A stretch of DNA of 64,000 bases from Candidatus Dormiibacterota bacterium (GTDB lineage Bacteria > Chloroflexota > Dormibacteria > Aeolococcales > Aeolococcaceae): positions 2,080,001-2,144,000 of the forward strand of contig OY970355.1 in the NCBI GenBank assembly GCA_963718525.1, read 5' to 3'. Position numbers and translations under genes: made by a program. The notes below the pieces were generated by a model. That model had not been told where the DNA came from. It made no database searches and saw nothing but the letters and a program-made list of their open reading frames with translations. Shown piece by piece: positions 1 through 64,000 of the stretch (the stretch's first letter is position 1; each line of letters begins with the position of its first letter).

Positions 1-1
1 T

Positions 2-421
2 CTCCGATCAGGGCCTCCATACCAGATGACTCCCACCCAACTGGTTGACTCCGTCGTGCTCTCGTCGGGAGCGATGACCAACCGGATCGATCGAGTCGAA
101 GCGCTTGGGCTGGTCGAGCGTCTTCCGGATCCCCACGACCGGCGGGGCACGCTCGTCGCTCTCACCAGGGAAGGACTCAAGACCGTCGATGCGGCAGTGG
201 TCGCCCACCTGGCGAACGAGGAGCGCCTTCTCGGCGCGCTCTCGCCGGCCGAGCGCGGAACGCTTGCCCGCCTGCTGCGCAAGTTGCTCCTGTCGGATCC
301 GTTTGCTGCGCACGACACTCCCCGGACCGTCGACGATGGCGCCCGGTCGGCGCGCCGGCGGCGCGGCAACAACAGGCTCAAAACGGCATCGGCGGTTCGG
401 GTCGGCAAGGCCCCCAGGTGA
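2..421 (+). CDS. MarR-family transcriptional regulator (PecS/TamR-like), 5'-truncated by window edge
   Basis: Open frame from base 2: LRSGPPYQMTPTQL...SSGAMTNRIDRVE..GLVER.PDPHDRRG winged-helix motif. Confidence 0.88.
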   Translation, partial: LRSGPPYQMTPTQLVDSVVLSSGAMTNRIDRVEALGLVERLPDPHDRRGTLVALTREGLKTVDAAVVAHLANEERLLGALSPAERGTLARLLRKLLLSDPFAAHDTPRTVDDGARSARRRRGNNRLKTASAVRVGKAPR

Positions 422-473
422 CCTCACCGACACCGCCGCCTACAACGCCGCTACGCGTCCCTCGCGTAAAGGG

Positions 474-674
474 TCACGAGTAGCGTCGAATCGGCCTGAT
501 CGTGTGGCCTGTGACCTCGGTACTAGGCTGCCATTGTCGACCACACTCGACGCACTCATAGCTGGCGACGAACGTCCGGCCCGTGGTACCGGACGCTGCG
601 ACCTCGCGCGTATGCACGACCACTTCCTCAGATCTGCACTCGATACACTCCGGGAGATCGTGATCACGCATCAT
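474..674 (-). CDS. Small (66 aa) putative zinc-ribbon protein
   Basis: ATG at 674 after AAGGTGG; CIEC...(27 aa)...CVECGRQW two-knuckle pattern; divergent from DUF1003 gene. Confidence 0.6.
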   Translation of the reverse strand: MMRDHDLPECIECRSEEVVVHTREVAASGTTGRTFVASYECVECGRQWQPSTEVTGHTIRPIRRYS

Positions 675-799
675 GGCCACCTTGCGCTGACGTGCCGGGA
701 AATGCCCGCAACCTACACCTCGACCTCCGTTCGGATGTTGCATCTGTGTCACGGCTGCTGCCGCTTCACCTAATCGATTTGACCAAAAGGAGATCCACC

Positions 800-1294
800 A
801 TGGCCTGGCAACACCAGTGGGGCAAGCATCCGACGGTTCGTGGTAGCGACCAACTCTCACTTGGCGAAAGAGCCGCCGACAAGATGCGCAACGGCATGGG
901 GTCATGGCCCTTTGTGTTCGTCTTCTTCGGCGTCATGATCGTCTGGGCGGTCATCAACGGCGTCCTGCACGTGGGTGGTGGCTCAGGCTTTGATCCGTAC
1001 CCATTCATCCTGCTCAACTTGTTTCTCTCGATGCTGGCAGGAATTCAGGCCGCCGCCCTGTTGATCGCCGCGAAACGCGCCGACGCGGTTGCGTCCGAGG
1101 TGGCACTGCATACCGAAAACAACACCGACGATATCAAGACGTTGCTCGCAGAGAACACAGCCCTGACCGCGCAGGTGAAGAAGGCCACCGACCTCCTCGA
1201 TGAGATTCACCTCCACGTTGCCAACATCGGCAAGAAGGTAGGTGCTGAGATGGGTCGCTTCGCTCCCGGCGAGATACCGCCCACGGATACATGA
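800..1294 (+). CDS. DUF1003 family membrane protein
   Basis: AAGGAG RBS before ATG 800; GERAAD..GSW.F and FDPYPFILLNLFLS motifs, two TM helices. Confidence 0.88.
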   Translation: MAWQHQWGKHPTVRGSDQLSLGERAADKMRNGMGSWPFVFVFFGVMIVWAVINGVLHVGGGSGFDPYPFILLNLFLSMLAGIQAAALLIAAKRADAVASEVALHTENNTDDIKTLLAENTALTAQVKKATDLLDEIHLHVANIGKKVGAEMGRFAPGEIPPTDT

Positions 1295-1406
1295 TCGACG
1301 AGACCCGCCACACGCTGGTCCCCGCCAACGACAGCGCCGGACCTGACGGCGTTCCGGTGGATCAGGCGGCGGTGCCAAAGGGCGCGGCGACGGTCAGGCC
1401 GGATGC

Positions 1407-2807
1407 TCAGGCGCCGAGCGCGACGCCGGCGATGGCGAGTTGTGCCGTCGTCGGCTCGGCGCAGCAGAACCAGGGCTCACTCAGACGAGGCGGAGCGTCA
1501 CGTTCCGGAAGCAGCGGCATTTCGGCGTCGGGCCAGGGGAGCCCTTCGTCGAGTGCAGCTTTCGCGGTGAGCCGGCGGATGGCAGTATGCGTCGACCGCG
1601 GCGATACCCCGGCGTCGGCGTCCGCTGCCACGAGCTCGGCAATCGACGTCTGGAGCGCATCCATCAGGGGATCAGGATGCTGCCAGAGATGACTGAAACC
1701 TGCGCTGTCGTAGCCGCACAGGTGTTCGCGCATCTCCGGCAGCGCCAGCAGCAGTGACCCGGGCGGAACCAGGAGCCGGATGCTCAGCTGAACCGGGTCC
1801 ACACTTTCGATGAGATCGTTGGTCGCGATGAGGTCGAGCAGATCGATCTGGTCACGGAGCGTCGTCCACGGCGTGAACGGCAGGAGCGAAGGCCGGAGCT
1901 CGACGCCCAGCGCCCGGCAGAAGCGCAGTGCTACCAGGACGTCCTCAGCCGAATGTCCCTTGTCGAGAAGCTCGAGCACGCGGGGGCTCGTGGACTCCAC
2001 GGCGGAAACGATAAAGAGAAGGCCGAGCCGGCGCAGCTCGGCGATGACGTGAGGGTGCTCGAGAATGTGCTCAACCTTGGTCGTGATGTCGAAGGTGAGA
2101 CTGGGGCAGCGCTCATGAATGGCGCGCACGATTGCGATCGCATGCGGGACGGCGTTCAGGAAGTCTGGATCGCCGAAGGTGAGGTGGCGCATGCCGTCAT
2201 CCCAGAGCTGGACGACGTCGTCGACAAGTACGTCGCGCTGCCAGACGCGAATCCGCCCGTCGTACACCGCGGGCACGGGGCAGTGCCGGCAGCGGTGCAC
2301 GCAACCGCGCGATGCCTCGACATAGCCCGTAACGCGCTCCTCGCCGCCAATCCTGAGGCGTGTGTACCGATCGAGCGAGGGCAGAAGATCACGAGCGGGC
2401 AACGGAAACCGGAGCCGGTCCAGCACGACCGAATGCCGGTCAGGTGAACCGTTGGCCACGCCGACCAGGGCGTCCTCGTACTCGCCGCCGATCGTGGTGT
2501 CCACGAGCCCGGGTTCAAGGGCTGGGCCGCAGAGCGGGGCATAGAGCCCGAACAGCACGATGCGAACGTCTGCCCCGCGGCGGGATCGAACGGCTCGGGC
2601 AACCGGGACCGCCATGCGCATTGCCGTGTGCATTGGAACAGCGATGGCGACCAGGTCGGGGGTGTCGAGATCTGCCTCGTCGAGGGGTTGAACCGAGAGG
2701 TCAACAGCGGTGACGAGATGACCCGCGCCACGCAGAAAGGCAGCGGCCGAGGCAACGTGGAGTGGTTGATGGCCGAGCTCGTAGCAGGAGACGAGCAGAA
2801 CCCTCAT
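1407..2807 (-). CDS. CUAEP/CCAEP-tail radical SAM protein with N-terminal B12-binding-like domain
   Basis: SCYELGHQP N-terminus, SRGCVHRCRHC (CxxxCxxC), C-terminal LSEPWFCCAEPT; TATCCT -10 seven nt before ATG. Confidence 0.9.
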   Translation of the reverse strand: MRVLLVSCYELGHQPLHVASAAAFLRGAGHLVTAVDLSVQPLDEADLDTPDLVAIAVPMHTAMRMAVPVARAVRSRRGADVRIVLFGLYAPLCGPALEPGLVDTTIGGEYEDALVGVANGSPDRHSVVLDRLRFPLPARDLLPSLDRYTRLRIGGEERVTGYVEASRGCVHRCRHCPVPAVYDGRIRVWQRDVLVDDVVQLWDDGMRHLTFGDPDFLNAVPHAIAIVRAIHERCPSLTFDITTKVEHILEHPHVIAELRRLGLLFIVSAVESTSPRVLELLDKGHSAEDVLVALRFCRALGVELRPSLLPFTPWTTLRDQIDLLDLIATNDLIESVDPVQLSIRLLVPPGSLLLALPEMREHLCGYDSAGFSHLWQHPDPLMDALQTSIAELVAADADAGVSPRSTHTAIRRLTAKAALDEGLPWPDAEMPLLPERDAPPRLSEPWFCCAEPTTAQLAIAGVALGA

Positions 2808-2879
2808 TGAACCGAGGATACGGGAACGCGCAAAGTGGAGCGCAGCCCTTCGTGGCGGCCGCCGTCTAAGCTAGGAGCG

Positions 2880-3530
2880 ATGAGTTGATTCATCGACCTC
2901 AGCCACCCCGTGGTTGAGGGAATGGAGACGTATCGACCGCTGCCCACACCGACGGTCGAGGTCCTCAACGACTTTGACGCGTCCCGCTATGACGGCAAGT
3001 CGGAGTTTCTCATCGCGTCCCTGCATCTGTGCGGGAACACTGGAACCTACGTCGACTCGCCCCGACACCGGTATCGAGCCGGCCTTGATCTTGCGGGACT
3101 TCCACTTGAGAGCCTCGCGAACCTTCCAGTAGTTGTCGCCGACGCCACCGACGCGGGTCGCGCGATCGGGCCTGATGCACTGCCCGCTGGCGACCTCCAT
3201 GGCAAAGCGTTGCTTGTCCGCACGGATTTTTCACGCCACTGGGGCACCGACGCGTATTTCTCCGACAACCCGTTCTTGACCGCCGAATCATGCGAGCGGC
3301 TGGTCGCGGCGGGCGTTGCGTTCGTCGGCATCGACTCACTGAACATCGACGACATCGCCGACATGGCGCGACCCGCCTACTCGGCGCTGCTCGGCGCCGG
3401 CGTGCCGATATGCGAGCACATGGCAAACCTGACCGCGATCAGCTCGGGCGGCCGCCTCCATGCGGTTCCCATCCCCTCGGTCGGCGGGGCGACCTTTCCG
3501 GTGCGGGCGTACGTCATCGCAGACGACTGA
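2880..3530 (+). CDS. Cyclase/kynurenine formamidase-family protein with in-frame TGA at codon 3 (possible pseudogene or base error)
   Basis: ATG AGT TGA TTC ATC GAC CTC AGC CAC CCC = MS*FIDLSHP; NTGTYVDSPRH, VGIDSLNID, GVPICEH, FPVRA motifs; ORF caller starts at GTG 2910. Confidence 0.8.
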
Positions 3531-3753
3531 CTGAGACGCGATTGACCACGCCCGCGTCATGAACGTCCTTATGAAGTGATTAAGAAGCAGCGTGCTCGCT
3601 GGCGTTCAACGCTCGCTTTCCGATGGTGCTTACCGGTTCACAACCGTGTCCGAGCGAGTTGTTAACTGTGGACTTCTTAGGATTCGTGATGCCGCACGGA
3701 CCGGCTCCGGCCGGTACCGGCCAGTGTTCCCGGTGTCACAGGGAGAGGTCGAC

Positions 3754-6030
3754 ATGGAGAGACATCGCGTTCGTGCAGCGGCGGGAGCCGTTCACAGACT
3801 CCGTGGAGGATTCATCGGGGCGGCCGCGGTGCTCGCTGCCATTCCCGCATCGACCGTGCTCCCCATCGGCGGGACGGTGGCTGCAGCTGCGAGTGCACAC
3901 GTCTCCGCTGGAGGCTGCGTGCTCAACTCGCCGTCGGGAACGATCAAGCATGTGATCAGCCTCGTCTTCGACAACCTGCACTTCTCTCAAGACAACCCGA
4001 ACGTGCCGTCAGATCTCGCGCAGATGCCCAATCTGCTCAACTTCATGGAGAGCAACGGCGAGGTGCTGTCGAACGAGCACACGCCGCTCATCGCTCACAC
4101 CGCGGATGACATCCTCACGACGCTCACCGGCGTCTACGGGGACAAGCATGGCCAGCCGGTCGCCAACAGCTACGGAGTGTTCAACACGAACGGCACGAGC
4201 AGCTTCGCGAGTTCGTTCGCGTACTGGACCGACCCGGTGGCCACAACCACAACGGACACATCGCCAACGATGGTGGATCCGAAGGGAACGATCGCGCCGG
4301 CCCCGTGGGTACCGTTCACCCGAGCCGGCTGCGATGTGGGCGCGATCGCCACCGCGAACATCGAGGTCGAGAACTCGGACCCGGATCTGAAATCGATCTA
4401 CGGCGCGAACAGCCCGCAGTGGAAGGAGGTCCTGGCCGAGGAGAGCAAGTACGGGTATGCCGATCTCTCCGACGCGAATTACCAGGGCATCGTCGTGCAC
4501 TGCGCGCGCACCTCGTCGTCGGTCTGCGCGCAGAATCCGTCACTCGCAGCACCGGACAGGCTGCCCAATGAGCCTGGCGGCTACAAGGGATACCAGGCGC
4601 TGTACGGCAATGTGAACGTCGGCAGGCTGATCGGGGGAACGCCGGTCGCGGGACAGGGCGTCGAGGTCAGTGACCTCAACGGTCAGCCGCTCACGAGCTT
4701 CTACGCCGGCGGAGACATCGGTAAGACGTACTACGGGTTCCCCGGATTCGATGTCAGCGCCGCCCAGACGCTCGGGTACATCGCGGACATGCAGGAGCAC
4801 GGGGTCCCGATCACCTACGGGTACATTGAAGACGCGCACGACAATCACACGACCGACTCGGCGGCCGGCCCAGGTGATGCGGCATATGTGGCACAGCTCA
4901 AGGCCGACGACGCCGCGTTTGGCACGTTCTTCCAGCGGCTGCAGCACAACGGGATCACCACGGCAAACACGCTCTTCGTCATCAGCTCGGATGAAGGCGA
5001 TCACTTCGCGGGGACGCAGCATCCAGCACCTGCCGGCTGCAATGGCGTGACCGTCCCTTGCACGTATGCGAAGGGGACGATCGGCGAGGTGGATGTCGAC
5101 CTCACGGGCCTGCTCAAGGAGCAGTTCCCCAAGCAGATCACAGCCTTCTCGGTTCATGCCGACAGCGCGCCGAACTTTTACGTCAACGGCAAACCTGGTG
5201 CCGGCGCTGCCGTCGCCCGACAGCTGGAGCGCGACATGGGCGCGATCGTTGCTCCTGATCCGTACGCGAACAACGGCGCCGGCGCGACCGTTCCGCTCAC
5301 CCACTATCTGGCCGACCAGGTGGAGGAGACGGTGCTCCACATGAACACGGGCGATCCGAATCGCCTGCCGACGTTCACCGACTTCGCCAATCCCGCGTTC
5401 TACATCAGCACCGGACCGTCCACATGCCCGGCGCCGACAGCGTCGGAGACGGCGACGAGCGATCCGTGCGTCGTGATCAATCCGCAATATGCCTGGAACC
5501 ACGGCGATATTGCGCCCGAGATCAACACCAACTGGCTGGGTCTGGTGGGGCCCGGCGTCACGGCACGCGGCGTTGACGCGAAGACCTGGGCCGACGAGAC
5601 CGACGTCCGGCCGACCATGATGGCCCTGCTCGGGTTGCACGACGACTACGTGAGCGACGGGCGCGTCCTCGTTGGGGATGTCAGCCGCGCGCTCCTACCG
5701 GGCGCCTACAGCAGCGGCAAGCAGTTCGGGCAACTGCTCGAGCTCGAGAACGCCTACAAGCAGGTGAATGCGGACGTTGGCGCATTCACCGTCGCCACGC
5801 TCACGGCATCGACGCAGGCGCTTGAAAGCAGGTCGCACGGCGACGAGGTCTACCGCGCGATCGAGCGCGGGATCGCCCGCCTCGGGAGCGAGCGAGACGC
5901 GCTGGCAGCGAGGATCAGTGGGGCGCTGTACGACCTGGAGTTCGAGCATCAGGCCATCGCGTCGGATGCTGCCCAGCAGTGGACCAACCAGGCCGATGCG
6001 CTCATCGCTCAGGCGTGGGCACTCGCGTAG
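3754..6030 (+). CDS. Large secreted protein, probable alkaline-phosphatase/phosphoesterase superfamily
   Basis: GAGAGG RBS, Arg-rich then hydrophobic signal; IKHVISLVFDN, AHTADD, FVISSDEGDH, WNHG motifs. Confidence 0.6.
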   Translation: MERHRVRAAAGAVHRLRGGFIGAAAVLAAIPASTVLPIGGTVAAAASAHVSAGGCVLNSPSGTIKHVISLVFDNLHFSQDNPNVPSDLAQMPNLLNFMESNGEVLSNEHTPLIAHTADDILTTLTGVYGDKHGQPVANSYGVFNTNGTSSFASSFAYWTDPVATTTTDTSPTMVDPKGTIAPAPWVPFTRAGCDVGAIATANIEVENSDPDLKSIYGANSPQWKEVLAEESKYGYADLSDANYQGIVVHCARTSSSVCAQNPSLAAPDRLPNEPGGYKGYQALYGNVNVGRLIGGTPVAGQGVEVSDLNGQPLTSFYAGGDIGKTYYGFPGFDVSAAQTLGYIADMQEHGVPITYGYIEDAHDNHTTDSAAGPGDAAYVAQLKADDAAFGTFFQRLQHNGITTANTLFVISSDEGDHFAGTQHPAPAGCNGVTVPCTYAKGTIGEVDVDLTGLLKEQFPKQITAFSVHADSAPNFYVNGKPGAGAAVARQLERDMGAIVAPDPYANNGAGATVPLTHYLADQVEETVLHMNTGDPNRLPTFTDFANPAFYISTGPSTCPAPTASETATSDPCVVINPQYAWNHGDIAPEINTNWLGLVGPGVTARGVDAKTWADETDVRPTMMALLGLHDDYVSDGRVLVGDVSRALLPGAYSSGKQFGQLLELENAYKQVNADVGAFTVATLTASTQALESRSHGDEVYRAIERGIARLGSERDALAARISGALYDLEFEHQAIASDAAQQWTNQADALIAQAWALA

Positions 6031-6054
6031 ACTCGGGCAGAAAGGAGGAGACGA

Positions 6055-6805
6055 ATGCCTGAGATGACGAGCTACGAACACGGCGTGCCGTCCTGGGTCG
6101 ATATCGGGACATCGGACCCACAAGCCAGCGTGGCCTTCTACAGCGAACTGTTCGGCTGGGAGGGTCAGGACCAGGGCGAGGAGGCGGGGCACTACACGAT
6201 CGCGTCGAAGGGAGGCAAGCAGGTTGCCGCGATCAGCCCGTCACAGGACCCAGGACCGCCGCGCTGGACCACGTATATCAATGTCGACGACATCGACGCG
6301 GCCGCGAGCAGAGCCCAAGCAGCAGGCGGGACAGTGATCGTCAGCCCCATGGACGTGATGACCGCCGGCCGCATGGCAATTTTCGCAGACACGACGGGAG
6401 CCGTCATCGCTGCATGGCAGCCGGGGAGCATGCGTGGCGCCGACCTCGTCAACGAAGCCGGTGCGTTCATCTGGAGCGAGCTGACAACTTCGGACCTGGC
6501 GAAGTCCAAGGCGTTCTACACGGCGGTGTTCGGCTGGGGATGGGGCGGCGTCGACGAGTATGCCGAGGGCCAGGTGCAGGGACGAACCATCGCCGGCGTC
6601 ATGCCGCGGCCTCCCGACGCGCCTGCTGAGGTGCCCGAACTCGTGGCTGGTGTACTTCGGCGCGGCCGACGTGGACGCAGCCGTCAAGAAGGCGACTGAG
6701 CTCGGAGCCGGCATCATCGTCGAGCCGCGCGATATTCCGGGGACGGGACGGTTCGCAGTCCTCATCGACCCTCAGGGCGCGGCGTTCGGGCTCTTCGCGG
6801 CGTAG
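6055..6805 (+). CDS. Two-domain VOC/glyoxalase family protein (CFP32-like), +1 frameshift at ~6634-6636
   Basis: HGVPSWVDI..SDP..FYSELFGW; GAFIWSEL; next frame continues NSWLVYFGAADVD...GRFAVLIDPQGAAFGL. Confidence 0.88.
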
Positions 6806-6867
6806 ACGGCGGCATCGCCGCATCAGGCGCGACGGCCCCGAGAAGAGGAACCGCGGGCTGCTACCCC

Positions 6868-6896
6868 TTGCAGACTGCCGTGCCTAGGTCTATCAT
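6868..6896 (+). promoter_or_regulatory. Sigma70-type promoter of lacI-ABC-GH3 operon
   Basis: TTGCAG (6868-6873) - 17 bp - TATCAT (6891-6896). Confidence 0.7.
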
Positions 6897-6906
6897 CCCG
6901 GCCCAG

Positions 6907-6938
6907 CCTGTAAGCGCTTACTGGTAAGCGCTTACAGG
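6907..6938. promoter_or_regulatory. Tandem LacI-type operators
   Basis: Two perfect GTAAGCGCTTAC palindromes (6910-6921, 6924-6935) just downstream of the -10 and upstream of the LacI gene. Confidence 0.88.
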
Positions 6939-6975
6939 GCCGGTCAGCATCCAGGCTGGAGGCGCCAGGCGCTGC

Positions 6976-8070
6976 ATGACGGAGGCGAAGCGGTCGAAGG
7001 GGACGCTGACCATCTATGACGTGGCCCGCTTGGCGGGCGTCTCGATCGCCTCCGTCTCGCGCGTCCTCAATGGACAGGGCACGCAGCGACCAGAGACCAG
7101 GGAGCGGGTCATGCGCGCGGTCGGTGAACTGAGCTTCGTGCCCGACGGCGCCGCCCGCGCACTGTCGAACGGCCTCAAGGAGGTGGTCGGCATCGTCTTC
7201 CGGCGTGGGGGAGAGGCGACCTTCGAGGACGAGGACGAGAGCCTGCTCTTCATCGACGGCATCAACCGAGGCGTCGAGGTGGCTGCGCAACGCCGGAGCT
7301 ACGACGTGCTGGTCAGCTCGGTGGGAGTCCACGACTCGCACGCGGCCGCGCGAATCGCCGGCGTGGCCGGCAAGTCGGACGGCATCATCCTCCACGACCG
7401 GATGCTCTCGGCGGTCGGCATCGCCCGCCTGGCGGAGATGATCCCGATCGTGACGCTCGCGGGAAGCCCGACGCGGGCTTCCGTGAACGTCGGCTGTGAC
7501 AACGACGCAGGGATGCGTGCGCTGGTCAATCACCTCACCTCCGACCACGGGTACCGTCATCTCGCGTACCTGTCGGGACATGCCGACAGCCCTGACAACC
7601 GGGCGCGAGCGCGTGTCTTCGAAGCTGCGACGACTGCGGTCGGCGCTCGGATCCAGACCGGCGCCGGGTGGCAGGGGAACTACAGCGCGGCGGGTGGCGC
7701 GCAGGTGATCGCGTCGCTCCTCGACCGGGGCGGGGAGTTGCCGCGCGCGATTGTGTGCGCCAACGATCAGACCGCCCTCGGCGTCATGCACGCGCTCGCG
7801 CGGCGTGGCTTCAGCGTCCCGGGTGATGTCGCCGTCACCGGCTTCGATGACGTCCCCGTGGCGCGTCATCTCCATCCTTCACTCACCACGATCCGACAGC
7901 CCATCGAGCAGATGGGAGCGACGGCCTTCGACGTTCTCTACTCGAGGATCAACAGGAACAACGGCGAATCCAACATCATTCTGCCGGTTCGGCTGGTGCT
8001 TCGCGAGAGCTGCGGCTGCGCCCCGGCTCCGACGCCGGCGAATCTCGCGTCACTCGGCGGCGGGTCCTAG
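6976..8070 (+). CDS. LacI-family transcriptional regulator
   Basis: TIYDVARLAGVSIASVSRVLN HTH; ANDQTALG, VTGFDD, LTTIRQP. Confidence 0.95.
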   Translation: MTEAKRSKGTLTIYDVARLAGVSIASVSRVLNGQGTQRPETRERVMRAVGELSFVPDGAARALSNGLKEVVGIVFRRGGEATFEDEDESLLFIDGINRGVEVAAQRRSYDVLVSSVGVHDSHAAARIAGVAGKSDGIILHDRMLSAVGIARLAEMIPIVTLAGSPTRASVNVGCDNDAGMRALVNHLTSDHGYRHLAYLSGHADSPDNRARARVFEAATTAVGARIQTGAGWQGNYSAAGGAQVIASLLDRGGELPRAIVCANDQTALGVMHALARRGFSVPGDVAVTGFDDVPVARHLHPSLTTIRQPIEQMGATAFDVLYSRINRNNGESNIILPVRLVLRESCGCAPAPTPANLASLGGGS

Positions 8071-8072
8071 CC

Positions 8073-9065
8073 GTGCGCGCCCTGATGCGTCGTCTTGCCG
8101 TCTATCTGCTTGCAGCGTGGGTTGCGGTGACCGTCAGCTTCCTGCTGCCTCGAGTTGTGCCAGGCAATCCGGTGGCCGGTGCCATAGCGCGGGCTCAGTC
8201 GTCGGGCATCTGCAACTCCTATTGCGTCAAGGCGATCGAGGCGCAGCTGGGTTTCAACGTCCACACCAGCATCTGGGTGCAGTACGGGCAGTACCTGGGA
8301 AACCTCGTGCACGGGAACCTCGGGTTCTCGTGGTCGGAGAACGCGCCGGTGACCAGCCTGATCGCCTCGTATCTGCCGTGGACGCTGGGACTCCTCGGGG
8401 TGGCCACGATCCTGAGCTTCGTCGCCGGTACGGTCATCGGCGTGGTCATGGCCTGGCGACGGGGGTCCTTCCTGGACTGGTTGCTGCCTGCCGCGACATT
8501 CTTTCAGGCGATCCCATATTTCTTTCTCGCCCTGGTCCTGGTGCTGATCTTCGGGGAAACAGGGAGCCTGCTCAAATGGTTCCCGAGCCTGTATGGCTTC
8601 GACATCTATGGCGTCGACCCGGGCATGAATCTGCCCTACATCGCCAGCATTCTCGGGCACGCTGTGCTGCCGGCGTTGACCGTGATCCTCGCATCGATGG
8701 GCGGCTTCATCCTCTCGATGCGCAACCAGATGATCACCACCATGGATGAGGACTTCGTCCTGGTCGCGCGAGCCAAAGGCCTGCGCACCGGCAAGGTCGT
8801 CTGGTACGCAGCGCGCAACGCGCTGCTGCCGTGCGTGTCGAACTTCTCGGTGGCGATCAGCCTTGTCGTTGCGGGCCAGATTTTAGTCGAGATTGTCTTC
8901 AACTACCCGGGTATCGGCTACCACCTTTACGGCGCGCTCGGGGCACTCGACTACACACTGGTGCAGGGGATCTTCGTGGTGATCACGCTGGTCGTGCTCG
9001 CAGCGAACCTCCTCGCGGATGTCGTCTACGTGCTGATCGATCCGCGGGCTCGACAGGACGCGTGA
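8073..9065 (+). CDS. ABC transporter permease, OppB/DppB family
   Basis: VPGNP, QY..YL.NL.HGNLGFS, ARAKGL EAA loop, VEIVFNYPGIG, DPR end. Confidence 0.93.
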   Translation: MRALMRRLAVYLLAAWVAVTVSFLLPRVVPGNPVAGAIARAQSSGICNSYCVKAIEAQLGFNVHTSIWVQYGQYLGNLVHGNLGFSWSENAPVTSLIASYLPWTLGLLGVATILSFVAGTVIGVVMAWRRGSFLDWLLPAATFFQAIPYFFLALVLVLIFGETGSLLKWFPSLYGFDIYGVDPGMNLPYIASILGHAVLPALTVILASMGGFILSMRNQMITTMDEDFVLVARAKGLRTGKVVWYAARNALLPCVSNFSVAISLVVAGQILVEIVFNYPGIGYHLYGALGALDYTLVQGIFVVITLVVLAANLLADVVYVLIDPRARQDA

Positions 9066-9069
9066 GCGT

Positions 9070-10179
9070 ATGACCATCAACACGACCATCCTCACCGAGC
9101 CGGCCTCGACCGAGTTTGCGGCTGCGCCGACGGCGCGGATGCTGCGCCTGCCGCGCTCTCCAAAGGTGATTGCGGGACTGGTGATCCTGGGAGTGTTCGC
9201 GGTGATCGCCATCATCGGCGCGTGGCTCGCTCCGTACTCGCCGAATCTCACGAACGAAAGCTGGGTACAGCACGTGCTGGTCGCGGGCACCGGTCCGGGC
9301 ACGCACATCAAGGCTGACTACTACCCACTCCCGCTGCCGCCCTCAGGCGCCCACTGGCTGGGCACCACCGTCTTCGCACAGGACGTCTGGTCACAGCTCC
9401 TGGTTTCAACACAGGCCACGGTCGCGGTCGGATTGCTCGCTGCGGCGATCTCGACGGTGCTCTCGATCATCGTCGGTGTCACCGCCGGGTACCTCGGCGG
9501 CGGCGCCGACGAGGGCCTGTCGCTGATTGGCAACGTCTTTCTTGCCATCCCCGGCCTTCCCCTGCTCATCGTGCTCGCGGACTACGTACCTGCCGCAGGG
9601 ACGAGCATCTTCCTGGTCAGCCTCATCATCGCGATCACCGCCTGGGCGTACAGCTCTCGGGTGCTGCGGGCGCAGACCCTCTCGTTGCGCAATCGGGATT
9701 TCGTTGAGGCGGCACGCGTTTCGGGCGAGGGGAGAGTCCGCATCATCCTCGTGGAGATCCTGCCCAACCTCATCCCGATCGTCGCCGCATCGTTTCTTTT
9801 CACGACGCTCTACGCGATCGGCGCTTACGTCGCGATCTCGTTCCTTGGACTCGCCGGGTCACCAACGTCGTCGCCACCAGGTCTCTGGAACTGGGGATAC
9901 ATGCTCCGAGAAACCTTCGCGAACGACGCTGTGCGCGGCGGCTGGTGGTGGTGGTGGGCCCCTCCCGGCGTTTGTATCGCCCTGCTCGGCACCGGCCTGG
10001 CGCTCCTCAACTTCGGTATCGACGAATTCATCAATCCCCGGCTTCGCGTCGCCTGGCTATCACGGAAAGCTGCCGGCAAGCTCGGCATCAGTCGCCGCCC
10101 GAAGCTCGGTCTCACCCATGTGGTACGCCGGAACGTGATCAACGTCGACGTCACGGACGCCGAGCCGGTGACGCCATGA
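9070..10179 (+). CDS. ABC transporter permease, OppC/DppC family
   Basis: HWLGT...QDV.SQL, DFVEAARVSG, ISFLGL, WWW.PPG, DEFINPRLR. Confidence 0.93.
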   Translation: MTINTTILTEPASTEFAAAPTARMLRLPRSPKVIAGLVILGVFAVIAIIGAWLAPYSPNLTNESWVQHVLVAGTGPGTHIKADYYPLPLPPSGAHWLGTTVFAQDVWSQLLVSTQATVAVGLLAAAISTVLSIIVGVTAGYLGGGADEGLSLIGNVFLAIPGLPLLIVLADYVPAAGTSIFLVSLIIAITAWAYSSRVLRAQTLSLRNRDFVEAARVSGEGRVRIILVEILPNLIPIVAASFLFTTLYAIGAYVAISFLGLAGSPTSSPPGLWNWGYMLRETFANDAVRGGWWWWWAPPGVCIALLGTGLALLNFGIDEFINPRLRVAWLSRKAAGKLGISRRPKLGLTHVVRRNVINVDVTDAEPVTP

Positions 10180-11345
10180 GCGTTCCAGGCTCGAGCGCCG
10201 TGACCAGTCCGGGAACTGCTGCCGCAACCGGACACGCACTTGATCGGGACGGGGATCCGGTGCTCGAGATCAGAGGGCTCTCCGTCGACTACGGATTCGG
10301 CGACGACGCGGTGCACGCGGTGGCCGATTGCGATCTGACGCTCGGCCGTGGCCGGGTCGTCGGTCTTGCCGGGGAGAGCGGTAGCGGCAAGTCGACGCTG
10401 GCGATGGCGGCGATCCGTCTGCTCCGCTCGCCCGGGGTCATCACAAGCGGCGAAGTCCTCTTCCATTCCCAGCGCGCGTCGGCGGGCGAGCCGGCGCCGA
10501 CCCTGGATCTCCTGACCGCAGGCGAGAAGGAGCTCCGAGCGGTCCGATGGTCCGAGATCGCAATCGTTCTGCAGAGTGCTCTGAACGCGCTCAATCCGGT
10601 GAGCACGATCGGCGTGCAGTTTGATGAATTGCTCGCCGCACACCGTCCTGAGCTCGGCCGGGCCTCCAGACGAGATCGGGCCGGGGATCTGCTCGAGCTG
10701 GTCGGCATGACCGCGGACCAACTCCGCAGCTATCCCCACGAGATGTCAGGCGGGATGCGCCAGCGGGCGATGATCGCCATGGCGCTCGCGCTGGATCCCC
10801 AGGTCATGATCCTCGACGAGCCAACGACCGCTCTTGACGTGGTGACCCAGCGCGAGATCCTCGAGGAGTTGATGGGGTTGCGCGACCGGCTGGGGTTCGC
10901 CGCTCTCTTCATCACGCACGACCTCTCGCTGCTGGTCGAGTTTGCGGACGACATCGCGGTGATGTACGCCGGTCGGCTGATGGAACGGGCGCCAGCGGCG
11001 TCGCTGTTTCGCGCGCCGCGTCTGCCGTATACGTACGGCCTGCTGCACTGCTTCCCGCCGATGCACGGCGAGCGCCATCGAATGGAGGGTATTCCTGGAA
11101 CTCCACCGGACCTGAGGGATCTCCCGCGAGGGTGTGCGTTCCATCCACGCTGCCAGTGGGCGATGCCCCAATGCCGCCAGGATGTGCCAAAACTCGAGCC
11201 GCTGGCGGGATCGCCTCGGGAGGTTGCGTGCTGGCTCCACCGGGGCAAGGCGACGGCGCCACCCGAGTTGATGCTTCAGGATCCCGCCGTCTCTCGCTCC
11301 TGCACCACAACGGTCATCGATACGAGCGGGGAGCGTGCCGTATGA
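10176..11345 (+). CDS. ABC transporter ATP-binding protein, OppD family
   Basis: GESGSGKS, YPHEMSGGMRQR, ILDEPTTALD, C-terminal GCAFHPRC. Confidence 0.93.
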   Translation: MSVPGSSAVTSPGTAAATGHALDRDGDPVLEIRGLSVDYGFGDDAVHAVADCDLTLGRGRVVGLAGESGSGKSTLAMAAIRLLRSPGVITSGEVLFHSQRASAGEPAPTLDLLTAGEKELRAVRWSEIAIVLQSALNALNPVSTIGVQFDELLAAHRPELGRASRRDRAGDLLELVGMTADQLRSYPHEMSGGMRQRAMIAMALALDPQVMILDEPTTALDVVTQREILEELMGLRDRLGFAALFITHDLSLLVEFADDIAVMYAGRLMERAPAASLFRAPRLPYTYGLLHCFPPMHGERHRMEGIPGTPPDLRDLPRGCAFHPRCQWAMPQCRQDVPKLEPLAGSPREVACWLHRGKATAPPELMLQDPAVSRSCTTTVIDTSGERAV

Positions 11346-12428
11346 GCACACCTGCAGTCGTTCCCGACGTCGGAGCGGAGGCGCCCGTGCTCGAGGGCCG
11401 CGGGCTGACAAAGTCGTTCTGGGTCAAGCGGAATACCGGGCTCCTCGCGCGACGCTCCCGACTGCATGCCGTGGATGACGTCTCGGTGCAGCTCATGGCA
11501 GGGGCGGTCACCGCCGTAGTCGGCGAGAGCGGATCCGGGAAGACGACCGTTGCACGGTTGCTCGCCAGGATCGTGAAACCGGACACGGGGGACGTCCTGC
11601 TCGACGGTCACCCTGTCGCCGCCGCACGCACTCGGAAGTTCGCGTCTCAGGTGCAGATGGTGTTCCAGGACCCATTCGCGTCGCTCAATCCGGTACATCG
11701 CGTTCGGCATCACCTGGCCCGTCCGCTGCAGATCCACCACACCGCCGACGGTGAGGTCGAAGCGGCGATATTCCAGTTGCTGCACCGGGTGGCGCTCGAC
11801 CCACCCGCGAAGTATGCCGACAAGTTTCCGCACGAGCTCTCCGGCGGTCAGCGGCAGCGTGTCGCGATCGCCCGAGCGCTGGCGGCGCGTCCCCGAGTTC
11901 CTGCTGGCCGACGAGCCGGTGTCGATGCTCGATGTGTCGATCCGTCTCGGCGTGCTGAACCTGCTCGCCGATCTTCGCGAGCGTGAGCGTCTCGCGATCC
12001 TCTACGTCACGCACGACATTGCCTCTGCGCGTTACCTGGCCGACACCATCGTGGTCATGTACGCGGGTCAACTCGTGGAGGCCGCAACTAGCGTCAGGCT
12101 CACCAACTCGCCGGCGCATCCGTACACGCAACTCTTGCTGTCCGCAGCTCCCGATCCCGAGCGGCTCGAGCGACCGGCGCTCGCCGCTCGAGGAGCACCG
12201 CCGAGCCTGCTCGCACCGCCGCCCGGATGCCGTTTTCACCCCCGCTGTCCGCACGTCATGGAGATCTGCAAACGCATGGCACCACCAACTGTCACCGTCG
12301 CGCCCGGCCACGCAGCAGCCTGCTGGCTGCATGTTGATTCCGCAAACGGCGTCGACGACGGCGTCAGCTTGACGCCGGCAACGTCGCCCAGCCCTCAGCG
12401 CGAAGCTGAGGTTCAACGCCCTCCCTAA
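11342..12428 (+). CDS. ABC transporter ATP-binding protein, OppF family, +1 frameshift at CCCC 11891-11894
   Basis: GESGSGKT and [12 protein letters not shown] in one frame; [11 protein letters not shown] and GCRFHPRC in the next. Confidence 0.9.
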
Positions 12429-12518
12429 CTCGCTCATCCAGTTCAGCGAAGGCGCATCCGCACTGCCAATCAGCGCGGTGCTTCACGGAAATCACGAAAA
12501 GAATGGAGGAATCACAAC

Positions 12519-14313
12519 ATGAGCCGGAGAGCATTCGTCGGAGTTCTCGGCGTCACGGCGCTCGTCGTCGCGGCGTGCTCGAGTTCCGGGCCAGCGTCGT
12601 CGCACACGAGTTCAGGGCAAGCCGCTCATCTATGAACCGACGACCGGGGTCACGTTCTCGGACGACTTCAACCCGTACGATCCCAACTCGGTCGCGTCCA
12701 GCGTCGGGATGAAGAGCATCCTGTATGAGCCGCTCGTGGAATTCGATCAGCTCGATCCGACCTCCGCCGGAACGCACTACTGGTTGGCGACGGCGTACGC
12801 CTTCCAGAACGGCGGCAAGGACCTGCAGATCACCATACGCACGGGCGTGAAGTTCAGTGACGGCTCGAGCTTCGGTCCGAACGACGTCGCCGCCACCTTC
12901 ACCGCGATGAACAACCCGAAGGCTGACATCCCCGGAGTTGCGCCGCAGGCGTCCGCGCCCACGATCTCCGGAAACAACGTGACCCTGCACTTCAGCACGC
13001 CCCAGTACACCGGTCTCTGGGCAATCCTGGGAACGACCTACATCATGCAGGCATCGGTGGCGAACCAGATCGCGCAAAACCCGACGATGCAGATCACGCA
13101 TCCCGTCGGGACCGGACCCTTCGAGCTGGAAAGCTATACGACCTCGCTCATCAAGTTCAAGCCCAATCCTCACTACTGGGGCGGCACGCCGCCGGAATCG
13201 GAGGTCGAGGTCCCTTCCATCGCGACCAACGCGGCAGCGAGCGATGCGCTCGTGAGCGCGCAGCTCGACTGGGCGGGCAATGACATCCCGAATATCTATG
13301 CAAGCTTCGTGAACCTCGATCCGCAGACCAACCACGCCTGGTTCGCTTCCGGGAGCACCGTCGCGCTGCGGTTCAACCTCAACCCGGGCAACGGCGGAGC
13401 CACCGGGATCAACGAGGCCGCTGTGCGCAAGGCGGTGAGCTACGGCATCGATCGCAACGCCCTCGCATTGCTCGGCGAGTTGGGTTACGAGGAGCCGGCG
13501 ACGTCGTCAGGCGGACTGATCCTGCCCGCCCAGAAGGCGTTCCTCCCCGCGGACGGCAGTCTCGCCAATGATCTGTCGACAACGGGAAATGTTCCTGATG
13601 CTGCCACGGCCAAGACAGACAAACTGCCGTCGGGCGATGACGTGTACGACATCCTTACTTCCGGAGGGTGGAGGGCGCCCGCGAGTTCCAGCTACAACAG
13701 CGGCAGCGGCACCTACAAGTCCGGCGGCAACTGCGACGGCAGCAACCCGGCAAACTGCTGGACCAAGGGCGGCGAGATCATCAAGTTCTCCGTATACGAC
13801 CCGGTTCCATTCTCCGATTACTGGGAGGATGCGTCTCTCATCTCGCAGGAGCTCCAGGCCCTCGGGATGGACGTGACCACCAAGCCGGCGCAGGGGTACT
13901 CGGACTGGAACGCCAATATCACCGGCACCCCGACCGCGTGGCAGACCGCGATCCACTGGGGCCAAGGTGGGCAGATCCCATACACCCAGTACGAGGACTG
14001 GCTCGACGGCTCGAGCTCCACCACCGCGGCGCATGACGAGGGATATTCGAACGCGGCCGCGGAGTCGGCCCTGCAGACGTATGCGGGCACCGATCCCTCC
14101 GACACCGCGACGCTCTACCCAGCCGTCCAGCAGCTCGAGAAGATCATGTCGACAGACGTTCCTGAGGCCCCGCTACTGTACGGAGCGGATTGGAACGTCT
14201 ACAGCAGTGCCAAGTACGTCGGATGGCCCGATCAGTCGCAGCCATATATGGATCCGTCGCCGAGCGACCCGCAAATGCCCTACATCCTGATGCAGCTCAA
14301 GCCCGCTTCCTGA
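12519..14313 (+). CDS. ABC substrate-binding lipoprotein, family 5 (probably oligosaccharide-binding), +1 frameshift at ~12615-12617
   Basis: GGAGG RBS; MSRRAFVGVLGVTALVVAAC lipobox; next frame DFNPY..LYEPL..GVKFSDG..VGTGPF..NPHYWG. Confidence 0.88.
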
Positions 14314-14353
14314 GCTCGCATACGCGAAACGAGTCGTCATCAGATTGATGGCC

Positions 14354-14387
14354 GGGTGTCGGCCGGCACGCGTGCCGGCCGGCATCC
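14354..14387 (+). terminator. Strong GC stem-loop between SBP and GH3 genes (stabiliser or partial terminator)
   Basis: 22-bp perfect palindrome CGGCCGGCACGCGTGCCGGCCG (14360-14381), extendable with G-U pairs; no U-tract. Confidence 0.55.
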
Positions 14388-14418
14388 AGGCCCGCCTCCA
14401 ACAAAGGAAGCCCAACCA

Positions 14419-16947
14419 ATGAACGCCACCGCATCCGCCACAAGGGATGACGAGTCCAGCCTGGTGGCACAGCTCACCCTCGAGCAGAAGGTGCGTCTGC
14501 TGACCGGCGAAGACGCCTGGTCGCTCTACGCGATCAGCATCGTGGGACTGCGCTCGATGGTTGTCTCCGACGGCCCCTCGGGCGTTCGTGGACGGCGTTT
14601 TGAGCCGGGCAATCCCTCGTCCTCGCTGCCGTGCCCGGTGGCACTCGGCGCCACGTGGGATGAAGGCCTCGTCGCCGAGGTGGCGCTGGCGCTCGGGGAG
14701 GAAGCGCGCGCACGTGGCGTCGACGTGCTGCTCGCTCCGACCGTCAACATCGTCCGGACGCCGCTCAGCGGGCGCGGGTTCGAATGCTTCTCCGAGGATC
14801 CCCTGCTCACGTCGCGCATCGCCGTGGCATACGTGCGGGGCGTCCAGGAGGCAGGAGTGGGCGCAACCGCCAAGCACTACGTTGCCAACGATTCGGAGAC
14901 CGACCGCCGAACCTACGACGCGCAGATCACCGAGCAGGTGCTTCGAGAACTCTACCTGGCGCCTTTTGAAGCCTGCGTGTTCGAGGCCGACGTGGCGATG
15001 GTGATGGCCGCGTACAACTCGGTCAACGGGCACACCATGACAGCCAATCAGGCGCTGCTTCGTGATCTGCTCAAGGGCGAGTGGGGATTCCAGGGCGTGG
15101 TCGTATCCGACTGGTCGGCCACGAGGACCACGGGGCCGAGTGCACTGGCGGGACTGGATCTCGTCATGCCGGGACCACGCGGACCCTGGGGTGACCAGCT
15201 CGTCGCCGCCGTCCGGGACGGCGCTGTCCCCGAAGCGGTGATCGACGACAAGGTGTCGAGGCTGCTTCGGCTCGCTCGCCGTGTTGGCGCACTCGATGGA
15301 ATGTCCGACAGCAAGTCGCCCGGCGACGCCAACGGCCGCCACCGACCCGCGCCGGCGGCGCACTTCCTCATCGAGCCCGAACTGCTTCGGGAGGTGACAG
15401 CGCAATCATTTGTCCTGCTTCGCAATGAGGGGGGGTTGCTGCCCCTGAGCAGCGCTGATGTACGTCGCGTGGCGCTCATCGGACCGAATGTGATCGATCC
15501 GCAGACGCAAGGTGGCGGAAGCGTGCGCGTCCTCCCGGTCGTCCGCCCCGACATCGTCGAGTCGCTGCGCACGTTGGGCGAGTTCGATCCCGTGGAGGTT
15601 TTGCAGGGTTGCCTGACCTGGGCGACCATTCCGCCACCTCGCGACGGCAGCCTGCGTGACCCGGTCAGCGGCGAGGTCGGCGTTCGCGTCGAGGTACGCA
15701 ACTCCACGGGGACGTTGCAGCATGAAGCACTTTCCTCGAACAGTGTCCTCACGTGGTGGGACGGACTGCCCCAGACCGTGCATCAGGCAGGTGCAGAGCT
15801 GGTCATGCGCGCGCGATATCGGGCCGCGGTTGGCGGTCCCCACGTGGTCGGCGTCGCCGGCGTCGGGCTCCTGAGTGTGGCCATCGACGGCACGGTGCTT
15901 GCGGAGGCGACGACGTTGCATCCCACCGAGGTGGTTGAGGCCTTCTCCCGTCCACCCGAACTTCGTGTCCCGATCGACCTCGCAGCCGGCGCCGAAGTGG
16001 ACATCCGAGCCGCCTACCGGCCAAACGTTCGCGGCCCGCAGGCTGGCTTTGTCACGATGCGTCTTGGTGTGACGCCGCGTCTCGATGAGGAGCGCCTGCT
16101 CGACGAGGCGGTGGCTGCCGCAGCAAGGGCGGACGTGGCTGTGGTCGTCGTCGGGTCGGCCGAGGGCACGGAGAGTGAGGGCTACGACCGCGACACCCTG
16201 CTCCTGCCGGGGCGCCAGGACGAACTGGTGCAGCGCGTTGCCGCGGCGCAACCGAACACGGTGGTGATCGTCAACTCAGGGATGCCCGTGCTCATGCCAT
16301 GGGCCGAGGACGTTGCAACCATCATGCAGGTGTGGCTCCCCGGGCAGGCTTTCGGTGAGGCGCTCGCAGATTGCGTTCTCGGGGTCGTCGAGCCCGGAGG
16401 CAGGCTCCCGATCTCGATACCTCGGGCGGCTGCCGATTCGCCGGTGCTCGAGGCGACGCCGAAGGGAGGGGAGCTCGCATACGCCGAAGGCCTCCTGGTG
16501 GGCTACCGGGGCTACGACCGGAGTGAGCGCGAGCCCCTGTTCTGCTTCGGCCACGGACTTGGTTTTACCGAGTGGACCTACGAGTCCGTGGTCACGGAAG
16601 TCGAGACCCTGAGGCAAAAGACGGATCTTCCGCTGGTGGTGTCAGTGCGCAACACCGGCACCCGAGCCGGCCGCGAGGTACTCCAGGTGTATCTCGAGCC
16701 GCCCGATACCGATCCGAGCCGGCCAATTCGCACCTTGGCGGCGTTTTCCGCAGTCGAAGCCGGAGCGGGAGAGCGGGTCGAGGCACAACTCAGCATTCCG
16801 GCGCGCGCGTTCGCCCGTTTCGACCCCGAACTGCGCGACTGGATCTGGGATCCCGGGGCATACACGGTGCATGTCGGCCGCTCGTCCCGTGATCTCAGGC
16901 TCAGTGTGCCCATCGAGTTACGAGTTGGCGTCCTGTCTGCGGAGTAG
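14419..16947 (+). CDS. Glycoside hydrolase family 3 beta-glucosidase with PA14-like insert
   Basis: SDGPSGVRG, GRGFECFSEDP, KHYVAND, VVSDW nucleophile, ESEGYDR, EGLLVGYR, FGHGL. Confidence 0.93.
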   Translation: MNATASATRDDESSLVAQLTLEQKVRLLTGEDAWSLYAISIVGLRSMVVSDGPSGVRGRRFEPGNPSSSLPCPVALGATWDEGLVAEVALALGEEARARGVDVLLAPTVNIVRTPLSGRGFECFSEDPLLTSRIAVAYVRGVQEAGVGATAKHYVANDSETDRRTYDAQITEQVLRELYLAPFEACVFEADVAMVMAAYNSVNGHTMTANQALLRDLLKGEWGFQGVVVSDWSATRTTGPSALAGLDLVMPGPRGPWGDQLVAAVRDGAVPEAVIDDKVSRLLRLARRVGALDGMSDSKSPGDANGRHRPAPAAHFLIEPELLREVTAQSFVLLRNEGGLLPLSSADVRRVALIGPNVIDPQTQGGGSVRVLPVVRPDIVESLRTLGEFDPVEVLQGCLTWATIPPPRDGSLRDPVSGEVGVRVEVRNSTGTLQHEALSSNSVLTWWDGLPQTVHQAGAELVMRARYRAAVGGPHVVGVAGVGLLSVAIDGTVLAEATTLHPTEVVEAFSRPPELRVPIDLAAGAEVDIRAAYRPNVRGPQAGFVTMRLGVTPRLDEERLLDEAVAAAARADVAVVVVGSAEGTESEGYDRDTLLLPGRQDELVQRVAAAQPNTVVIVNSGMPVLMPWAEDVATIMQVWLPGQAFGEALADCVLGVVEPGGRLPISIPRAAADSPVLEATPKGGELAYAEGLLVGYRGYDRSEREPLFCFGHGLGFTEWTYESVVTEVETLRQKTDLPLVVSVRNTGTRAGREVLQVYLEPPDTDPSRPIRTLAAFSAVEAGAGERVEAQLSIPARAFARFDPELRDWIWDPGAYTVHVGRSSRDLRLSVPIELRVGVLSAE

Positions 16948-16976
16948 CTGATGGCCGGTCTGGCACACTGGTTGCC

Positions 16977-18263
16977 ATGGCTGAGAGTTTGACGATCACC
17001 GACAACCGGACCGGGAAAACCTACGACGTGGCGATCGAGAACGGCGCGGTGCGCGCCACGGACTTCGAGCGGATCTCGATCTCGCCGGACGACCACGGGC
17101 TGCTCGTGTACGACCCCGCGTTCATGAATACGGCGTCGTGCAGGAGCGCCATCACGTACATCGACGGTGACCGGGGAATCCTGCTGCATCGGGGTTATCC
17201 GATCGAGCAACTTGCGGAGCACAGCACCTACCTGGAGACCGCGTACCTGCTCGTTCACGGGGAGCTGCCGACCGTGCAACAGGCGAGCGAATGGCAGAAG
17301 GAGATCACCCACCACACACTCGTCCACGAGAACATCAAGAAGTTCATCGACGGGTTTCATCACGACGCCCACCCGATGGGCATTCTGATATCCACCGTCG
17401 GCGGGCTCTCGACGTTCTACCCGCAGGCCACCGACATCTACGACGAGGAACAGCGGCGCATCTCGATCTACCGGCTGATCGCCAAGATGCCGACTCTGGC
17501 GGCGCTCGCGTATCGCCACTCGCTCGGATTGCCGTACAACTACCCGGACAACGACCTGTCATTTGCCGGGAATTTCCTGAACATGATGTTCAAGATGGTC
17601 GAGCTGAAATACGAGCCGGTCCCCGAGATCGAGCACGCACTCGACGTGCTGTTCATCCTCCACGCCGACCACGAACAGAACTGCTCGACCAACGCGATGC
17701 GCGCCGTGGGCTCATCGCATCCCGACCCCTACTCGACAACGGCCGCCGCCATCGCGGCGCTGTATGGTCCGCTTCACGGTGGTGCCAACGAGGCGGTCAT
17801 CCGCATGATAGAGCGCGTCGGATCGGTCGACCGCGTGCCTGAGTTCATCGCCGGCGTGAAGGCGGGCAAAGAGCGGCTGATGGGGTTCGGTCACCGGATC
17901 TACAAGAACTACGATCCGCGTGCCAAGGTGATCAAGAGGATGGCGGACCAGGTCCTCGGCGTCACCGGGTCCTCGCCGATGCTCGACGTGGCGCGAGAGT
18001 TGGAGAAGATTGCGCTCGAGGATGAGTACTTCGTCTCTCGCAAGCTGTACCCGAACGTCGACTTCTACAGCGGGTTCATCTACCAGGCGCTCGGCATTCC
18101 CGTATCGATGTTCCCGGTCCTGTTTGCGATGAGCCGGACAGCAGGGTGGTTGTCGCAATGGGAGGAGTCGCTGCTCGACAAGGAGCAGAAGATCGCCCGC
18201 CCGCGGCAGATCTATGTCGGCGAACGGCGGCGCGACTATGTGTCCCTGGAGCAGCGAGCCTAG
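16977..18263 (+). CDS. gltA: Citrate synthase
   Basis: ITYIDGDRGILLHRGYPIEQLA, LHADHEQNCST, GPLHGGANE, GFGHRIYKNYDPR, YPNVDFYSG. Confidence 0.96.
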   Translation: MAESLTITDNRTGKTYDVAIENGAVRATDFERISISPDDHGLLVYDPAFMNTASCRSAITYIDGDRGILLHRGYPIEQLAEHSTYLETAYLLVHGELPTVQQASEWQKEITHHTLVHENIKKFIDGFHHDAHPMGILISTVGGLSTFYPQATDIYDEEQRRISIYRLIAKMPTLAALAYRHSLGLPYNYPDNDLSFAGNFLNMMFKMVELKYEPVPEIEHALDVLFILHADHEQNCSTNAMRAVGSSHPDPYSTTAAAIAALYGPLHGGANEAVIRMIERVGSVDRVPEFIAGVKAGKERLMGFGHRIYKNYDPRAKVIKRMADQVLGVTGSSPMLDVARELEKIALEDEYFVSRKLYPNVDFYSGFIYQALGIPVSMFPVLFAMSRTAGWLSQWEESLLDKEQKIARPRQIYVGERRRDYVSLEQRA

Positions 18264-18266
18264 GTC

Positions 18267-18785
18267 TCAGCGGTAGATCAGCACACCGGCCACCGCGCCG
18301 AGTGCCACCACGACAATGTTGGGAACCCGTCGGCTCAACACCATGACGAACGACACCGCGGCGATGACCGCCGTCCAGTCGTCGAATCCGCTGCCCTGCA
18401 ACACCTGCGCCAGGACGAGCGGTGAGACCCCGATGACCGCCAGCCCGATCCCCCGGACGAATCCCTCGACACCGGGCAATGAGCCGAAGCGCCGATACAG
18501 CGCGTCGATCGGCAGCACGAGCATCGGCGGAATCGTGGCGGCACACAGCGCAAGGATCGCCCCGAGCGGTCCCGCCACGATATACCCGAGGCTGACGACC
18601 CACAGCCCGTTGGGCCCAGGGGTCAACTGACCGACCACCAACGCTCCTGCGAACTGTGAGTCGGTCGCCCATCCCTGACCGATCAGGTCGGCATGCAAGC
18701 TCGGCAGTGAGGCGATACCGTTGTTCGAGATGACCTGAGCCTTGAGCACGAAAAGAAAGAGCAGCACGTAACTGACGCGGCTCAT
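18267..18785 (-). CDS. Short-chain chromate transporter (CHR family), second subunit
   Basis: GW.TDSQF...GQLTPGPNG...GY; ATGA overlap with upstream partner. Confidence 0.8.
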   Translation of the reverse strand: MSRVSYVLLFLFVLKAQVISNNGIASLPSLHADLIGQGWATDSQFAGALVVGQLTPGPNGLWVVSLGYIVAGPLGAILALCAATIPPMLVLPIDALYRRFGSLPGVEGFVRGIGLAVIGVSPLVLAQVLQGSGFDDWTAVIAAVSFVMVLSRRVPNIVVVALGAVAGVLIYR

Positions 18786-19408
18786 GCCAGCCGCGCCCGC
18801 AGCACCGAACACAACGCGAAGACCACCGCGGAGGGCAGGAGCAGTGCAAGCACCGGCGGATTCACCACCACAAAGACGATCGCGTCGGTGAAGATCAACA
18901 CGATGGCGAGTACCAGCATGCCGAGGCCTTTCTCCAGGCTCACCGCGAGCAGGGGCCGAGCATTGAAGATGACATTCGCTATGGCCAGTCCCAGCACCGC
19001 CGCCACGACCCCGTGCAATGCCGACTTGGTGAGGGGGTATTCGTCAAGCCGCAGGTACAGGATGGTGATGGCCACCGTGATCAGGCCGCTCGGGATCAGG
19101 AGTCCCAGCAGCGCCGCGGCGGCGCCTGCCGCACGTGAGAAGCGATAGCCGATCAGAGCTGAGAGGGCGATGAGACTCATGCCTGGGCCGATCTGGCAGA
19201 CGGCCCACGCTTCGGCGAATTCAAGAGAGGACATCCAACCGCCCTGCTCGACAACAGCGCGATACACGTTGAGCCGCGTGCCCTGGCCGCCACCGAAGCT
19301 CGCCGTGCCGATGCGCAGCCAGAGGAGGAGTTGCGTCCGCACGGGCGGTGGAGCCTTGACGACGTCACCTGCCGGGGTCACACGCCCGGTTGCATGCGTC
19401 GGGCTCAC
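18782..19408 (-). CDS. Short-chain chromate transporter (CHR family), first subunit
   Basis: IGTASFGGG..VEQGGW.S..EF.E..AVCQIGPG motif. Confidence 0.85.
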   Translation of the reverse strand: MSPTHATGRVTPAGDVVKAPPPVRTQLLLWLRIGTASFGGGQGTRLNVYRAVVEQGGWMSSLEFAEAWAVCQIGPGMSLIALSALIGYRFSRAAGAAAALLGLLIPSGLITVAITILYLRLDEYPLTKSALHGVVAAVLGLAIANVIFNARPLLAVSLEKGLGMLVLAIVLIFTDAIVFVVVNPPVLALLLPSAVVFALCSVLRARLA

Positions 19409-19546
19409 CTGCCGCCACCAGTCGCGCGCCGGGACCGACAGGGTGATGCGCGATCAACACGTTGCACAGTGGCGGGGTCGATATCATGGTGCCGTGCCGT
19501 ACTGCGGTCTCCGCCATGCCCGAACACGCGGCATCGCCTAACTGAC

Positions 19547-20491
19547 ATGAACGTCGCCGTCCTCGATGACTACCAGGGCGTCGCGCATTCCATCGTTGAT
19601 TGGAGCGTCCTTGGCGATGAGCTGCGCGTCGACTTCATCGCGGAGCATCTTGACGAAGAGGCGCTCATCGAGCGCATCTCCGGGTACGAGATCGTGGTGG
19701 CGATGCGCGAGCGGACCGCGTTTCCCGCCCGAGTCCTGCAGCGACTTCCCGACCTTCGTCTCCTCGTGACCACCGGGATGCGCAATGCCGCCATCGACCT
19801 TGACGCTGCCCGTGGAGCGGGGGTGGTCGTCTGCGGCACGGGGGGGTTGACGTGGTCGACGGCGGAATTGACCTGGGGACTGATCATCGCCGCCTTCCGC
19901 AACCTCATCGTGGAACACGAGTCGATGCGGGCGGGCGGGTGGCAGCGCACTGTGGGAAGCGACATGGCCGGCCATACGCTCGGGCTGGTGGGTCTGGGAC
20001 ATCTGGGAGCGCGACTTGCGCGATATGGTCGCGCGTTCGATATGCAGGTCGTCGCGTGGAGTCCCAACCTCACCGTGGAGCGAGCAGCCGAGCACGATGT
20101 CACCTACCTTCCGCGAGACGAATTCTTCGAGCAGGCGGATGTCGTTTCGATCCACCTGGTGCTCGGCACGCGGACTCGCGGTCTGATCACCGCCGCGGAT
20201 CTGCGCAGGATGAAGCCGACCAGCTACCTCGTCAACACGTCGCGTGGTCCGCTGGTCGAGGAGGACGGGCTGCTCCGGGCGCTCCGCGAGGGCTGGATCG
20301 CCGGAGCGGCGATCGACGTCTACGACATCGAGCCACTGCCACCAGGTCACGAACTCCGCCGCCTCGACAACGTCATCCTGACCCCCCACATCGGGTACGT
20401 GTCCCGCGACACCTACGGTCACTTCTTTGCCGGCGTTGTCGAGGACATCCAGGCGTTTCTCGCCGGCGCTCCGATCAGGGTGCTCACGTAG
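19547..20491 (+). CDS. D-2-hydroxyacid dehydrogenase family protein
   Basis: VAVLDDYQ, MRERT, TLGLVGLGHLG, VNTSRG, DVYDIEP, TPHIGY. Confidence 0.93.
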   Translation: MNVAVLDDYQGVAHSIVDWSVLGDELRVDFIAEHLDEEALIERISGYEIVVAMRERTAFPARVLQRLPDLRLLVTTGMRNAAIDLDAARGAGVVVCGTGGLTWSTAELTWGLIIAAFRNLIVEHESMRAGGWQRTVGSDMAGHTLGLVGLGHLGARLARYGRAFDMQVVAWSPNLTVERAAEHDVTYLPRDEFFEQADVVSIHLVLGTRTRGLITAADLRRMKPTSYLVNTSRGPLVEEDGLLRALREGWIAGAAIDVYDIEPLPPGHELRRLDNVILTPHIGYVSRDTYGHFFAGVVEDIQAFLAGAPIRVLT

Positions 20492-20536
20492 CGGCTGCGG
20501 CCGCATGCCTTCGCTACCAACCGACTGGGCGCGCTT

Positions 20537-21628
20537 TCAGGCTGAGCGTCCGAGTGCCTCGACAACCGCGTCCGCCACCTCAGCGGTCCCCACTGCGCTT
20601 GGGTCGTCCCGTTCGGCCTTCATATCGTAGGTCACGCTGCGTCCTTCGGCGATGACCTGCGCCAGTGCCCGCTCGAGCCGGTCGGCCGCGTCCTTCTCGC
20701 CGATGTAGCGGAGCATGAGGACGCCGCTGAACATCATGGCCATCGGATTCGCCTTGTTCTGTCCCGCATATTTCGGCGCGCTGCCGTGGGTGGCCTCGAA
20801 CATGGCCACACCGTCGCCGAAGTTTGCCCCGGCCGCGATACCGAGGCCGCCGATCATCCCTGCCCCGAGATCGGTGAGGATATCGCCATAGAGGTTGGGC
20901 ATGACCATGACGTCGTATATCTCGGGCTTTTGCACGAGCTGCATCGCCATGTTGTCGACGATGCGATCGTTGAACTCGATCTGCGGGAACTCGGTGCTCA
21001 CCTCCCTGGCAGTGCGCAGCCACAGCCCGTCGGTGTGCTTCATGATATTCGCTTTGTGAACGGCGGTGACCATATGACGCCCGTTGTCGATGGCCCACTG
21101 GAACGCGAAGCGGAACACGCGCTGTGTCCCGAAGATCGAGATCGGCTTGATGCTGATGCCCGCATCGGAGCGGATCTTCCTTCCGTTGAGACGTTCGATG
21201 TCCGCGATGAGCTCGAGCGTCTCGGGCTCACCGACGGCGAACTCGATACCCGCATAGAGGTCCTCGGTGTTCTCCCGCACCACGACAAGGTCGATGTCCT
21301 CGAAGCGACTGCGTACCCCGGGGTACGACTTCAGCGGGCGTACCAGGGCGAAGAGATCGAGCTCGCGGCGAAGCGCCACGTTGACGGACCGGATGCCCGA
21401 CCCGATCGGCGTTGTGAGCGGGCCCTTGAGCGCAACCTTGTTCCGCCGGATGGAGTCGACCACCGCCGGGGGCAGCGGGTCACCGGTTGCTTCCATGACG
21501 GCGAGGCCGGCGTTGTGGACCTCCCACGAGATCTCGACACCGGTCGCATCGATGGCCCGGCATGCCGCAGCGCTTAATTCGGGGCCGACCCCGTCGCCCG
21601 GAATGATGGTGATTGTGTGTCGCGCCAT
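20537..21628 (-). CDS. icd: Isocitrate dehydrogenase (IDH/IPMDH family)
   Basis: IPGDGVGPE, ALKGPLTTPIG.GIRSVNVALR, RENTEDLY, HKANIMK.TDG, NLYGDILTDL, FEATHGSAP. Confidence 0.82.
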   Translation of the reverse strand: MARHTITIIPGDGVGPELSAAACRAIDATGVEISWEVHNAGLAVMEATGDPLPPAVVDSIRRNKVALKGPLTTPIGSGIRSVNVALRRELDLFALVRPLKSYPGVRSRFEDIDLVVVRENTEDLYAGIEFAVGEPETLELIADIERLNGRKIRSDAGISIKPISIFGTQRVFRFAFQWAIDNGRHMVTAVHKANIMKHTDGLWLRTAREVSTEFPQIEFNDRIVDNMAMQLVQKPEIYDVMVMPNLYGDILTDLGAGMIGGLGIAAGANFGDGVAMFEATHGSAPKYAGQNKANPMAMMFSGVLMLRYIGEKDAADRLERALAQVIAEGRSVTYDMKAERDDPSAVGTAEVADAVVEALGRSA

Positions 21629-21759
21629 GCTGTTGCGGTCCTCCAGATTGAGTGGCAGGGAATCGAACGACGGCGCGGATGCGAGCTTCTGTTCCGATCA
21701 GCGCCTGTCAACGGGCATTGGATGTCTCTCGTGCGGCTGTGCCGGGACTACCCACCACT

Positions 21760-22653
21760 TTATCGACCGGCGGCAAGCCTGGCGTCGAGCACTTCGTAGG
21801 CAGGGTAGTTCAGCGAGGCCTCCATGTCCTCTCGGGTGGACATGCGATCGAGCAGCGAGGCCGTGGTGCCAGTATCGCGGATTGCGATGTACGCGTCCAT
21901 CTGGGCACGTGCGGCAAGTCGCATCGACGTGGTCGGCCAGATCACCATCTTGTAGCCCATCTCCTCCACCTGGGCAGCCGTGAAGGCGGGAGTCTGCCCG
22001 AACTCCGTGAGGTTCGCAAGGAGCGGTGCAGCAACACGTGTAGCGAACTCACGGAACATGGACTCACTCGTCAGCGCCTCGGGAAAGACCGCATCGGCGC
22101 CTGCGTCGAGGTAGCGAAGACTGCGTGCGATGGCTCCGTCGAGCCCCTCGCTCTCGAGAGCATCCGTACGGGCGACGATGACCATGTCCCGCCGTGCCAT
22201 CACGGCCGCCCTGATCCGGATCACCATGTCCTCCACCGTGGCCATGCGCTTGTCGCGCAGATGTCCGCACTTCTTGGGCAGGATCTGGTCTTCGATGTGC
22301 ACGGCAGCAGCGCCGGCATCCTCGAAGGCGCGAACCATGTAGGCGACGTTGAGCGCTTCGCCGTGCCCGGTATCACCGTCCACGAGCACCGGCAGATTGG
22401 TGGCGTGGACAACCTGCCGGATGAAGAAGCACACGTCGTCAATGGTGATCACCCCGACATCGGGCAGCCCCATCGACGCCGACATGGCGGCGCCGGACAG
22501 GTAGAGGGCTTCGAAGCCGGCATTCCTCGCCTGAATAGCGGCAAGGCCGTTGTGCGCACCCGGCATGAGCACGGCGCCGGGCCGCTCCAGCAACTGCCTC
22601 AAGCGGAGACCCAGCGAGCCCGTGGGCGTGACGAGACCGATGGAGTCGACCAT
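21760..22653 (-). CDS. prpB: Methylisocitrate lyase-like (ICL/PEP mutase family)
   Basis: YLSGAA, DGDTGHG, IEDQILPKKCGHL, ARTDA, ANLTEFGQTP. Confidence 0.85.
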   Translation of the reverse strand: MVDSIGLVTPTGSLGLRLRQLLERPGAVLMPGAHNGLAAIQARNAGFEALYLSGAAMSASMGLPDVGVITIDDVCFFIRQVVHATNLPVLVDGDTGHGEALNVAYMVRAFEDAGAAAVHIEDQILPKKCGHLRDKRMATVEDMVIRIRAAVMARRDMVIVARTDALESEGLDGAIARSLRYLDAGADAVFPEALTSESMFREFATRVAAPLLANLTEFGQTPAFTAAQVEEMGYKMVIWPTTSMRLAARAQMDAYIAIRDTGTTASLLDRMSTREDMEASLNYPAYEVLDARLAAGR

Positions 22654-22657
22654 GGGT

Positions 22658-22672
22658 CATATATCATATATA
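22658..22672. promoter_or_regulatory. Operator motif A (TATA-N3-TATA)
   Basis: CATATATCATATATA between divergent prpB and tartrate-dehydrogenase genes; contains minus-strand TATGAT. Confidence 0.65.
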
Positions 22673-22761
22673 AATCGAGTCCTGAGCTTCGTCCCCGACG
22701 AGCCGGGGTCATTGCGGCCGCCGAGATCCCTCGGCGCATCAGCACAGGGGTGATCTGAGGC

Positions 22762-23802
22762 ATGCAGCGGATTGCAGTCATCGCCGGAGACGGGATCGGC
22801 AGAGAGGTCGTGCCTGCCGGGATACGCGTGCTCTCGAGCGTGTGTGACCTCGATTTTCACGAGCTCGACTGGGGCTCTGATCTCTACCTGCGGACCGGCG
22901 CGATGATGCCTGACGACGGCCTCGAGGTACTCGATGACTTCGACGCCATCTACCTCGGTGCCGTGGGCGTCCCTCAAGTCCCTGACCACGTGACCTTGTG
23001 GGGGCTGCTGCTGCCGATTCGCAAAGCATTCGAGCTGTACGTCAACGTCCGGCCCGTCAACCTGCTGCGCGGAGTGCGGGGGCCACTGGCCGATCGCGGG
23101 CCCGAGGACATCGACATGCTCTTCATCCGTGAGAACACGGAGGGTGAGTACTCGGGCGCCGGTGGACGCGTCCATACCGGCACATCGCTGGAAGTCGCCG
23201 TGGAGGTGCCGGTATTTACGCGAGCCGCCATCGAGCGGACCGTGCGGTACGCATTCGACCGTGCGCGGGAGCGTTCCGGTTCGCTCACCAGTGTGACCAA
23301 GTCCAACGCGAGCCGGTACACCTATGTGCTCTGGGACCAGGTCGTCGAGGAGGTGCACCAGGAATACGCGGACGTCGTGCTGGATCGTGTCCTCGTGGAC
23401 GCGATGGCGGCGCGTATGGTGCTCCGACCCGACGCGGTGGACGTCGTGGTGGGCTCGAACCTGTTCGCCGACATCCTCACCGACCTCGGTGCTGCGCTGC
23501 AGGGCGGGCTCGGGCTCGCCGCGAGCGGGAACATCGATCCGAGCGGCCGCCATCCGTCGCTGTTCGAGCCCGTTCACGGGTCGGCACCGGACATCGCCGG
23601 ACAGGGAGTTGCCAATCCGATGGGCGCCGTCCTCAGCGGGGCGATGATGCTCCGTCACCTCGGCGAGGTCAACGCCGCGCAGCGTGTCGAAGCTGCCGTC
23701 GCCCTGGTCGTCGAACGCGGGGAGACGCTCACGCCGGATCTCGGCGGCACCGCGGGCACCTCCGAGGTCACCGAGGCGCTCATCGCCGCCCTCGCCACCT
23801 GA
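22762..23802 (+). CDS. Tartrate dehydrogenase / D-malate dehydrogenase (decarboxylating)-like
   Basis: GDGIGREV, VPDHVTLWGLLLPIR, RENTEGEYS, TKSNA, SNLFADILTDL, FEPVHGSAPDIAG. Confidence 0.85.
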   Translation: MQRIAVIAGDGIGREVVPAGIRVLSSVCDLDFHELDWGSDLYLRTGAMMPDDGLEVLDDFDAIYLGAVGVPQVPDHVTLWGLLLPIRKAFELYVNVRPVNLLRGVRGPLADRGPEDIDMLFIRENTEGEYSGAGGRVHTGTSLEVAVEVPVFTRAAIERTVRYAFDRARERSGSLTSVTKSNASRYTYVLWDQVVEEVHQEYADVVLDRVLVDAMAARMVLRPDAVDVVVGSNLFADILTDLGAALQGGLGLAASGNIDPSGRHPSLFEPVHGSAPDIAGQGVANPMGAVLSGAMMLRHLGEVNAAQRVEAAVALVVERGETLTPDLGGTAGTSEVTEALIAALAT

Positions 23803-23836
23803 GCCTATCGTCGACGTGCGATAGTCGAACGAGACG

Positions 23837-25189
23837 CTAGGCCACCGCGACCCGGGTGCAGATCGCGCGGATCTCGTCGTCGGTCAAGGAGCGGCGGCGC
23901 ACGGTGGCGTCATCAACGATTGCCTGCCAGATGAGGGGAATCTTCTCCCGGTCGACGGTGATCCCAAGCTGATCCAGCTTGTCCTGGACCGTCCACATGC
24001 CGCTGGTTCTGTTGACGATCCACTCCTTCTCTGCGCCGACGAGTGACGGCTCGTAGGCCCAGTGGAGGAGGGGCTCAACCTTGAGCTCCTGGACGACGAT
24101 CTCGGTCCCTCCCCAGTTGTGCGCCCCGCGACCGGTGACGGCATGTGCGGCAGCGAGCTGCACACCGCTGATGTCCTCGACAAGGCGCGCGAGCGAATTC
24201 ATCTGATCGAGGTGAATGCCGGTGTGCACCCCATACAGCACCTCGAGGGCCGTCGCCATCTGGGCAAGGTCCACCTGACCGGCGGTCGCCGAGATTCCGT
24301 TGACCGAGACCTCGGTGACCTCCGCGCCGGCGTGTACGGCGGCGAGCGCGCACGCCACTCCCAGGCCGAACGCATTTCGGATGTACGTACCGATTCGACA
24401 TCCCGGTGCATACCGGCGAACCATGGACACGATGTGATTCCAGCCCTCGGGAGCGATCCCCGCGGCACCGTCCGAGAGCCAGATCTCGTCGACGCCTGCA
24501 GCATGCATCGCGGTGCAGTAGCGCTCGAGATGGTTGTCGTCCACAAGGGTGAGGAGGTTGATGCCGGTGCTCGCGCGCAGGCCGTGGAACCGGATGCGTG
24601 CGATCAACTGCACCCCGCGCTCGATCTCCTGGTCGAGTGTGGTGGGCACGCCCAGCGTGCGCCAGTCACCCCCCGCCCATGAGGTGCGATACGCCTCGGA
24701 CCAGTAGATCGGCGTTGCCTCGGGCAGCGCAGGCATCCAGAACTCGGCGAGGGTCACGCCCACCTCGGCGGCGATGTCGACCATAGCTTCGGTCTGGGTC
24801 GCGCCCATCTTGACGCCGAGATCCGGCCGTATCGATTTGAGATGGGTCACCTCATCACGCAGCGCCGCCGCCGACATGCCCCAGCCATGCGCGGACACCT
24901 CGATCTCGGGAACGCCCGCTTCGAGAAGCGCCTCGCCGAGGCGCCGGCGTTGCGCGCGGTCCACGGTGACGCCTGGCGTCTGCTCGATGACCCGCAACGT
25001 GATGTCGCGCAACGTCGTCGAGTGGGGATAGTGGTCCGGGAATGGTGCTCCGAGGACCGACGGATCCCGGTTGTATGGGCTCACCGCCCAGCGACCGGGT
25101 TCGAAGCTCCCCGGGCGCCGCCTGCGCGCGAATGCCTCCTGGATGTGTCGAACTTCGTCAGGCGTCAGATGCGGCGACGGTGCGGCCAC
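23837..25189 (-). CDS. LeuA/homocitrate-synthase-like DRE-TIM protein with altered catalytic motifs
   Basis: DITLRVIEQTPGV (canonical DTTLRDGEQ), YIRNAFGLGVA (canonical HxHNDxGLA), SVNGI, YEPSLVG; GGAGGAG RBS. Confidence 0.75.
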   Translation of the reverse strand: MAAPSPHLTPDEVRHIQEAFARRRRPGSFEPGRWAVSPYNRDPSVLGAPFPDHYPHSTTLRDITLRVIEQTPGVTVDRAQRRRLGEALLEAGVPEIEVSAHGWGMSAAALRDEVTHLKSIRPDLGVKMGATQTEAMVDIAAEVGVTLAEFWMPALPEATPIYWSEAYRTSWAGGDWRTLGVPTTLDQEIERGVQLIARIRFHGLRASTGINLLTLVDDNHLERYCTAMHAAGVDEIWLSDGAAGIAPEGWNHIVSMVRRYAPGCRIGTYIRNAFGLGVACALAAVHAGAEVTEVSVNGISATAGQVDLAQMATALEVLYGVHTGIHLDQMNSLARLVEDISGVQLAAAHAVTGRGAHNWGGTEIVVQELKVEPLLHWAYEPSLVGAEKEWIVNRTSGMWTVQDKLDQLGITVDREKIPLIWQAIVDDATVRRRSLTDDEIRAICTRVAVA

Positions 25190-25230
25190 AGGCTCCTCCT
25201 GTCGTGGTGCGCGGGTCCGACGTACGATCC

Positions 25231-26322
25231 TCAGCCGGCATCGAGTGCAGCCAGGACGGCTTTCGTCAGGCCTTCGGTGGTCGCGGTCCCGCCTAGGTCA
25301 GGCGTGCGTGTGTCGCCCGACGCGAGCGTTCGCGCAATTGCCGAGTCGACATCGTCTGCCACGGCTATCAGGTCGGGCTCTCCGTGCACTCTGCTGAGCC
25401 AGCGCAGCAGCAGCGAACCGGAAAGGATCTCGGCGATGGGATTGGCGATGCCCATGCCGGCGATGTCGGGTGCGGATCCATGCACGGCCTGCGCCATGGC
25501 GTGATCATCACCAATGTTCAACCCCGGGGCGAGACCCAGGCCGCCGACGAGTCCGGCCGCCTCGTCGGAGAGGATGTCGCCGAACATGTTCGTGGTCACC
25601 ACCACGTCGGCGACCTCGGGGCGGAGGATGAGGCGCATCGCGAAGGCATCGACCAGAAAATCATCGAACGCGATGTCTGGATTCTCGGCCGCGACATCAC
25701 GGCAGCACTCGAGGAAGAGGCCGTCGCCGCGGCGGAGCACGTTGGCTTTGTGCACGCACGTGACCTTTCGAAGTCCGTCACGCTCGCGAGCAAGTGCGAA
25801 CGCCTGGCGCGCGACCCGCATGCTCGCGCGCCGCGTGACCAGACGCACCGAGATCACCGTGTCCAGGTCGGGGCGGAGCTCGCCGTTGCCGTCGAGCATG
25901 TTGCGATCGGCGTAGAAGCCCTCGGTGTTCTCGCGGACGATCACCACATTCATATCGGGGTGCACGCATTCGACGCCGGGCCAGCCGCGCGCCGGGCGTA
26001 CGTTGGCGTACAGCTCGAAGTTCTTGCGCAGGTACCCGCTGGGGTTCACATAGCGCGCGTCACCCATGGGGTAATCACGATGAGAGACCGGCCCGAGAAT
26101 CCACCCCGGGATATCGGGAAGGGCTTCCCGCGTGCGGATCGGCAGCGTGCTCCCCTCGCTGTCAACCGAAGCCACCCCGGCCGGCAGCGGCACCCACGCG
26201 ATGTCGACGGCGTGCCGCTTCGCGGCGTGGTCGAGGATGCGAGTCGTCGACCGGACGATCTCCGGGCCGATGTCATCGCCCTCCATCACGGCGATCCTCA
26301 CCGGCGAGGTCTCGCCATTCAT
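25231..26322 (-). CDS. Isocitrate/isopropylmalate dehydrogenase family protein
   Basis: EGDDIGPEI, NPSG.LRK.F.LYANVRP, RENTEGFY, HKANV, NMFGDILSDE, HGSAPDIAG. Confidence 0.9.
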   Translation of the reverse strand: MNGETSPVRIAVMEGDDIGPEIVRSTTRILDHAAKRHAVDIAWVPLPAGVASVDSEGSTLPIRTREALPDIPGWILGPVSHRDYPMGDARYVNPSGYLRKNFELYANVRPARGWPGVECVHPDMNVVIVRENTEGFYADRNMLDGNGELRPDLDTVISVRLVTRRASMRVARQAFALARERDGLRKVTCVHKANVLRRGDGLFLECCRDVAAENPDIAFDDFLVDAFAMRLILRPEVADVVVTTNMFGDILSDEAAGLVGGLGLAPGLNIGDDHAMAQAVHGSAPDIAGMGIANPIAEILSGSLLLRWLSRVHGEPDLIAVADDVDSAIARTLASGDTRTPDLGGTATTEGLTKAVLAALDAG

Positions 26323-27263
26323 CCGCGTGGTGCGGCCGCCGGCACGACCCGGCGAGAGTTGGTCACTGCCATCGTGCACACCTCGCTTTCGGTGAAGCCC
26401 GCCTCGAGAAAACGATCTGCCATCAGCGCCATCCCATCTTCAACCGGCGGATTGTGCGGCTGGCCGAGATCGCTGGAGAACAGCGAGTGTTCAGTCCCGG
26501 CCGCGCGCACGTTCGCAAACAGCGCCTCCCAGCTGATGCGCCCGCCGTGCGGCGTTCCGAAGCATCGCTCCAGAAGACACCCGCGGTCGCCGAGCGCGCG
26601 CTGCTGCTCGGGCGCAAGTTGCTGCGAAGGGAAATCAGGGTGGGTGATGACGATTCGCTCCACGCCGGCCTCCTGTGCCGCGATGACCACGGGCAGGATT
26701 TCGTCACCGCCGAGATGCCCCGTGCAGAGCACGAGGTCGTGCTCCGCGACGAGCTCGAGGACGGTGTGCACCTCGGGGAGAACCTTTCCACCGGCATCAA
26801 TCATCCTGATCGGGGGCGGGCTGATGCCCTTCGCCTGCAGGTGATTCTTGAGCGCGAGCCAGCCCGGGGGGGTTCCCTGGCCGGCCGCTTCAGCGGCGTG
26901 CGCCTCGTTGATGGAATCGAAGGTCGGGAGCCACACGAACTTCCCGCCGCTGCGCGCGCAGATCTCCACTGCAACGGGGTTCACACCGCCCACAGGCCAG
27001 TTCAACGTGACCGCTCCGATCACCTCGACACCGGACGTGGCCTGCACGAGTGCGGCACGCTCCGCGGTCATCGTGTAGTGGGATTTGAGGACAAAACCGC
27101 CCAGCCCGAGTTGACTGAAACGCGCCGCCAGGCTGACGTCGTCGATGCGACGCTGCAGCACATCGGGAAGCACGTGAACGTGGAGGTCGTAGGCGCCCTG
27201 AAGGAGTTCTCGTGCTCGGTTTGAGGGGACCGGATGTGACTGCGCCTCCGCCTCACCCGCCAT
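26319..27263 (-). CDS. Amidohydrolase-fold protein (DUF6282-like)
   Basis: GAYDLHVH..PD, LKSHY, WLPT, TGHL, ITHP, SSDLGQ. Confidence 0.8.
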   Translation of the reverse strand: MAGEAEAQSHPVPSNRARELLQGAYDLHVHVLPDVLQRRIDDVSLAARFSQLGLGGFVLKSHYTMTAERAALVQATSGVEVIGAVTLNWPVGGVNPVAVEICARSGGKFVWLPTFDSINEAHAAEAAGQGTPPGWLALKNHLQAKGISPPPIRMIDAGGKVLPEVHTVLELVAEHDLVLCTGHLGGDEILPVVIAAQEAGVERIVITHPDFPSQQLAPEQQRALGDRGCLLERCFGTPHGGRISWEALFANVRAAGTEHSLFSSDLGQPHNPPVEDGMALMADRFLEAGFTESEVCTMAVTNSRRVVPAAAPRG

Positions 27264-28731
27264 CGGCGGTGGCCTTCGATGCAGCACTGGCCTCGCCAAC
27301 GGCACCGGCTTGTGGCACGGTCAGCGCCATGAGCGCGCGTACATCGGGCGCATCCCAGGCACCCTCGAGCGCCGTCAGCAATTCGCCGGTCTGTTCGTCA
27401 CCAAGGCTCGGACGGACATTGCCACGGAACTTGCGCCGATGGTCCGCCGGCAGCATGGGATTGAGCCTGGTGCCGCGCTGGGCGGGCACGTCTTCCTCAA
27501 AGACCCGGCCGTCCACCGTCGTCAGGCGTACGCGAGCGGGGAAGGTGTCCGGAAGCATCGATGGATCCGCGTGGCAGAACACACGCGCAGCGAAATCGCG
27601 GATCTCCTGGTTGGCGAGCGTGGTCTCGTTGTAATCGTCGACCTCCACCGAGCCGAGCACCACAAGCATGGCCACGGAGTACTGGAGGCTGAACTTCATG
27701 TGATAGAGCGAGCGAGGGTTCAGCTTTGCGTCTCGAGGTTCGCAGACGAGCGGGATGCAGATCGGCGGCACGTAGCAGTCGATTCGGTCGACATCGCTGG
27801 TGGACAGGCCCTCGCGCTCGAGGATGGCCACGGTGCCGTCCATCGAGGCGTGATTCCACACGCCGTTTGGCCAGGGCTTGTAGGTCGTGTCCGGCAGGAT
27901 CCACCGCACTCCGAGACCGTCCGTGATCTGATCGAACTGGAAGGTCTCCTCGTCACCGTGCAGGAGTGCATTGAAGAACCCGAACTTCCCCTCGATCACC
28001 TCATGCGGGCCGGTGAACCCCTCGGCCGCGAGTTGCGCACACGTGATGCCGCCCTGCACCCCCCAGCCGGGATGGAGCTGCTTGACCCAGCTTCCGTCAA
28101 TCAAGGTCTGCATGAGGCCGGAGGACCTGCTGCCGGCCATCCCGAGCGCATTGGTCGTGGCCTCCTCGTCGAGGTTCATGAGCTTCGCGGCAATCGCAGC
28201 CGCGGCGAACGGGCCGGCGACACCGGTGCCATGGAGTCCACGATGGTGAAACTGGTGTGGGGGAGCCCCTGTGTTGATGCGCAGCGCGAGTTCCGCACCC
28301 GTCGCCATCGCCACGAGGCATTGGGCTCCGGTGGAGCCGGCAGCCTCAGCTGCAGCTAGAGCTGCCGGCACGGCGACGGAGCTGATGTGGACGGCTGCGA
28401 CGCCGTGCATGTCGTCGTAGTCGGCGCCGTGGCCCACAGCACCATTCACCCAACCCGTGAGCGGCGCGGGGAATCGACTCCCGAACACCATGCTGGTGGA
28501 TTCCGGCGTGCCACCTGACTTAATTGCCACTTTGTGGATGATGCCGGCCGATGCCGAGCGTGACCCGGCAATGCACACGCCGACCTGGTCGACGAGTCGC
28601 CAGCGGATATCGTCGGCCACGTCCGCGGGAAGGTCGGTGGCATCGACACCGACCGACCAGCGCGCGAGCTGTTCGGAGATGGTGCTCGTCGGTCGCGGAA
28701 CCCCGTTCGAGGGAGAGGCGTCTTGGCTCAC
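27253..28731 (-). CDS. MmgE/PrpD family protein (1)
   Basis: HGADYDDMH, HISS, GLHGTG, KQLHPG, YKPWP, KFSLQY. Confidence 0.92.
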   Translation of the reverse strand: MSQDASPSNGVPRPTSTISEQLARWSVGVDATDLPADVADDIRWRLVDQVGVCIAGSRSASAGIIHKVAIKSGGTPESTSMVFGSRFPAPLTGWVNGAVGHGADYDDMHGVAAVHISSVAVPAALAAAEAAGSTGAQCLVAMATGAELALRINTGAPPHQFHHRGLHGTGVAGPFAAAAIAAKLMNLDEEATTNALGMAGSRSSGLMQTLIDGSWVKQLHPGWGVQGGITCAQLAAEGFTGPHEVIEGKFGFFNALLHGDEETFQFDQITDGLGVRWILPDTTYKPWPNGVWNHASMDGTVAILEREGLSTSDVDRIDCYVPPICIPLVCEPRDAKLNPRSLYHMKFSLQYSVAMLVVLGSVEVDDYNETTLANQEIRDFAARVFCHADPSMLPDTFPARVRLTTVDGRVFEEDVPAQRGTRLNPMLPADHRRKFRGNVRPSLGDEQTGELLTALEGAWDAPDVRALMALTVPQAGAVGEASAASKATADGG

Positions 28732-28735
28732 CGGC

Positions 28736-28750
28736 AATATATCCTATATT
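28736..28750. promoter_or_regulatory. Operator motif A (TATA-N3-TATA)
   Basis: AATATATCCTATATT inverted repeat between two divergent MmgE/PrpD genes. Confidence 0.7.
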
Positions 28751-28872
28751 AAACGCTGCGGCGATCGCCCCGGGAAGCACCCCGGTCGTACCATGTCCAC
28801 GGCGGCGCGGAGGGAGTTTGCGTGACCCAGGAGTTTATGAGCGCGAGACGACAACGAGTGGAGGACGGCCCT

Positions 28873-30273
28873 GTGACTGATGCCACCGAGCACGCCGCTG
28901 TATTCATCACCGGGACGCGTCTTGCCGACGTGCCACCCACGGTGCTCGCGGCTGCGAAGCATTCCATGCTCGACGGATTCGGTCTCGCCGTCGCAGGATC
29001 GCGGACGGAGGCTGCGCGGATTGCGCGCGACGAGGTGGGCTCGTATCGGTGCGCAGCCGTTGATGCTGCAGCCCTGGGAACGACGCTGCGCGTTCCACCC
29101 CGATTTGCCGCGTTCCTCAATGGTCTGGCGGTTCATGCGGATGACTACGACGACACACAGCTCGCCACCTTGCCCGATCGCGTGTATGGCCTCCTGACGC
29201 ATCCGACGGCTCCCGTGTTGCCGGCGGCGCTTGCGCTCGGGGAGGCGGGTGGACGGACCGGCGCCGACGTGCTCCTCGCCTACGTGGTCGGAGTCGAGGT
29301 CGAAACCAAGGTCTCCGAAGCGATCAACCCGCGTCACTACGACGAGGGCTTCCATTCGACCGGGACCGTCGGCACGATCGGGTCGGGCGCCGCAGCCGCG
29401 TCCATCCTGGGGTTGACGCCCGAACTCACGCGGACCGCGCTGAGCATCGCGGCGTCACAGGCGGCGGGGCTGCGCGAGAACTTCGGCACCATGACCAAGC
29501 CGTTCCACGCGGGCCGTGCGGCGGAGAGCGGTCTGCTCGCCGCGTCGATGGCACAGCGTGGGTTCACTGCGGCGAACAACATCCTCGAGTCGCGACGAGG
29601 CTTCTTCAGCGCCGCCGGCGGAGGGTACGAGCCGTCAGCGTTCACTCCCGGATCGCCCTGGACGTTCGATGCTCCGGGTGTGTCGATCAAGCCACATCCG
29701 TCGGGCTCCCTGACGCATCCGGCGATGTTCGCGCTCATGGAGCTCCTCACCGAGCACGACATTCAAACCGCCGACATCGAGCAGGTGTCCGTCGGGACGA
29801 ACCGGCACATGCCCAACGCGCTGATCCACCATGACCCGCACGATCACCTGGCGGCGAAGTTCAGCATGGAGTTCTGCATGGCCATCCTGTGCATCGAGCG
29901 GCGTGCGGGCCTGGCCGAGTTCACCGATGCGGTCGTGATGCGGCCCGATGTCAAGGACATGATGCGGCGCGTCAGATTCGAGGTCGACCCCGAGGCCGAA
30001 GGCGCCGGTTACAACAACATGACCAGCATCGTGCGGATTCGCCTGCGCAATGGCACGACGCACGAGGGCAGAGCAGCCTTCGGGAAGGGAAGCCCGCAGA
30101 ACCCCATGTCCGAAGCCGAGGTCCGTGCGAAGTTCATGGAGTGCATCGATGCGGGTGGGATCGGCGCCGAGGCGGGATCGCGTGCCGCCGACCTGATCCT
30201 CGACATCGAGCATCAGCGTGACGTCCGACAGGTGATCAGCCTGCTTACCAGCGCTCCGGGCTCAACGCCCTAG
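28873..30273 (+). CDS. MmgE/PrpD family protein (2)
   Basis: GGAGG before GTG 28873; HADDYDD, THPTAP, GFHSTGT, GLRENFGTMTKPFHAG, IKPHP, KFSM. Confidence 0.92.
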   Translation: MTDATEHAAVFITGTRLADVPPTVLAAAKHSMLDGFGLAVAGSRTEAARIARDEVGSYRCAAVDAAALGTTLRVPPRFAAFLNGLAVHADDYDDTQLATLPDRVYGLLTHPTAPVLPAALALGEAGGRTGADVLLAYVVGVEVETKVSEAINPRHYDEGFHSTGTVGTIGSGAAAASILGLTPELTRTALSIAASQAAGLRENFGTMTKPFHAGRAAESGLLAASMAQRGFTAANNILESRRGFFSAAGGGYEPSAFTPGSPWTFDAPGVSIKPHPSGSLTHPAMFALMELLTEHDIQTADIEQVSVGTNRHMPNALIHHDPHDHLAAKFSMEFCMAILCIERRAGLAEFTDAVVMRPDVKDMMRRVRFEVDPEAEGAGYNNMTSIVRIRLRNGTTHEGRAAFGKGSPQNPMSEAEVRAKFMECIDAGGIGAEAGSRAADLILDIEHQRDVRQVISLLTSAPGSTP

Positions 30274-31018
30274 TCACGTCCGCCGGCGCGGCACCGCTCT
30301 TGATCAGGTTCGTGACGGCCTCCTCGGCGCCCTCGGCAGCCTCGCAGTGGGCGATCACAGCGTCCACGCTTTCGAACGGGACGATGCACACGCCGCTGTC
30401 GTCGGCGGCGATGAGGTCCCCGGGACGCACCTGAGCGCCGCAGATCGCGACCGTGCCGTTGATCTCGACGGCTTCGACTCGATGGCGGCCGGTGATCGGC
30501 GTCCGGCCGCGGCTCCAGACGTGCGGACCCGTGGTGCGTATCGACGCGATGTCGCGCACCCCACCGTCGACGATGCAGCCCGCGATGCCGAGGCGGACAG
30601 CCCAGAGCGCAGAGAGGTTGCCCATCACCGACGTTCCAGCGGCTCCGCCGGCGTCGAACACCGCCACGTCGCCGGCCTGACCGACACCGTAGAGATCACG
30701 GTCGGCGAGCAGCGGGCGGCTGTCGCGCGCGTAGTGCGCGCCGGGAGTGCCGCCGCGGCCCGCGTATCGGATCGTCACGGCAGGTCCGCAGATGCGCTGA
30801 CCCGGTGCCAGCGGAACCAGGACATGGCCAGGAATCGCTGATCCGACGCCGAGCGCATCCAACGCGTCCGACACGGTCGACGTCAGGTCGGTGATCCGGC
30901 TGAATCTGGCGATAACCTCGGGCGCTGGTCGTGCAATGCGCACGGCGCGAATGCGACTCTCGTCGATCAGCCCGAGCAGCCGGTCGCGAACTGCATCCAA
31001 CTCTTCAGGAGTTGCCAT
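30245..31018 (-). CDS. RraA family / HMG-CHA aldolase-like protein
   Basis: VSDALD, CGPAVT, MGNLSA, DGGVRD, VRPGDLI.ADDSGV; convergent 29-nt overlap with MmgE/PrpD (2). Confidence 0.87.
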   Translation of the reverse strand: MATPEELDAVRDRLLGLIDESRIRAVRIARPAPEVIARFSRITDLTSTVSDALDALGVGSAIPGHVLVPLAPGQRICGPAVTIRYAGRGGTPGAHYARDSRPLLADRDLYGVGQAGDVAVFDAGGAAGTSVMGNLSALWAVRLGIAGCIVDGGVRDIASIRTTGPHVWSRGRTPITGRHRVEAVEINGTVAICGAQVRPGDLIAADDSGVCIVPFESVDAVIAHCEAAEGAEEAVTNLIKSGAAPADVTRALSPERW

Positions 31019-32405
31019 TCAGACCCCGATGTGTTGACGGCGCTGCGGCTGTGCACGCCGATGTCAGCAGTTCGAGGGCGGTGATGTCCGGCGCCGTGGG
31101 CATCCCCATGACCTCATCGAGAAGACGCTGCACCGAGTTGTCATCATATTCGCCGGAAACGTTGTCGCGGAATTTCGCGATCACGTCGTCGCGTGTCAGC
31201 GGTGCGGAGCGGCTTCCGCGTGGTGCCTCGACGGTGATCGCGCGCTCACGTCCGTCCGCCAGCAGCAGGCTGATGCCCGCGGCCAGCGGCGGTGCCGCCG
31301 GGTCGGTACGCACATGCACCTTGCTCACCCACGTCTCGAACGACCCCGCGTCGTCGACCAGACGCTGCTGCGTCGCGACGCTGAAGGTATCGACGTTCAC
31401 CCGTCCATCCGTGAGTGCGGCGAGCGCGCAGTAACGAAGACTGAACTTGGCATTCTCGGCGCCGAGCGAGGTCTTGTCAGCGATCTGCGCCGCCAGCGGA
31501 TGCACTTCAACGCTCATGCGCGCGACGTCGGCAGCCCCGAGGAGATCCAATGACCCGTGCAGCGAGAGTGTTGCGTCGATGGTGGAGTGGGTCAGGAAGC
31601 ACGACGGATATGGCTTGATGGCGACGAGTTCAGCGGCTCCGGCGCATTCGTCGCCCCAGCGCACCGTCGTCGGTGCATCGACTCCGAGCCAGAGAGCCAG
31701 CACTCCGTGATCGCCGAAGGCCGCACCGTGCGGCGCGTTCAATCCGGCCGCCACGAACGTTGCGGCGCGGACGCCGATCTCTGACGCTCGCGCCGCCTGG
31801 AGGGGCTTGCCGTCACTGCCGAACGCTGCCCCAAGGCCGGCTGCGAGTAACGCCGCAACTTCCACGGCGTCGGCGGTCATCTCAGCGTCATGGGTCAGCA
31901 GCCAGCCGCAGGCGGCACCCGACCCGAGGCTGCCGAGGATTGCAGTGGAATGTGCTCCGGCGGTGTTGAGGGCCGGACCGCAGGCCGATGCGAAGTCGAT
32001 GAATCGAATGCCGAGGTCGTAAGCGTCGAGCAGGTCACGTCCGCTGCTCCGGTGTGCTCGTCCCAGTGCCAGCAATCCTGGGAGCAATGCGGTGGCGGTG
32101 TGGCACAGGGAGGGCTCATGCGTATCGTCAAAGTCGAGAGCGTGCATCTGCATGCCGTGCAACCACGCGGCATCCCATGGCGTTGCAGCGGCGCCGAAGA
32201 CGCTCGCCGCAATCCGCCCCGCGTGCGCGGCCCGTCCAGCGACCGCCACGCCGACCCCGTCGAGCATGAGATCGAGCAACCGTGGAATCCGGTCGCCGGC
32301 GCGCGTGGTGGCGAAGAGACGGATCTGATCCACGAGGGCGGCATGCCGATCGCCGCCGATCATGACGTCGCGTGAGTTGAGTGTCGGCACGTCAACGTCG
32401 GTCAT
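31005..32405 (-). CDS. MmgE/PrpD family protein (3)
   Basis: HALDFDDTH, IKPYPSC, AKFSLRYC, PRGS..PLT..D..AKF. Confidence 0.88.
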   Translation of the reverse strand: MTDVDVPTLNSRDVMIGGDRHAALVDQIRLFATTRAGDRIPRLLDLMLDGVGVAVAGRAAHAGRIAASVFGAAATPWDAAWLHGMQMHALDFDDTHEPSLCHTATALLPGLLALGRAHRSSGRDLLDAYDLGIRFIDFASACGPALNTAGAHSTAILGSLGSGAACGWLLTHDAEMTADAVEVAALLAAGLGAAFGSDGKPLQAARASEIGVRAATFVAAGLNAPHGAAFGDHGVLALWLGVDAPTTVRWGDECAGAAELVAIKPYPSCFLTHSTIDATLSLHGSLDLLGAADVARMSVEVHPLAAQIADKTSLGAENAKFSLRYCALAALTDGRVNVDTFSVATQQRLVDDAGSFETWVSKVHVRTDPAAPPLAAGISLLLADGRERAITVEAPRGSRSAPLTRDDVIAKFRDNVSGEYDDNSVQRLLDEVMGMPTAPDITALELLTSACTAAAPSTHRGLNGNS

Positions 32406-32431
32406 GAGCTCCTCCGCGATACCACCGGCAT

Positions 32432-33175
32432 CTACGCCGGGTTCCCGTCTTCTGCAACGGCGCGCTCGCTCACCGACAAGGCGCGCGCCGACCGCCGGAT
32501 GTGCTTGCGCACCGACCTCGCCGCCGCAGGGATGTCACCAGCCATGACGTTGCGCAGGATCTCCGCATGCTCGTCGACGGCGTGGACGCGATTATCAGCA
32601 CGGGAGGCGTTGACCTCGCGATACAGCAGCATGCGATCCCAGAGGGTGTTGATCATCTGCAGCAGCAACGGAGAATCGGACGGTGCGTATAGCGTGAAGT
32701 GGAACTGGCGATTCACCTCGCTCCACGCCAGCGCTTGCCCTTCAAGCGGCATCATCGCCATCCGCCGATTGAGGTCGGCGGCTTTCTGGAGGTGACTCGC
32801 TTCAAAGTGCGGACCGGCGAGGCGAAGCGCGAGCTCCTCCAGGCGCTCTCGGATCCGATTGATCTCCGTGATCTGCGGCAGCGAGAGCTTGGCGACAAAC
32901 GCACCACGGCGCGGGAGGATCTCCACGAGGCCCTCGGCTTCGAGCTGACGCAGGCTCTCGCGGACGGGAATGATGCTGACCCCGAGACGTTCGGCGAGAA
33001 CCTGCTGATCGAGCCGCGAACCGAGATCGAACGTGCCATCGAGAATCCACGCGCGGATCTCATTGCTCACGTAGTCGCTGGCCGTCTCGGGTGGACGGCG
33101 TTCGTGCTTGCGGCCGCGCCCATCCACCGACGTGCGTGACGGGCTCGACGCAGCCGCCCTAGCAGGCATGGTCAT
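32432..33175 (-). CDS. GntR-family (FadR/FCD) transcriptional regulator
   Basis: LAERLGVSIIPVRESLRQLEAEGLV..PRRG HTH; NRQFH, EH..I FCD motifs. Confidence 0.93.
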   Translation of the reverse strand: MTMPARAAASSPSRTSVDGRGRKHERRPPETASDYVSNEIRAWILDGTFDLGSRLDQQVLAERLGVSIIPVRESLRQLEAEGLVEILPRRGAFVAKLSLPQITEINRIRERLEELALRLAGPHFEASHLQKAADLNRRMAMMPLEGQALAWSEVNRQFHFTLYAPSDSPLLLQMINTLWDRMLLYREVNASRADNRVHAVDEHAEILRNVMAGDIPAAARSVRKHIRRSARALSVSERAVAEDGNPA

Positions 33176-33272
33176 GCATGATGCGTTCCTCCGCTCCTGA
33201 CGCCCCTCTCAACCGATATTGGCGCCCAATCATACGGTACGGAGAACGGATGCTCTCGACTCATATTCCGAC

Positions 33273-34478
33273 TCATATGACGCCCTCAGTAGTCAACTGT
33301 GCGAGCTCGCCGTCAGTCACGCCGAGCCAGTCGGCGTAGACCTCGCGCGTATGCTCGCCGAGGCGCGGGCCTGCATGGCGAATGCCACCGGGGGTGCGCG
33401 AGAGTTTCGGCACAACGTTCTGCATCCGGACCGAGCCCAGGTCCTGATCGTCCACGGCGATGATGCTCTCTCGATCGCGAAAATGCTCGTCCTCGAAGAC
33501 GCCGCGCACATCGTAGATCGGCGCGACGGCTGCGCCGGCGTCGTTCAGGGTGGCGAGCACATCGGCGGTGCGATGGGTGCTGATCCAGTCAGCGAACACC
33601 GCATCCAGCGTCGCGGAGTTCTCCGTCCGCGTCTGGTTGTTCCCATAGCGAACGTCGGTGATGAGCTCGGACCGTCCGATCGCATTGCAGGCTCGAACGA
33701 AGACGCTCTGCGTGCTGCAAGACATGGCGACCCAGTCGCCGTCCTGTGTTTTGAACGCGTTGCGAGGCGAGGCAAACGGAAGCCGCGAGCCCAGCCGCCC
33801 GGCGACGATGCCGAGTTGATCGAAGTCAACGAAGTGGTGCCCGAGCATCGTGAGCATCGGCTCGTAGATGCCCAGGTCGATCGCCTGGCCCTTGCCACTC
33901 ACGGTGTCGCGCTCGTGGAGCGCCACCATGACCGCGAAGGCGCCGCAGAGACCGGTCACCGCGTCGGCGAGCCCGAACGACGGCAGGGTTGGTGGCCCAT
34001 CGGGCTGCCCGGTCACATGCGCGTAGCCGCTCATCGCTTCGGCGAGCGTTCCGAATCCAGCTCGCGAACTGTAGCGCCCGGTCTTACCGAACGCCGAGAT
34101 GCTCAGCATCACCAGTCGTGGATTGAGTTCCTGCAGGGTGTCGTAGGCAAGTCCCCATCGCTCGAGGGTTCCGGGTCTGAAGTTCTCCACCAGGACGTCG
34201 GCCTTGGCGACCATCCGGCGCAGGATTTCCTGCCCCTGTGGCTTGTGCAGGTCGAGCGTGACCGATCGCTTGTTGCGAGCGACCATCTTCCAGAAGAGGG
34301 GTACATCGTTCTTCTGGCTGCCCCATCCCCGCATCATGTCGCCGTCGGGGTGCTCGATCTTGATGACGTCGGCACCGAAGTCGCCGAGCCACATTGCCGT
34401 CATCGGCGCAGCCATGAAGGATGCGATGTCGAGGACCTTGATGTTGGCGAGCGGCGGGAGCTCGGGCACTGTTGTCAT
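33273..34478 (-). CDS. CaiB/BaiF family III CoA-transferase
   Basis: PLANIKVLD, GADVIKIEHP.GD, RNKRS, ENFRPG, GLAD. Confidence 0.93.
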   Translation of the reverse strand: MTTVPELPPLANIKVLDIASFMAAPMTAMWLGDFGADVIKIEHPDGDMMRGWGSQKNDVPLFWKMVARNKRSVTLDLHKPQGQEILRRMVAKADVLVENFRPGTLERWGLAYDTLQELNPRLVMLSISAFGKTGRYSSRAGFGTLAEAMSGYAHVTGQPDGPPTLPSFGLADAVTGLCGAFAVMVALHERDTVSGKGQAIDLGIYEPMLTMLGHHFVDFDQLGIVAGRLGSRLPFASPRNAFKTQDGDWVAMSCSTQSVFVRACNAIGRSELITDVRYGNNQTRTENSATLDAVFADWISTHRTADVLATLNDAGAAVAPIYDVRGVFEDEHFRDRESIIAVDDQDLGSVRMQNVVPKLSRTPGGIRHAGPRLGEHTREVYADWLGVTDGELAQLTTEGVI

Positions 34479-35743
34479 ATCGTCCCAACCGGTTGACGGA
34501 GCTCGCCTGCCTCGGCCGCTGTGATGAGGCCGAGTTCTTCCGCTCGCTGCGGAGCGATGTATCCCCACGCGGCCGCGCGACGAAGCTGCCTGCGCACCTG
34601 CCGGTCGGTGCCGATGTCGAGCAACTCTCCGCGGCTGCCCGCGACCGCGCCCTTGTCGTCCGCACCGGCGCGACGAAACAACTCGAGCTCGGTCAGGAGC
34701 GCGTCGACGACCGAAGCAGAGAACGCGGCTCGGAACGCCAATTCGGTGGAAAGCAGTTGGAGTGGGTGCCCCGCCCAGCGTCCACTCATGCCGACGTCGA
34801 TGGAATGCTGCGCATCCTCAAAGTTCGCCACCATGCGATCGAGCACGAGGGCGTGGTTTTCATCGGGACTCAGGCCCGCAAGGCCCACCGGGAAGTCGAG
34901 TGTCATCCCGTCGATCGCCGGGACGCCCACCGCACCGGCGACGGACACGATGATCATCCGTGCCCATTCGCAGATGGGATGGCGATACCGGACCTGTGGC
35001 AGCCCAAGGTCAGCGCTGAGATCGACGGTGCCGAGGATGATCCCCGCCAGCCGGTCGCGTCCCGCGAGCGCGAGCTGCGTCAGATTGAGCACGCCCCAGC
35101 CGGTCTCGATCTGGAAGCTCACGCGGATCCGATTCCTGCTCAAGCCGAGCTGCTCCTCGATCGCCGAGAGCACGCTGTCGAGCCACTCCACCTCGTGGAC
35201 GTGCCGGATCTTCGGAATCACGATGCCGTCGAGCGGGTACGACTCCGAAGCGAGCCCCTCGCCCGCGCGCATGAGGATGTCGAACAGGTCATCCGCGCAC
35301 CGCGGGTCTTCGATGCCGGCGGGACGGATGAAACACAGCGTCGACCCACGGTCGACTTCGCGGAGGAGTCTGACGGCGTTCGACCGCGCTTCGTCGATCA
35401 TGTTCGGCGCCACGCCGTCCTCGAGATCCAGCAGGACCACAGGCGCACCGTGGCCGCCGAGTACTTCGGTGACCACCGATGCGTCCATCTCCAGACGCCG
35501 CGCCAGCTCGTCAACCTGGATGCCGTACCGGTCCATCAACCGTGCGGAGACCGCATGCGCGTTGGTCAGCGCCTTCTCGGCGAGTGCGAACCCGGAGGCC
35601 GGCGCAGTGAGATGCGCCTGCTGCCGCAGGTAGGGAAGGGGAAGCTGTGCGCGCGTCGCGTCGCCGCGTCGTACCGCGGCCTGTTGGGTGGTCCGGAAGT
35701 GCTCGAGCAGCTCGCCTCGACCGTCAGCCACGGTACTGGTCAT
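34475..35743 (-). CDS. CitE / malyl-CoA-lyase-like protein (aldolase/citrate lyase family)
   Basis: LDLEDGVAP, IRP, IVIPK, QIET, LGTVDLSADLG, AIDG, HPLQ; GAGGAG RBS. Confidence 0.8.
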   Translation of the reverse strand: MTSTVADGRGELLEHFRTTQQAAVRRGDATRAQLPLPYLRQQAHLTAPASGFALAEKALTNAHAVSARLMDRYGIQVDELARRLEMDASVVTEVLGGHGAPVVLLDLEDGVAPNMIDEARSNAVRLLREVDRGSTLCFIRPAGIEDPRCADDLFDILMRAGEGLASESYPLDGIVIPKIRHVHEVEWLDSVLSAIEEQLGLSRNRIRVSFQIETGWGVLNLTQLALAGRDRLAGIILGTVDLSADLGLPQVRYRHPICEWARMIIVSVAGAVGVPAIDGMTLDFPVGLAGLSPDENHALVLDRMVANFEDAQHSIDVGMSGRWAGHPLQLLSTELAFRAAFSASVVDALLTELELFRRAGADDKGAVAGSRGELLDIGTDRQVRRQLRRAAAWGYIAPQRAEELGLITAAEAGELRQPVGTI

Positions 35744-37505
35744 TCGATGTCTCCTCATGGCGGCGCATGCGCGCCCCGCTGCGGCCGGTCTCGCCGGATG
35801 CGTCGACGACGCGACCCAACTCATCGATCAGCACGCCGTAATCGCGCCACGCAGCATCGGCGCTGACGTAGCCGTCTCGAACATCGGCGACCACTCGCGA
35901 CGCGTCTCGGTCGAGGGGGTCGCCCCATCCACCACCGCCTCCGCCGAACAGCTGGACGCGTGCGTTCGAGCTGAGGCGGATGTCATCGCGCTTCAGCACG
36001 AGCTCCCAATCGGCGCCGGGATCTGCCTGGATGTACGCGCGATTCGGTCGTCCCGGCAGACCGCCGTTGAGTCCCCACGGTAGACACTCATGGCGGTCGA
36101 CGTTGATCTGCATCGATGCCGACGCAGAGAGCAGGCGAAATGTCCTGCGGTAGCCCAGCCCGCCGCGATGCAGCCCTGCGCCCGCGCTGTCGGTGTCGAG
36201 CGCCGACTCCTCAACGAGTATCGGGATGGTCAACTCCTGGAGCTCGACCGGAACGTCCGGGGTATCGCCTTCGTGGAAGCAGACCGTGGCGCTCACACCG
36301 TCCTCGTGGGGCCGCCCTCCGTGTCCCCCCGGTACGGGTTCGAAGAACACGAAGCGACGGTTGTTCAGATCGCGACCCTGAATGAGGCACATCGGGATAT
36401 CGCCGAAGTGTCCAGCCGGAATCGCGTCCGGCAGCGCAGGGCTCAGCGCTTTGAGGATCACGTCCAGGGTGGTGCTCGTGGTTCGCGCCCACCACCCGCA
36501 TGCCGCGGGCAGCGTCGCGCTCACGATCTTTCCCGGCGTCACGACGACGTGCAGCGGTCGGAAGTGACCCTCGTTGACGGGTTCGTGCGGCGTCGTCAGG
36601 CACTTGAATGCGTTGCGCGCGATCGAGATGGCGCCGGTCAGCCCGGTGTTGATGGATCCACGCGTTTGATCGGCAAATCCCGAGAAGTCGATGGTCATCT
36701 CGTCGCCGGACACCTCGATGACCACTGGGAGCGCGATGTGCTCGCCGAGCGTGATCCCGTCATCGTCGAGAAAGGCCTCGGCTCGGTAGGTGCCATCCGC
36801 GATCTCGCGCACCGCGGCGCGCGCGAGACGTTCCCCGTGGTCGAAGATCGCGACCGCCGCTTCCTCGAATTGAGCACGACCGTAGCGTTTGACCAGCGCG
36901 TCGAGCCTGCGCTCGCCGGTGCGGCAGGCCGCCACCTGAGCGCGCAGGTCGCCGAGAACTTCCTCGGGCATCCGCGTGTTGTCGGCGATCAATCGATGGA
37001 CCGCCTCCTCCGGCGCGCCCCTGGAGTAGAAGCGCAGCTGGCGGATGCGAAGACCTTCCTGGTAGATCTCGGTCAGCCGAGTGGAACGCGAGCCCGGCAC
37101 CGCGCCGCCCATGTCCACCATGTGTCCACGCGCCACCGCGAAGCCGACCAGTCCATCGGAGAAGATCGGTGAGTAGGTGGCGACATTGTTGATGTGCGTG
37201 CCGATGGTGAACGGGTCGTTGCTGATGTAGACGTCACCGGGTTCGAACGCGTCGATGCCGAGCAGCTCGATCCCGTCTCGAACGACGTCTCCCATGTCCG
37301 CCAGGAACATCGGAAGGCCCGGAGCGCACGCGAGGATGTTGCCTGCGCGGTCGACGAGCCCGACGCACACGTCCTGAATCTGATGGATGCTCGGGCTGTA
37401 CGCGGCGCGCTTGACGTTGCTCATCATCTCGTCCGCGGTGGCGATGAGGCTGTGCCGGATGACCGCGGTGGTCACCGCGTCGATGCGGCCTACCGTCGTG
37501 GTCAT
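35724..37505 (-). CDS. Hydantoinase B / 5-oxoprolinase-type subunit
   Basis: AYSPSI, PGDVYISNDPF..GTH.N, H..D.GG..PGS, EIYQEGL, DFSG, GAG.HRGG.G, GGGGWGDP. Confidence 0.93.
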   Translation of the reverse strand: MTTTVGRIDAVTTAVIRHSLIATADEMMSNVKRAAYSPSIHQIQDVCVGLVDRAGNILACAPGLPMFLADMGDVVRDGIELLGIDAFEPGDVYISNDPFTIGTHINNVATYSPIFSDGLVGFAVARGHMVDMGGAVPGSRSTRLTEIYQEGLRIRQLRFYSRGAPEEAVHRLIADNTRMPEEVLGDLRAQVAACRTGERRLDALVKRYGRAQFEEAAVAIFDHGERLARAAVREIADGTYRAEAFLDDDGITLGEHIALPVVIEVSGDEMTIDFSGFADQTRGSINTGLTGAISIARNAFKCLTTPHEPVNEGHFRPLHVVVTPGKIVSATLPAACGWWARTTSTTLDVILKALSPALPDAIPAGHFGDIPMCLIQGRDLNNRRFVFFEPVPGGHGGRPHEDGVSATVCFHEGDTPDVPVELQELTIPILVEESALDTDSAGAGLHRGGLGYRRTFRLLSASASMQINVDRHECLPWGLNGGLPGRPNRAYIQADPGADWELVLKRDDIRLSSNARVQLFGGGGGGWGDPLDRDASRVVADVRDGYVSADAAWRDYGVLIDELGRVVDASGETGRSGARMRRHEETSNDQYRG

Positions 37506-39556
37506 GCGGTCGCCCCCAGCCGGATGCGCAAGTGGCCGCCATGCAGGACCTGCGCGCGATCGCGCGCCGGAATCAGAACCGTTGTCGCAAGATCCTCAAT
37601 GATCGCCGGGCCGTCGACGACTGCCCCAGAGCGGAGTGAGGGGCGGCGATGCACTGCGCAGGTGTGCCAGTCACCGTCGTCCATGAGCACCCGTCGCCGC
37701 CCTTGCGCGACGGCGCGGGTCGTCGGTGTCTTCGTCTCGGAGCCCGGTGCCGGCTTGGACACCTCGGAGATGGCCGTGACGCGGACGGCTCTCACCTCGA
37801 TGGGTTCCTTCGGTGCGTTGTGTCCGTAACGCTCGGCGTGGGCACGATGGAAGAGATCGGGGAGGTGCTCCGAGAGAGCGCTCCCCGCGTTTGCCGGCAC
37901 AGTGAGCGTCAGCGGATGAAACTGACCGACGTACCGAAGGTCGAGCTTGCGGATGTAGGTCATCCGCGGCGCTTCGTCGCCGACGAACTGATCGGAGACG
38001 TACCGAGTTGCTTCAGCCTCGAGCTCCGCGAACTGGGCGTTGAGCTCGGCATCATCGATGCTGTCGAGGCGGCCGAGACGGGTTCGTGCGACGTCGTGAC
38101 GGAGATCGGTGACCAGCATCCCGAAAGCGGCGAACGTCCCGGCGCGCGCAGGCACGATGACCTCCGGGATCTGCAACTCCGCCGCGAGTGACGCGGCGTG
38201 CATCGCTCCGGCGCCGCCGTATGCAACCAGGGTGAAGTCGCGTGGATCGCGACCCCGTTCGAGGGTGATCGACCTGATCGCCGACGCCATGATCGTGTTC
38301 GCGATCCGCACCACGCCGAGCGCACATTCGGAGCTGTCCATGTCGAACTCCCGGCCGAGACGGCTCAGCGCCTTGATCGCGAGCTGAGCGTCAAGACGCA
38401 TCTCGCCACCGAGGAAGTAGTCGGGGTCGATCCTGCCGAGGGCGACATTCGCGTCGGTGATCGTCGGCTCGACGCCACCCAGCGCGTATGAGGCCGGACC
38501 GGGCACGGAGCCGGCGCTCCGCGGACCCACGCACAGCCCCCCGCCGGCATCGACGTAGGCGATGCTCCCGCCTCCCGCGCCGACCTCGACGATGTCGAGG
38601 AACGGCACCTGGACGGGGAGGCCCTCGAGCCGTCCGCCGATGAAATACTCGGTCGACGCCTCGGGTTCGCCGCGATTGATCACACAAGCCTTCGCGCTGG
38701 TGCCGCCCATGTCGAATGCGATCGCGTCACCGGTGCCCAGGGCGTCGGCGAGGCGCGCCACCCCCGTCACGCCCGCTGCAGGCCCGGATTCGAGCGTTCG
38801 AATCGGTTGCACCACGGCGACGGCCGAGGTCATCACTCCTCCATTGGACTGGGTGATGAGCAGCGGAGCAGCACAGCTCTGTTCCTCCAGGTGTTGCTTG
38901 AGCCGCTGCAGATATCCGGCGACCAGCGGTCCGACGTACGCATTCACCACAACGGTGCAGGTCCGCTCGTACTCGCCGATCTCGCGTGAGAGGGCACCGG
39001 ACGTCGACACGAACACGTCCGGGCGCAAGGCGCGGACCCGCTCTGCCGCGGCGACCTCATGCGCCGGGTCGACGTAGGAGTGGAGGAATGAGATGGCAAC
39101 GGACTCGACGTCGTCCGGCAGTTCGCTGACTGCCCCGGCGAGGACTTCGTCGTCGAGCTCCCGGATCTCGTTGCCGTGGGCATCGAGCCGCTCGGGCACC
39201 TCGATTCGCAACGTGCGCGGAACCGGGCACATCCTGGCCTTGAAGAAGAGGTTGTACATGTCCGGCCGGTTCTTGCGTCCCATCTCCAGGACATCACGGA
39301 AGCCCTGCGTGGTCAGCAGTGCCGTCTTGACCCCCGTCTGCTGCAGCACCGCGTTGATGGCGATGGTCGACCCGTGGATGAACGCAACGGTGCCGGGGAG
39401 TGGGACCTCCGCGTGCTCCAGAGCTCGCACGACCCCCTGCACGGGGTCGTCGGGGACGGTGAGGACCTTGCTTGCCGCGATGCTGCCGTCATCCTGGTTC
39501 CACGCCACCAGATCGGTGAACGTCCCGCCGATGTCGACAGCGACGCGCCAGGTCAC
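37502..39556 (-). CDS. Hydantoinase A / 5-oxoprolinase-type ATP-binding subunit
   Basis: VDIGGTFTD, HGST.A.N, ESGPAAG, DMGGTS, GAGGGS, GP.SAGS.PGP, PTITDA, YGGAG. Confidence 0.94.
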   Translation of the reverse strand: MTWRVAVDIGGTFTDLVAWNQDDGSIAASKVLTVPDDPVQGVVRALEHAEVPLPGTVAFIHGSTIAINAVLQQTGVKTALLTTQGFRDVLEMGRKNRPDMYNLFFKARMCPVPRTLRIEVPERLDAHGNEIRELDDEVLAGAVSELPDDVESVAISFLHSYVDPAHEVAAAERVRALRPDVFVSTSGALSREIGEYERTCTVVVNAYVGPLVAGYLQRLKQHLEEQSCAAPLLITQSNGGVMTSAVAVVQPIRTLESGPAAGVTGVARLADALGTGDAIAFDMGGTSAKACVINRGEPEASTEYFIGGRLEGLPVQVPFLDIVEVGAGGGSIAYVDAGGGLCVGPRSAGSVPGPASYALGGVEPTITDANVALGRIDPDYFLGGEMRLDAQLAIKALSRLGREFDMDSSECALGVVRIANTIMASAIRSITLERGRDPRDFTLVAYGGAGAMHAASLAAELQIPEVIVPARAGTFAAFGMLVTDLRHDVARTRLGRLDSIDDAELNAQFAELEAEATRYVSDQFVGDEAPRMTYIRKLDLRYVGQFHPLTLTVPANAGSALSEHLPDLFHRAHAERYGHNAPKEPIEVRAVRVTAISEVSKPAPGSETKTPTTRAVAQGRRRVLMDDGDWHTCAVHRRPSLRSGAVVDGPAIIEDLATTVLIPARDRAQVLHGGHLRIRLGATA

Positions 39557-40422
39557 TTCAGGGCATCCGCCGCTCTCACGGTGTTCCTGATGGTGCCGAT
39601 CGTCTCCACGGACGTTTCGACGACATCCCCGGGCTTGAGCCAGATCGGGGGCACCCGCGACGCACCGATGCCTGCAGGTGTGCCTGTGAGGATGAGATCG
39701 CCTGGATGGAGTGTCGTCACTGCGGAGACGTAGGCGATCAGATGCGGAATGGAGAAGATCATGTGATCCGGGGTGTCATCCTGCAGCAGCTCTCCGTTGA
39801 CAGTGCATGTCACATGCAGTCGCGTCGGGTCTGGCACCTCATCGGCCGTGACCAGAAATGGTCCGATCGGCAGGAATGTGTCAAAGCTCTTGCCGAGCAG
39901 CCACTGCCCGCCGGGCTTCTTCAGCTGCCAATCTCTTGCGGTCACGTCGTTGGCGACCAGGTACCCGCGAACGAAACCCCAGGCGTCCTCCTCGGCGATG
40001 TCGCGTCCGGTCCGACCGATGACAACGGTCAACTCGGCCTCATAGTCGATGCGGCGCGGCGCGACGGCGGGAAGGACGATGTCGTCGTGCGGACCGATGA
40101 TCGATGAGGTGAGCTTTGCGAAGATGATCGGCTCGGTGGGAATCTCGGACTTCGTCTCGGCTGCGTGCTCCGCATAGTTGCGGCCGACGCACAGCACGGC
40201 GCGCGGGTTGTCGATCGGAGGCCCGAGAGACACGTCATCGAGCGAATACCCGGTTCCGCGACGCGCTGACTCCTCCATGGTGGTGAGCCGGTCGTCACCG
40301 TCCCCGAGCAAACTGGCCAGGTCAGCGCTCGCGCCCTCACCGACGGCTGGGAAGATCGTGCCGTCAACCACGAACCCGGTCCGCACTGAGTCACCGTCGC
40401 GGCGGAATCTCGCTATCCTCAT
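39553..40422 (-). CDS. Fumarylacetoacetate hydrolase family protein
   Basis: CVGRNYAEHA, IFAK, DYEAEL, NDVTARDWQ, GKSFDTF, LTGTPAG; TATTAT six nt before ATG 40422 (alternative start 40428). Confidence 0.93.
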   Translation of the reverse strand: MRIARFRRDGDSVRTGFVVDGTIFPAVGEGASADLASLLGDGDDRLTTMEESARRGTGYSLDDVSLGPPIDNPRAVLCVGRNYAEHAAETKSEIPTEPIIFAKLTSSIIGPHDDIVLPAVAPRRIDYEAELTVVIGRTGRDIAEEDAWGFVRGYLVANDVTARDWQLKKPGGQWLLGKSFDTFLPIGPFLVTADEVPDPTRLHVTCTVNGELLQDDTPDHMIFSIPHLIAYVSAVTTLHPGDLILTGTPAGIGASRVPPIWLKPGDVVETSVETIGTIRNTVRAADALK

Positions 40423-40425
40423 TCG

Positions 40426-40591
40426 CATATAATATAGGCGTTCAGGGGCGTTTCGTCAGGTCCGGCGCCCGCCGCAGCGGTGGTGCCGGGGTCTTGGGCC
40501 GCGTCCCGAGTGGTTTGAGCCGCTCTGTCTATGGGCGCTTCGCCTATATCCTATATTTCTGCTTGACAGCGGGCTGCCTATTTCCTATTCT
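40426..40591. promoter_or_regulatory. Divergent promoter region with three motif-A operators and a near-consensus sigma70 promoter
   Basis: CATATAATATA (40426-40436), TATATCCTATA (40545-40555), TATTTCCTATT (40579-40589); TTGACA (40563-40568) -17- TATTCT (40586-40591). Confidence 0.78.
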
Positions 40592-40721
40592 CCACAACCC
40601 TAGGTACCCCTGCGGTCGTTCCCTGGACCGTGCGTGGGGTGGGTTGTGACTTGGAGCACATGTTCAGGGCCACGGTTGGATCTGGCCGCCGCAGCGCACT
40701 GGGCGGACGAGGGTGACGAAA

Positions 40722-41981
40722 ATGGCGATTGCAAGGGTGAGGCCGACACTGGCAACGAGCGCAATCACATTGGGCGTGCTGGCGCTGGCCGCATGCGGTG
40801 GTTCGGGCGGCTCGTCTCCGAGCAACACCAGCCCAGTCCTTCTGGGCCTGATCGGCCCACTCACGGGCGCACGCGCCGACGTCGGTCAGGGAATGGTCAC
40901 CGGCGCGAAGCTTGCGCTCGACATCATCAACAAGGACGGCGGCGTGCTCGGTCGAAAGGTGAACCTGGACGTGCAGGACGACGCCGCAGACCCCGGCGAC
41001 GCCGTGCCGGCGGCGCAGAAGGAGATCCAGTCTGACGGTGTCGTCGGGATCGTAGGTCCCACCTCGCTCACTGACTCCGTGGTGCTGCCGCTTGCGGTGA
41101 AGGCGAACATCCCCAACCTGATGTGGGGTGGCGGCGCGGCGTTCGACGCGATCCCCAACCCGCAGTTCTTCCGGATGTCACCGTCCGACACTGAGCAGGC
41201 TGACGCCATGACGGTCTATGCGCACGAGAAGGGCTGGAACAAGGTGGCCCTCGCCATCGGGAACCAGTCCGCCGACCAGTCGCTGGTGCCGGGCATCGTC
41301 GCATCGGCCGCCAAGCTGGGCATGACCATCACCAACCAGGTGACCATCGCGGTCGGGTCGACGTCCTTCCGCAGCGAGATCCAGCAGCTGTTCTCCCAGC
41401 AGCCTCAGGCGATCCTCGCGCAGTTCGACATCCCGTCCGCCGGTGTGCTCTTCGGTGAGCTCAAGCAGGAGGGTCTCACCAGCACCCCCTGGGTGGCGAG
41501 CAACCTCTGGTTCGCCAGCGAGTTCACCTCGTCGCTCGGCGGTGCCCTCGCCTCAGGACCGATCTACATCGCGAACTCCGGCACTGAGAATCAGGGATAC
41601 CCCGGCTTCCTCAGCGCCCTCACGCAGTACACCGGCGCGACCCAGCCGAGCAATGGCGAGACCTACATGTACGACGCCGTCAACGTCTGGGCGCTCGGGG
41701 CGCAGATCGCGGGGACCACCAGCTCACCAGGGATCGAGCAGGGCATCCTGAAGGCCGCCAACGGTCCGGGCACGCAATGCTTCGATTACACGACGTGTCT
41801 CAATCTCCTCAAGTCCGGCAAGTCCATCAACTATGAAGGGGCGGCCAGCAGCGTCGACTTTGACGCACACCACAATGTGTACGGACCGTTCGACATCCTG
41901 CATTACAACGCTGACGGCACCTCGAGCTCGGTCCAGGAGTTGACCCCCCAGGCGATCCAGCAAGCGCTCGCGGCGGGATGA
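40722..41981 (+). CDS. ABC substrate-binding lipoprotein, LivK/HAAT family
   Basis: LALAAC lipobox; G..GPLTG, IN..GGVLGR, FFR..PSD, YDAV. Confidence 0.9.
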   Translation: MAIARVRPTLATSAITLGVLALAACGGSGGSSPSNTSPVLLGLIGPLTGARADVGQGMVTGAKLALDIINKDGGVLGRKVNLDVQDDAADPGDAVPAAQKEIQSDGVVGIVGPTSLTDSVVLPLAVKANIPNLMWGGGAAFDAIPNPQFFRMSPSDTEQADAMTVYAHEKGWNKVALAIGNQSADQSLVPGIVASAAKLGMTITNQVTIAVGSTSFRSEIQQLFSQQPQAILAQFDIPSAGVLFGELKQEGLTSTPWVASNLWFASEFTSSLGGALASGPIYIANSGTENQGYPGFLSALTQYTGATQPSNGETYMYDAVNVWALGAQIAGTTSSPGIEQGILKAANGPGTQCFDYTTCLNLLKSGKSINYEGAASSVDFDAHHNVYGPFDILHYNADGTSSSVQELTPQAIQQALAAG

Positions 41982-42047
41982 GAGGCTTCATGCCTCTCAT
42001 CCCCGATGTGATCAGGCTCATCGACACTGCTGCGGGAGGGCATACAG

Positions 42048-42923
42048 ATCAGCCAGTTCATTGAGGCCGTCGGATTCGGCCTGGTGACGGCGTCAGTCCT
42101 TGCACTGGCGGCCGTCGCCGTCTCGCTCCAGGTCAGCGTGACCAACTTCATCAATTTCGCCTACGGCGACTTCATGACGTTCGGAGCGTACATCGCATGG
42201 ACGGTGGCTCAGCACGGCGTGAACTTCTTTGCGGCCGTGCTGATCGGCGGGATCGCGACGGGCATCCTCGGTGTGCTCGCCAACTTTGTGATCTTCCGGC
42301 CGTTCATGCGCCGCCGTGTCCGTCCGGTCACCCTCCTCATCGCCGGAGTCGGCCTTTCCTTCATCATCCAGAACGGGATGACCATCATCTGGGGCACGGA
42401 GCCGGTCCGCTTCAATGTCACGCTCGGCAACGCACTCCACTTCGGTCCGCTCGTGTTCACACCCGGTGACCTCGTCACCATCGGCGCGGCAGTCGCCCTG
42501 TTGGTCCTCCTGCACGCCATGCTCACCTACACAAAGTTCGGCAAGTCGCTCCGTGCGACCTCGAACAACGTCGACCTTGCCAAGGCGTGCGGGATCGACA
42601 GTGACCGGGTCATCAGCATCACCTGGTTCATCGCGGGCATTCTGACCGCGGTCGCGGGAGTTGGGCTTGTCCTGCAGGAGAGCACGCTCGATCCGACCAC
42701 GGGCTTCAGCGAGCTCTTCGTTATCTTTGGCGCGGTGATCCTCGGTGGAATCGGCCGTCCGTATGGCGCCATGCTCGGCGCCCTCGTCGTGGGCATCCTC
42801 ACCGAGGTGTCCGGAAGCTACGTCAACTCGGCTTACAAGACGTCGATCGCCTTCGGGTTTGTGATCGTGTTGCTCCTCTTCCGGCCACAGGGTCTGTTCG
42901 CGGCAGCGGGGAAGACGAGCTGA
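42048..42923 (+). CDS. Branched-chain amino acid-type ABC permease (LivH family); apparent ATC start
   Basis: FINFAYGD, TKFGKSLRA, ILGGIG; conserved-looking N-terminus (SQFIEAVGFGL) begins at ATC 42048 after GGGAGGG; first canonical start is GTG 42084. Confidence 0.88.
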   Translation: MSQFIEAVGFGLVTASVLALAAVAVSLQVSVTNFINFAYGDFMTFGAYIAWTVAQHGVNFFAAVLIGGIATGILGVLANFVIFRPFMRRRVRPVTLLIAGVGLSFIIQNGMTIIWGTEPVRFNVTLGNALHFGPLVFTPGDLVTIGAAVALLVLLHAMLTYTKFGKSLRATSNNVDLAKACGIDSDRVISITWFIAGILTAVAGVGLVLQESTLDPTTGFSELFVIFGAVILGGIGRPYGAMLGALVVGILTEVSGSYVNSAYKTSIAFGFVIVLLLFRPQGLFAAAGKTS

Positions 42924-43909
42924 TGCTGTTCTTCCTCACCGATCTGCTCGCCCTCGGCTGCATCGTCAGCATCATGGTAGTGGGCCTCAACCTGCAGTAC
43001 GGCTACACCGGCCTCCTCAACTTCGCGTTCTACATGTACGTCGCCATCGGCGCGTACATCGCCGGTGTGACCACCATGGGTCCACCGACCCTCCCGGGTA
43101 TCACGTACATCTTCGGCTGGACGCTGCCCTGGTACGTCGGCCTGCTCCTCGGTGGCGTTGTCGCCGCCGCCGCCGGTGCCGTCGTGTTCGCCTTCACGGT
43201 CCGGCGTCTCCGCAGCGACTACCTCGCGATCGTGACCGTGTCGGCCGCATTCATCGTGTACAACGTCATCAACAGCTTCATACCGCTGTTTGACGGCGCG
43301 ACTGGCCTGTTCAACGTGCCGCCGATCACCGGCAACCTCAACGTCAGCACCGAGCAGTACTCACTCATCGTGCTGCTCGTCGCGGCCATCCTTCTGGCCC
43401 TGTTTGTCTTCATCTCGATGCGCATCTTCCGATCGCCGTTCGGCCGGCTGCTGCGTGCGATCCGCGAGGATGAGACGGTGACCTCCGCGTTCGGGCATGC
43501 GTCCTGGCGTCCTCAGCTGTGGGTGTTCGTCATCGGCTGCTTCATGGCCGGTATCGCCGGCGGACTCTTCATCTTCTACATCACCGCCTGGAGCCCGAGC
43601 GCGTTCCTTCCGCTGGAATCGTTCTTCCTGCTCGCTGCGCTGATCATCGGTGGCTCCGGCAATTACTGGGGTGCCGTCTTTGGTGCATTCGTTGTCATCG
43701 AAGGACTGGCCGAGCTGTCACGGTATGCACCCACGTTTGGCAGCCAGGCCGATGCCGGTGCGATCAGAGCGATCATCATCGGGCTCGCATTGATTCTCGT
43801 GCTCCGCTACCGGCCCGAGGGCCTGTTCCCGGAGCGGTGGTTGAAGTGGTACCGAACGACAGCCTCGGCCGCACGGAGGCGCGTGCTTCCGGGGCGACAG
43901 TCGCCGTGA
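42923..43909 (+). CDS. Branched-chain amino acid-type ABC permease (LivM family)
   Basis: GLNLQYGYTGLLNF, RLRSDYLAIVT, SPFGR.LRAIRED, IIGG.GN..G, RPEGL. Confidence 0.92.
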   Translation: MLFFLTDLLALGCIVSIMVVGLNLQYGYTGLLNFAFYMYVAIGAYIAGVTTMGPPTLPGITYIFGWTLPWYVGLLLGGVVAAAAGAVVFAFTVRRLRSDYLAIVTVSAAFIVYNVINSFIPLFDGATGLFNVPPITGNLNVSTEQYSLIVLLVAAILLALFVFISMRIFRSPFGRLLRAIREDETVTSAFGHASWRPQLWVFVIGCFMAGIAGGLFIFYITAWSPSAFLPLESFFLLAALIIGGSGNYWGAVFGAFVVIEGLAELSRYAPTFGSQADAGAIRAIIIGLALILVLRYRPEGLFPERWLKWYRTTASAARRRVLPGRQSP

Positions 43910-44727
43910 CCGAGGCTCTCGCGACAGCAGGCGATGTCATCCTCGACATCCGTGACGTGCAATTCGCCTATGGCGGGGTCAAGGCGGTTGACGGCGCAAG
44001 CTTCAGCGTCGACCGTGGCACGGTGACCGGGCTCATCGGCCCCAACGGCGCGGGGAAGTCCACCCTCATCGAAATCTTGAGCGGCACCCTATCGCCGGAC
44101 CGCGGCGCCATTCTGTTTCAAGGCGTCAACACCAGGGGATGGGGCCCTCCGCGCGTCGCGCAGATGGGGATTGCCCGCACCTTTCAGACAGCACGAGTGC
44201 TGCCACGTCTGACGGTCCTCGAGAACGTCTTGATGGCTGCGCAGGGTCAGGAGGGGGAGAACCCACTCAAAGCCATGTTCTGGCGTCGATCCTGGTCGCA
44301 GCAGGAAGACGCCAATCGCGAGGAGGCGAAGAACCTGCTCAACTGGCTCGGATTGAGCGACCACCTGGAGAAGCCGGCGGGCACGTTGAGCGGTGGGCAG
44401 CGCCGGCTCATGGAGATTTCGCGTGCGTTGCTGGCACACCCGAAGCTGCTGCTGCTCGATGAGCCGACGGCGGGGGTCTTCCCGGAGACCAGCCGCCTCA
44501 TCGCCACGCGTATCCGGGAGATCGTTGCGCAGGGCGTGACCATCCTGCTCATCGCGCACAACATGGAATTCCTCTCGACCGTCGCTGACGACGTTGTCGT
44601 CATGGCGGAGGGGAAAGTGCTCACCCGCGGACCGCTGGACTCGGTCCGTCAACATGAAGACGTCATCGCGGCGTATCTGGGCGTGGGCGGGCGATCATTG
44701 ACAACACATCCGATTACAGGTGCCTGA
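43906..44727 (+). CDS. ABC ATP-binding protein (LivG family)
   Basis: GPNGAGKST, GIARTFQ, LSGGQRR, LLLDEP.AG, VIAAYLG. Confidence 0.93.
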   Translation: MTEALATAGDVILDIRDVQFAYGGVKAVDGASFSVDRGTVTGLIGPNGAGKSTLIEILSGTLSPDRGAILFQGVNTRGWGPPRVAQMGIARTFQTARVLPRLTVLENVLMAAQGQEGENPLKAMFWRRSWSQQEDANREEAKNLLNWLGLSDHLEKPAGTLSGGQRRLMEISRALLAHPKLLLLDEPTAGVFPETSRLIATRIREIVAQGVTILLIAHNMEFLSTVADDVVVMAEGKVLTRGPLDSVRQHEDVIAAYLGVGGRSLTTHPITGA

Positions 44728-45430
44728 AATGCCGGACCTGACTGCGGTCGGCGTCACCGCTGGATACGATGGGCCGCCGGTTCTCGACAAGGTTGGCGTG
44801 CACTGTGAGGCGGGCACCACCACCGTCATCCTCGGACCGAACGGCGCTGGAAAGTCGACGCTCGCGAAGGCCATCGTCGGGTTGCTCACCATCCGCGAGG
44901 GCACGGTCACCCTTCTCGGGGAGGACATCACCGGTATGGGGCCGCACAAGCTGGTGCGTCGCGGTCTCGCGTATCTGCCCCAGCTCATGAATATCTTCGA
45001 TCAGATGACCGTCATCGAGAATCTGGAGATGGGCGGCTATACCATCCAGGGCAGCCTGACTCAGCGCATCGACACCGTGATGGAGCTCTTTCCAGACCTC
45101 GCCAAAGACCGCCACAAGAAGAGCGCCACGCTGTCGGGCGGTCAGCAGCGAATGCTCGCGCTCGCGCGTCTGCTCATGACCGATCCGAAGGTTGCGATCC
45201 TCGATGAGCCGACCGCAGGTCTTTCGCCTCTGTACGCGGAGCGCGTGTGGGAGCAGATCGACCGGATCAGAGGACTCGGCGTCGGCCTGCTCGTTGTCGA
45301 GCAGAACGCGAGCATCGCAATGGATCACGCGGACTCGGTGTTCCTGCTCGCGCAGGGGCGCAATGTGACGTCAGGGACCGTCGAAGAGGTGCGCGGTCGC
45401 GACGAAGTCGCACGGATCCTGGTCGGGTAG
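44720..45430 (+). CDS. ABC ATP-binding protein (LivF family)
   Basis: GPNGAGKST, T..ENLEMG, LSGGQQRMLA, LDEPTAGL, VEQN. Confidence 0.93.
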   Translation: MPEMPDLTAVGVTAGYDGPPVLDKVGVHCEAGTTTVILGPNGAGKSTLAKAIVGLLTIREGTVTLLGEDITGMGPHKLVRRGLAYLPQLMNIFDQMTVIENLEMGGYTIQGSLTQRIDTVMELFPDLAKDRHKKSATLSGGQQRMLALARLLMTDPKVAILDEPTAGLSPLYAERVWEQIDRIRGLGVGLLVVEQNASIAMDHADSVFLLAQGRNVTSGTVEEVRGRDEVARILVG

Positions 45431-45472
45431 CTCAGGCACGTCGATGACTCCCGTCTTCCGGAGCGGAGGTCG

Positions 45473-46897
45473 GTGCGCCCGTGCCACGGTCGTGAGCGGC
45501 GGTTGGTGCTGACCCCTTCCGGCGCATCTGTACCGGAGCGGGACCCGGATGTCATCGTCAGCGGGGCGGGCATGGGCGGACTGGTCGCCGGCATCGCAGC
45601 CCAGGAGGACGGCGCACGCGTGCTCATCGTGGAAAAGGCCGCGGCGCCAGGCGGATCTCTCGCGATCTCCGGCGGCTATGTGTGGACATTCCAGTCGCAC
45701 GCGGACTACCGGCAGTTAGTTCCTCACGGTGACTCTGCGCTGGGTCGCGTGCTCGTGGATGATTTCGCAACCGGGATTGAGTGGCTCACCGGCCATCACG
45801 TGCGCCTCGGTGACCCGCACAACGGATTGGGCCCGGATCGAGCCGGGTCGGGGTTTCGCATCGAACCCGACCCCGTCCTCGGTGCCGTCGAGCCACTGGT
45901 CGATGCATTCGTGAAAGGGGGCGGCACCCTCGCGTGCAACTCGAGGGTCGTCGGGCTGGTGCAGAACGACGATGGGGCGGTCGTGGGCGCTCGGGTGCGA
46001 AGTGGCGAAGGGACGCGCGTGGTGCGGTCGCGCAGTGTGGTGCTGGCCACGGGCGGATTCCAGGGAGATGCCGAGCTGATGGCCCGCCACGTGAGTCAGT
46101 GGGCCGACCGGGCCCTCCTGCGCGCGAGCCCATCGAGCACCGGCGACGGGTTTCGCCTCGCACTGGACGCAGGAGCGTCGACGAGTCGGGGACTGAACGC
46201 GGTCTATGCACACGTGATGCCGAAGCTCGACAGGTCACTCGATCCCGGCGGCTTTCGTGCGCTCACGCAGTTCTACGTTGAAGAGTGCATGCTCCTCAAT
46301 CTCGACGGCGCGCGTTTCGTCGATGAGAGCCGCGGTGACGCGCTCTGCGGGCTCGAGCTGCTCCGGCAGCGCGAGGCTGCGGGGTTCATCGTGCTCGACG
46401 AGCAGCGCCACCAGAGCGCGGTGATGGAACCGTTCGTGCCCGACATGATGCGTTCAGATCCGCTCACCGCGGTGCGCGCCGCCGGCGGGACAGTGATTGT
46501 CGCGGACACGCTCGATGACCTCTGTCATCGGCTCGCTGAGTTCGGTGTCCCACCTCTGGTCGCGCTCGCCACCATCCGTGGGTTCGACGCGGCAGCCGAG
46601 CTCGGCGTCCCCGACAGCCTGCCCGTGCCTCGAGCTCGCGGCCTGCACACGTGCAGGCAGGCGCCATTCTTCGCCGTCCCCGTGATTCCCGGCGTCACCT
46701 TCACGGAAGGGGGCATCAGGGTCAATACGGAATCGCAGGCTCTGGACCGGGACGATCGCCCGGTGCCGGGTCTGTTTGTCGCAGGCGTCGACGTCGGAGC
46801 GATCTCGAACGCGGGCTATGCCGGGGCACTGTCAGCCGCGCTGATCACCGGGCTGCGAGCCGGTGTGCACGCAGCACGATCGGGAGTGTCGCGATGA
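45473..46897 (+). CDS. FAD-binding oxidoreductase (FAD_binding_2: fumarate reductase/TcuA/KstD-like); start uncertain
   Basis: DVIVSGAGMGG, VEK...GG...SGG, VVLATGGF, STGDG, GVTFTEGG, GLFVAG. Confidence 0.85.
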   Translation: MRPCHGRERRLVLTPSGASVPERDPDVIVSGAGMGGLVAGIAAQEDGARVLIVEKAAAPGGSLAISGGYVWTFQSHADYRQLVPHGDSALGRVLVDDFATGIEWLTGHHVRLGDPHNGLGPDRAGSGFRIEPDPVLGAVEPLVDAFVKGGGTLACNSRVVGLVQNDDGAVVGARVRSGEGTRVVRSRSVVLATGGFQGDAELMARHVSQWADRALLRASPSSTGDGFRLALDAGASTSRGLNAVYAHVMPKLDRSLDPGGFRALTQFYVEECMLLNLDGARFVDESRGDALCGLELLRQREAAGFIVLDEQRHQSAVMEPFVPDMMRSDPLTAVRAAGGTVIVADTLDDLCHRLAEFGVPPLVALATIRGFDAAAELGVPDSLPVPRARGLHTCRQAPFFAVPVIPGVTFTEGGIRVNTESQALDRDDRPVPGLFVAGVDVGAISNAGYAGALSAALITGLRAGVHAARSGVSR

Positions 46898-48186
46898 GCG
46901 TGCCCCCACAGACTGGAACCTCACCGGTCGAAGCAGACGAGGAGCCTCCGGTCGAAGGCCCTTCGCCACGGGCTCAGCAGTATCGATGGCGGATTCTCGG
47001 CTCGGCGCTGCTGATCCAGGTGACCATCTCGATCGTGACCCAGGGATTCCCTGCGCTGGCGCCGTTTGCAAAAGGTGACCTCGGGCTCACCCGGCCGGAG
47101 ATCGGCATCTTCGCGACCATCCTGAACCTCGGCACCATGCTCGCCCTGCTGCCGGCGGGGTGGGCGGTCGATGTTCTCGGAGAGCGGCGTGTGCTCGTCG
47201 CAGGTGGTATCGCCGCGGGGTTGGTCACGGCGGTGACCGCATTCGCACCGAGCTTTGCCGTGTTCCTTCCTCTGCTGATCATCATCGGGCTGGCCGGAGC
47301 CACCCCGACGCCCGCCGGGAGCACCGCGATCATCTCCGCGTTTCACCTCCGCGACCGCGCGTTTGTGATGAGCATTCGCCAGGCGGGTGTTCCGCTCGGC
47401 GGTGCGCTGGCAGCGTTGATCCTTCCACCGATCGCGATCGCCGCCGGGTGGCGGCGGGCGTTGCTGGTTGCGGCAGGCCTCGCAATTCTTGGCGCGCTGG
47501 TCGGCTACGCCCTGGTGCGCCGTGCCCCCAGAAAGCCACGAGGGAGAATCCGTCGCGACCACGGCTCGTTCAAGGCAGTGGCAACGCACGACGCCACGTT
47601 CATCGGCCTCGCCGCAATCTTTCTCACCCTCGGCCAGTTCGTGCTCGTCAGTTACATCGCGTTGTATCTCTTCGAAACGTGGCACATGTCGCTGGCCGAA
47701 GCGTCGTGGTTTCTCGTTGCGGCCAATGCGGGCGGCGTCGCGGGCCGGTTGTTCTGGGGAACCATCAGCGATCGCCTGTTCAAGGGACGGCGTCGCGGAC
47801 CGCTCATCCTCGTGAGCCTCCTCGGAGCCGCCGGCTTCGTCATCCTCGCGTGGATTCCGGTATCGACCCCGGTGGTTCTGCTGCTCTTGATCGTGTTCTC
47901 CCTCGGCGCAACCATCATCGGGTGGAATGGCGTGTACATCACGCTCCTCTCCGAGATCGCACCGCCTGACAAACGGGGCCGCTCGGTTGCATACGGGATG
48001 GCCATCGCCCAGGTGGGAATCTTCGGCGGCCCATTTGCCTTTGGGGTGCTGGTCGATCTCACCAGCTCGTACCGGATCGCCTGGACGGCCGTCGCACTCG
48101 CGCTGCTGCTGGCGGCACTGCTGCTGCGTCAGATCGCCGAGGTCGCGACCCAGGGAGTCACCGTGGAAGCGGTGCCGGCGATCTGA
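46894..48186 (+). CDS. MFS transporter
   Basis: Multiple TM helices; G.AVD.LGERR and G.ISDRL motif-A-like repeats; ATGA coupling to upstream gene. Confidence 0.9.
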   Translation: MSVPPQTGTSPVEADEEPPVEGPSPRAQQYRWRILGSALLIQVTISIVTQGFPALAPFAKGDLGLTRPEIGIFATILNLGTMLALLPAGWAVDVLGERRVLVAGGIAAGLVTAVTAFAPSFAVFLPLLIIIGLAGATPTPAGSTAIISAFHLRDRAFVMSIRQAGVPLGGALAALILPPIAIAAGWRRALLVAAGLAILGALVGYALVRRAPRKPRGRIRRDHGSFKAVATHDATFIGLAAIFLTLGQFVLVSYIALYLFETWHMSLAEASWFLVAANAGGVAGRLFWGTISDRLFKGRRRGPLILVSLLGAAGFVILAWIPVSTPVVLLLLIVFSLGATIIGWNGVYITLLSEIAPPDKRGRSVAYGMAIAQVGIFGGPFAFGVLVDLTSSYRIAWTAVALALLLAALLLRQIAEVATQGVTVEAVPAI

Positions 48187-48234
48187 CATGGGCCGTTCTC
48201 AGCAATCAGCACAACTGCGTTCGCACTGAGGAGC

Positions 48235-49456
48235 ATGCACGTGACCTCCGAACCCTCTGTTCCGTCCGCTCAGCGCGCGGACACGCCCGCGGTGACCATC
48301 CGGCGTGTCGAGATCATGCCGCTCAAGGTGCAGCTGAAATTCCGGCGCACGCTGTCAAAGGGAGTGGTCGCCGGCGACGACGCCCGTCCGTGGGTCGGCG
48401 ATCCCGTGCTGATCAAGGTCGAGAGCACCGACGGTGTCGCCGGCTTCGGTCAGGTGCGTCCCCCCACGCCGTGGCTCGGCGAGACCACGGACAGCATCGT
48501 CGCAGCGCTCCGTCATTACTACGGCCCGGCGTTGATCGGCGCCAATGCTCTCGAACGCGAGTTGATCGCTCCGGCGCTCAACCGCCTGCTCCCGTCAAAC
48601 TCGGTTGCGCTCGCCGGGATCGACATGGCGCTGCACGACCTCGTCGGCAAGACGTTCGGGCTGCCCGTGTACGCGTTGCTGGGTGGCACGCGGCGTTCGA
48701 TACCACTCGACTGGTCGATCTCGCTGAATCCCCCGGACAGCATGGTTGCCGAGGCGGTGCGCGCTGTCTCCGAGTTCCGAGTGCGCACCATCTGCCTCAA
48801 GATGGGACCGAGCGCTCGATGGGAGGAGGACATCGCGACATTCAAGCGGGTTCGATCGGAGGTCGGGCAAGGTGTCGAGATCGGCATCGATCCCAATGAG
48901 GGCTACGACCTGAGCACCACGCTGCGTGTGGTGCGGAGTTCTCGAGGACGAGCGCGTCGCATACGTCGAGCAGCCGATGCATCGCGATGACCACGAGGGC
49001 CTGCAACTCCTGCGTGCCCAGGGCGTTGCACCGCTGCTCATCGACGAGAGCGCCATTCATGCCTCCGATGTTCAGCGTCTCATCGCCCACGGATGCTGCG
49101 ATGGGCTGGTGCTCAAGCTCTGGAAGAGTGGAGGCTTCTCCGGAGTGAGACAGATGGCCACGCTCGCCGAGGCGGCCGGATTGCAGACAACGCTCGGTGG
49201 CGTCGCGCACGGAAGCGTCATCGAAGCCGCCGCCTGCGCGCACGTGTATTCGTCACTCGTCGCCCAGCCGATGGCCGCGGAGTTCGTTCTGGGTCTCAAC
49301 GTCGTTGATGTCGACCCAATCTCGAGCGCATCTGCCGATTTCAGCGTCAAGGACGGCAACGTGTCCGCACCATCGGCACCCGGTCTGGGTGTCGACGTCG
49401 ACCTTGAAGCCGCCAAACATCATGCGCTGGCCAGCTTCACGATCGACAACAGCTGA
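48235..49456 (+). CDS. Mandelate racemase/muconate lactonizing enzyme family (MLE subgroup), +1 frameshift at ~48935-48941
   Basis: AGIDMALHDL.GK..GLPVY.LLGG, IDPNEG; next frame VEQP, IDES, LKLWKSGG, PGLG. Confidence 0.87.
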
Positions 49457-49479
49457 ACGACGAGGTGGAGAGATCCGGA

Positions 49480-50274
49480 GTGTCGATCCAGTGGGATGCT
49501 GGGCTCTACGGCGCCAACAGCGCCCACCACCGCAGCTTCGATGCCGGGTTCCTGGACACTCTCGAGATCCGGCCGCACAGCTCGATCCTCGACGTCGGGT
49601 GCGGGACCGGTGACCTCGCTGCGAGGCTTGCCGAGCTGGCACTGCACGGGCAGGTCGTCGGCATCGACGCGTCCAGCTCGATGGTCAACGAGGCGCGCCG
49701 CTGTCATCCGCGGCTGCGCTTCGTCGAGTGTGCCGCACAGGACATCACGCCGGACATCGGAACGTTTGACCTGGCTGTCTCCACCGCCGTCCTCCATTGG
49801 ATTCCCGAAACCGATCATCCGGAGGTGCTTCGGCGCGTTCACGGGGTCCTCCGCCCCGGCGGAGTCTTCCGAGCCGAGTTCGGTGGCCAGGGCCAGATCG
49901 CCCGGGCCCGCCAGATCCTTGACGAAACTGCGCGCGACATGGCGCTCGACGTCACCCCGCCGTGGTACTTTCCGGCGCCCGAAGCCTACAAGCAGCGGCT
50001 CGTCGCAGCAGGGTTCTCGGAGGCTCGCAGCTGGACAGCGCTGCGCCATCAGCGTCGTTCGGTCCCCGATGAGGATGCCCTGCGTGGATGGCTGCGCAGC
50101 CAGGTCTTGATCGCGTATGAAGCATCGATGACCGAGCGCGACGCTGCCGAATTCCGGCAGCGCGTGGAGTCGCGAGCCCGTGTCGAACTCCGCCGCGATG
50201 ATGGGACGTATGACCAGGACTACGTGCGCCTCGATCTGCTGGCCGTGGTCGACGCTCCCGATTCCGGCGATTAG
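49480..50274 (+). CDS. Class I SAM-dependent methyltransferase (trans-aconitate methyltransferase-like)
   Basis: WDAGLY, ILDVGCGTG, GIDAS..M, FD...S.AVLHWI, LRPGG, DYVRL. Confidence 0.82.
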   Translation: MSIQWDAGLYGANSAHHRSFDAGFLDTLEIRPHSSILDVGCGTGDLAARLAELALHGQVVGIDASSSMVNEARRCHPRLRFVECAAQDITPDIGTFDLAVSTAVLHWIPETDHPEVLRRVHGVLRPGGVFRAEFGGQGQIARARQILDETARDMALDVTPPWYFPAPEAYKQRLVAAGFSEARSWTALRHQRRSVPDEDALRGWLRSQVLIAYEASMTERDAAEFRQRVESRARVELRRDDGTYDQDYVRLDLLAVVDAPDSGD

Positions 50275-50292
50275 CCTGAGCTGATCAGCGGC

Positions 50293-50805
50293 CTACGCCG
50301 GGTGCGGGGGAGGGGAGACCTCGCCGTCGACCCCGGTGAAGTGCCGGCCCTCGACGTCAAAGGACCAGTCGGCGACACGCACCCGGCGGCTGAACAACCA
50401 TCGACCCGCAACAATCGTGTAGGTGTCGCTGTAGCGCAGCCCGCGGACGCGGATGCTGGAGCCTCCTGCAAGCTGATCCGACAAAAGATATGCGACGGCG
50501 TACACCTGGGCGTGGCCGAAGCCGTCACCCACGACCACCTCGACGTTGCTGCCGAGGTGTGTCGTCGCGTTCCAGCGGGACATCGCGCTCTTCAGGTACG
50601 CCACGATCAGCTCGCGCCCTGGGCCGTACTCGCGGTCGTACCACCCGGTCGCGTCCGGCGCGAAGCACGATTCGAGCAACTCGTAATCACGCTGGTCGAG
50701 CGCGATGAAGTACCGAGTGATCAGCGCACGAATCTGCGCCTCGTTGTCTCGCCGGTTCGAGATACCACCGTCATCCTGCGCGACAGGCCGCTCGTCGTCC
50801 GGCAA
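50293..50805 (-). CDS. NTF2/SnoaL-like protein; start uncertain
   Basis: IRALITRY..ALDQRD...F.PDA, T.H...N, RYSD.Y....GRW. Confidence 0.8.
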   Translation of the reverse strand: MPDDERPVAQDDGGISNRRDNEAQIRALITRYFIALDQRDYELLESCFAPDATGWYDREYGPGRELIVAYLKSAMSRWNATTHLGSNVEVVVGDGFGHAQVYAVAYLLSDQLAGGSSIRVRGLRYSDTYTIVAGRWLFSRRVRVADWSFDVEGRHFTGVDGEVSPPPHPA

Positions 50806-50807
50806 TG

Positions 50808-51359
50808 CTATTTGGTGATCATCAGCATCTTGTACCAGCGGTCCCCGAAGATCGCGATCACATCGAGTTGGTCCGCGTAGTACAGGATCTTGCCCTCCAG
50901 GGACGCCGGAAAACGCGTCGCCGTCGGGCTGTGGGTGAGGATGATCTCGCACACCTCGGCGGGCAGGCCGTGGCTCATCGCGGCGTGCGCCCCGAGGAAG
51001 CCGTGCGGATACCGGCGTCCGGCGTCCGTGTACCCATTCGACTCGCCCTCTGGCTGGTACTCGACGAGCTTGGAGACGTCCTGGAGCAGACCGGCTGCGA
51101 TGAGCACATCGCGATTCACCACGACACCGTGGTGCTTCTCGAAGACGTCCGCGGCCGCAAGGGCAAGCGCGAGGACGGCATGACAGTGGCGCACGTGCGA
51201 TCCGGGGATCTCCGGTGACGTCGGCACATCGTCGATTGATTCGAACGGTGACACCTCCCAGAGCTCAGCCCAGACGGCTGCCACGCCGCTGCGCAGCTGG
51301 GCATCCGAGATGCCCGCAAGCTCCGGAAACAGTGCTAGCACGTCGAGCGGCCGTTTCAT
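50808..51359 (-). CDS. HD-domain protein with HD replaced by QD
   Basis: H...V, AGLLQDVSK..EY, H...GAH, I..H, YYAD. Confidence 0.78.
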   Translation of the reverse strand: MKRPLDVLALFPELAGISDAQLRSGVAAVWAELWEVSPFESIDDVPTSPEIPGSHVRHCHAVLALALAAADVFEKHHGVVVNRDVLIAAGLLQDVSKLVEYQPEGESNGYTDAGRRYPHGFLGAHAAMSHGLPAEVCEIILTHSPTATRFPASLEGKILYYADQLDVIAIFGDRWYKMLMITK

Positions 51360-52600
51360 CTCCGCACTTCCGCAGCCTGGGCAGCCATCACAGCACCGTC
51401 CTCAACCAGCTCGTCGATCGCGGCGGAGTCGTAGCCGATGTCTCGAAGCACGTCGATCGTATGCTCACCCAGGAGCGGTGCACCGGACATGGAGTTGCCG
51501 CCGAGCGCGGGCACCGGACCGGCCACGTGACGGAAACTTCCATAGCGGGGGTGGGCAATCTCGTGGATCAGGCCTCGCTCACGGACGGTCGGAGAGTCGA
51601 GTGCCTGCGCCACGGTGTTGAGAGGAGCGCAGGGCACGCCATGCGCCACGAGGCGATCGACGGATTGCTGAGTTGTCAGCTCGGCGAAGTCCTCGGCGAT
51701 GTGCGCTAGCACCTGCGTGCGGTGGGCAAGACGTCCCGCATTGGTTGCGTAAGCGGGATCCGTGAGCCGTTCGTCTCCGAGCGCGACAGTGAGGTTATGC
51801 CAGTTCCGGTCGTGTCCTGCGAACACGGAGATCCACCCATCGCTGGTCGCAAAATTCTGTGCGGGCACCATGGATTGATGCGCTGAGTGGGCGGTGCGTT
51901 CGAGGCGCGCGTTGCTGTTGAGCGTCCAACCGGCGAGATAGGTGAGCATCGAGATCTGCGTGTCGAACAGCCCCAGGTCGATGTGCCTGCCACGCCCGGA
52001 GCGATCGCGCTCGACGAGCGCGGCACAGATCGCAAGCGCGGCGGTGAGGCCGCCACTGTGGTCCACGTAGGAGATGCCGGCCTTTGCAGGCGGACCGTCA
52101 GGCTCTCCCGTGAGGCTCATCGCTCCTGCGAGCGCCTGGACGGTGTAGTCGTACCCCGGCCTGTCCGACAGGCTGCCCGTCTCACCAAACCCCGTGAGCG
52201 AACACGTGACGAGGCGAGGGTTGACGCCGATCAGGTGCTCGTGGTCGAGACCGAGCTTGGCCATCACCCCGGGCTTGTAATTGTCGAGGATGACATCAGC
52301 AGAGCGGGCGAGGTCGAGCATGACGGCGTGGCCGCGCGCGCTCGACATGCGCACGGCGAGCGACCGCTTTCCCCAGTTCAACGAGAGGAAGTACACCGAT
52401 TCGCCTTCCTGAAAATGCGGGCCGGTGGCCCGGGCGTCGTCCATTCGATCGGGGTCCTCGACCTTGATGACGTCGGCGCCCAGATCCGCAAGGATGGTGG
52501 CGGCATACGGGCCTGCAATGAAATGGCCGAAATCGAGGACTCGGATCCCCGCGAGGACGCCTTCCCCCTGCGGCAGCTCAGACGTTGTGCTTGTCCCCAT
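51356..52600 (-). CDS. CaiB/BaiF family III CoA-transferase
   Basis: LAGIRVLD, AGPY, GADVIKVE, N.GKRS, NYKPG, PGYD, SYVD. Confidence 0.93.
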   Translation of the reverse strand: MGTSTTSELPQGEGVLAGIRVLDFGHFIAGPYAATILADLGADVIKVEDPDRMDDARATGPHFQEGESVYFLSLNWGKRSLAVRMSSARGHAVMLDLARSADVILDNYKPGVMAKLGLDHEHLIGVNPRLVTCSLTGFGETGSLSDRPGYDYTVQALAGAMSLTGEPDGPPAKAGISYVDHSGGLTAALAICAALVERDRSGRGRHIDLGLFDTQISMLTYLAGWTLNSNARLERTAHSAHQSMVPAQNFATSDGWISVFAGHDRNWHNLTVALGDERLTDPAYATNAGRLAHRTQVLAHIAEDFAELTTQQSVDRLVAHGVPCAPLNTVAQALDSPTVRERGLIHEIAHPRYGSFRHVAGPVPALGGNSMSGAPLLGEHTIDVLRDIGYDSAAIDELVEDGAVMAAQAAEVRR

Positions 52601-53045
52601 GTGTCAGTGGTTCACTCCCGGCGTTGCCTCCGGACAGGTGGTCGGAGGTTTCTCCTGTAGCACAGATGGTCCGGGTCACGTGGAGTCCTGCGTACACCCA
52701 GTAGATCGTGAGCGGTTCGGCGCCGGCGTTGATGAAGCAATGCGGCACCGTTGCTGGAACCCAGGTTGCATCACCGGCAACAGCCGTCATATCGGCATCG
52801 CCAACCGTGACGGTGGCCGTGCCTGCGAGCACGAGCACCGTTTCCTCGACGTTGTGGGTGTGGAGCGGAATGCCCTGTCCCGGTGGTATCCGAGTGATGC
52901 CCGTCGTGACGCTCGAGACCCGAGAGTTCCACTTGCCGACGTATGGGATGCTGCTCACGCCGTTGCCACGCGAGAGGCTGGTCAGCGAGGCGCCGCGGAG
53001 GAACAGCGACGGCTCAGGCAGGGATGTCATCGGTACGTCGTGCAT
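52578..53045 (-). CDS. Cupin domain protein
   Basis: PLHTHNVEE..LVLAG...GD..WVP..VPH.F.N cupin motifs. Confidence 0.87.
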   Translation of the reverse strand: MHDVPMTSLPEPSLFLRGASLTSLSRGNGVSSIPYVGKWNSRVSSVTTGITRIPPGQGIPLHTHNVEETVLVLAGTATVTVGDADMTAVAGDATWVPATVPHCFINAGAEPLTIYWVYAGLHVTRTICATGETSDHLSGGNAGSEPLTHGDKHNV

Positions 53046-53718
53046 CGTCCTCTGCCGGTGGGGCTCCGCGGCGCGTGTCAGTGGATGCGTGCTCCTCCCA
53101 GCGCCACACCGACTGACTCCGGACGTAGCGCGCGTACCGCCATACGCCCATGAGCGATGCGGCATCAGCCGCGAGAGTCTCAGCCAGCTCTCCGGCCGAC
53201 CACGTGGGAATGAGCGCTGCGGCGGGAGCGTCGATGATGATCGCGCTCTCATCCCGCGAGCGACGCGAAGTCTCGAAGACCCGCGCCTGGCACACCGACG
53301 GCAGCGCGAGGCGGCTGAGGATTCTCTCGAGGGATGCCCCGCGATGGCCGCGGAAACGGAGCATCACCAGGCCCCAGGCGGTTTCCGGAGTGTGTGTGCG
53401 ACCGCTGGTCACCTCACGGAGCACGAGGCGCTGGCGCCCGAACACCCGCGAAAGCATCCACTGGCTCCACGGCGAGAAATTCTGGCCGGTGATCGACCGA
53501 TATGAGTCTTCCTCCAGCGTGTCGAAGGGGTCGACGTCATAGCACGACATGTAGCGAGGCCAACCATCGGTGCAGACCCAGCGGGTTGCTGCCTTGAACC
53601 CGGCCACGCGGGTGTGATCAGGCACGAGCTCGAGGTCGAACCAATCATGAAAGGCCGCCTCCTCGCCAGTGGCGGGCTCCATCAAGACCATCAGCATGCC
53701 GGGCGAATTCATGGCCAT
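53014..53718 (-). CDS. Dimeric alpha+beta barrel protein (EthD/DUF4286-like)
   Basis: EAAFHDWFD.E..P....GF..A.R...PRY...YD pattern. Confidence 0.55.
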   Translation of the reverse strand: MAMNSPGMLMVLMEPATGEEAAFHDWFDLELVPDHTRVAGFKAATRWVCTDGWPRYMSCYDVDPFDTLEEDSYRSITGQNFSPWSQWMLSRVFGRQRLVLREVTSGRTHTPETAWGLVMLRFRGHRGASLERILSRLALPSVCQARVFETSRRSRDESAIIIDAPAAALIPTWSAGELAETLAADAASLMGVWRYARYVRSQSVWRWEEHASTDTRRGAPPAEDDARRTDDIPA

Positions 53719-53781
53719 AGTTCCCCGTTGCGGACGACACTCCTGCAGGTGCACTGCGGTCGTCCAGCGAGGATAACCACA

Positions 53782-53796
53782 CCTATAGTATATAAG
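53782..53796. promoter_or_regulatory. Operator motif A overlapping an internal -10
   Basis: CCTATAGTATATAAG just after the mct stop; minus-strand TATACT; precedes the EthD-cupin-CoA transferase-HD-SnoaL genes. Confidence 0.62.
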
Positions 53797-53797
53797 A

Positions 53798-55036
53798 TCA
53801 CCCGGCAATCCCCTGGGTGCGGAGCTGCTCGATCGCGTCTTTCGACATGCCGAGCACCTCGCTGAGCACCGCCTCGGTGTGCTCGCCGAGCAACGGCGGC
53901 GTCGACGCGGGGACACGACCGAAATCGCTGAAGTCAAACGGCGTGGAAGCCGCTGGGTATTCGCCGGCGCCTGGCTGCGACACCATCGAAAACATGGGAT
54001 TCGCCGGCGACGCCTCGGGGTCGCGGGCCAGGTCGGTGAACGTCTGGTACGCGCTCCACAGCACGCCATGGGCATCGAATCGTTCGCGGATGTTCGTGAG
54101 GTCGTGCGCCGAAGTCCACTCCCCGATCAGCGCGGCGATCGCGTACCGCGCATTCCAGCGCTCGCCCTCGTCATCCAGGTCGACCTCGAGCTTGGCACCG
54201 AGCGCATCGAACTCATCCTGGAGGGAGGTCGCTCGCTTCAGACGATGCCACTGGCCGGGCGTGAGCGCGACCACCATGACATACCGTCCGTCCCGGGTTT
54301 GGAAGTCCTTGCCGAAGGTGCCGTAGATGTAGTTGCCGTCGCGCCGGCGCGGCTCGGGATCCAGGACGGCTTCGGCGATGACGCCGAGGCGCGACGCGTA
54401 GGCCAGTGCGATGTCTGCGAGGCTGACGCTGACGAGCTGGCCCTTGCCGGTACGTGACCTGTGGCGCTCCGCCGCCAGGAGACCGCTGGTCAGCACGTGG
54501 CCGGCCATCCCATCCCACGCAGGCATCACGTGGTTGACCGGCGGCCCGTCGGGATCCGATCCAGTGACCATTGGAAAGCCGACCCTCGCGTTGACCGTGT
54601 AGTCCACCGCCGGAGACCCGTCGCGGTTTCCTGTCAACCGCACCATGATCACATCGGGGCGGGACTCGCGCAGACGCCGAAACGACAGGCCTCCCTGGGC
54701 ATCGAGATTCGTGAGCACCAGCCCGCCGTCTCTGCCACCCGAGGCCACGAGCTGGCGCACGATCTCCTGGCCCCGCGCGTCACGAAGATCGAGCGTGACC
54801 GATCGTTTCCCCTGATTGAGGCCCGCCCAATACAGGCTTTTGCCGCGCCACAGCGGCCACCGGCCGCTGTCGACGCCTCCGCCGACGGGATCGATGCGAA
54901 TGACGTCCGCTCCCAGCGATGCGAGAGTCGCGCCCGCCAGCGGGACCGCGACGAACGCGGACATCTCCACCACACGCATCCCGGCGAGGATGCCGGCGTG
55001 ACTACCGTTCGCTGCCGTCACGGTTCCCGTCGACAT
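53798..55036 (-). CDS. mct: Mesaconyl-CoA C1-C4 CoA transferase (2-methylfumaryl-CoA isomerase)-like
   Basis: SAFVA.PL.G.TLA.LGADVIR.DP.GGG.D..RWP, SLYWAGLN.GKRS, VDYTVN, VNHV.PAWD, GNY.YG.FG.DF match my recollection of the Chloroflexus Mct subfamily. Confidence 0.85.
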   Translation of the reverse strand: MSTGTVTAANGSHAGILAGMRVVEMSAFVAVPLAGATLASLGADVIRIDPVGGGVDSGRWPLWRGKSLYWAGLNQGKRSVTLDLRDARGQEIVRQLVASGGRDGGLVLTNLDAQGGLSFRRLRESRPDVIMVRLTGNRDGSPAVDYTVNARVGFPMVTGSDPDGPPVNHVMPAWDGMAGHVLTSGLLAAERHRSRTGKGQLVSVSLADIALAYASRLGVIAEAVLDPEPRRRDGNYIYGTFGKDFQTRDGRYVMVVALTPGQWHRLKRATSLQDEFDALGAKLEVDLDDEGERWNARYAIAALIGEWTSAHDLTNIRERFDAHGVLWSAYQTFTDLARDPEASPANPMFSMVSQPGAGEYPAASTPFDFSDFGRVPASTPPLLGEHTEAVLSEVLGMSKDAIEQLRTQGIAG

Positions 55037-55529
55037 CGAGACGGGGGAGAACCGGCCCGTGGCCACGGCGATACACCATGACCGTCCGCCGGTAGGTGAT
55101 CACGACCGTGCCCTCCTGGTTGAACCCCGTCGTCCGCACGGTCACGATGCCGACGTTGGGCCGAGACCTGGAGGTGCGAGCCTCGAGGACCTCGCTCTGT
55201 GAGTAGATCGTGTCTCCCTCGAACACCGGGTGGGGAAGGCGAACCTCGTCCCACGCGAGATTTGCCATGACGTTCTGCGAGACATCGCTGACGCTCTGTC
55301 CGGTCACCAACGCCAAGGTGAACGTCGAGTTCACGATGGGTCGCCCGAATTCGGTCTGTGCGGCGTAGTGATGGTCGAAATGCGCGGAGGCCGTGTTCTG
55401 CGTGAGCAGCGTGAACCAGATGTTGTCGGTGCCCGTGACGGTGCGCCCAAGGGGGTGGCGATAGACATCCCCGACCGTGAAGTCCTCGAAATAGCGTCCG
55501 GACCAGCTGACGGTGGCGGGAGCAGGCAC
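55002..55529 (-). CDS. MaoC-family enoyl-CoA hydratase/dehydratase
   Basis: GRYFEDF.VG..Y.H..GRTVT..DN..FT.LT.N...HFD, PVF.GDT. Confidence 0.9.
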   Translation of the reverse strand: MPAPATVSWSGRYFEDFTVGDVYRHPLGRTVTGTDNIWFTLLTQNTASAHFDHHYAAQTEFGRPIVNSTFTLALVTGQSVSDVSQNVMANLAWDEVRLPHPVFEGDTIYSQSEVLEARTSRSRPNVGIVTVRTTGFNQEGTVVITYRRTVMVYRRGHGPVLPRLDVDGNRDGSER

Positions 55530-55531
55530 CG

Positions 55532-56332
55532 TCAGCCGCTCGCGAGCACCGGCCGCAGGTCCGCGAGGAGCTGCTCGGCGACGATCTGAAAGATGAAGTT
55601 GACTCCCTGCAGCATGATCATCCGGACGCCGCGCTCGTGCAGCATGATCACGCGCTTGCGCATCTCGTCCAGCGTGTATGCGTAGCTGGTGTTTGCGCCA
55701 ATGGTGACGCCATGTCGGCGCCCAAGCTCGACAGCACGATCCACGTATTCCCAGAGCCGTTCGTTGTAGAAGTCGGGCTGTTCCGAGTCCGAGATGATGC
55801 GTGATGCATCGCTCATCGCGATGAACACGATGTGGATCTCGGGATCCGCGATGATCTCTTCGAGCGAGTCGAGACCGCCCTGAGTCTCCGGCTGCGGAAT
55901 CACGTAGGAGCGACCTTGATGTGCCGGCTCCGACCGTCCCTCAGCGCTCTCGCGACCGCGATGTATGACCAGGCCCTTGCGATGCCAGTCGCGTGCCGCC
56001 ACCACGCACTCGTCGATCTCACGCTTCTCTGAGTGCGACACCAGCATGAACTGCGCCCCAACGCCGATCGCACGCGCGACGTCGGGCGCGATCCGGTGGT
56101 CGTAGCCGAGCCATGGGTTGCTCTGAATTCGCACGACGGGTGTGATCTCAGCGGCTTCAGCGGCGGTGATCAGCGCAGACGTCTGATGCCAGTCATGCGA
56201 GCTGAACATCTGGTCGATCATCACCCATCGAAAGCCGACGTATCCGCAGAGGTCGACCATGTCTGCGCTGTTGACCCAGAGACCGAGGCTCGTTCGTCCC
56301 GCCTCGAGATCCTCGAGCAGTGGATTGCGCAC
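55532..56332 (-). CDS. HpcH/HpaI class II pyruvate aldolase-like protein with altered motif
   Basis: LGLW, WVMIDQMF (canonical IDxEH), VVR, QPET, AMSD; AGGAGG RBS. Confidence 0.75.
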   Translation of the reverse strand: MRNPLLEDLEAGRTSLGLWVNSADMVDLCGYVGFRWVMIDQMFSSHDWHQTSALITAAEAAEITPVVRIQSNPWLGYDHRIAPDVARAIGVGAQFMLVSHSEKREIDECVVAARDWHRKGLVIHRGRESAEGRSEPAHQGRSYVIPQPETQGGLDSLEEIIADPEIHIVFIAMSDASRIISDSEQPDFYNERLWEYVDRAVELGRRHGVTIGANTSYAYTLDEMRKRVIMLHERGVRMIMLQGVNFIFQIVAEQLLADLRPVLASG

Positions 56333-56405
56333 GTGATGCCTCCTGGGGCACCGCCCTTAAAGCAGGTGGCCGGGCGTGGTACCGAGCCGGTGACCCCGGC
56401 TCTTG

Positions 56406-56420
56406 TGGAATACTATTCCA
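56406..56420. promoter_or_regulatory. Operator motif B (TGGAAT-N3-ATTCCA), IclR-like
   Basis: Perfect inverted repeat TGGAATA-C-TATTCCA covering TACTAT (+) and TAGTAT (-) -10-like hexamers between divergent operons. Confidence 0.75.
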
Positions 56421-56500
56421 ACAATGGCGGCTTTTGCACCGTGCCACGTTCGCGCACGGAGACCGGCCGGCAGCACCATCTCGGTGCCGGTGACCACGCG

Positions 56501-57856
56501 GTGAAGCTGCTGGCGGCGACCGGGATGCTCGGCTCGGGCTTCCTCGAAAGCTCGATCGCTCGAGGCGTCGATGAGGGCGCGGCGATGATCGGCTGCGACT
56601 CCGGGACGACCGACTTCGGACCCCATCTTCTCGCCACCGGGCGCTCGCATTTCTCTCGGTCCTCGGTCAGGAGGGACCTGGGGATCATGATCGAACACGC
56701 GCGTCGCACAAGGATTCCGGTGGTGATCGGCTCGGCCGGCGGGTCGGGAAGTGACTCCGGGGTTGCATGGATGAGCGACATCGTTCGCGAGATCGCGGAC
56801 CAACTCGGCCTGCACTTCAGTCTCGCGCAGATCCATGCCGAGCAGCCGGCGCACGTGATCCGCGAGCTGCTGGCGCAGGGCCGGGTGCGCGCGCTGCCGC
56901 GTATGGGGGAACTCACTGGCGAGGACGTCGATTCCTCGTTGCACATGGTCGCCATGATGGGTGCGGAGCCGATCCAGGAGGCACTGTCGCGGGGGGCTGA
57001 CGTTGTTGTCGCAGGGCGGGCGAGCGACGCCTCCATCTTTGCGGCGCTCCCGCTGCTTGCAGGCCACGATCCGGGGCTGTGCTGGCATGCGGGGAAGATT
57101 CTCGAATGTGGCGCCGCCGCCGTCGTGCAGCGCACCGCGCCGGACAGCATGCAGGCAGAGATGCACGCGAGCGGTGTCGACATCGAGCCGCTGCGCCCTG
57201 ACTACCGCTGCACGCCCCAGAGCGTCGCGTCACATACGCTGTACGAGAACGCGGACCCGTTCAACCTCATCGAACCGTCAGGTGTCCTCGATACGCTCCA
57301 GACACGATATGACGCCATCTCGGATCGCGCGGTTCGCATCTCAGGGTCCAGGTTTCACGAGGCAGCCGAGTACACGGTCAAGCTGGAGGGCGCGCGAAAG
57401 GTTGGCTACTCGACCGTCATTCCCGGCGCCATTCGCGATCCGCTGATCATCAACCAGCTCGACGCCTGGTTGGCGACGCTCGACGCGGCGATCACCGCGC
57501 GTCTTCGACAGACGCTCACACCCACGGACACGTACACGATCGCGACTCGCGTCTACGGGCGAAACGGAGTGATGGGGGAGCTCGAGCCTGTCCCACGGGT
57601 CGAGGGCCACGAGGTCATGCTGCTCTGGGATGTCATCTCCGGATCACAGGAGCTCTCGCATTCGATCGCGGCCGCCCTGACGCACATGGCGGCGCACAAT
57701 CCGATCCCGGAATGGCATGGACTGATCAGCGGGGTGGCGTTTCCCTTTGCTCCGTCTGAGATTGACCGCGGGCCGGTGTACGAGTTCCACCTCAATCACG
57801 TGATCGTTCCCGAATCCCCGACCGCGCTGTTTCCGATCGACATGACGGTGGTCTGA
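56501..57856 (+). CDS. Acyclic terpene utilization AtuA family (DUF1446) protein; start uncertain
   Basis: TGMLGSGF, I.CDSG.TD.GP..L, IGSAG..G, V.MMG.EP, AGRASD, WH.GK..ECG, HTLYEN.DP, VKLEGA. Confidence 0.85.
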   Translation: MKLLAATGMLGSGFLESSIARGVDEGAAMIGCDSGTTDFGPHLLATGRSHFSRSSVRRDLGIMIEHARRTRIPVVIGSAGGSGSDSGVAWMSDIVREIADQLGLHFSLAQIHAEQPAHVIRELLAQGRVRALPRMGELTGEDVDSSLHMVAMMGAEPIQEALSRGADVVVAGRASDASIFAALPLLAGHDPGLCWHAGKILECGAAAVVQRTAPDSMQAEMHASGVDIEPLRPDYRCTPQSVASHTLYENADPFNLIEPSGVLDTLQTRYDAISDRAVRISGSRFHEAAEYTVKLEGARKVGYSTVIPGAIRDPLIINQLDAWLATLDAAITARLRQTLTPTDTYTIATRVYGRNGVMGELEPVPRVEGHEVMLLWDVISGSQELSHSIAAALTHMAAHNPIPEWHGLISGVAFPFAPSEIDRGPVYEFHLNHVIVPESPTALFPIDMTVV

Positions 57857-57857
57857 C

Positions 57858-58196
57858 GTGCGCAGGCCTCTCGGCGAGCTGGCGAAGCTCATCAGATCGA
57901 AGAATGCAGGCCCGTTCTGGCTCACCTTTGATGTGATGTTCGACGACCCGGAGATCTACCGCCAGGTGCGTGACCAGCAGGTGCTCAGCGTGGAGCGCGT
58001 CGCAGCCTGCTATCGGCAGGATCCGTCGTCGGTCCTCGTGTTTGCCCATGACACCGCGCTTGCGATCAAGGTCAGCTTTCCGCGACCTGTGAGCTCCGGA
58101 TCGGCGCGGGACACCGACGTGTTCGGCGGCCAGCAATACGCCCCGCTGATGGACTTCACAGTCGAGCTCAGCGGCGGTAGTGCGACGACGTCGTAG
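57858..58196 (+). CDS. DUF4387 family protein
   Basis: LA..IRSKNAGPF.LTFD.MF, AIK.S.PR, D.DV.GGQQ..PL. Confidence 0.88.
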   Translation: MRRPLGELAKLIRSKNAGPFWLTFDVMFDDPEIYRQVRDQQVLSVERVAACYRQDPSSVLVFAHDTALAIKVSFPRPVSSGSARDTDVFGGQQYAPLMDFTVELSGGSATTS

Positions 58197-59016
58197 GTCG
58201 GATCGCCGAAGCTGACCGATCCAGGACCTGGGAGACCTCACCCGCCGCTGCCAGCAGATCCGGAAGCCACGCCTCAAGCCGCTCGAGGGTGCAACGCTCC
58301 GCAGGCCCGGCAATGGTGAGGGCGGCCGCGATGCTCCGATCCGGACCGAGTATCGGCGCCGAAACCGCGTCGATACCCTGGACGTGGGAGGACTGCGCGA
58401 GTGCGTATCCCTCGGAGGCAATCGTCTCGACACGGCGTACGAGGACGGCGCGCGATGGTATCGCCGGGTCCAGCTTGCGGAGCTGTGCCAGGTGGCTCCA
58501 GTACGCGCGACGGTCGGGCTCCGCGGCGTACGCCAGAAGGAGCTCGCCGGTCACGCCGCTGTGGAGCGGCGCGAGTTGCCCGATCTGCGCAACCCATCGA
58601 ATCTCATGAGTCCCTTCGACTGCTTCGATGCAGACGCGCTCGAAACCCGTCTGGACGTTGAGCGTGATCGTCTCGGCGGTCAGATCACGCAGACGGAGCA
58701 TGTACGGATACACCACGCCGCGGAGGTCCGCGCGTGAGTTCATCTGACGGAACAGCGTGAGCATCCGCCAGCTCAGCGCATATCGCTGAGTCTCCGGGTG
58801 CTGGTCGACGAGCTGCTTGCGGCGCAACGCGGTGAGGATGCGATGGATGGCGCTTCCGCTCGCCTTGGTTTCGCGCGCAAGCTCGGTGACGCTCAGCGAT
58901 CCCGTGTCCGTCTGGGCGAGCAGCAACAGGATCTCTGCAGCGCGCTCCACCGCGAGCGCGGACGCACTTCGTTCAAGCGCCGGCTCGGCGTCGGCAATCG
59001 CGACCGCCGCCTTCAT
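58168..59016 (-). CDS. IclR-family transcriptional regulator
   Basis: AVERA..IL..L, S.TELA, .HRIL..L, ETITL, PLH.G..G, GYA, AVSAPI. Confidence 0.92.
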   Translation of the reverse strand: MKAAVAIADAEPALERSASALAVERAAEILLLLAQTDTGSLSVTELARETKASGSAIHRILTALRRKQLVDQHPETQRYALSWRMLTLFRQMNSRADLRGVVYPYMLRLRDLTAETITLNVQTGFERVCIEAVEGTHEIRWVAQIGQLAPLHSGVTGELLLAYAAEPDRRAYWSHLAQLRKLDPAIPSRAVLVRRVETIASEGYALAQSSHVQGIDAVSAPILGPDRSIAAALTIAGPAERCTLERLEAWLPDLLAAAGEVSQVLDRSASAIRPTTSSHYRR

Positions 59017-60164
59017 ACGCCAGGCTCGGTGGGTGTGACGCTTTCCAGCCACTGACGGCACGCCCCGAGGAATGACGATGCCTGCAGGCCGTCCATCACC
59101 CGGTGATCAAGGCTGAGGCTTAGATACATCATCGGCCGCACCTCGGCTTTGCCGTTGACTGCGACGGGGCGATCCACAACCGAGCCCATGGTGATCACCG
59201 CGGATTGTCCCGGGGCGATCACCGAGTAGCTCAGCAATGTGCCAAGGGAACCGGAGTTGTTGACGGTGAAGGTTCCGCCGGAGAGATCCGCCGTCACCAG
59301 CTGTCGTGCGCGGGCACGAGCCGTGAGATCCCCGAGCGCTACCGCGAGCTCCGGAATCGAGAGGCGATCGGCGTTCTTGATGACCGGTACGATCACGCCC
59401 TCCGGCAGCCCCATGGCGACGCCGATGTTGATCGCGCGATGAACGATGATGCCGTCCTCGGAGAACGTCGAGTTGACCTCGGGGAATTTGCGCAGCGACG
59501 CCGCGGCTGCGGCCACCATGTACGTCAGGTATGAGAGCGACACGCCGTACTGGCGGCGCACCGTGCCGCGATTCACCTTCAGACCTCCGCCGACTGCGCT
59601 CATATCGACTTCCTGCATCTGCCACGCATGCGGGATGGTCGCTTTCGACAGCGCCATGCGCTCCGCGATGCGGCGACGCGTCGGAGTCAAGGGAATGACT
59701 TCGTCGCCTTCGAGTGACTGCGGGGGCGCGACAACGGTCGCCGGACCCGACGCTGCCCGCCGATGGGGAGGAGTTGGCACGTCTGGCTGCTGCGCGACCA
59801 CCTCTGGCACCGAGGAGTCATCGGCCGCATCGGATTGAGCAACCGCCTGCTGCCGTGCCGGAGGAGCCGCCGGGGTCGCCGGGACTTCGATGGTCGCCAC
59901 GTCGATGTCACCACCTGCGGCGCCGTTGACCTCCAGGACAGCGATGTCCGCTCCGACAGGGACCACCGCCCCCTCCGCTGCGAGGATTTCCGTGAGCACG
60001 CCGGTGACCGGAGCCGGCACTTCTGCGTCGACCTTGTCAGTGTTGATCTCGACCATGGCGTCGAACTCCGCAACCCGGTCTCCAGGATTAACCAGCCAGC
60101 GTGAGATGGTGCCCTCGGTTACGGATTCGCCGAGTTGCGGCATGGTGACCAGGTAGCGGCTCAT
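59013..60164 (-). CDS. 2-oxoacid dehydrogenase E2 (dihydrolipoamide acyltransferase), no evident E3-binding domain
   Basis: MPQLGESVTEGT..W...TDKV lipoyl domain; GGTFT..N.G, DHR..DG catalytic motif. Confidence 0.92.
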   Translation of the reverse strand: MSRYLVTMPQLGESVTEGTISRWLVNPGDRVAEFDAMVEINTDKVDAEVPAPVTGVLTEILAAEGAVVPVGADIAVLEVNGAAGGDIDVATIEVPATPAAPPARQQAVAQSDAADDSSVPEVVAQQPDVPTPPHRRAASGPATVVAPPQSLEGDEVIPLTPTRRRIAERMALSKATIPHAWQMQEVDMSAVGGGLKVNRGTVRRQYGVSLSYLTYMVAAAAASLRKFPEVNSTFSEDGIIVHRAINIGVAMGLPEGVIVPVIKNADRLSIPELAVALGDLTARARARQLVTADLSGGTFTVNNSGSLGTLLSYSVIAPGQSAVITMGSVVDRPVAVNGKAEVRPMMYLSLSLDHRVMDGLQASSFLGACRQWLESVTPTEPGV

Positions 60165-61246
60165 CGTCCTTCCTCCTTGGCTGTTTCTGCGCGTTGCTGC
60201 TCGATGCGAGTGGGCAGAACGTCGTACACGTGCTGAAAGATGTAATCGGAATCCGGCCGCGGGAGCGCCGATGCCGCTTTCTGTGCGGCATCGAGCTCGA
60301 GCCGGATCTCTGCTTTGAGAGCTTCGACATCGACTTCCGTCAACAGGCCGTGCGCGATCACATACCGTTCCACGCGGGCCAGCGGATCATTCGCGACCGC
60401 CGCCGCCACCTCGGCCTGGTGACGGTAGTCATTCGGGTTGTCCGAGGTGTTGTGAAAGCCAACTCGGTATGTCCGGCATTCGATGAGGGTCGGCCCCCCG
60501 CCTGCAAGGGCGCGGGTCACGGCTTCGTGGGATGCGGCGTACACCGCGAAGAGGTCGTCCCCGTCCACCACGACGCCGGGCATCCCGTATCCGAGCGCTC
60601 GGGAGGCGAGACTCGCCGCCGCGGTCTGTTTGTGAAATGGGGTCGAGATGGCGTACTGGTTGTTGATGACAACGATGACGAGCGGGACGCGCATCACCCC
60701 GGCAAGGTTCAGCAACTCGTGGAAATCGCCCTCCGAGGAAGCCCCGTCGCCGCAATAGACCATGACCGCTGCGTGCTCGTGGCGTAGCTTCATCGCCCAG
60801 GCCAACCCCGCGGCGTGCGGTAGCTGCGCGCCGATGGCCTGCTGCCGAGGCAGCAATTTGACGCCTTGCGGGATTCCCGCATGGTTCAGGCGCCCCATGT
60901 ATCCGGCGAAGAAATTGATCAGGGGAAGCCCGTGCCGGATCATGGCCGGCTGTTCGCGCGATGCGGGCACCATCCAGTCCCGGTCTGGGTCGAGCGCCAT
61001 CGCGGATCCGACAACGGCTGCCTCCTGCCCGTGCACCGGGGCGTAGAGACCGACACGTTTCAGGCGTTGGAGCTTGGTGGCCAGGTCGTCGATGGCTCGG
61101 GACTGGATCATGAGCCGGTATGCCTCGAGGATCTGATCCCTGCGCATCGGCACGGCGCCATCCACCTGGCCGTCGGGATTGAGGGGCTGCAGGGGAACCA
61201 CCGCGTGGTTGCCGGGTCCGGCCGTCACGGCGGGTTGGCGCGCCAT
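60161..61246 (-). CDS. 2-oxoacid dehydrogenase E1 alpha (PDH/BCKDH type)
   Basis: GQEA, GDGASSEGDFHE..N...NNQYAIS TPP motif, YR...H.TSD. Confidence 0.93.
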   Translation of the reverse strand: MARQPAVTAGPGNHAVVPLQPLNPDGQVDGAVPMRRDQILEAYRLMIQSRAIDDLATKLQRLKRVGLYAPVHGQEAAVVGSAMALDPDRDWMVPASREQPAMIRHGLPLINFFAGYMGRLNHAGIPQGVKLLPRQQAIGAQLPHAAGLAWAMKLRHEHAAVMVYCGDGASSEGDFHELLNLAGVMRVPLVIVVINNQYAISTPFHKQTAAASLASRALGYGMPGVVVDGDDLFAVYAASHEAVTRALAGGGPTLIECRTYRVGFHNTSDNPNDYRHQAEVAAAVANDPLARVERYVIAHGLLTEVDVEALKAEIRLELDAAQKAASALPRPDSDYIFQHVYDVLPTRIEQQRAETAKEEGR

Positions 61247-62271
61247 CAGCCTTCCACAGCCTTTCGTACGGCGCTGATGATGCGTGGGACGGTCGGAAGC
61301 CACGCGTCTTCGAGCGCACCCGGGGGATAGGGCACATCGCGTCCGCCAACGCGGAGCACTGGGGAATCGAGTGACATGAACGCCTCCTCGTGGAGGGTGG
61401 CCGAGATCTCGGCACCGAATCCGCCGGTGAGCGGCGCCTCGTGCACGACCACCGCTCGTCCCGTGCTCGTCACTGCATGAACCAGCCCGTCGACATCAAG
61501 GGGGACCAATGTTCGAATGTCGAGCACCGCTGCCGAGATGCCGCTCGAATCGAGCTCGGCGGCCGCGGCGAGGCAGAGATGCACGGCTGCTCCCCACGCG
61601 ATCAGGGTGACGTCGGAACCCTGGCGCACGAGACGAGAGCGTCCGAACGGCAGCGGATCGTCGCGCACGGTGACTGGTCCTCTGACGGTGCGATACAAGC
61701 GCTGGGGCTCGACGAAGAGCACCGGATCGGGGTCTCGGATCGCCATGCTCAGCATGTTCCGCGCGTCGTCGGGGAACGCCGGACACACGATCTTGATGCC
61801 CGGGGTTTGCGCGAACTGCAACTCGACCGCGTCGGCATGGAACTCCGGGGTCCGAACGCCACCCCCGTCAGGCGCGCGAATGGTCACGGGCATCGGATAG
61901 CGGCCGCGCGATCGAGAGCGGAATCGCGCGAGCTGTGGGCCGACCTGATGAAAGGCCTGATACGTGAAGCCGAGAAACTGAATCTCCGGCACCGGAATCA
62001 TGCCCCCGATTGCGAGGCCCACCGATGCGCCGACAATGCTCGCCTCGGCCAGCGGGGTGTCGAAGACGCGATCGACGCCGAAGCGCTGTTGCAGTCCCTG
62101 GGTGACGCGAAACACGCCACCAAGTGTCCCCACGTCCATGCCGAAGACCACGACACGCTCGTCGCGCGCCATCTCCTCAAAGAGAGCGGCACGGATCGCC
62201 TCGAGGATCGACATCTCCTCGGTGGCCGGCGCCGCCTTTGCCTGGTGCACCACGGTCTGGACATCCGTCAT
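61246..62271 (-). CDS. 2-oxoacid dehydrogenase E1 beta
   Basis: DVG..GGVFR.T.GL, RVFDTPLAE, EIQF, DPV.F.EP, VHEA, GFGAEI. Confidence 0.93.
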   Translation of the reverse strand: MTDVQTVVHQAKAAPATEEMSILEAIRAALFEEMARDERVVVFGMDVGTLGGVFRVTQGLQQRFGVDRVFDTPLAEASIVGASVGLAIGGMIPVPEIQFLGFTYQAFHQVGPQLARFRSRSRGRYPMPVTIRAPDGGGVRTPEFHADAVELQFAQTPGIKIVCPAFPDDARNMLSMAIRDPDPVLFVEPQRLYRTVRGPVTVRDDPLPFGRSRLVRQGSDVTLIAWGAAVHLCLAAAAELDSSGISAAVLDIRTLVPLDVDGLVHAVTSTGRAVVVHEAPLTGGFGAEISATLHEEAFMSLDSPVLRVGGRDVPYPPGALEDAWLPTVPRIISAVRKAVEG

Positions 62272-62288
62272 GGGGTTGCTCCCAATAT

Positions 62289-62303
62289 TGGAATGCCATT
62301 CTA
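62289..62303. promoter_or_regulatory. Operator motif B overlapping the -10 of the E1beta-E1alpha-E2-iclR operon
   Basis: TGGAATGCCATTCTA; the minus strand begins TAGAAT. Confidence 0.7.
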
Positions 62304-62667
62304 CTCTTGGGCTCAGGGCGTGAACGAGATCTTCGTTGATGCCTCCGGCAACATCTACCCAACGACTACGGCGATGAGAGGATCGAGGTGTTCATCCACC
62401 GCATTGAGGATGACCCAGGCGTTTGACGCTTTCAAAGCATTTGCGCTATGGTGTTTGCACCGGGGGTAAGGGCTGAATTCGCCAGGGGGAGGCGACGACC
62501 TGGGCGCAAGGGGCTTCTCACCGACCGGTTAGCGAGACCTCGCCGCCCGACCACCCGAGTCGCGGGCGGCAGGTCCCGCGCCATTCGTGGCGCGGAACCA
62601 CTTGACGGAACCCCTCTAACACCGCGATCATGTCGCGGTCCCCGGTAGCCCGTTGAGTGGAGAAAGG

Positions 62668-62808
62668 GTGCCCGGATTCAGTGTTCTTGTGACGTCGCAG
62701 GTGTGGGCGAGCGCGCACGCTCGGCACAGTGGGCTGCTCCACGCGACCTTCGCCGCGCCGCTCCGTGCTGACGTCGTCATCGCCATTGCCGCTGTCGCGC
62801 ATACATAG
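62668..62808 (+). CDS. Possible 46-aa leader/small protein
   Basis: GGAGAAAGG then GTG; open to TAG 15 nt before the cupredoxin ATG; no recognisable family. Confidence 0.3.
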   Translation: MPGFSVLVTSQVWASAHARHSGLLHATFAAPLRADVVIAIAAVAHT

Positions 62809-62823
62809 AGGTAAGGCACACCC

Positions 62824-63453
62824 ATGCGATCGAGATTCTGGTATCTGGTAGGCGGCCTGGTCGTGGCAGGGGTGGCGGTCGGGTTCTTCGTGACCCGGTT
62901 CCTCAACCCGACGCCGCCGCAGATCACGGCTACCACGACGTCGGAGACCCTCCTGGGCCGCCCAGTCGTGAACTTCACTCTGACTACGGTCGCCGCCGTC
63001 GGCACCGCCGGTCAGGGAAATGGCGCGCATCCGAACTGGGTCGGCTATCTGCCCACCACCTATCTCAAGGTCCCTGCCGGGGCCGTCGTGCACATGACCA
63101 TCGATCAGCAGGACGGTCAGACCGGGCTCCGGAATGAATACCTCGGCCTTGTCAGAGGCACGATCAACAACCAGATGACTGTGGACGGCAAGGTCATGGG
63201 CGCGATCGATCCGTCTCTCGCTGCCCACACGTTCACCGTCCCGGACCTCGGACTGAGCGTTCCATTGGAGGGTGTCCCGGCGAACGCCGCAGCCAACGCG
63301 CAGATCGTGATCGAGTTCAGCTTCGTGGTGCCCGACAAGCCCGGCCTCTTCCGGTGGCAGTGCTTCGTCCCCTGTGCCGCGGGGACGCTCTACGGCAACG
63401 GCGGCCCAATGCAAACGCTCGGCTACATGGCCGGCGAGCTCCAGGTGGGCTGA
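62824..63453 (+). CDS. Membrane-anchored cupredoxin-fold (sulfocyanin/rusticyanin-like) protein
   Basis: N-terminal TM helix; HTFT...PG.F.WQCFVPC...GYM.G.L.V; directly upstream of oxidase subunit II. Confidence 0.7.
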   Translation: MRSRFWYLVGGLVVAGVAVGFFVTRFLNPTPPQITATTTSETLLGRPVVNFTLTTVAAVGTAGQGNGAHPNWVGYLPTTYLKVPAGAVVHMTIDQQDGQTGLRNEYLGLVRGTINNQMTVDGKVMGAIDPSLAAHTFTVPDLGLSVPLEGVPANAAANAQIVIEFSFVVPDKPGLFRWQCFVPCAAGTLYGNGGPMQTLGYMAGELQVG

Positions 63454-63455
63454 CG

Positions 63456-64000
63456 ATGAGAAATCGAGCAGCGACCGGCCGGTTGGGGGTTGCCATCTGG
63501 ATCGTGGTTGCCGTCCTCGGCGACATCGCTCTAGCTCTCGCCCCCATCCCGCCCGGGCAGGCAGCGACCCTCGCGTCCGATGAGAGCGAGGTCATCAGGA
63601 TCCTCGCGATGGCCGGCTGGCCGATCTTCTTCGGCGTGTTGATGGGTCTCTACTTCATGCTCTTCTTGAATCGCGTCGCCCCTTCCGAGCGCGAGGTACC
63701 GCCCGGCGAACTCAGGGGCAACTCGCGTCTCCAGACGACGTGGATCGTCACGAGCGTAGTTCTGGTGCTCATCCTCGCCACCTATGGGACCGTCGAGCTC
63801 GCGAATGAGGAACCCGGAGCCGGGGTCCCGACTTCTGCGACGGCGCTTTCGCTTCCCACGTCCCCGAGCCAGCCGCTCGAGGTCCAGGTCATTGCACAGC
63901 AATGGTGGTTCACGTACAGGTATCCAGCGTATGGCGGCATCGAGACAGCGCAACTTGTGCTGCCGGTCGGGCAGAAGATTGAGTTCAATGTCACTTCCCT
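63456..64000 (+). CDS. coxB: Cytochrome c oxidase subunit II, 3'-truncated by window edge
   Basis: Translated by hand: TM helices, GNSRLQTTW, LEVQVIAQQWWFTYRYP, LVLPVGQKIEFNVTS. Confidence 0.9.
   Translation, partial: MRNRAATGRLGVAIWIVVAVLGDIALALAPIPPGQAATLASDESEVIRILAMAGWPIFFGVLMGLYFMLFLNRVAPSEREVPPGELRGNSRLQTTWIVTSVVLVLILATYGTVELANEEPGAGVPTSATALSLPTSPSQPLEVQVIAQQWWFTYRYPAYGGIETAQLVLPVGQKIEFNVTS

Follow-up and report, generated by a model that had tools for sequence, protein, structure and literature searches.

Several described systems offer points of comparison for the locus reported here. The known itaconate/methylsuccinate cluster of Pseudomonas and Cupriavidus draws on the CoA_transf_3, MaoC (RipB/Ich-like), CitE/Mcl-like lyase and MmgE/PrpD families, and methylsuccinate isomerases are almost confined to Pseudomonadota and always encoded beside a dehydrogenase (PMC12290011). 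In Chloroflexota, the second cycle of the 3-hydroxypropionate bi-cycle runs through Mcl, Mch, Mct and Meh. A published reclassification groups Dormibacteria with Chloroflexota (PMC10608941). CapAB has been described as a two-subunit ATP-dependent lactamase (PMC8453981), and NanR, a repressor of the GntR type, as recognising a tandem repeat, (GGTATA)3 (10.1101/2020.04.22.056440).

Within the 64,000-nucleotide stretch of DNA analysed (the window), positions 20537–62271 form a natural unit of 39 contiguous catabolic, transport and regulator genes arranged in ten strand-coherent units. On balance, we think it probable that this 42-kb accessory island serves its host, an uncultured soil member of the Dormibacteria, in importing and degrading branched organic acids, and that seven of its units are co-regulated via an island-specific element. 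The original prediction placed about 36 genes in 21760–62303; the contiguous run was upheld, the count within those limits is 38, and one of the three Iso_dh paralogues lies to the left of that start, at 20537–21628. Pfam profile searches of 98 ORFs of at least 160 aa and NCBIfam searches of 44 proteins found all of the named families in their predicted places. The island makes up 1.3% of the 3.34-Mb genome, yet contains three of its five MmgE/PrpD genes and three of its five Iso_dh genes (tblastn), together with the sole copies of PrpB, HydA/B, RraA, HMGL-like and DUF6282 genes found by tblastn across the whole genome. The clustering of families thus exceeds chance. Also present are three family-III CoA-transferases, one of them Mct-like, a long HpcH/CitE/malate-synthase-like lyase and a short HpaI-like aldolase, one ABC and one MFS transporter, and GntR and IclR regulators. 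Curated NCBIfam cut-offs were passed only by PrpB and tartrate dehydrogenase, in line with the earlier view that no single characterised pathway accounts for the whole set. Most of the enzymes score far under the cut-offs, and the reactions given for them are therefore guesses.

The left part of the island encodes putative free-acid enzymes, described here with NCBIfam scores against their cut-offs and on the minus strand unless marked plus. The isocitrate-dehydrogenase-like IsoDH_a (20537–21628; PF00180; NF006529 378 vs 510) is the leftmost gene of the insertion or deletion, inside the segment missing from the relative G020; it is 80–84% identical to a gene found in 39 of the 42 genus genomes and is probably downstream of PrpB. 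PrpB, the methylisocitrate lyase (21760–22653; TIGR02317 383.4 vs 354.4), is present as a single genome copy and is followed by TTC, a tartrate dehydrogenase/decarboxylase (22762–23802, plus; TIGR02089 482.1 vs 470.4). The divergent HMGL-like (LeuA/NifV-like) protein (23837–25189; partial PF00682; best NCBIfam 145 vs 517) has homocitrate synthase as its nearest solved relative at 79 bits. IsoDH_c (25231–26379; PF00180; TIGR02088 305 vs 409.8) resembles isopropylmalate and homoisocitrate dehydrogenases. The predicted 'amidohydrolase' corresponds to DUF6282 (26319–27305, with a probable true start at 27263; PF19799). Positions H, H, K, H, H, H and D are invariant across 23 sequences, and the structural model (pLDDT 88) matched lactonases, decarboxylases and phosphotriesterases in Foldseek at TM 0.5–0.59, by which modelling an amidohydrolase-superfamily barrel, and so a putative metallo-hydrolase, was confirmed. 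DUF6282 homologues elsewhere occur in a different, aromatic-type operon. The three MmgE/PrpD proteins, assigned by Pfam, lie at 27253–28737, 28822–30273 (plus) and 31005–32405 and score 55.7, 26 and 31 vs 950 with the PrpD equivalog, the nearest solved relative of the first being IDS epimerase (122 bits). Between the second and third is an RraA-like class II aldolase/decarboxylase (30245–31018; PF03737; ligK_PcmE 67.9 vs 304.5).

The longest operon reads leftward from an FAH-family gene (39553–40428; PF01557; HpaG C-terminal model 188.5 vs 276). It continues through the hydantoinase A/oxoprolinase subunit HydA (37502–39556; PF01968, PF05378 and PF19278; CapA 488 vs 1000; single genome copy) and its partner subunit HydB (35724–37505; PF02538; CapB 250 vs 1000). 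By NCBIfam, this pair is closer to the lactamase CapAB (PMC8453981) than to carboxylases. The 449-aa malyl/citramalyl-CoA-lyase-like protein (34475–35824) has an HpcH_HpaI/DUF6986/malate-synthase barrel and scores 67.7 vs 500 with the malyl-CoA lyase model and 58 vs 375 with RipC_Ccl. Its nearest solved relative is malyl-CoA lyase 4l9y (64.7 bits), and it also matches 4l7z and 6kin, titled HpcH/HpaI aldolase, at ~44 bits; we take these two to be Chloroflexus Mcl. CoA-transferase 1 (CoAT1; 33273–34568; family-III, PF02515) has its best NCBIfam matches among succinate-glutarate and succinyl-CoA:mesaconate transferases (249 and 239 bits, under cut-offs), and is followed by a GntR/FCD regulator (32432–33175; PF00392 and PF07729).

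Divergent from FAH on the plus strand, a five-gene ABC importer (40713–45430; Pfam, with NCBIfam scores all below cut-offs) comprises a Peripla_BP_6 binding protein (SBP, 40713–41981), two LivH/M-type permeases (42084–42923 and 42923–43909) and two ATPases (about 43930–44727 and 44720–45430). Downstream on the same strand are a TcuA-like/flavocytochrome-like FAD_binding_2 flavoprotein (45473–46897), an MFS organic-anion transporter (46950–48186, start approximate; PF07690), an MR/MLE-superfamily enzyme (48235–49456) and a class I SAM methyltransferase (MT; 49465–50274). The labels 'fumarate-reductase-like' for the flavoprotein and 'Tam-like' for the methyltransferase were borne out at family level only (TcuA 162.5 vs 369; trans-aconitate methyltransferase 69 vs 320 bits). 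The N- and C-terminal halves of MLE fall on two ORFs in Pfam searches; a split into two genes was rejected as a one-base assembly error near 48939, the extra base being absent from the contigs of all four runs and the frame intact in G021 (426 aa) and G042 (421 aa).

On the right, a leftward unit (50293–53748, minus; Pfam and further family searches) encodes orfX (53014–53748), a cupin (52578–about 53000), CoA-transferase 2 (CoAT2; 51356–52600), an HD-domain protein (50808–51359) and a SnoaL-like protein (50293–about 50850); orfX has no family match, and a homologue is present in L024. CoA-transferase 3 (CoAT3; 53798–55066, minus; TIGR04253 464 vs 725) falls in the clade of mesaconyl-CoA C1–C4 transferase (Mct), matching the solved Mct structures 8apq and 7xkg at 446–449 bits and the next solved relative at 93. 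The source organisms of these structures are, we assume, filamentous anoxygenic phototrophs. Adjoining it are a single-domain, Ich/Mch-like MaoC hydratase (55002–55529, minus; RipB_Ich 206.6 vs 340), whose nearest solved relative is beta-methylmalyl-CoA dehydratase (127 bits), and the short HpaI-like class II aldolase (55532–56332, minus; PF03328; HpaI 46 vs 369). AtuA-like (about 56405–57856) and DUF4387 (57858–58196) proteins follow on the plus strand, and then, on the minus strand, IclR (58168–59061) and the E2 (59013–60164), E1 alpha (60161–61303; PDH_E1_alph_x 374.7 vs 411) and E1 beta (61246–62271) components of a pyruvate-dehydrogenase-like 2-oxoacid dehydrogenase, all by Pfam; no E3 gene accompanies them in the island.

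Given the placement of CoAT3 in the Mct clade (446 bits vs 93) and the adjacency of MaoC and the lyase in all five other phylum genomes that hold the lyase (400 searched), the predicted C5-acyl-CoA cleavage back end is well supported at the level of sequence. The accompanying claim that the chemistry is neither that of itaconate nor of 3-hydroxypropionate was overstated, the back end being homologous to those modules (PMC12290011). The block could instead serve assimilation, through a glyoxylate/propionyl-CoA route akin to the second cycle of the bi-cycle, with PrpB, Iso_dh and the LeuA-like protein in anaplerotic side reactions. The large phylum-level group searched includes this organism, the reclassification unites Dormibacteria with Chloroflexota (PMC10608941), and CoAT3 and the lyase both resemble the solved proteins named above. 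However, the block is accessory (three or four of 42 genus genomes), carries two importers and a substrate-type repressor architecture, and encodes a MaoC of 175 aa with a single domain in place of the ~350-aa Mch/Meh type; Pfam found no other bi-cycle genes in the window. We regard this role as highly unlikely.

It is also very unlikely, in our judgement, that the island holds nothing new, being a known itaconate/methylsuccinate cluster, a methylcitrate cycle and tartrate utilisation that have diverged in a remote phylum. The shared families listed at the outset, an acyl-CoA dehydrogenase added in L024 and the equivalog cut-offs passed by PrpB and TTC would fit, but the Ich, Ccl and PrpD models reach only 206.6 vs 340, 58 vs 375 and at most 55.7 vs 950. 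An acyl-CoA dehydrogenase, PrpC, AcnD and PrpF were not found in the window, and its gltA is a citrate synthase (598.7 vs cut-off 505; NCBIfam). HydAB, FAH, DUF6282, Iso_dh, LeuA-like and RraA genes are absent from the known clusters, and the near confinement of methylsuccinate isomerases to Pseudomonadota, always with an adjacent dehydrogenase (PMC12290011), further counts against this explanation.

The promoter regions of the island share an AT-rich element with the consensus CCTATAT-CCTATAT, whose core, TATATNNTATAT, occurs at three loci in the 3.34-Mb genome, all of them island promoter regions; a fourth copy with one mismatch lies upstream of a fifth operon, that of orfX. With one mismatch allowed there are four loci in the window (seven overlapping matches on both strands) vs 0.03 expected matches, a chance figure that is post hoc since the pattern was defined after the sites were seen. 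Island sites score 23–29 with a matrix trained on these same sites, and the next-best genome match scores 17.6. Site 1, CATATATCATATATA (22658–22672), lies in the divergent PrpB/TTC promoter region, and site 2, AATATATCCTATATT (28736–28750), in the divergent PrpD1/PrpD2 region, overlapping a -10-like TATATT for PrpD2. The divergent FAH/SBP control region (40429–40712) contains a half-site on the minus strand, CCTATATTAT (40429–40440), that overlaps a -10-like TATATT, tandem site 3, CCTATATCCTATATT (40543–40557), that abuts a -35 TTGACA (40563), a degenerate copy, CCTATTTCCTATTC (40577–40590), that covers the spacer and -10, and a conserved 5' leader. Site 4, CCTATAGTATATAAG (53782–53796), is the mismatched copy upstream of orfX. 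Among the 42 genus genomes, the element was found only in the island carriers G000, G021 and G042, at orthologous sites, and in none of the other 39. Sites 1, 2 and 4 are conserved in G021 and G042, the flanks of site 1 diverge, and in G042 the sites are intact although the surrounding intergenic DNA diverges. Variants precede FAH in G005 and the binding-protein gene in L112.

The shared element supports, from sequence, co-regulation of 30 of the 39 genes in seven transcription units: PrpB-IsoDH_a; TTC; PrpD1-DUF6282-IsoDH_c-HMGL; PrpD2; FAH-HydA-HydB-lyase-CoAT1-GntR-PrpD3-RraA; SBP-LivHMGF-FADox-MFS-MLE-MT; and orfX-cupin-CoAT2-HD-SnoaL. The original proposal of a co-regulated island of ~40 kb therefore stands for these genes, served by an island-unique element at four promoter regions, and fails for the right-hand 8.5 kb. 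The element is missing from the nine genes there (CoAT3(Mct)-MaoC-aldolase, AtuA-DUF4387 and IclR-E2-E1). In the E1 operon a different sequence, the palindrome CCAATATTGGAATGCCATTC (62282–62301), precedes E1 beta and is a candidate operator in its own right, with the core TAGAATG(G/C)CATTCCA conserved in G000, G021 and G042; the island is thus not one 40-kb regulon. The three element-free units are functionally tied to the regulon by the MaoC and Mct-like genes, which flank the lyase in relatives.

The element is probably the operator of the FCD-type GntR encoded in the longest operon. GntR and element co-occur in G000, G021, G042, G005 and L112 (five lineage versions) and are both missing in L024 and L026; the NanR tandem repeat (10.1101/2020.04.22.056440) provides a precedent for the tandem CCTATAT. 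The element overlaps or abuts -35/-10 boxes. It could instead be bound by IclR or by a regulator encoded elsewhere. It also contains -10-like TATAT hexamers and might, in place of a repressor site, be a promoter element of uncommon type from which leftward transcripts start without a leader; sites 1 and 4 yielded no scored promoter of the sigma-70 kind.

Genomes of the genus differ in whether they carry the island, which occupies a single chromosomal site. Full collinearity was found in three of the 42 genus genomes (G000, G021 and G042) and partial collinearity in one (G005); the remaining 38 gave short matches only, of at most ~0.9 kb among the matches listed. Both halves are fully collinear with G021 at 91–92% and with G042 at 78–79% nucleotide identity. 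At the same site G020 reads gltA-2HADH-[3.2 kb]-orf62824-CoxB, a 3.2-kb stretch replacing the island. The proposed contiguous catabolic block is thus supported, and it is accessory. The three carriers are close kin, and their agreement does not amount to three independent observations; L022/L111 and L023/L139 probably sample the same populations as G042 and G021. Partial synteny was found further afield, at 57–73% protein identity in G005, L024, L026, L112 and G375, so the refuting case named with the original prediction, homologues lacking conserved synteny, does not apply. L112 (60–73% identity) retains HydB-lyase-CoAT1-GntR-PrpD3-PrpD2-PrpD1-DUF6282-IsoDH_c-HMGL-SBP-LivH, with binding protein and first permease still linked to the core, and lacks RraA, TTC and PrpB between the shared genes. 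L024 and L026 retain (orfX)-RraA-PrpD, MaoC and ACAD-FAH-HydA-HydB-lyase-CoAT1-MFS, the orfX homologue of L024 adjoining RraA-PrpD. In G005, MaoC-CoAT3 adjoins GntR-CoAT1-lyase-HydB-HydA-FAH and the AtuA-DUF4387 pair is also retained. MaoC-lyase stands beside both transferases in G375 and beside E1/E2 in G277.

These distributions bear on whether the island is instead a mosaic, in which independent short organic-acid pathways have gathered at one variable site and the element belongs to a broad regulator or common promoter type. In that case TTC could handle tartrate or D-malate, PrpB could take propionate-derived methylisocitrate, the CoA module C5 dicarboxylates and E1/E2 a 2-oxoacid, with a further substrate for HydAB/FAH. 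The ten strand-coherent units, the two regulators and the two importers of different classes would suit such a mosaic, as would the origin of PrpB and TTC, sole passers of the curated cut-offs, in different known routes. Sub-modules also travel separately: in 61 of 74 proteobacterial loci FAH is the gene immediately upstream of HydA, and FAH-HydAB there has a transporter as its sole companion; G375, G229, G317 and G277 have the lyase-MaoC-transferase set but no HydAB with it; L112 lacks three genes amid shared ones; and G042 has no match to at least half the length of the short aldolase. Against a mosaic, seven units share a single element that is unique in the genome. The HydAB-lyase-transferase core operon also keeps its links to PrpD-type genes, RraA, MaoC and orfX across 57–73% identity, and the threefold occurrence of MmgE/PrpD, Iso_dh and CoA-transferase paralogues within one regulon suggests that related intermediates are processed one after another. 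We regard a mosaic as possible, if unlikely. Sub-modules do differ in distribution, and several substrates fit as well as one.

Gene content, island status, the element with its conservation and the synteny of the modules are observed. For the favoured reading, a co-regulated island for branched organic acids, we infer as follows what binds the element, which class of substrate is used and in which order the reactions run. One or a few related branched polycarboxylic acids would enter via the ABC system and the MFS carrier, with GntR as a repressor released by substrate or intermediate. ATP-dependent two-subunit HydAB and FAH may form an activating front end, by ring or amide opening, or by enol activation and then C–C hydrolysis or decarboxylation. 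The lactam/amide substrate of the original prediction is hypothetical; Pfam detected no gene for an aminotransferase, an ammonia-lyase or an acyl-CoA dehydrogenase in the window, which constrains lactam and methylsuccinate routes. The three MmgE/PrpD proteins, the amidohydrolase and Iso_dh, together with PrpB, the LeuA-like protein and the aldolase of RraA type, would then isomerise or (de)hydrate, hydrolyse, oxidatively decarboxylate and, in aldol or lyase reactions, cleave free acids resembling citrate, citramalate or oxalomesaconate. A resulting C5 acid of mesaconate, itaconate or citramalate type would be converted to its CoA ester by CoAT1/2, Mct would move CoA from C1 to C4, MaoC would hydrate, and the long lyase would split the ester to acetyl-CoA and pyruvate or, alternatively, to propionyl-CoA and glyoxylate, products that would explain the presence of PrpB. 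The 2-oxoacid would pass onward through the PDH-like E1/E2. The gene set as such is not one known pathway but a conserved FAH-HydAB-lyase-CoA-transferase core joined to a mesaconyl/citramalyl-CoA back end and to enzymes for citrate-like free acids.

The island comprises 39 genes arranged in 10 strand-coherent units, and all gene families named by the original prediction were recovered by a Pfam scan of 98 ORFs of at least 160 aa from position 16977 of the window onward, an NCBIfam scan of 44 chosen proteins and further scans. The left flank, consisting of citrate synthase, two ChrA halves and a 2-hydroxyacid dehydrogenase, is followed on the minus strand by the Iso_dh protein IsoDH_a (20537–21628) and PrpB (21760–22653). 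Tartrate dehydrogenase (TTC; 22762–23802) lies on the plus strand, followed by a minus-strand run (23837–28737) of an HMGL/LeuA-like protein, a second Iso_dh protein (IsoDH_c), DUF6282 and the first of three MmgE/PrpD proteins (PrpD1). PrpD2 is encoded on the plus strand (28822–30273). The minus strand then carries RraA, PrpD3, GntR, CoA-transferase 1, a 449-aa CitE/malyl-CoA-lyase-like protein (the long lyase), hydantoinase B (HydB), hydantoinase A (HydA) and FAH (30245–40428), and the plus strand a binding protein, two permeases, two ATPases, an FAD_binding_2 flavoprotein, an MFS carrier, an MR/MLE protein and a methyltransferase (40713–50274). SnoaL, an HD protein, CoA-transferase 2, a cupin and orfX (50293–53748) share the minus strand with CoA-transferase 3, MaoC and a short HpaI-like aldolase (53798–56332). 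The right-hand end is formed by AtuA and DUF4387 on the plus strand (about 56405–58196) and by IclR, E2, E1 alpha and E1 beta on the minus strand (58168–62271), with a small ORF and CoxB as the right flank. The G+C content of the window is 64–67% throughout.

Curated equivalog cut-offs in NCBIfam were passed only by PrpB and tartrate dehydrogenase, with all other island enzymes well below. By tblastn, the 3.34-Mb genome contains five MmgE/PrpD and five Iso_dh genes, three of each inside the island, and single copies of PrpB, HydA, HydB, RraA, the LeuA-like protein, DUF6282, the long lyase and the flavoprotein. Of the MmgE/PrpD genes, the two located beyond the island (G000:C1:710194-713385 and 2344148) are the paralogues closest to PrpD2 (64%) and PrpD1 (55%), respectively; a TTC paralogue (57%) is found 3 kb from the first, which suggests that the genome has a smaller sister cluster at another place. 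The MR/MLE gene is broken into two ORFs by one extra T at approximately 48939 (window 48926–48990). Given that its orthologues are intact in G021 and G042, the two other carriers of the full island, and that the extra base is missing from the contigs of all four public sequencing runs examined (two studies; one run may be the source sample), the split is an assembly error and a pseudogene was ruled out. The 244-aa orfX (53014–53748, minus strand), located between the cupin and CoA-transferase 3, matched no Pfam or NCBIfam family, and a clear homologue is present in the related locus L024 (4156–4818), upstream of an RraA-MmgE/PrpD pair. A PDB sequence search with the binding protein returned only Leu/Ile/Val-binding homologues. 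No Rfam family reached its gathering threshold over the whole window, and in the intergenic DNA separating FAH from the binding-protein gene the one match, to a microRNA, was at chance level (E 2.1). Positions 1–16947 of the window hold an unrelated sugar/peptide uptake region with a LacI regulator, an Opp-type ABC transporter with a family-5 binding protein, a GH3 glycosidase, a radical-SAM/B12 protein and a glyoxalase.

The source genome, G000, is a single contig with 88.9% marker completeness. When 42 genomes of the genus were queried with the left 20 kb and the right 20 kb of the island as DNA, the whole block was collinear only in G021 (91–92% identity) and G042 (78–79%). The island was kept in part in G005, and the other 38 genomes gave short matches only, at most about 0.9 kb among the matches listed. 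Gene-by-gene collinearity from citrate synthase to E1 beta was seen by tblastn in the fetched contigs of G021 and G042, the exception being the short aldolase, for which G042 offered no match covering half or more of its length. Two pairs of fetched loci (L022/L111 and L023/L139) are probably from the same populations as G042 and G021, respectively, and were not counted as independent. G027, a genome marked as unpublished, was used for tallies only and supports no claim made here. In G020, an island-free genome, 3.2 kb separates citrate synthase and the 2-hydroxyacid dehydrogenase from the small ORF and CoxB, whereas the same two flanks are 42 kb apart in the window. The stretch running from IsoDH_a to E1 beta is thus polymorphic for presence or absence at a single chromosomal site. 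No tRNA and no flanking repeats were detected, the Pfam scan showed no integrase or transposase family, and the island's G+C content of 0.63–0.675 does not deviate from that of the genome (0.663), which rules out a classical mobile island. Within the left flank, the two adjacent half-size chromate-transporter genes (ChrA; 18267–19408) separate citrate synthase from the 2-hydroxyacid dehydrogenase, which in G020 are directly adjacent. IsoDH_a is 80–84% identical to an isocitrate-dehydrogenase-like gene present in 39 of the 42 genomes. This gene accompanies the island copy in G021 (C35) and G042 (C13). As G000 possesses only the island copy and no monomeric IDH, IsoDH_a may have taken over the housekeeping role there.

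AT-rich tandem repeats are present in intergenic regions of this otherwise 66% G+C genome. The repeat unit is 7 nt (CCTATAT), with two to three copies per promoter in four promoter regions, located between PrpB and TTC (CATATATCATATATA), between PrpD1 and PrpD2 (AATATATCCTATATT), between FAH and the binding-protein gene (CCTATATCCTATATT) and just upstream of orfX (CCTATAGTATATAAG), the last being the fourth operator-like site. Across the whole genome, the core TATATNNTATAT is confined to three loci, every one an island site. With one mismatch allowed, four loci were found in the window (seven overlapping matches on two strands) compared with 0.03 matches expected from shuffles. A weight matrix scored the sites at 23–29 and nothing above 17.6 elsewhere, a result that is circular given that the matrix was trained on the sites. 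In a less circular test, a scan of the 42 genus genomes, the pattern was present only in G000, G021 and G042, each time at three orthologous promoters, and in none of the other 39, which are without the full island. In alignments with G042 the sites are intact and the neighbouring intergenic DNA is strongly diverged. Variants of the element are found directly upstream of FAH in G005 (CCTATAGAATATAT) and, in the metagenome contig L112, ahead of the binding-protein gene (AATATGATATATTTCATTGAC).

The element is closely associated with promoter-like sequences. In the region between FAH and the binding-protein gene, the tandem site abuts TTGACA-17-TATTCT boxes of the importer operon, a degenerate copy overlaps the spacer and -10 of the same promoter, and a half-site overlaps a TATATT -10 beside the FAH start. 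Between PrpD1 and PrpD2, the second repeat forms a -10-like hexamer for PrpD2, and at the PrpB/TTC and orfX sites no consensus promoter was scored. The AT-rich sites lie 0–6 nt from the annotated starts of PrpB, PrpD1 and FAH (22651–22675, 28731–28750 and 40420–40440), leaving no room for a ribosome-binding site. The leftward operons may thus produce leaderless mRNAs, or the true starts may be a few codons downstream. The leader of the binding-protein gene, approximately 120 nt (40592–40712), is far better conserved among G000, G021 and G042 than the remaining intergenic DNA. It had no Rfam match, folded no better than shuffles (z 0.20), and showed no obvious counterpart by eye in the L112 leader.

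Seven units with 30 genes (20537–53797) carry this one common cis-element, found only in the island, and on this sequence evidence are very likely co-regulated. The original prediction of a co-regulated island of approximately 40 kb for (poly)carboxylate catabolism had extended to the right-hand genes as well, and for these it did not hold, as the TATAT element is absent from the spacer between the short aldolase and AtuA and from the E1 upstream region. The 8-mers common to these two regions form a single 10-nt stretch, TGATGCCTCC. The E1 upstream region has its own palindrome, CCAATATTGGAATGCCATTC (62282–62301), with a core TAGAATG(G/C)CATTCCA conserved in G000, G021 and G042. The sequence GAATGCCATTC occurs only twice in the genome, and the palindrome is a candidate IclR operator.

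The candidate binder of the CCTATAT element is the FCD-type GntR encoded within the longest operon. GntR and the element occur together in G000, G021, G042, G005 and L112, and both are missing from the related loci L024 and L026. A precedent is available in E. coli NanR, a GntR-type repressor described in 10.1101/2020.04.22.056440 as acting on a (GGTATA)3 tandem repeat. As far as that account of the NanR regulon goes, both systems would place a GntR-family regulator with short AT-rich tandem direct repeats over catabolic promoters. They differ in that the island repeat is the 7-nt CCTATAT rather than (GGTATA)3, and the link between GntR and the island element comes from co-occurrence. No TATAT-type element was found upstream of the GntR genes in six loci with GntR-DUF6282 operons of actinobacterial type. 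An inverted repeat with no second copy in the genome, ATTGGCGCCCAAT (33208–33230), is located in the 97-nt gap between CoA-transferase 1 and GntR, where it may serve GntR as an internal promoter or operator.

Using HydA as the anchor, 80 genome loci were fetched. In relatives at 60–67% identity (G005, L024 and L026), the order FAH-HydA-HydB-long lyase-CoA-transferase 1 is kept. G005 adds GntR and has MaoC-CoA-transferase 3 directly alongside this core. Both L024 and L026 also have an acyl-CoA dehydrogenase ahead of FAH and a RraA-MmgE/PrpD pair upstream, as well as a divergent MaoC, an MFS transporter and a DAO oxidase. With DUF6282 as the anchor in metagenomes, L112 (60–73% identity) was found to carry HydB-lyase-CoA-transferase 1-GntR-PrpD3-PrpD2-PrpD1-DUF6282-IsoDH_c-HMGL followed directly by the binding protein and a permease, with no TTC, PrpB or RraA between the shared genes. 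A sample of 400 genomes from the phylum-level group contained the long lyase in five further genomes, each with MaoC next to it. These include G375, with lyase-CoA-transferase (2-like)-MaoC-CoA-transferase (3-like), and G277, with the lyase and MaoC and also E2, E1 beta and E1 alpha nearby. The synteny in relatives and phylum genomes therefore marks the lyase, MaoC and CoA-transferases as the oldest unit. HydAB and FAH were added to this unit within Dormibacteria, and the MmgE/PrpD, DUF6282, Iso_dh, LeuA-like and importer genes were added in the lineage of the window. The recurrence of the lyase-MaoC-CoA-transferase unit also ties the right-hand CoA-transferase 3-MaoC pair functionally to the regulon despite its missing element. 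The main rival to the reading favoured below pictures the island as a mosaic in which one broad regulator governs several short pathways. It is favoured by the separate occurrence of modules in relatives and opposed by the long shared run of genes in L112, and we regard it as rather improbable.

HydA and HydB had CapA (E 5e-146) and CapB (E 3e-74) as their best NCBIfam matches, ahead of acetophenone carboxylase subunits, with scores of 487.7 and 250.4 against cut-offs of 1000, and thus without equivalog-level similarity. The two genes overlap by 4 nt and are flanked directly by FAH and the lyase, leaving no room for a small third (gamma) subunit gene. HydA relatives below 50% identity are, by their titles, mostly from Betaproteobacteria. 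In these loci FAH is directly upstream of HydA in 61 of the 74 with enough upstream sequence, HydB is directly downstream in 70 of 70, and no long lyase was found. In two annotated loci, L036 (8019–16837) and L101 (7841–17535), a LysR gene accompanies FAH-HydA-HydB-CobW GTPase-transporter (MFS or TctC)-porin, with CobW, transporter and porin seen in these two loci. The FAH-HydAB pair is thus, as far as gene order can tell, a self-contained and widespread two-step module.

A lactam is a possible substrate for HydAB, an idea favoured by their likeness to CapAB. In comparison with the ATP-dependent lactamases (CapAB, 5-oxoprolinase and N-methylhydantoinase) as covered in the available part of PMC8453981, the two-subunit composition, the overlapping genes and the lack of a third small subunit are shared. 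The differences are that the island proteins score half or less of the cut-offs, no aminotransferase gene lies downstream, and the pair is coupled to a FAH-family gene. The idea is weakened because the island has no aminotransferase or ammonia-lyase gene, an objection that would be void if the ring-opened product were an enamine shedding ammonia by itself, or if the flavoprotein deaminated it. A more specific proposal builds on such chemistry and reads the island as a pathway for N-heterocyclic or lactone/lactam polycarboxylates from decaying plant or lignin matter, with HydAB opening a cyclic amide and GntR reading the tandem CCTATAT operator. Examples would be pyridone- or pyrrolidone-di/tricarboxylates, nitrogen analogues of 2-pyrone-4,6-dicarboxylate. 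HydAB would spend ATP on opening a stable cyclic amide and the enamine product would shed ammonia spontaneously, which would account for the missing aminotransferase gene. The unsaturated oxo-tricarboxylate would then be processed by FAH and MmgE/PrpD rather than by aconitase- or PIG-L-type hydratases, the breakdown would be completed by lyases of the RraA and PrpB types together with the Mct/MaoC/lyase CoA module, and the whole system would be switched by GntR on the new operator. We consider this proposal quite unlikely. If true, it would define the function of FAH-HydAB for a widespread betaproteobacterial operon.

The CoA module can be placed more closely. CoA-transferase 3 aligned over its full length with solved mesaconyl-CoA C1-C4 transferases (Mct) at 446–449 bits, compared with 93 for the next solved relative, and scored 464 in TIGR04253 (cut-off 725). 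MaoC is nearest to beta-methylmalyl-CoA dehydratase and RipB/Ich (206.6 against 340 in RipB_Ich NF038241; related, below the equivalog threshold). At 175 aa it covers only positions 20–168 of the 353-position MC_hydratase model, and is thus not a double hot-dog hydratase of the Mch/Meh type (approximately 350 aa). The long lyase is distant kin (65 bits) of malyl-CoA/beta-methylmalyl-CoA lyases, CLYBL and RipC. Its 449 aa include an N-terminal extension, it carries a DUF6986/malate-synthase-like signature, and its score in RipC_Ccl NF038242 was 58 against 375, below the level of Ccl. The short aldolase did not match this model. CoA-transferases 1 and 2 matched succinate-glutarate and succinyl-CoA:mesaconate transferases best, and among the three CoA_transf_3 proteins none reached any curated NCBIfam cut-off or matched an Ict model. 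No Acyl-CoA_dh domain, and hence no methylsuccinyl-CoA dehydrogenase, was found in the window by Pfam; one is present in L024. Judged by these relatives, the module appears to work as itaconate/methylsuccinate degradation and the Mcl-Mch-Mct-Meh segment do, by a chemistry in which a C5 branched dicarboxylyl-CoA would be hydrated and split.

In the available part of PMC12290011, the itaconate/methylsuccinate cluster of Pseudomonas aeruginosa and Cupriavidus necator consists of Ict, Ich, Ccl, methylsuccinyl-CoA dehydrogenase and a MmgE/PrpD methylsuccinate isomerase. The island resembles it in having a family-III CoA-transferase, a MaoC-type hydratase, a CitE/HpcH-type lyase and MmgE/PrpD, in the acyl-CoA dehydrogenase of the relative L024, and in the logic by which a C5 branched dicarboxylate would become a CoA ester and, after hydration, acetyl-CoA and pyruvate. 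However, all island scores are below the curated cut-offs, the window has no such dehydrogenase, and the island adds a Mct-type intramolecular transferase and a 449-aa lyase with an extension. Its genes are also spread over three units among HydAB, FAH, Iso_dh, LeuA-like, RraA and DUF6282 genes, which are missing from the cluster as described there. The nearest relatives of CoA-transferase 3, MaoC and the lyase are likewise found in the Mcl-Mch-Mct-Meh segment of the 3-hydroxypropionate bi-cycle (Chloroflexus/Roseiflexus) and among the haloarchaeal methylaspartate-cycle enzymes. In contrast to the autotrophic bi-cycle, the island hydratase is single-domain, the lyase is distant (65 bits), and the setting is an accessory, importer-linked and presumably repressor-controlled island.

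The enzymes expected to act on free acids fit known pathways only in part. PrpB passed TIGR02317 (383.4 against 354.4), as expected of a methylcitrate-cycle enzyme. The three MmgE/PrpD proteins scored 55.7, 26.4 and 30.9 against 950 in NF042438, the sole PrpD model matched. The neighbouring synthase passed the citrate-synthase equivalog (598.7 against 505) and failed cit_synth_II (342.6 against 421.3), and no 2-methylcitrate synthase, aconitase-family protein (AcnD) or PrpF was found among the scanned ORFs. Tartrate dehydrogenase/decarboxylase passed TIGR02089 (482.1 against 470.4), consistent with tartrate/D-malate use. The flavoprotein fell short of TcuA (NF006130, 162.5 against 369) and no TcuB-like gene was present among the scanned ORFs, which does not match tricarballylate use (TcuABC). 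The RraA-like protein scored 67.9 against 304.5 in the LigK/GalC model TIGR02798, below the level of a CHA/HMG aldolase. Known MmgE/PrpD functions listed in the accessible part of PMC12290011 are 2-methylcitrate dehydratase, cis-aconitate decarboxylase, iminodisuccinate epimerase and methylsuccinate isomerase, whose substrates share a 1,4-dicarboxylate backbone. None of these four functions is matched at equivalog level by PrpD1–3, with PrpD1 nearest to the iminodisuccinate (IDS) epimerase at 122 bits.

Across 23 sequences, the H, H, K, H, H, H and D positions of DUF6282 do not vary. Its predicted structure (pLDDT 88) has a TM score of 0.5–0.59 to amidohydrolase-superfamily lactonases, decarboxylases and phosphotriesterase homologues, a PDB sequence search gave no match, and the protein atlas returned DUF6282 clusters only. 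Outside the island lineage, homologues of about 53–61% identity on high-GC soil contigs (L114–L181, e.g. L125 9321–13261) lie in a different and very constant operon, GntR/FCD-DUF6282-PIG-L-RraA-like-glyoxalase-type dioxygenase. Among loci with at least 3 kb downstream, PIG-L and the glyoxalase-type dioxygenase were each present in 28 of 28 and the RraA-like gene in 26 of 28, and GntR/FCD adjoins DUF6282 in 27 of the 42 loci with upstream sequence. GalB hydratase belongs to the PIG-L family. This operon looks like a gallate-type lower pathway with ring cleavage, the likely pathway setting for DUF6282. An aldolase acts in the gallate/protocatechuate-4,5 lower pathway according to the available part of PMC5065237. 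With that pathway (LigI PDC hydrolase, oxalomesaconate hydratase and HMG/CHA aldolase) the island has in common an RraA-fold aldolase and an amidohydrolase-superfamily enzyme, and the oxalo-substituted citramalate/mesaconate intermediates are the carbon skeletons of the island CoA module. Unlike that pathway, no ring-cleaving dioxygenase, PIG-L or LigJ family protein was found in the island by Pfam, and MmgE/PrpD stand where the hydratase is expected.

Beyond the observed gene content, island status, shared element and module synteny, we favour, with slightly better than even confidence, an island that is under repressor control and breaks down one branched polycarboxylic acid or a few related ones. 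In this picture GntR as the binder, the substrate class and the order of reactions are our reading. The substrate would be imported by the ABC system and the MFS carrier, and an ATP-dependent HydAB step with FAH would form the front end. Free acids would be interconverted and cleaved by MmgE/PrpD, DUF6282, Iso_dh, LeuA-like, RraA and PrpB proteins. A final mesaconyl/citramalyl-CoA module would then yield acetyl-CoA and pyruvate or, alternatively, propionyl-CoA and glyoxylate, an outcome that would give PrpB a role. A pyruvate-dehydrogenase-like E1/E2 would carry the product onward.

As a kind of system, a catabolic island under repressor control that draws on known enzyme families is nothing unusual; its combination of genes, its operator and its probable pathway have no description in the literature searched. 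That literature gave no account of this gene set and none linking Dormibacteria to these enzymes; the supplementary isomerase-cluster lists of PMC12290011 were outside its scope, and related clusters could be among them. Dormibacteria, a group without cultured members, are abundant in soil and permafrost. To our knowledge, little is established about their carbon sources. The island offers a concrete unit with a regulator gene, a candidate operator, a binding protein and about 30 enzymes under predicted common control, so that ligand screens on two proteins, the regulator and the binding protein, could name the substrate. It also brings several large ‘dark’ families into one regulon, namely MmgE/PrpD, DUF6282, the extended CitE-like lyase, AtuA/DUF4387 and the FAH-coupled hydantoinase-type enzymes. 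Many genes would gain an annotation from a single solved substrate, among them those of the FAH-HydA-HydB operon, recorded at 61 of the 74 proteobacterial loci, and if MmgE/PrpD proteins do stand in for aconitase-type (de)hydratases, the known chemistry of their family would be widened.
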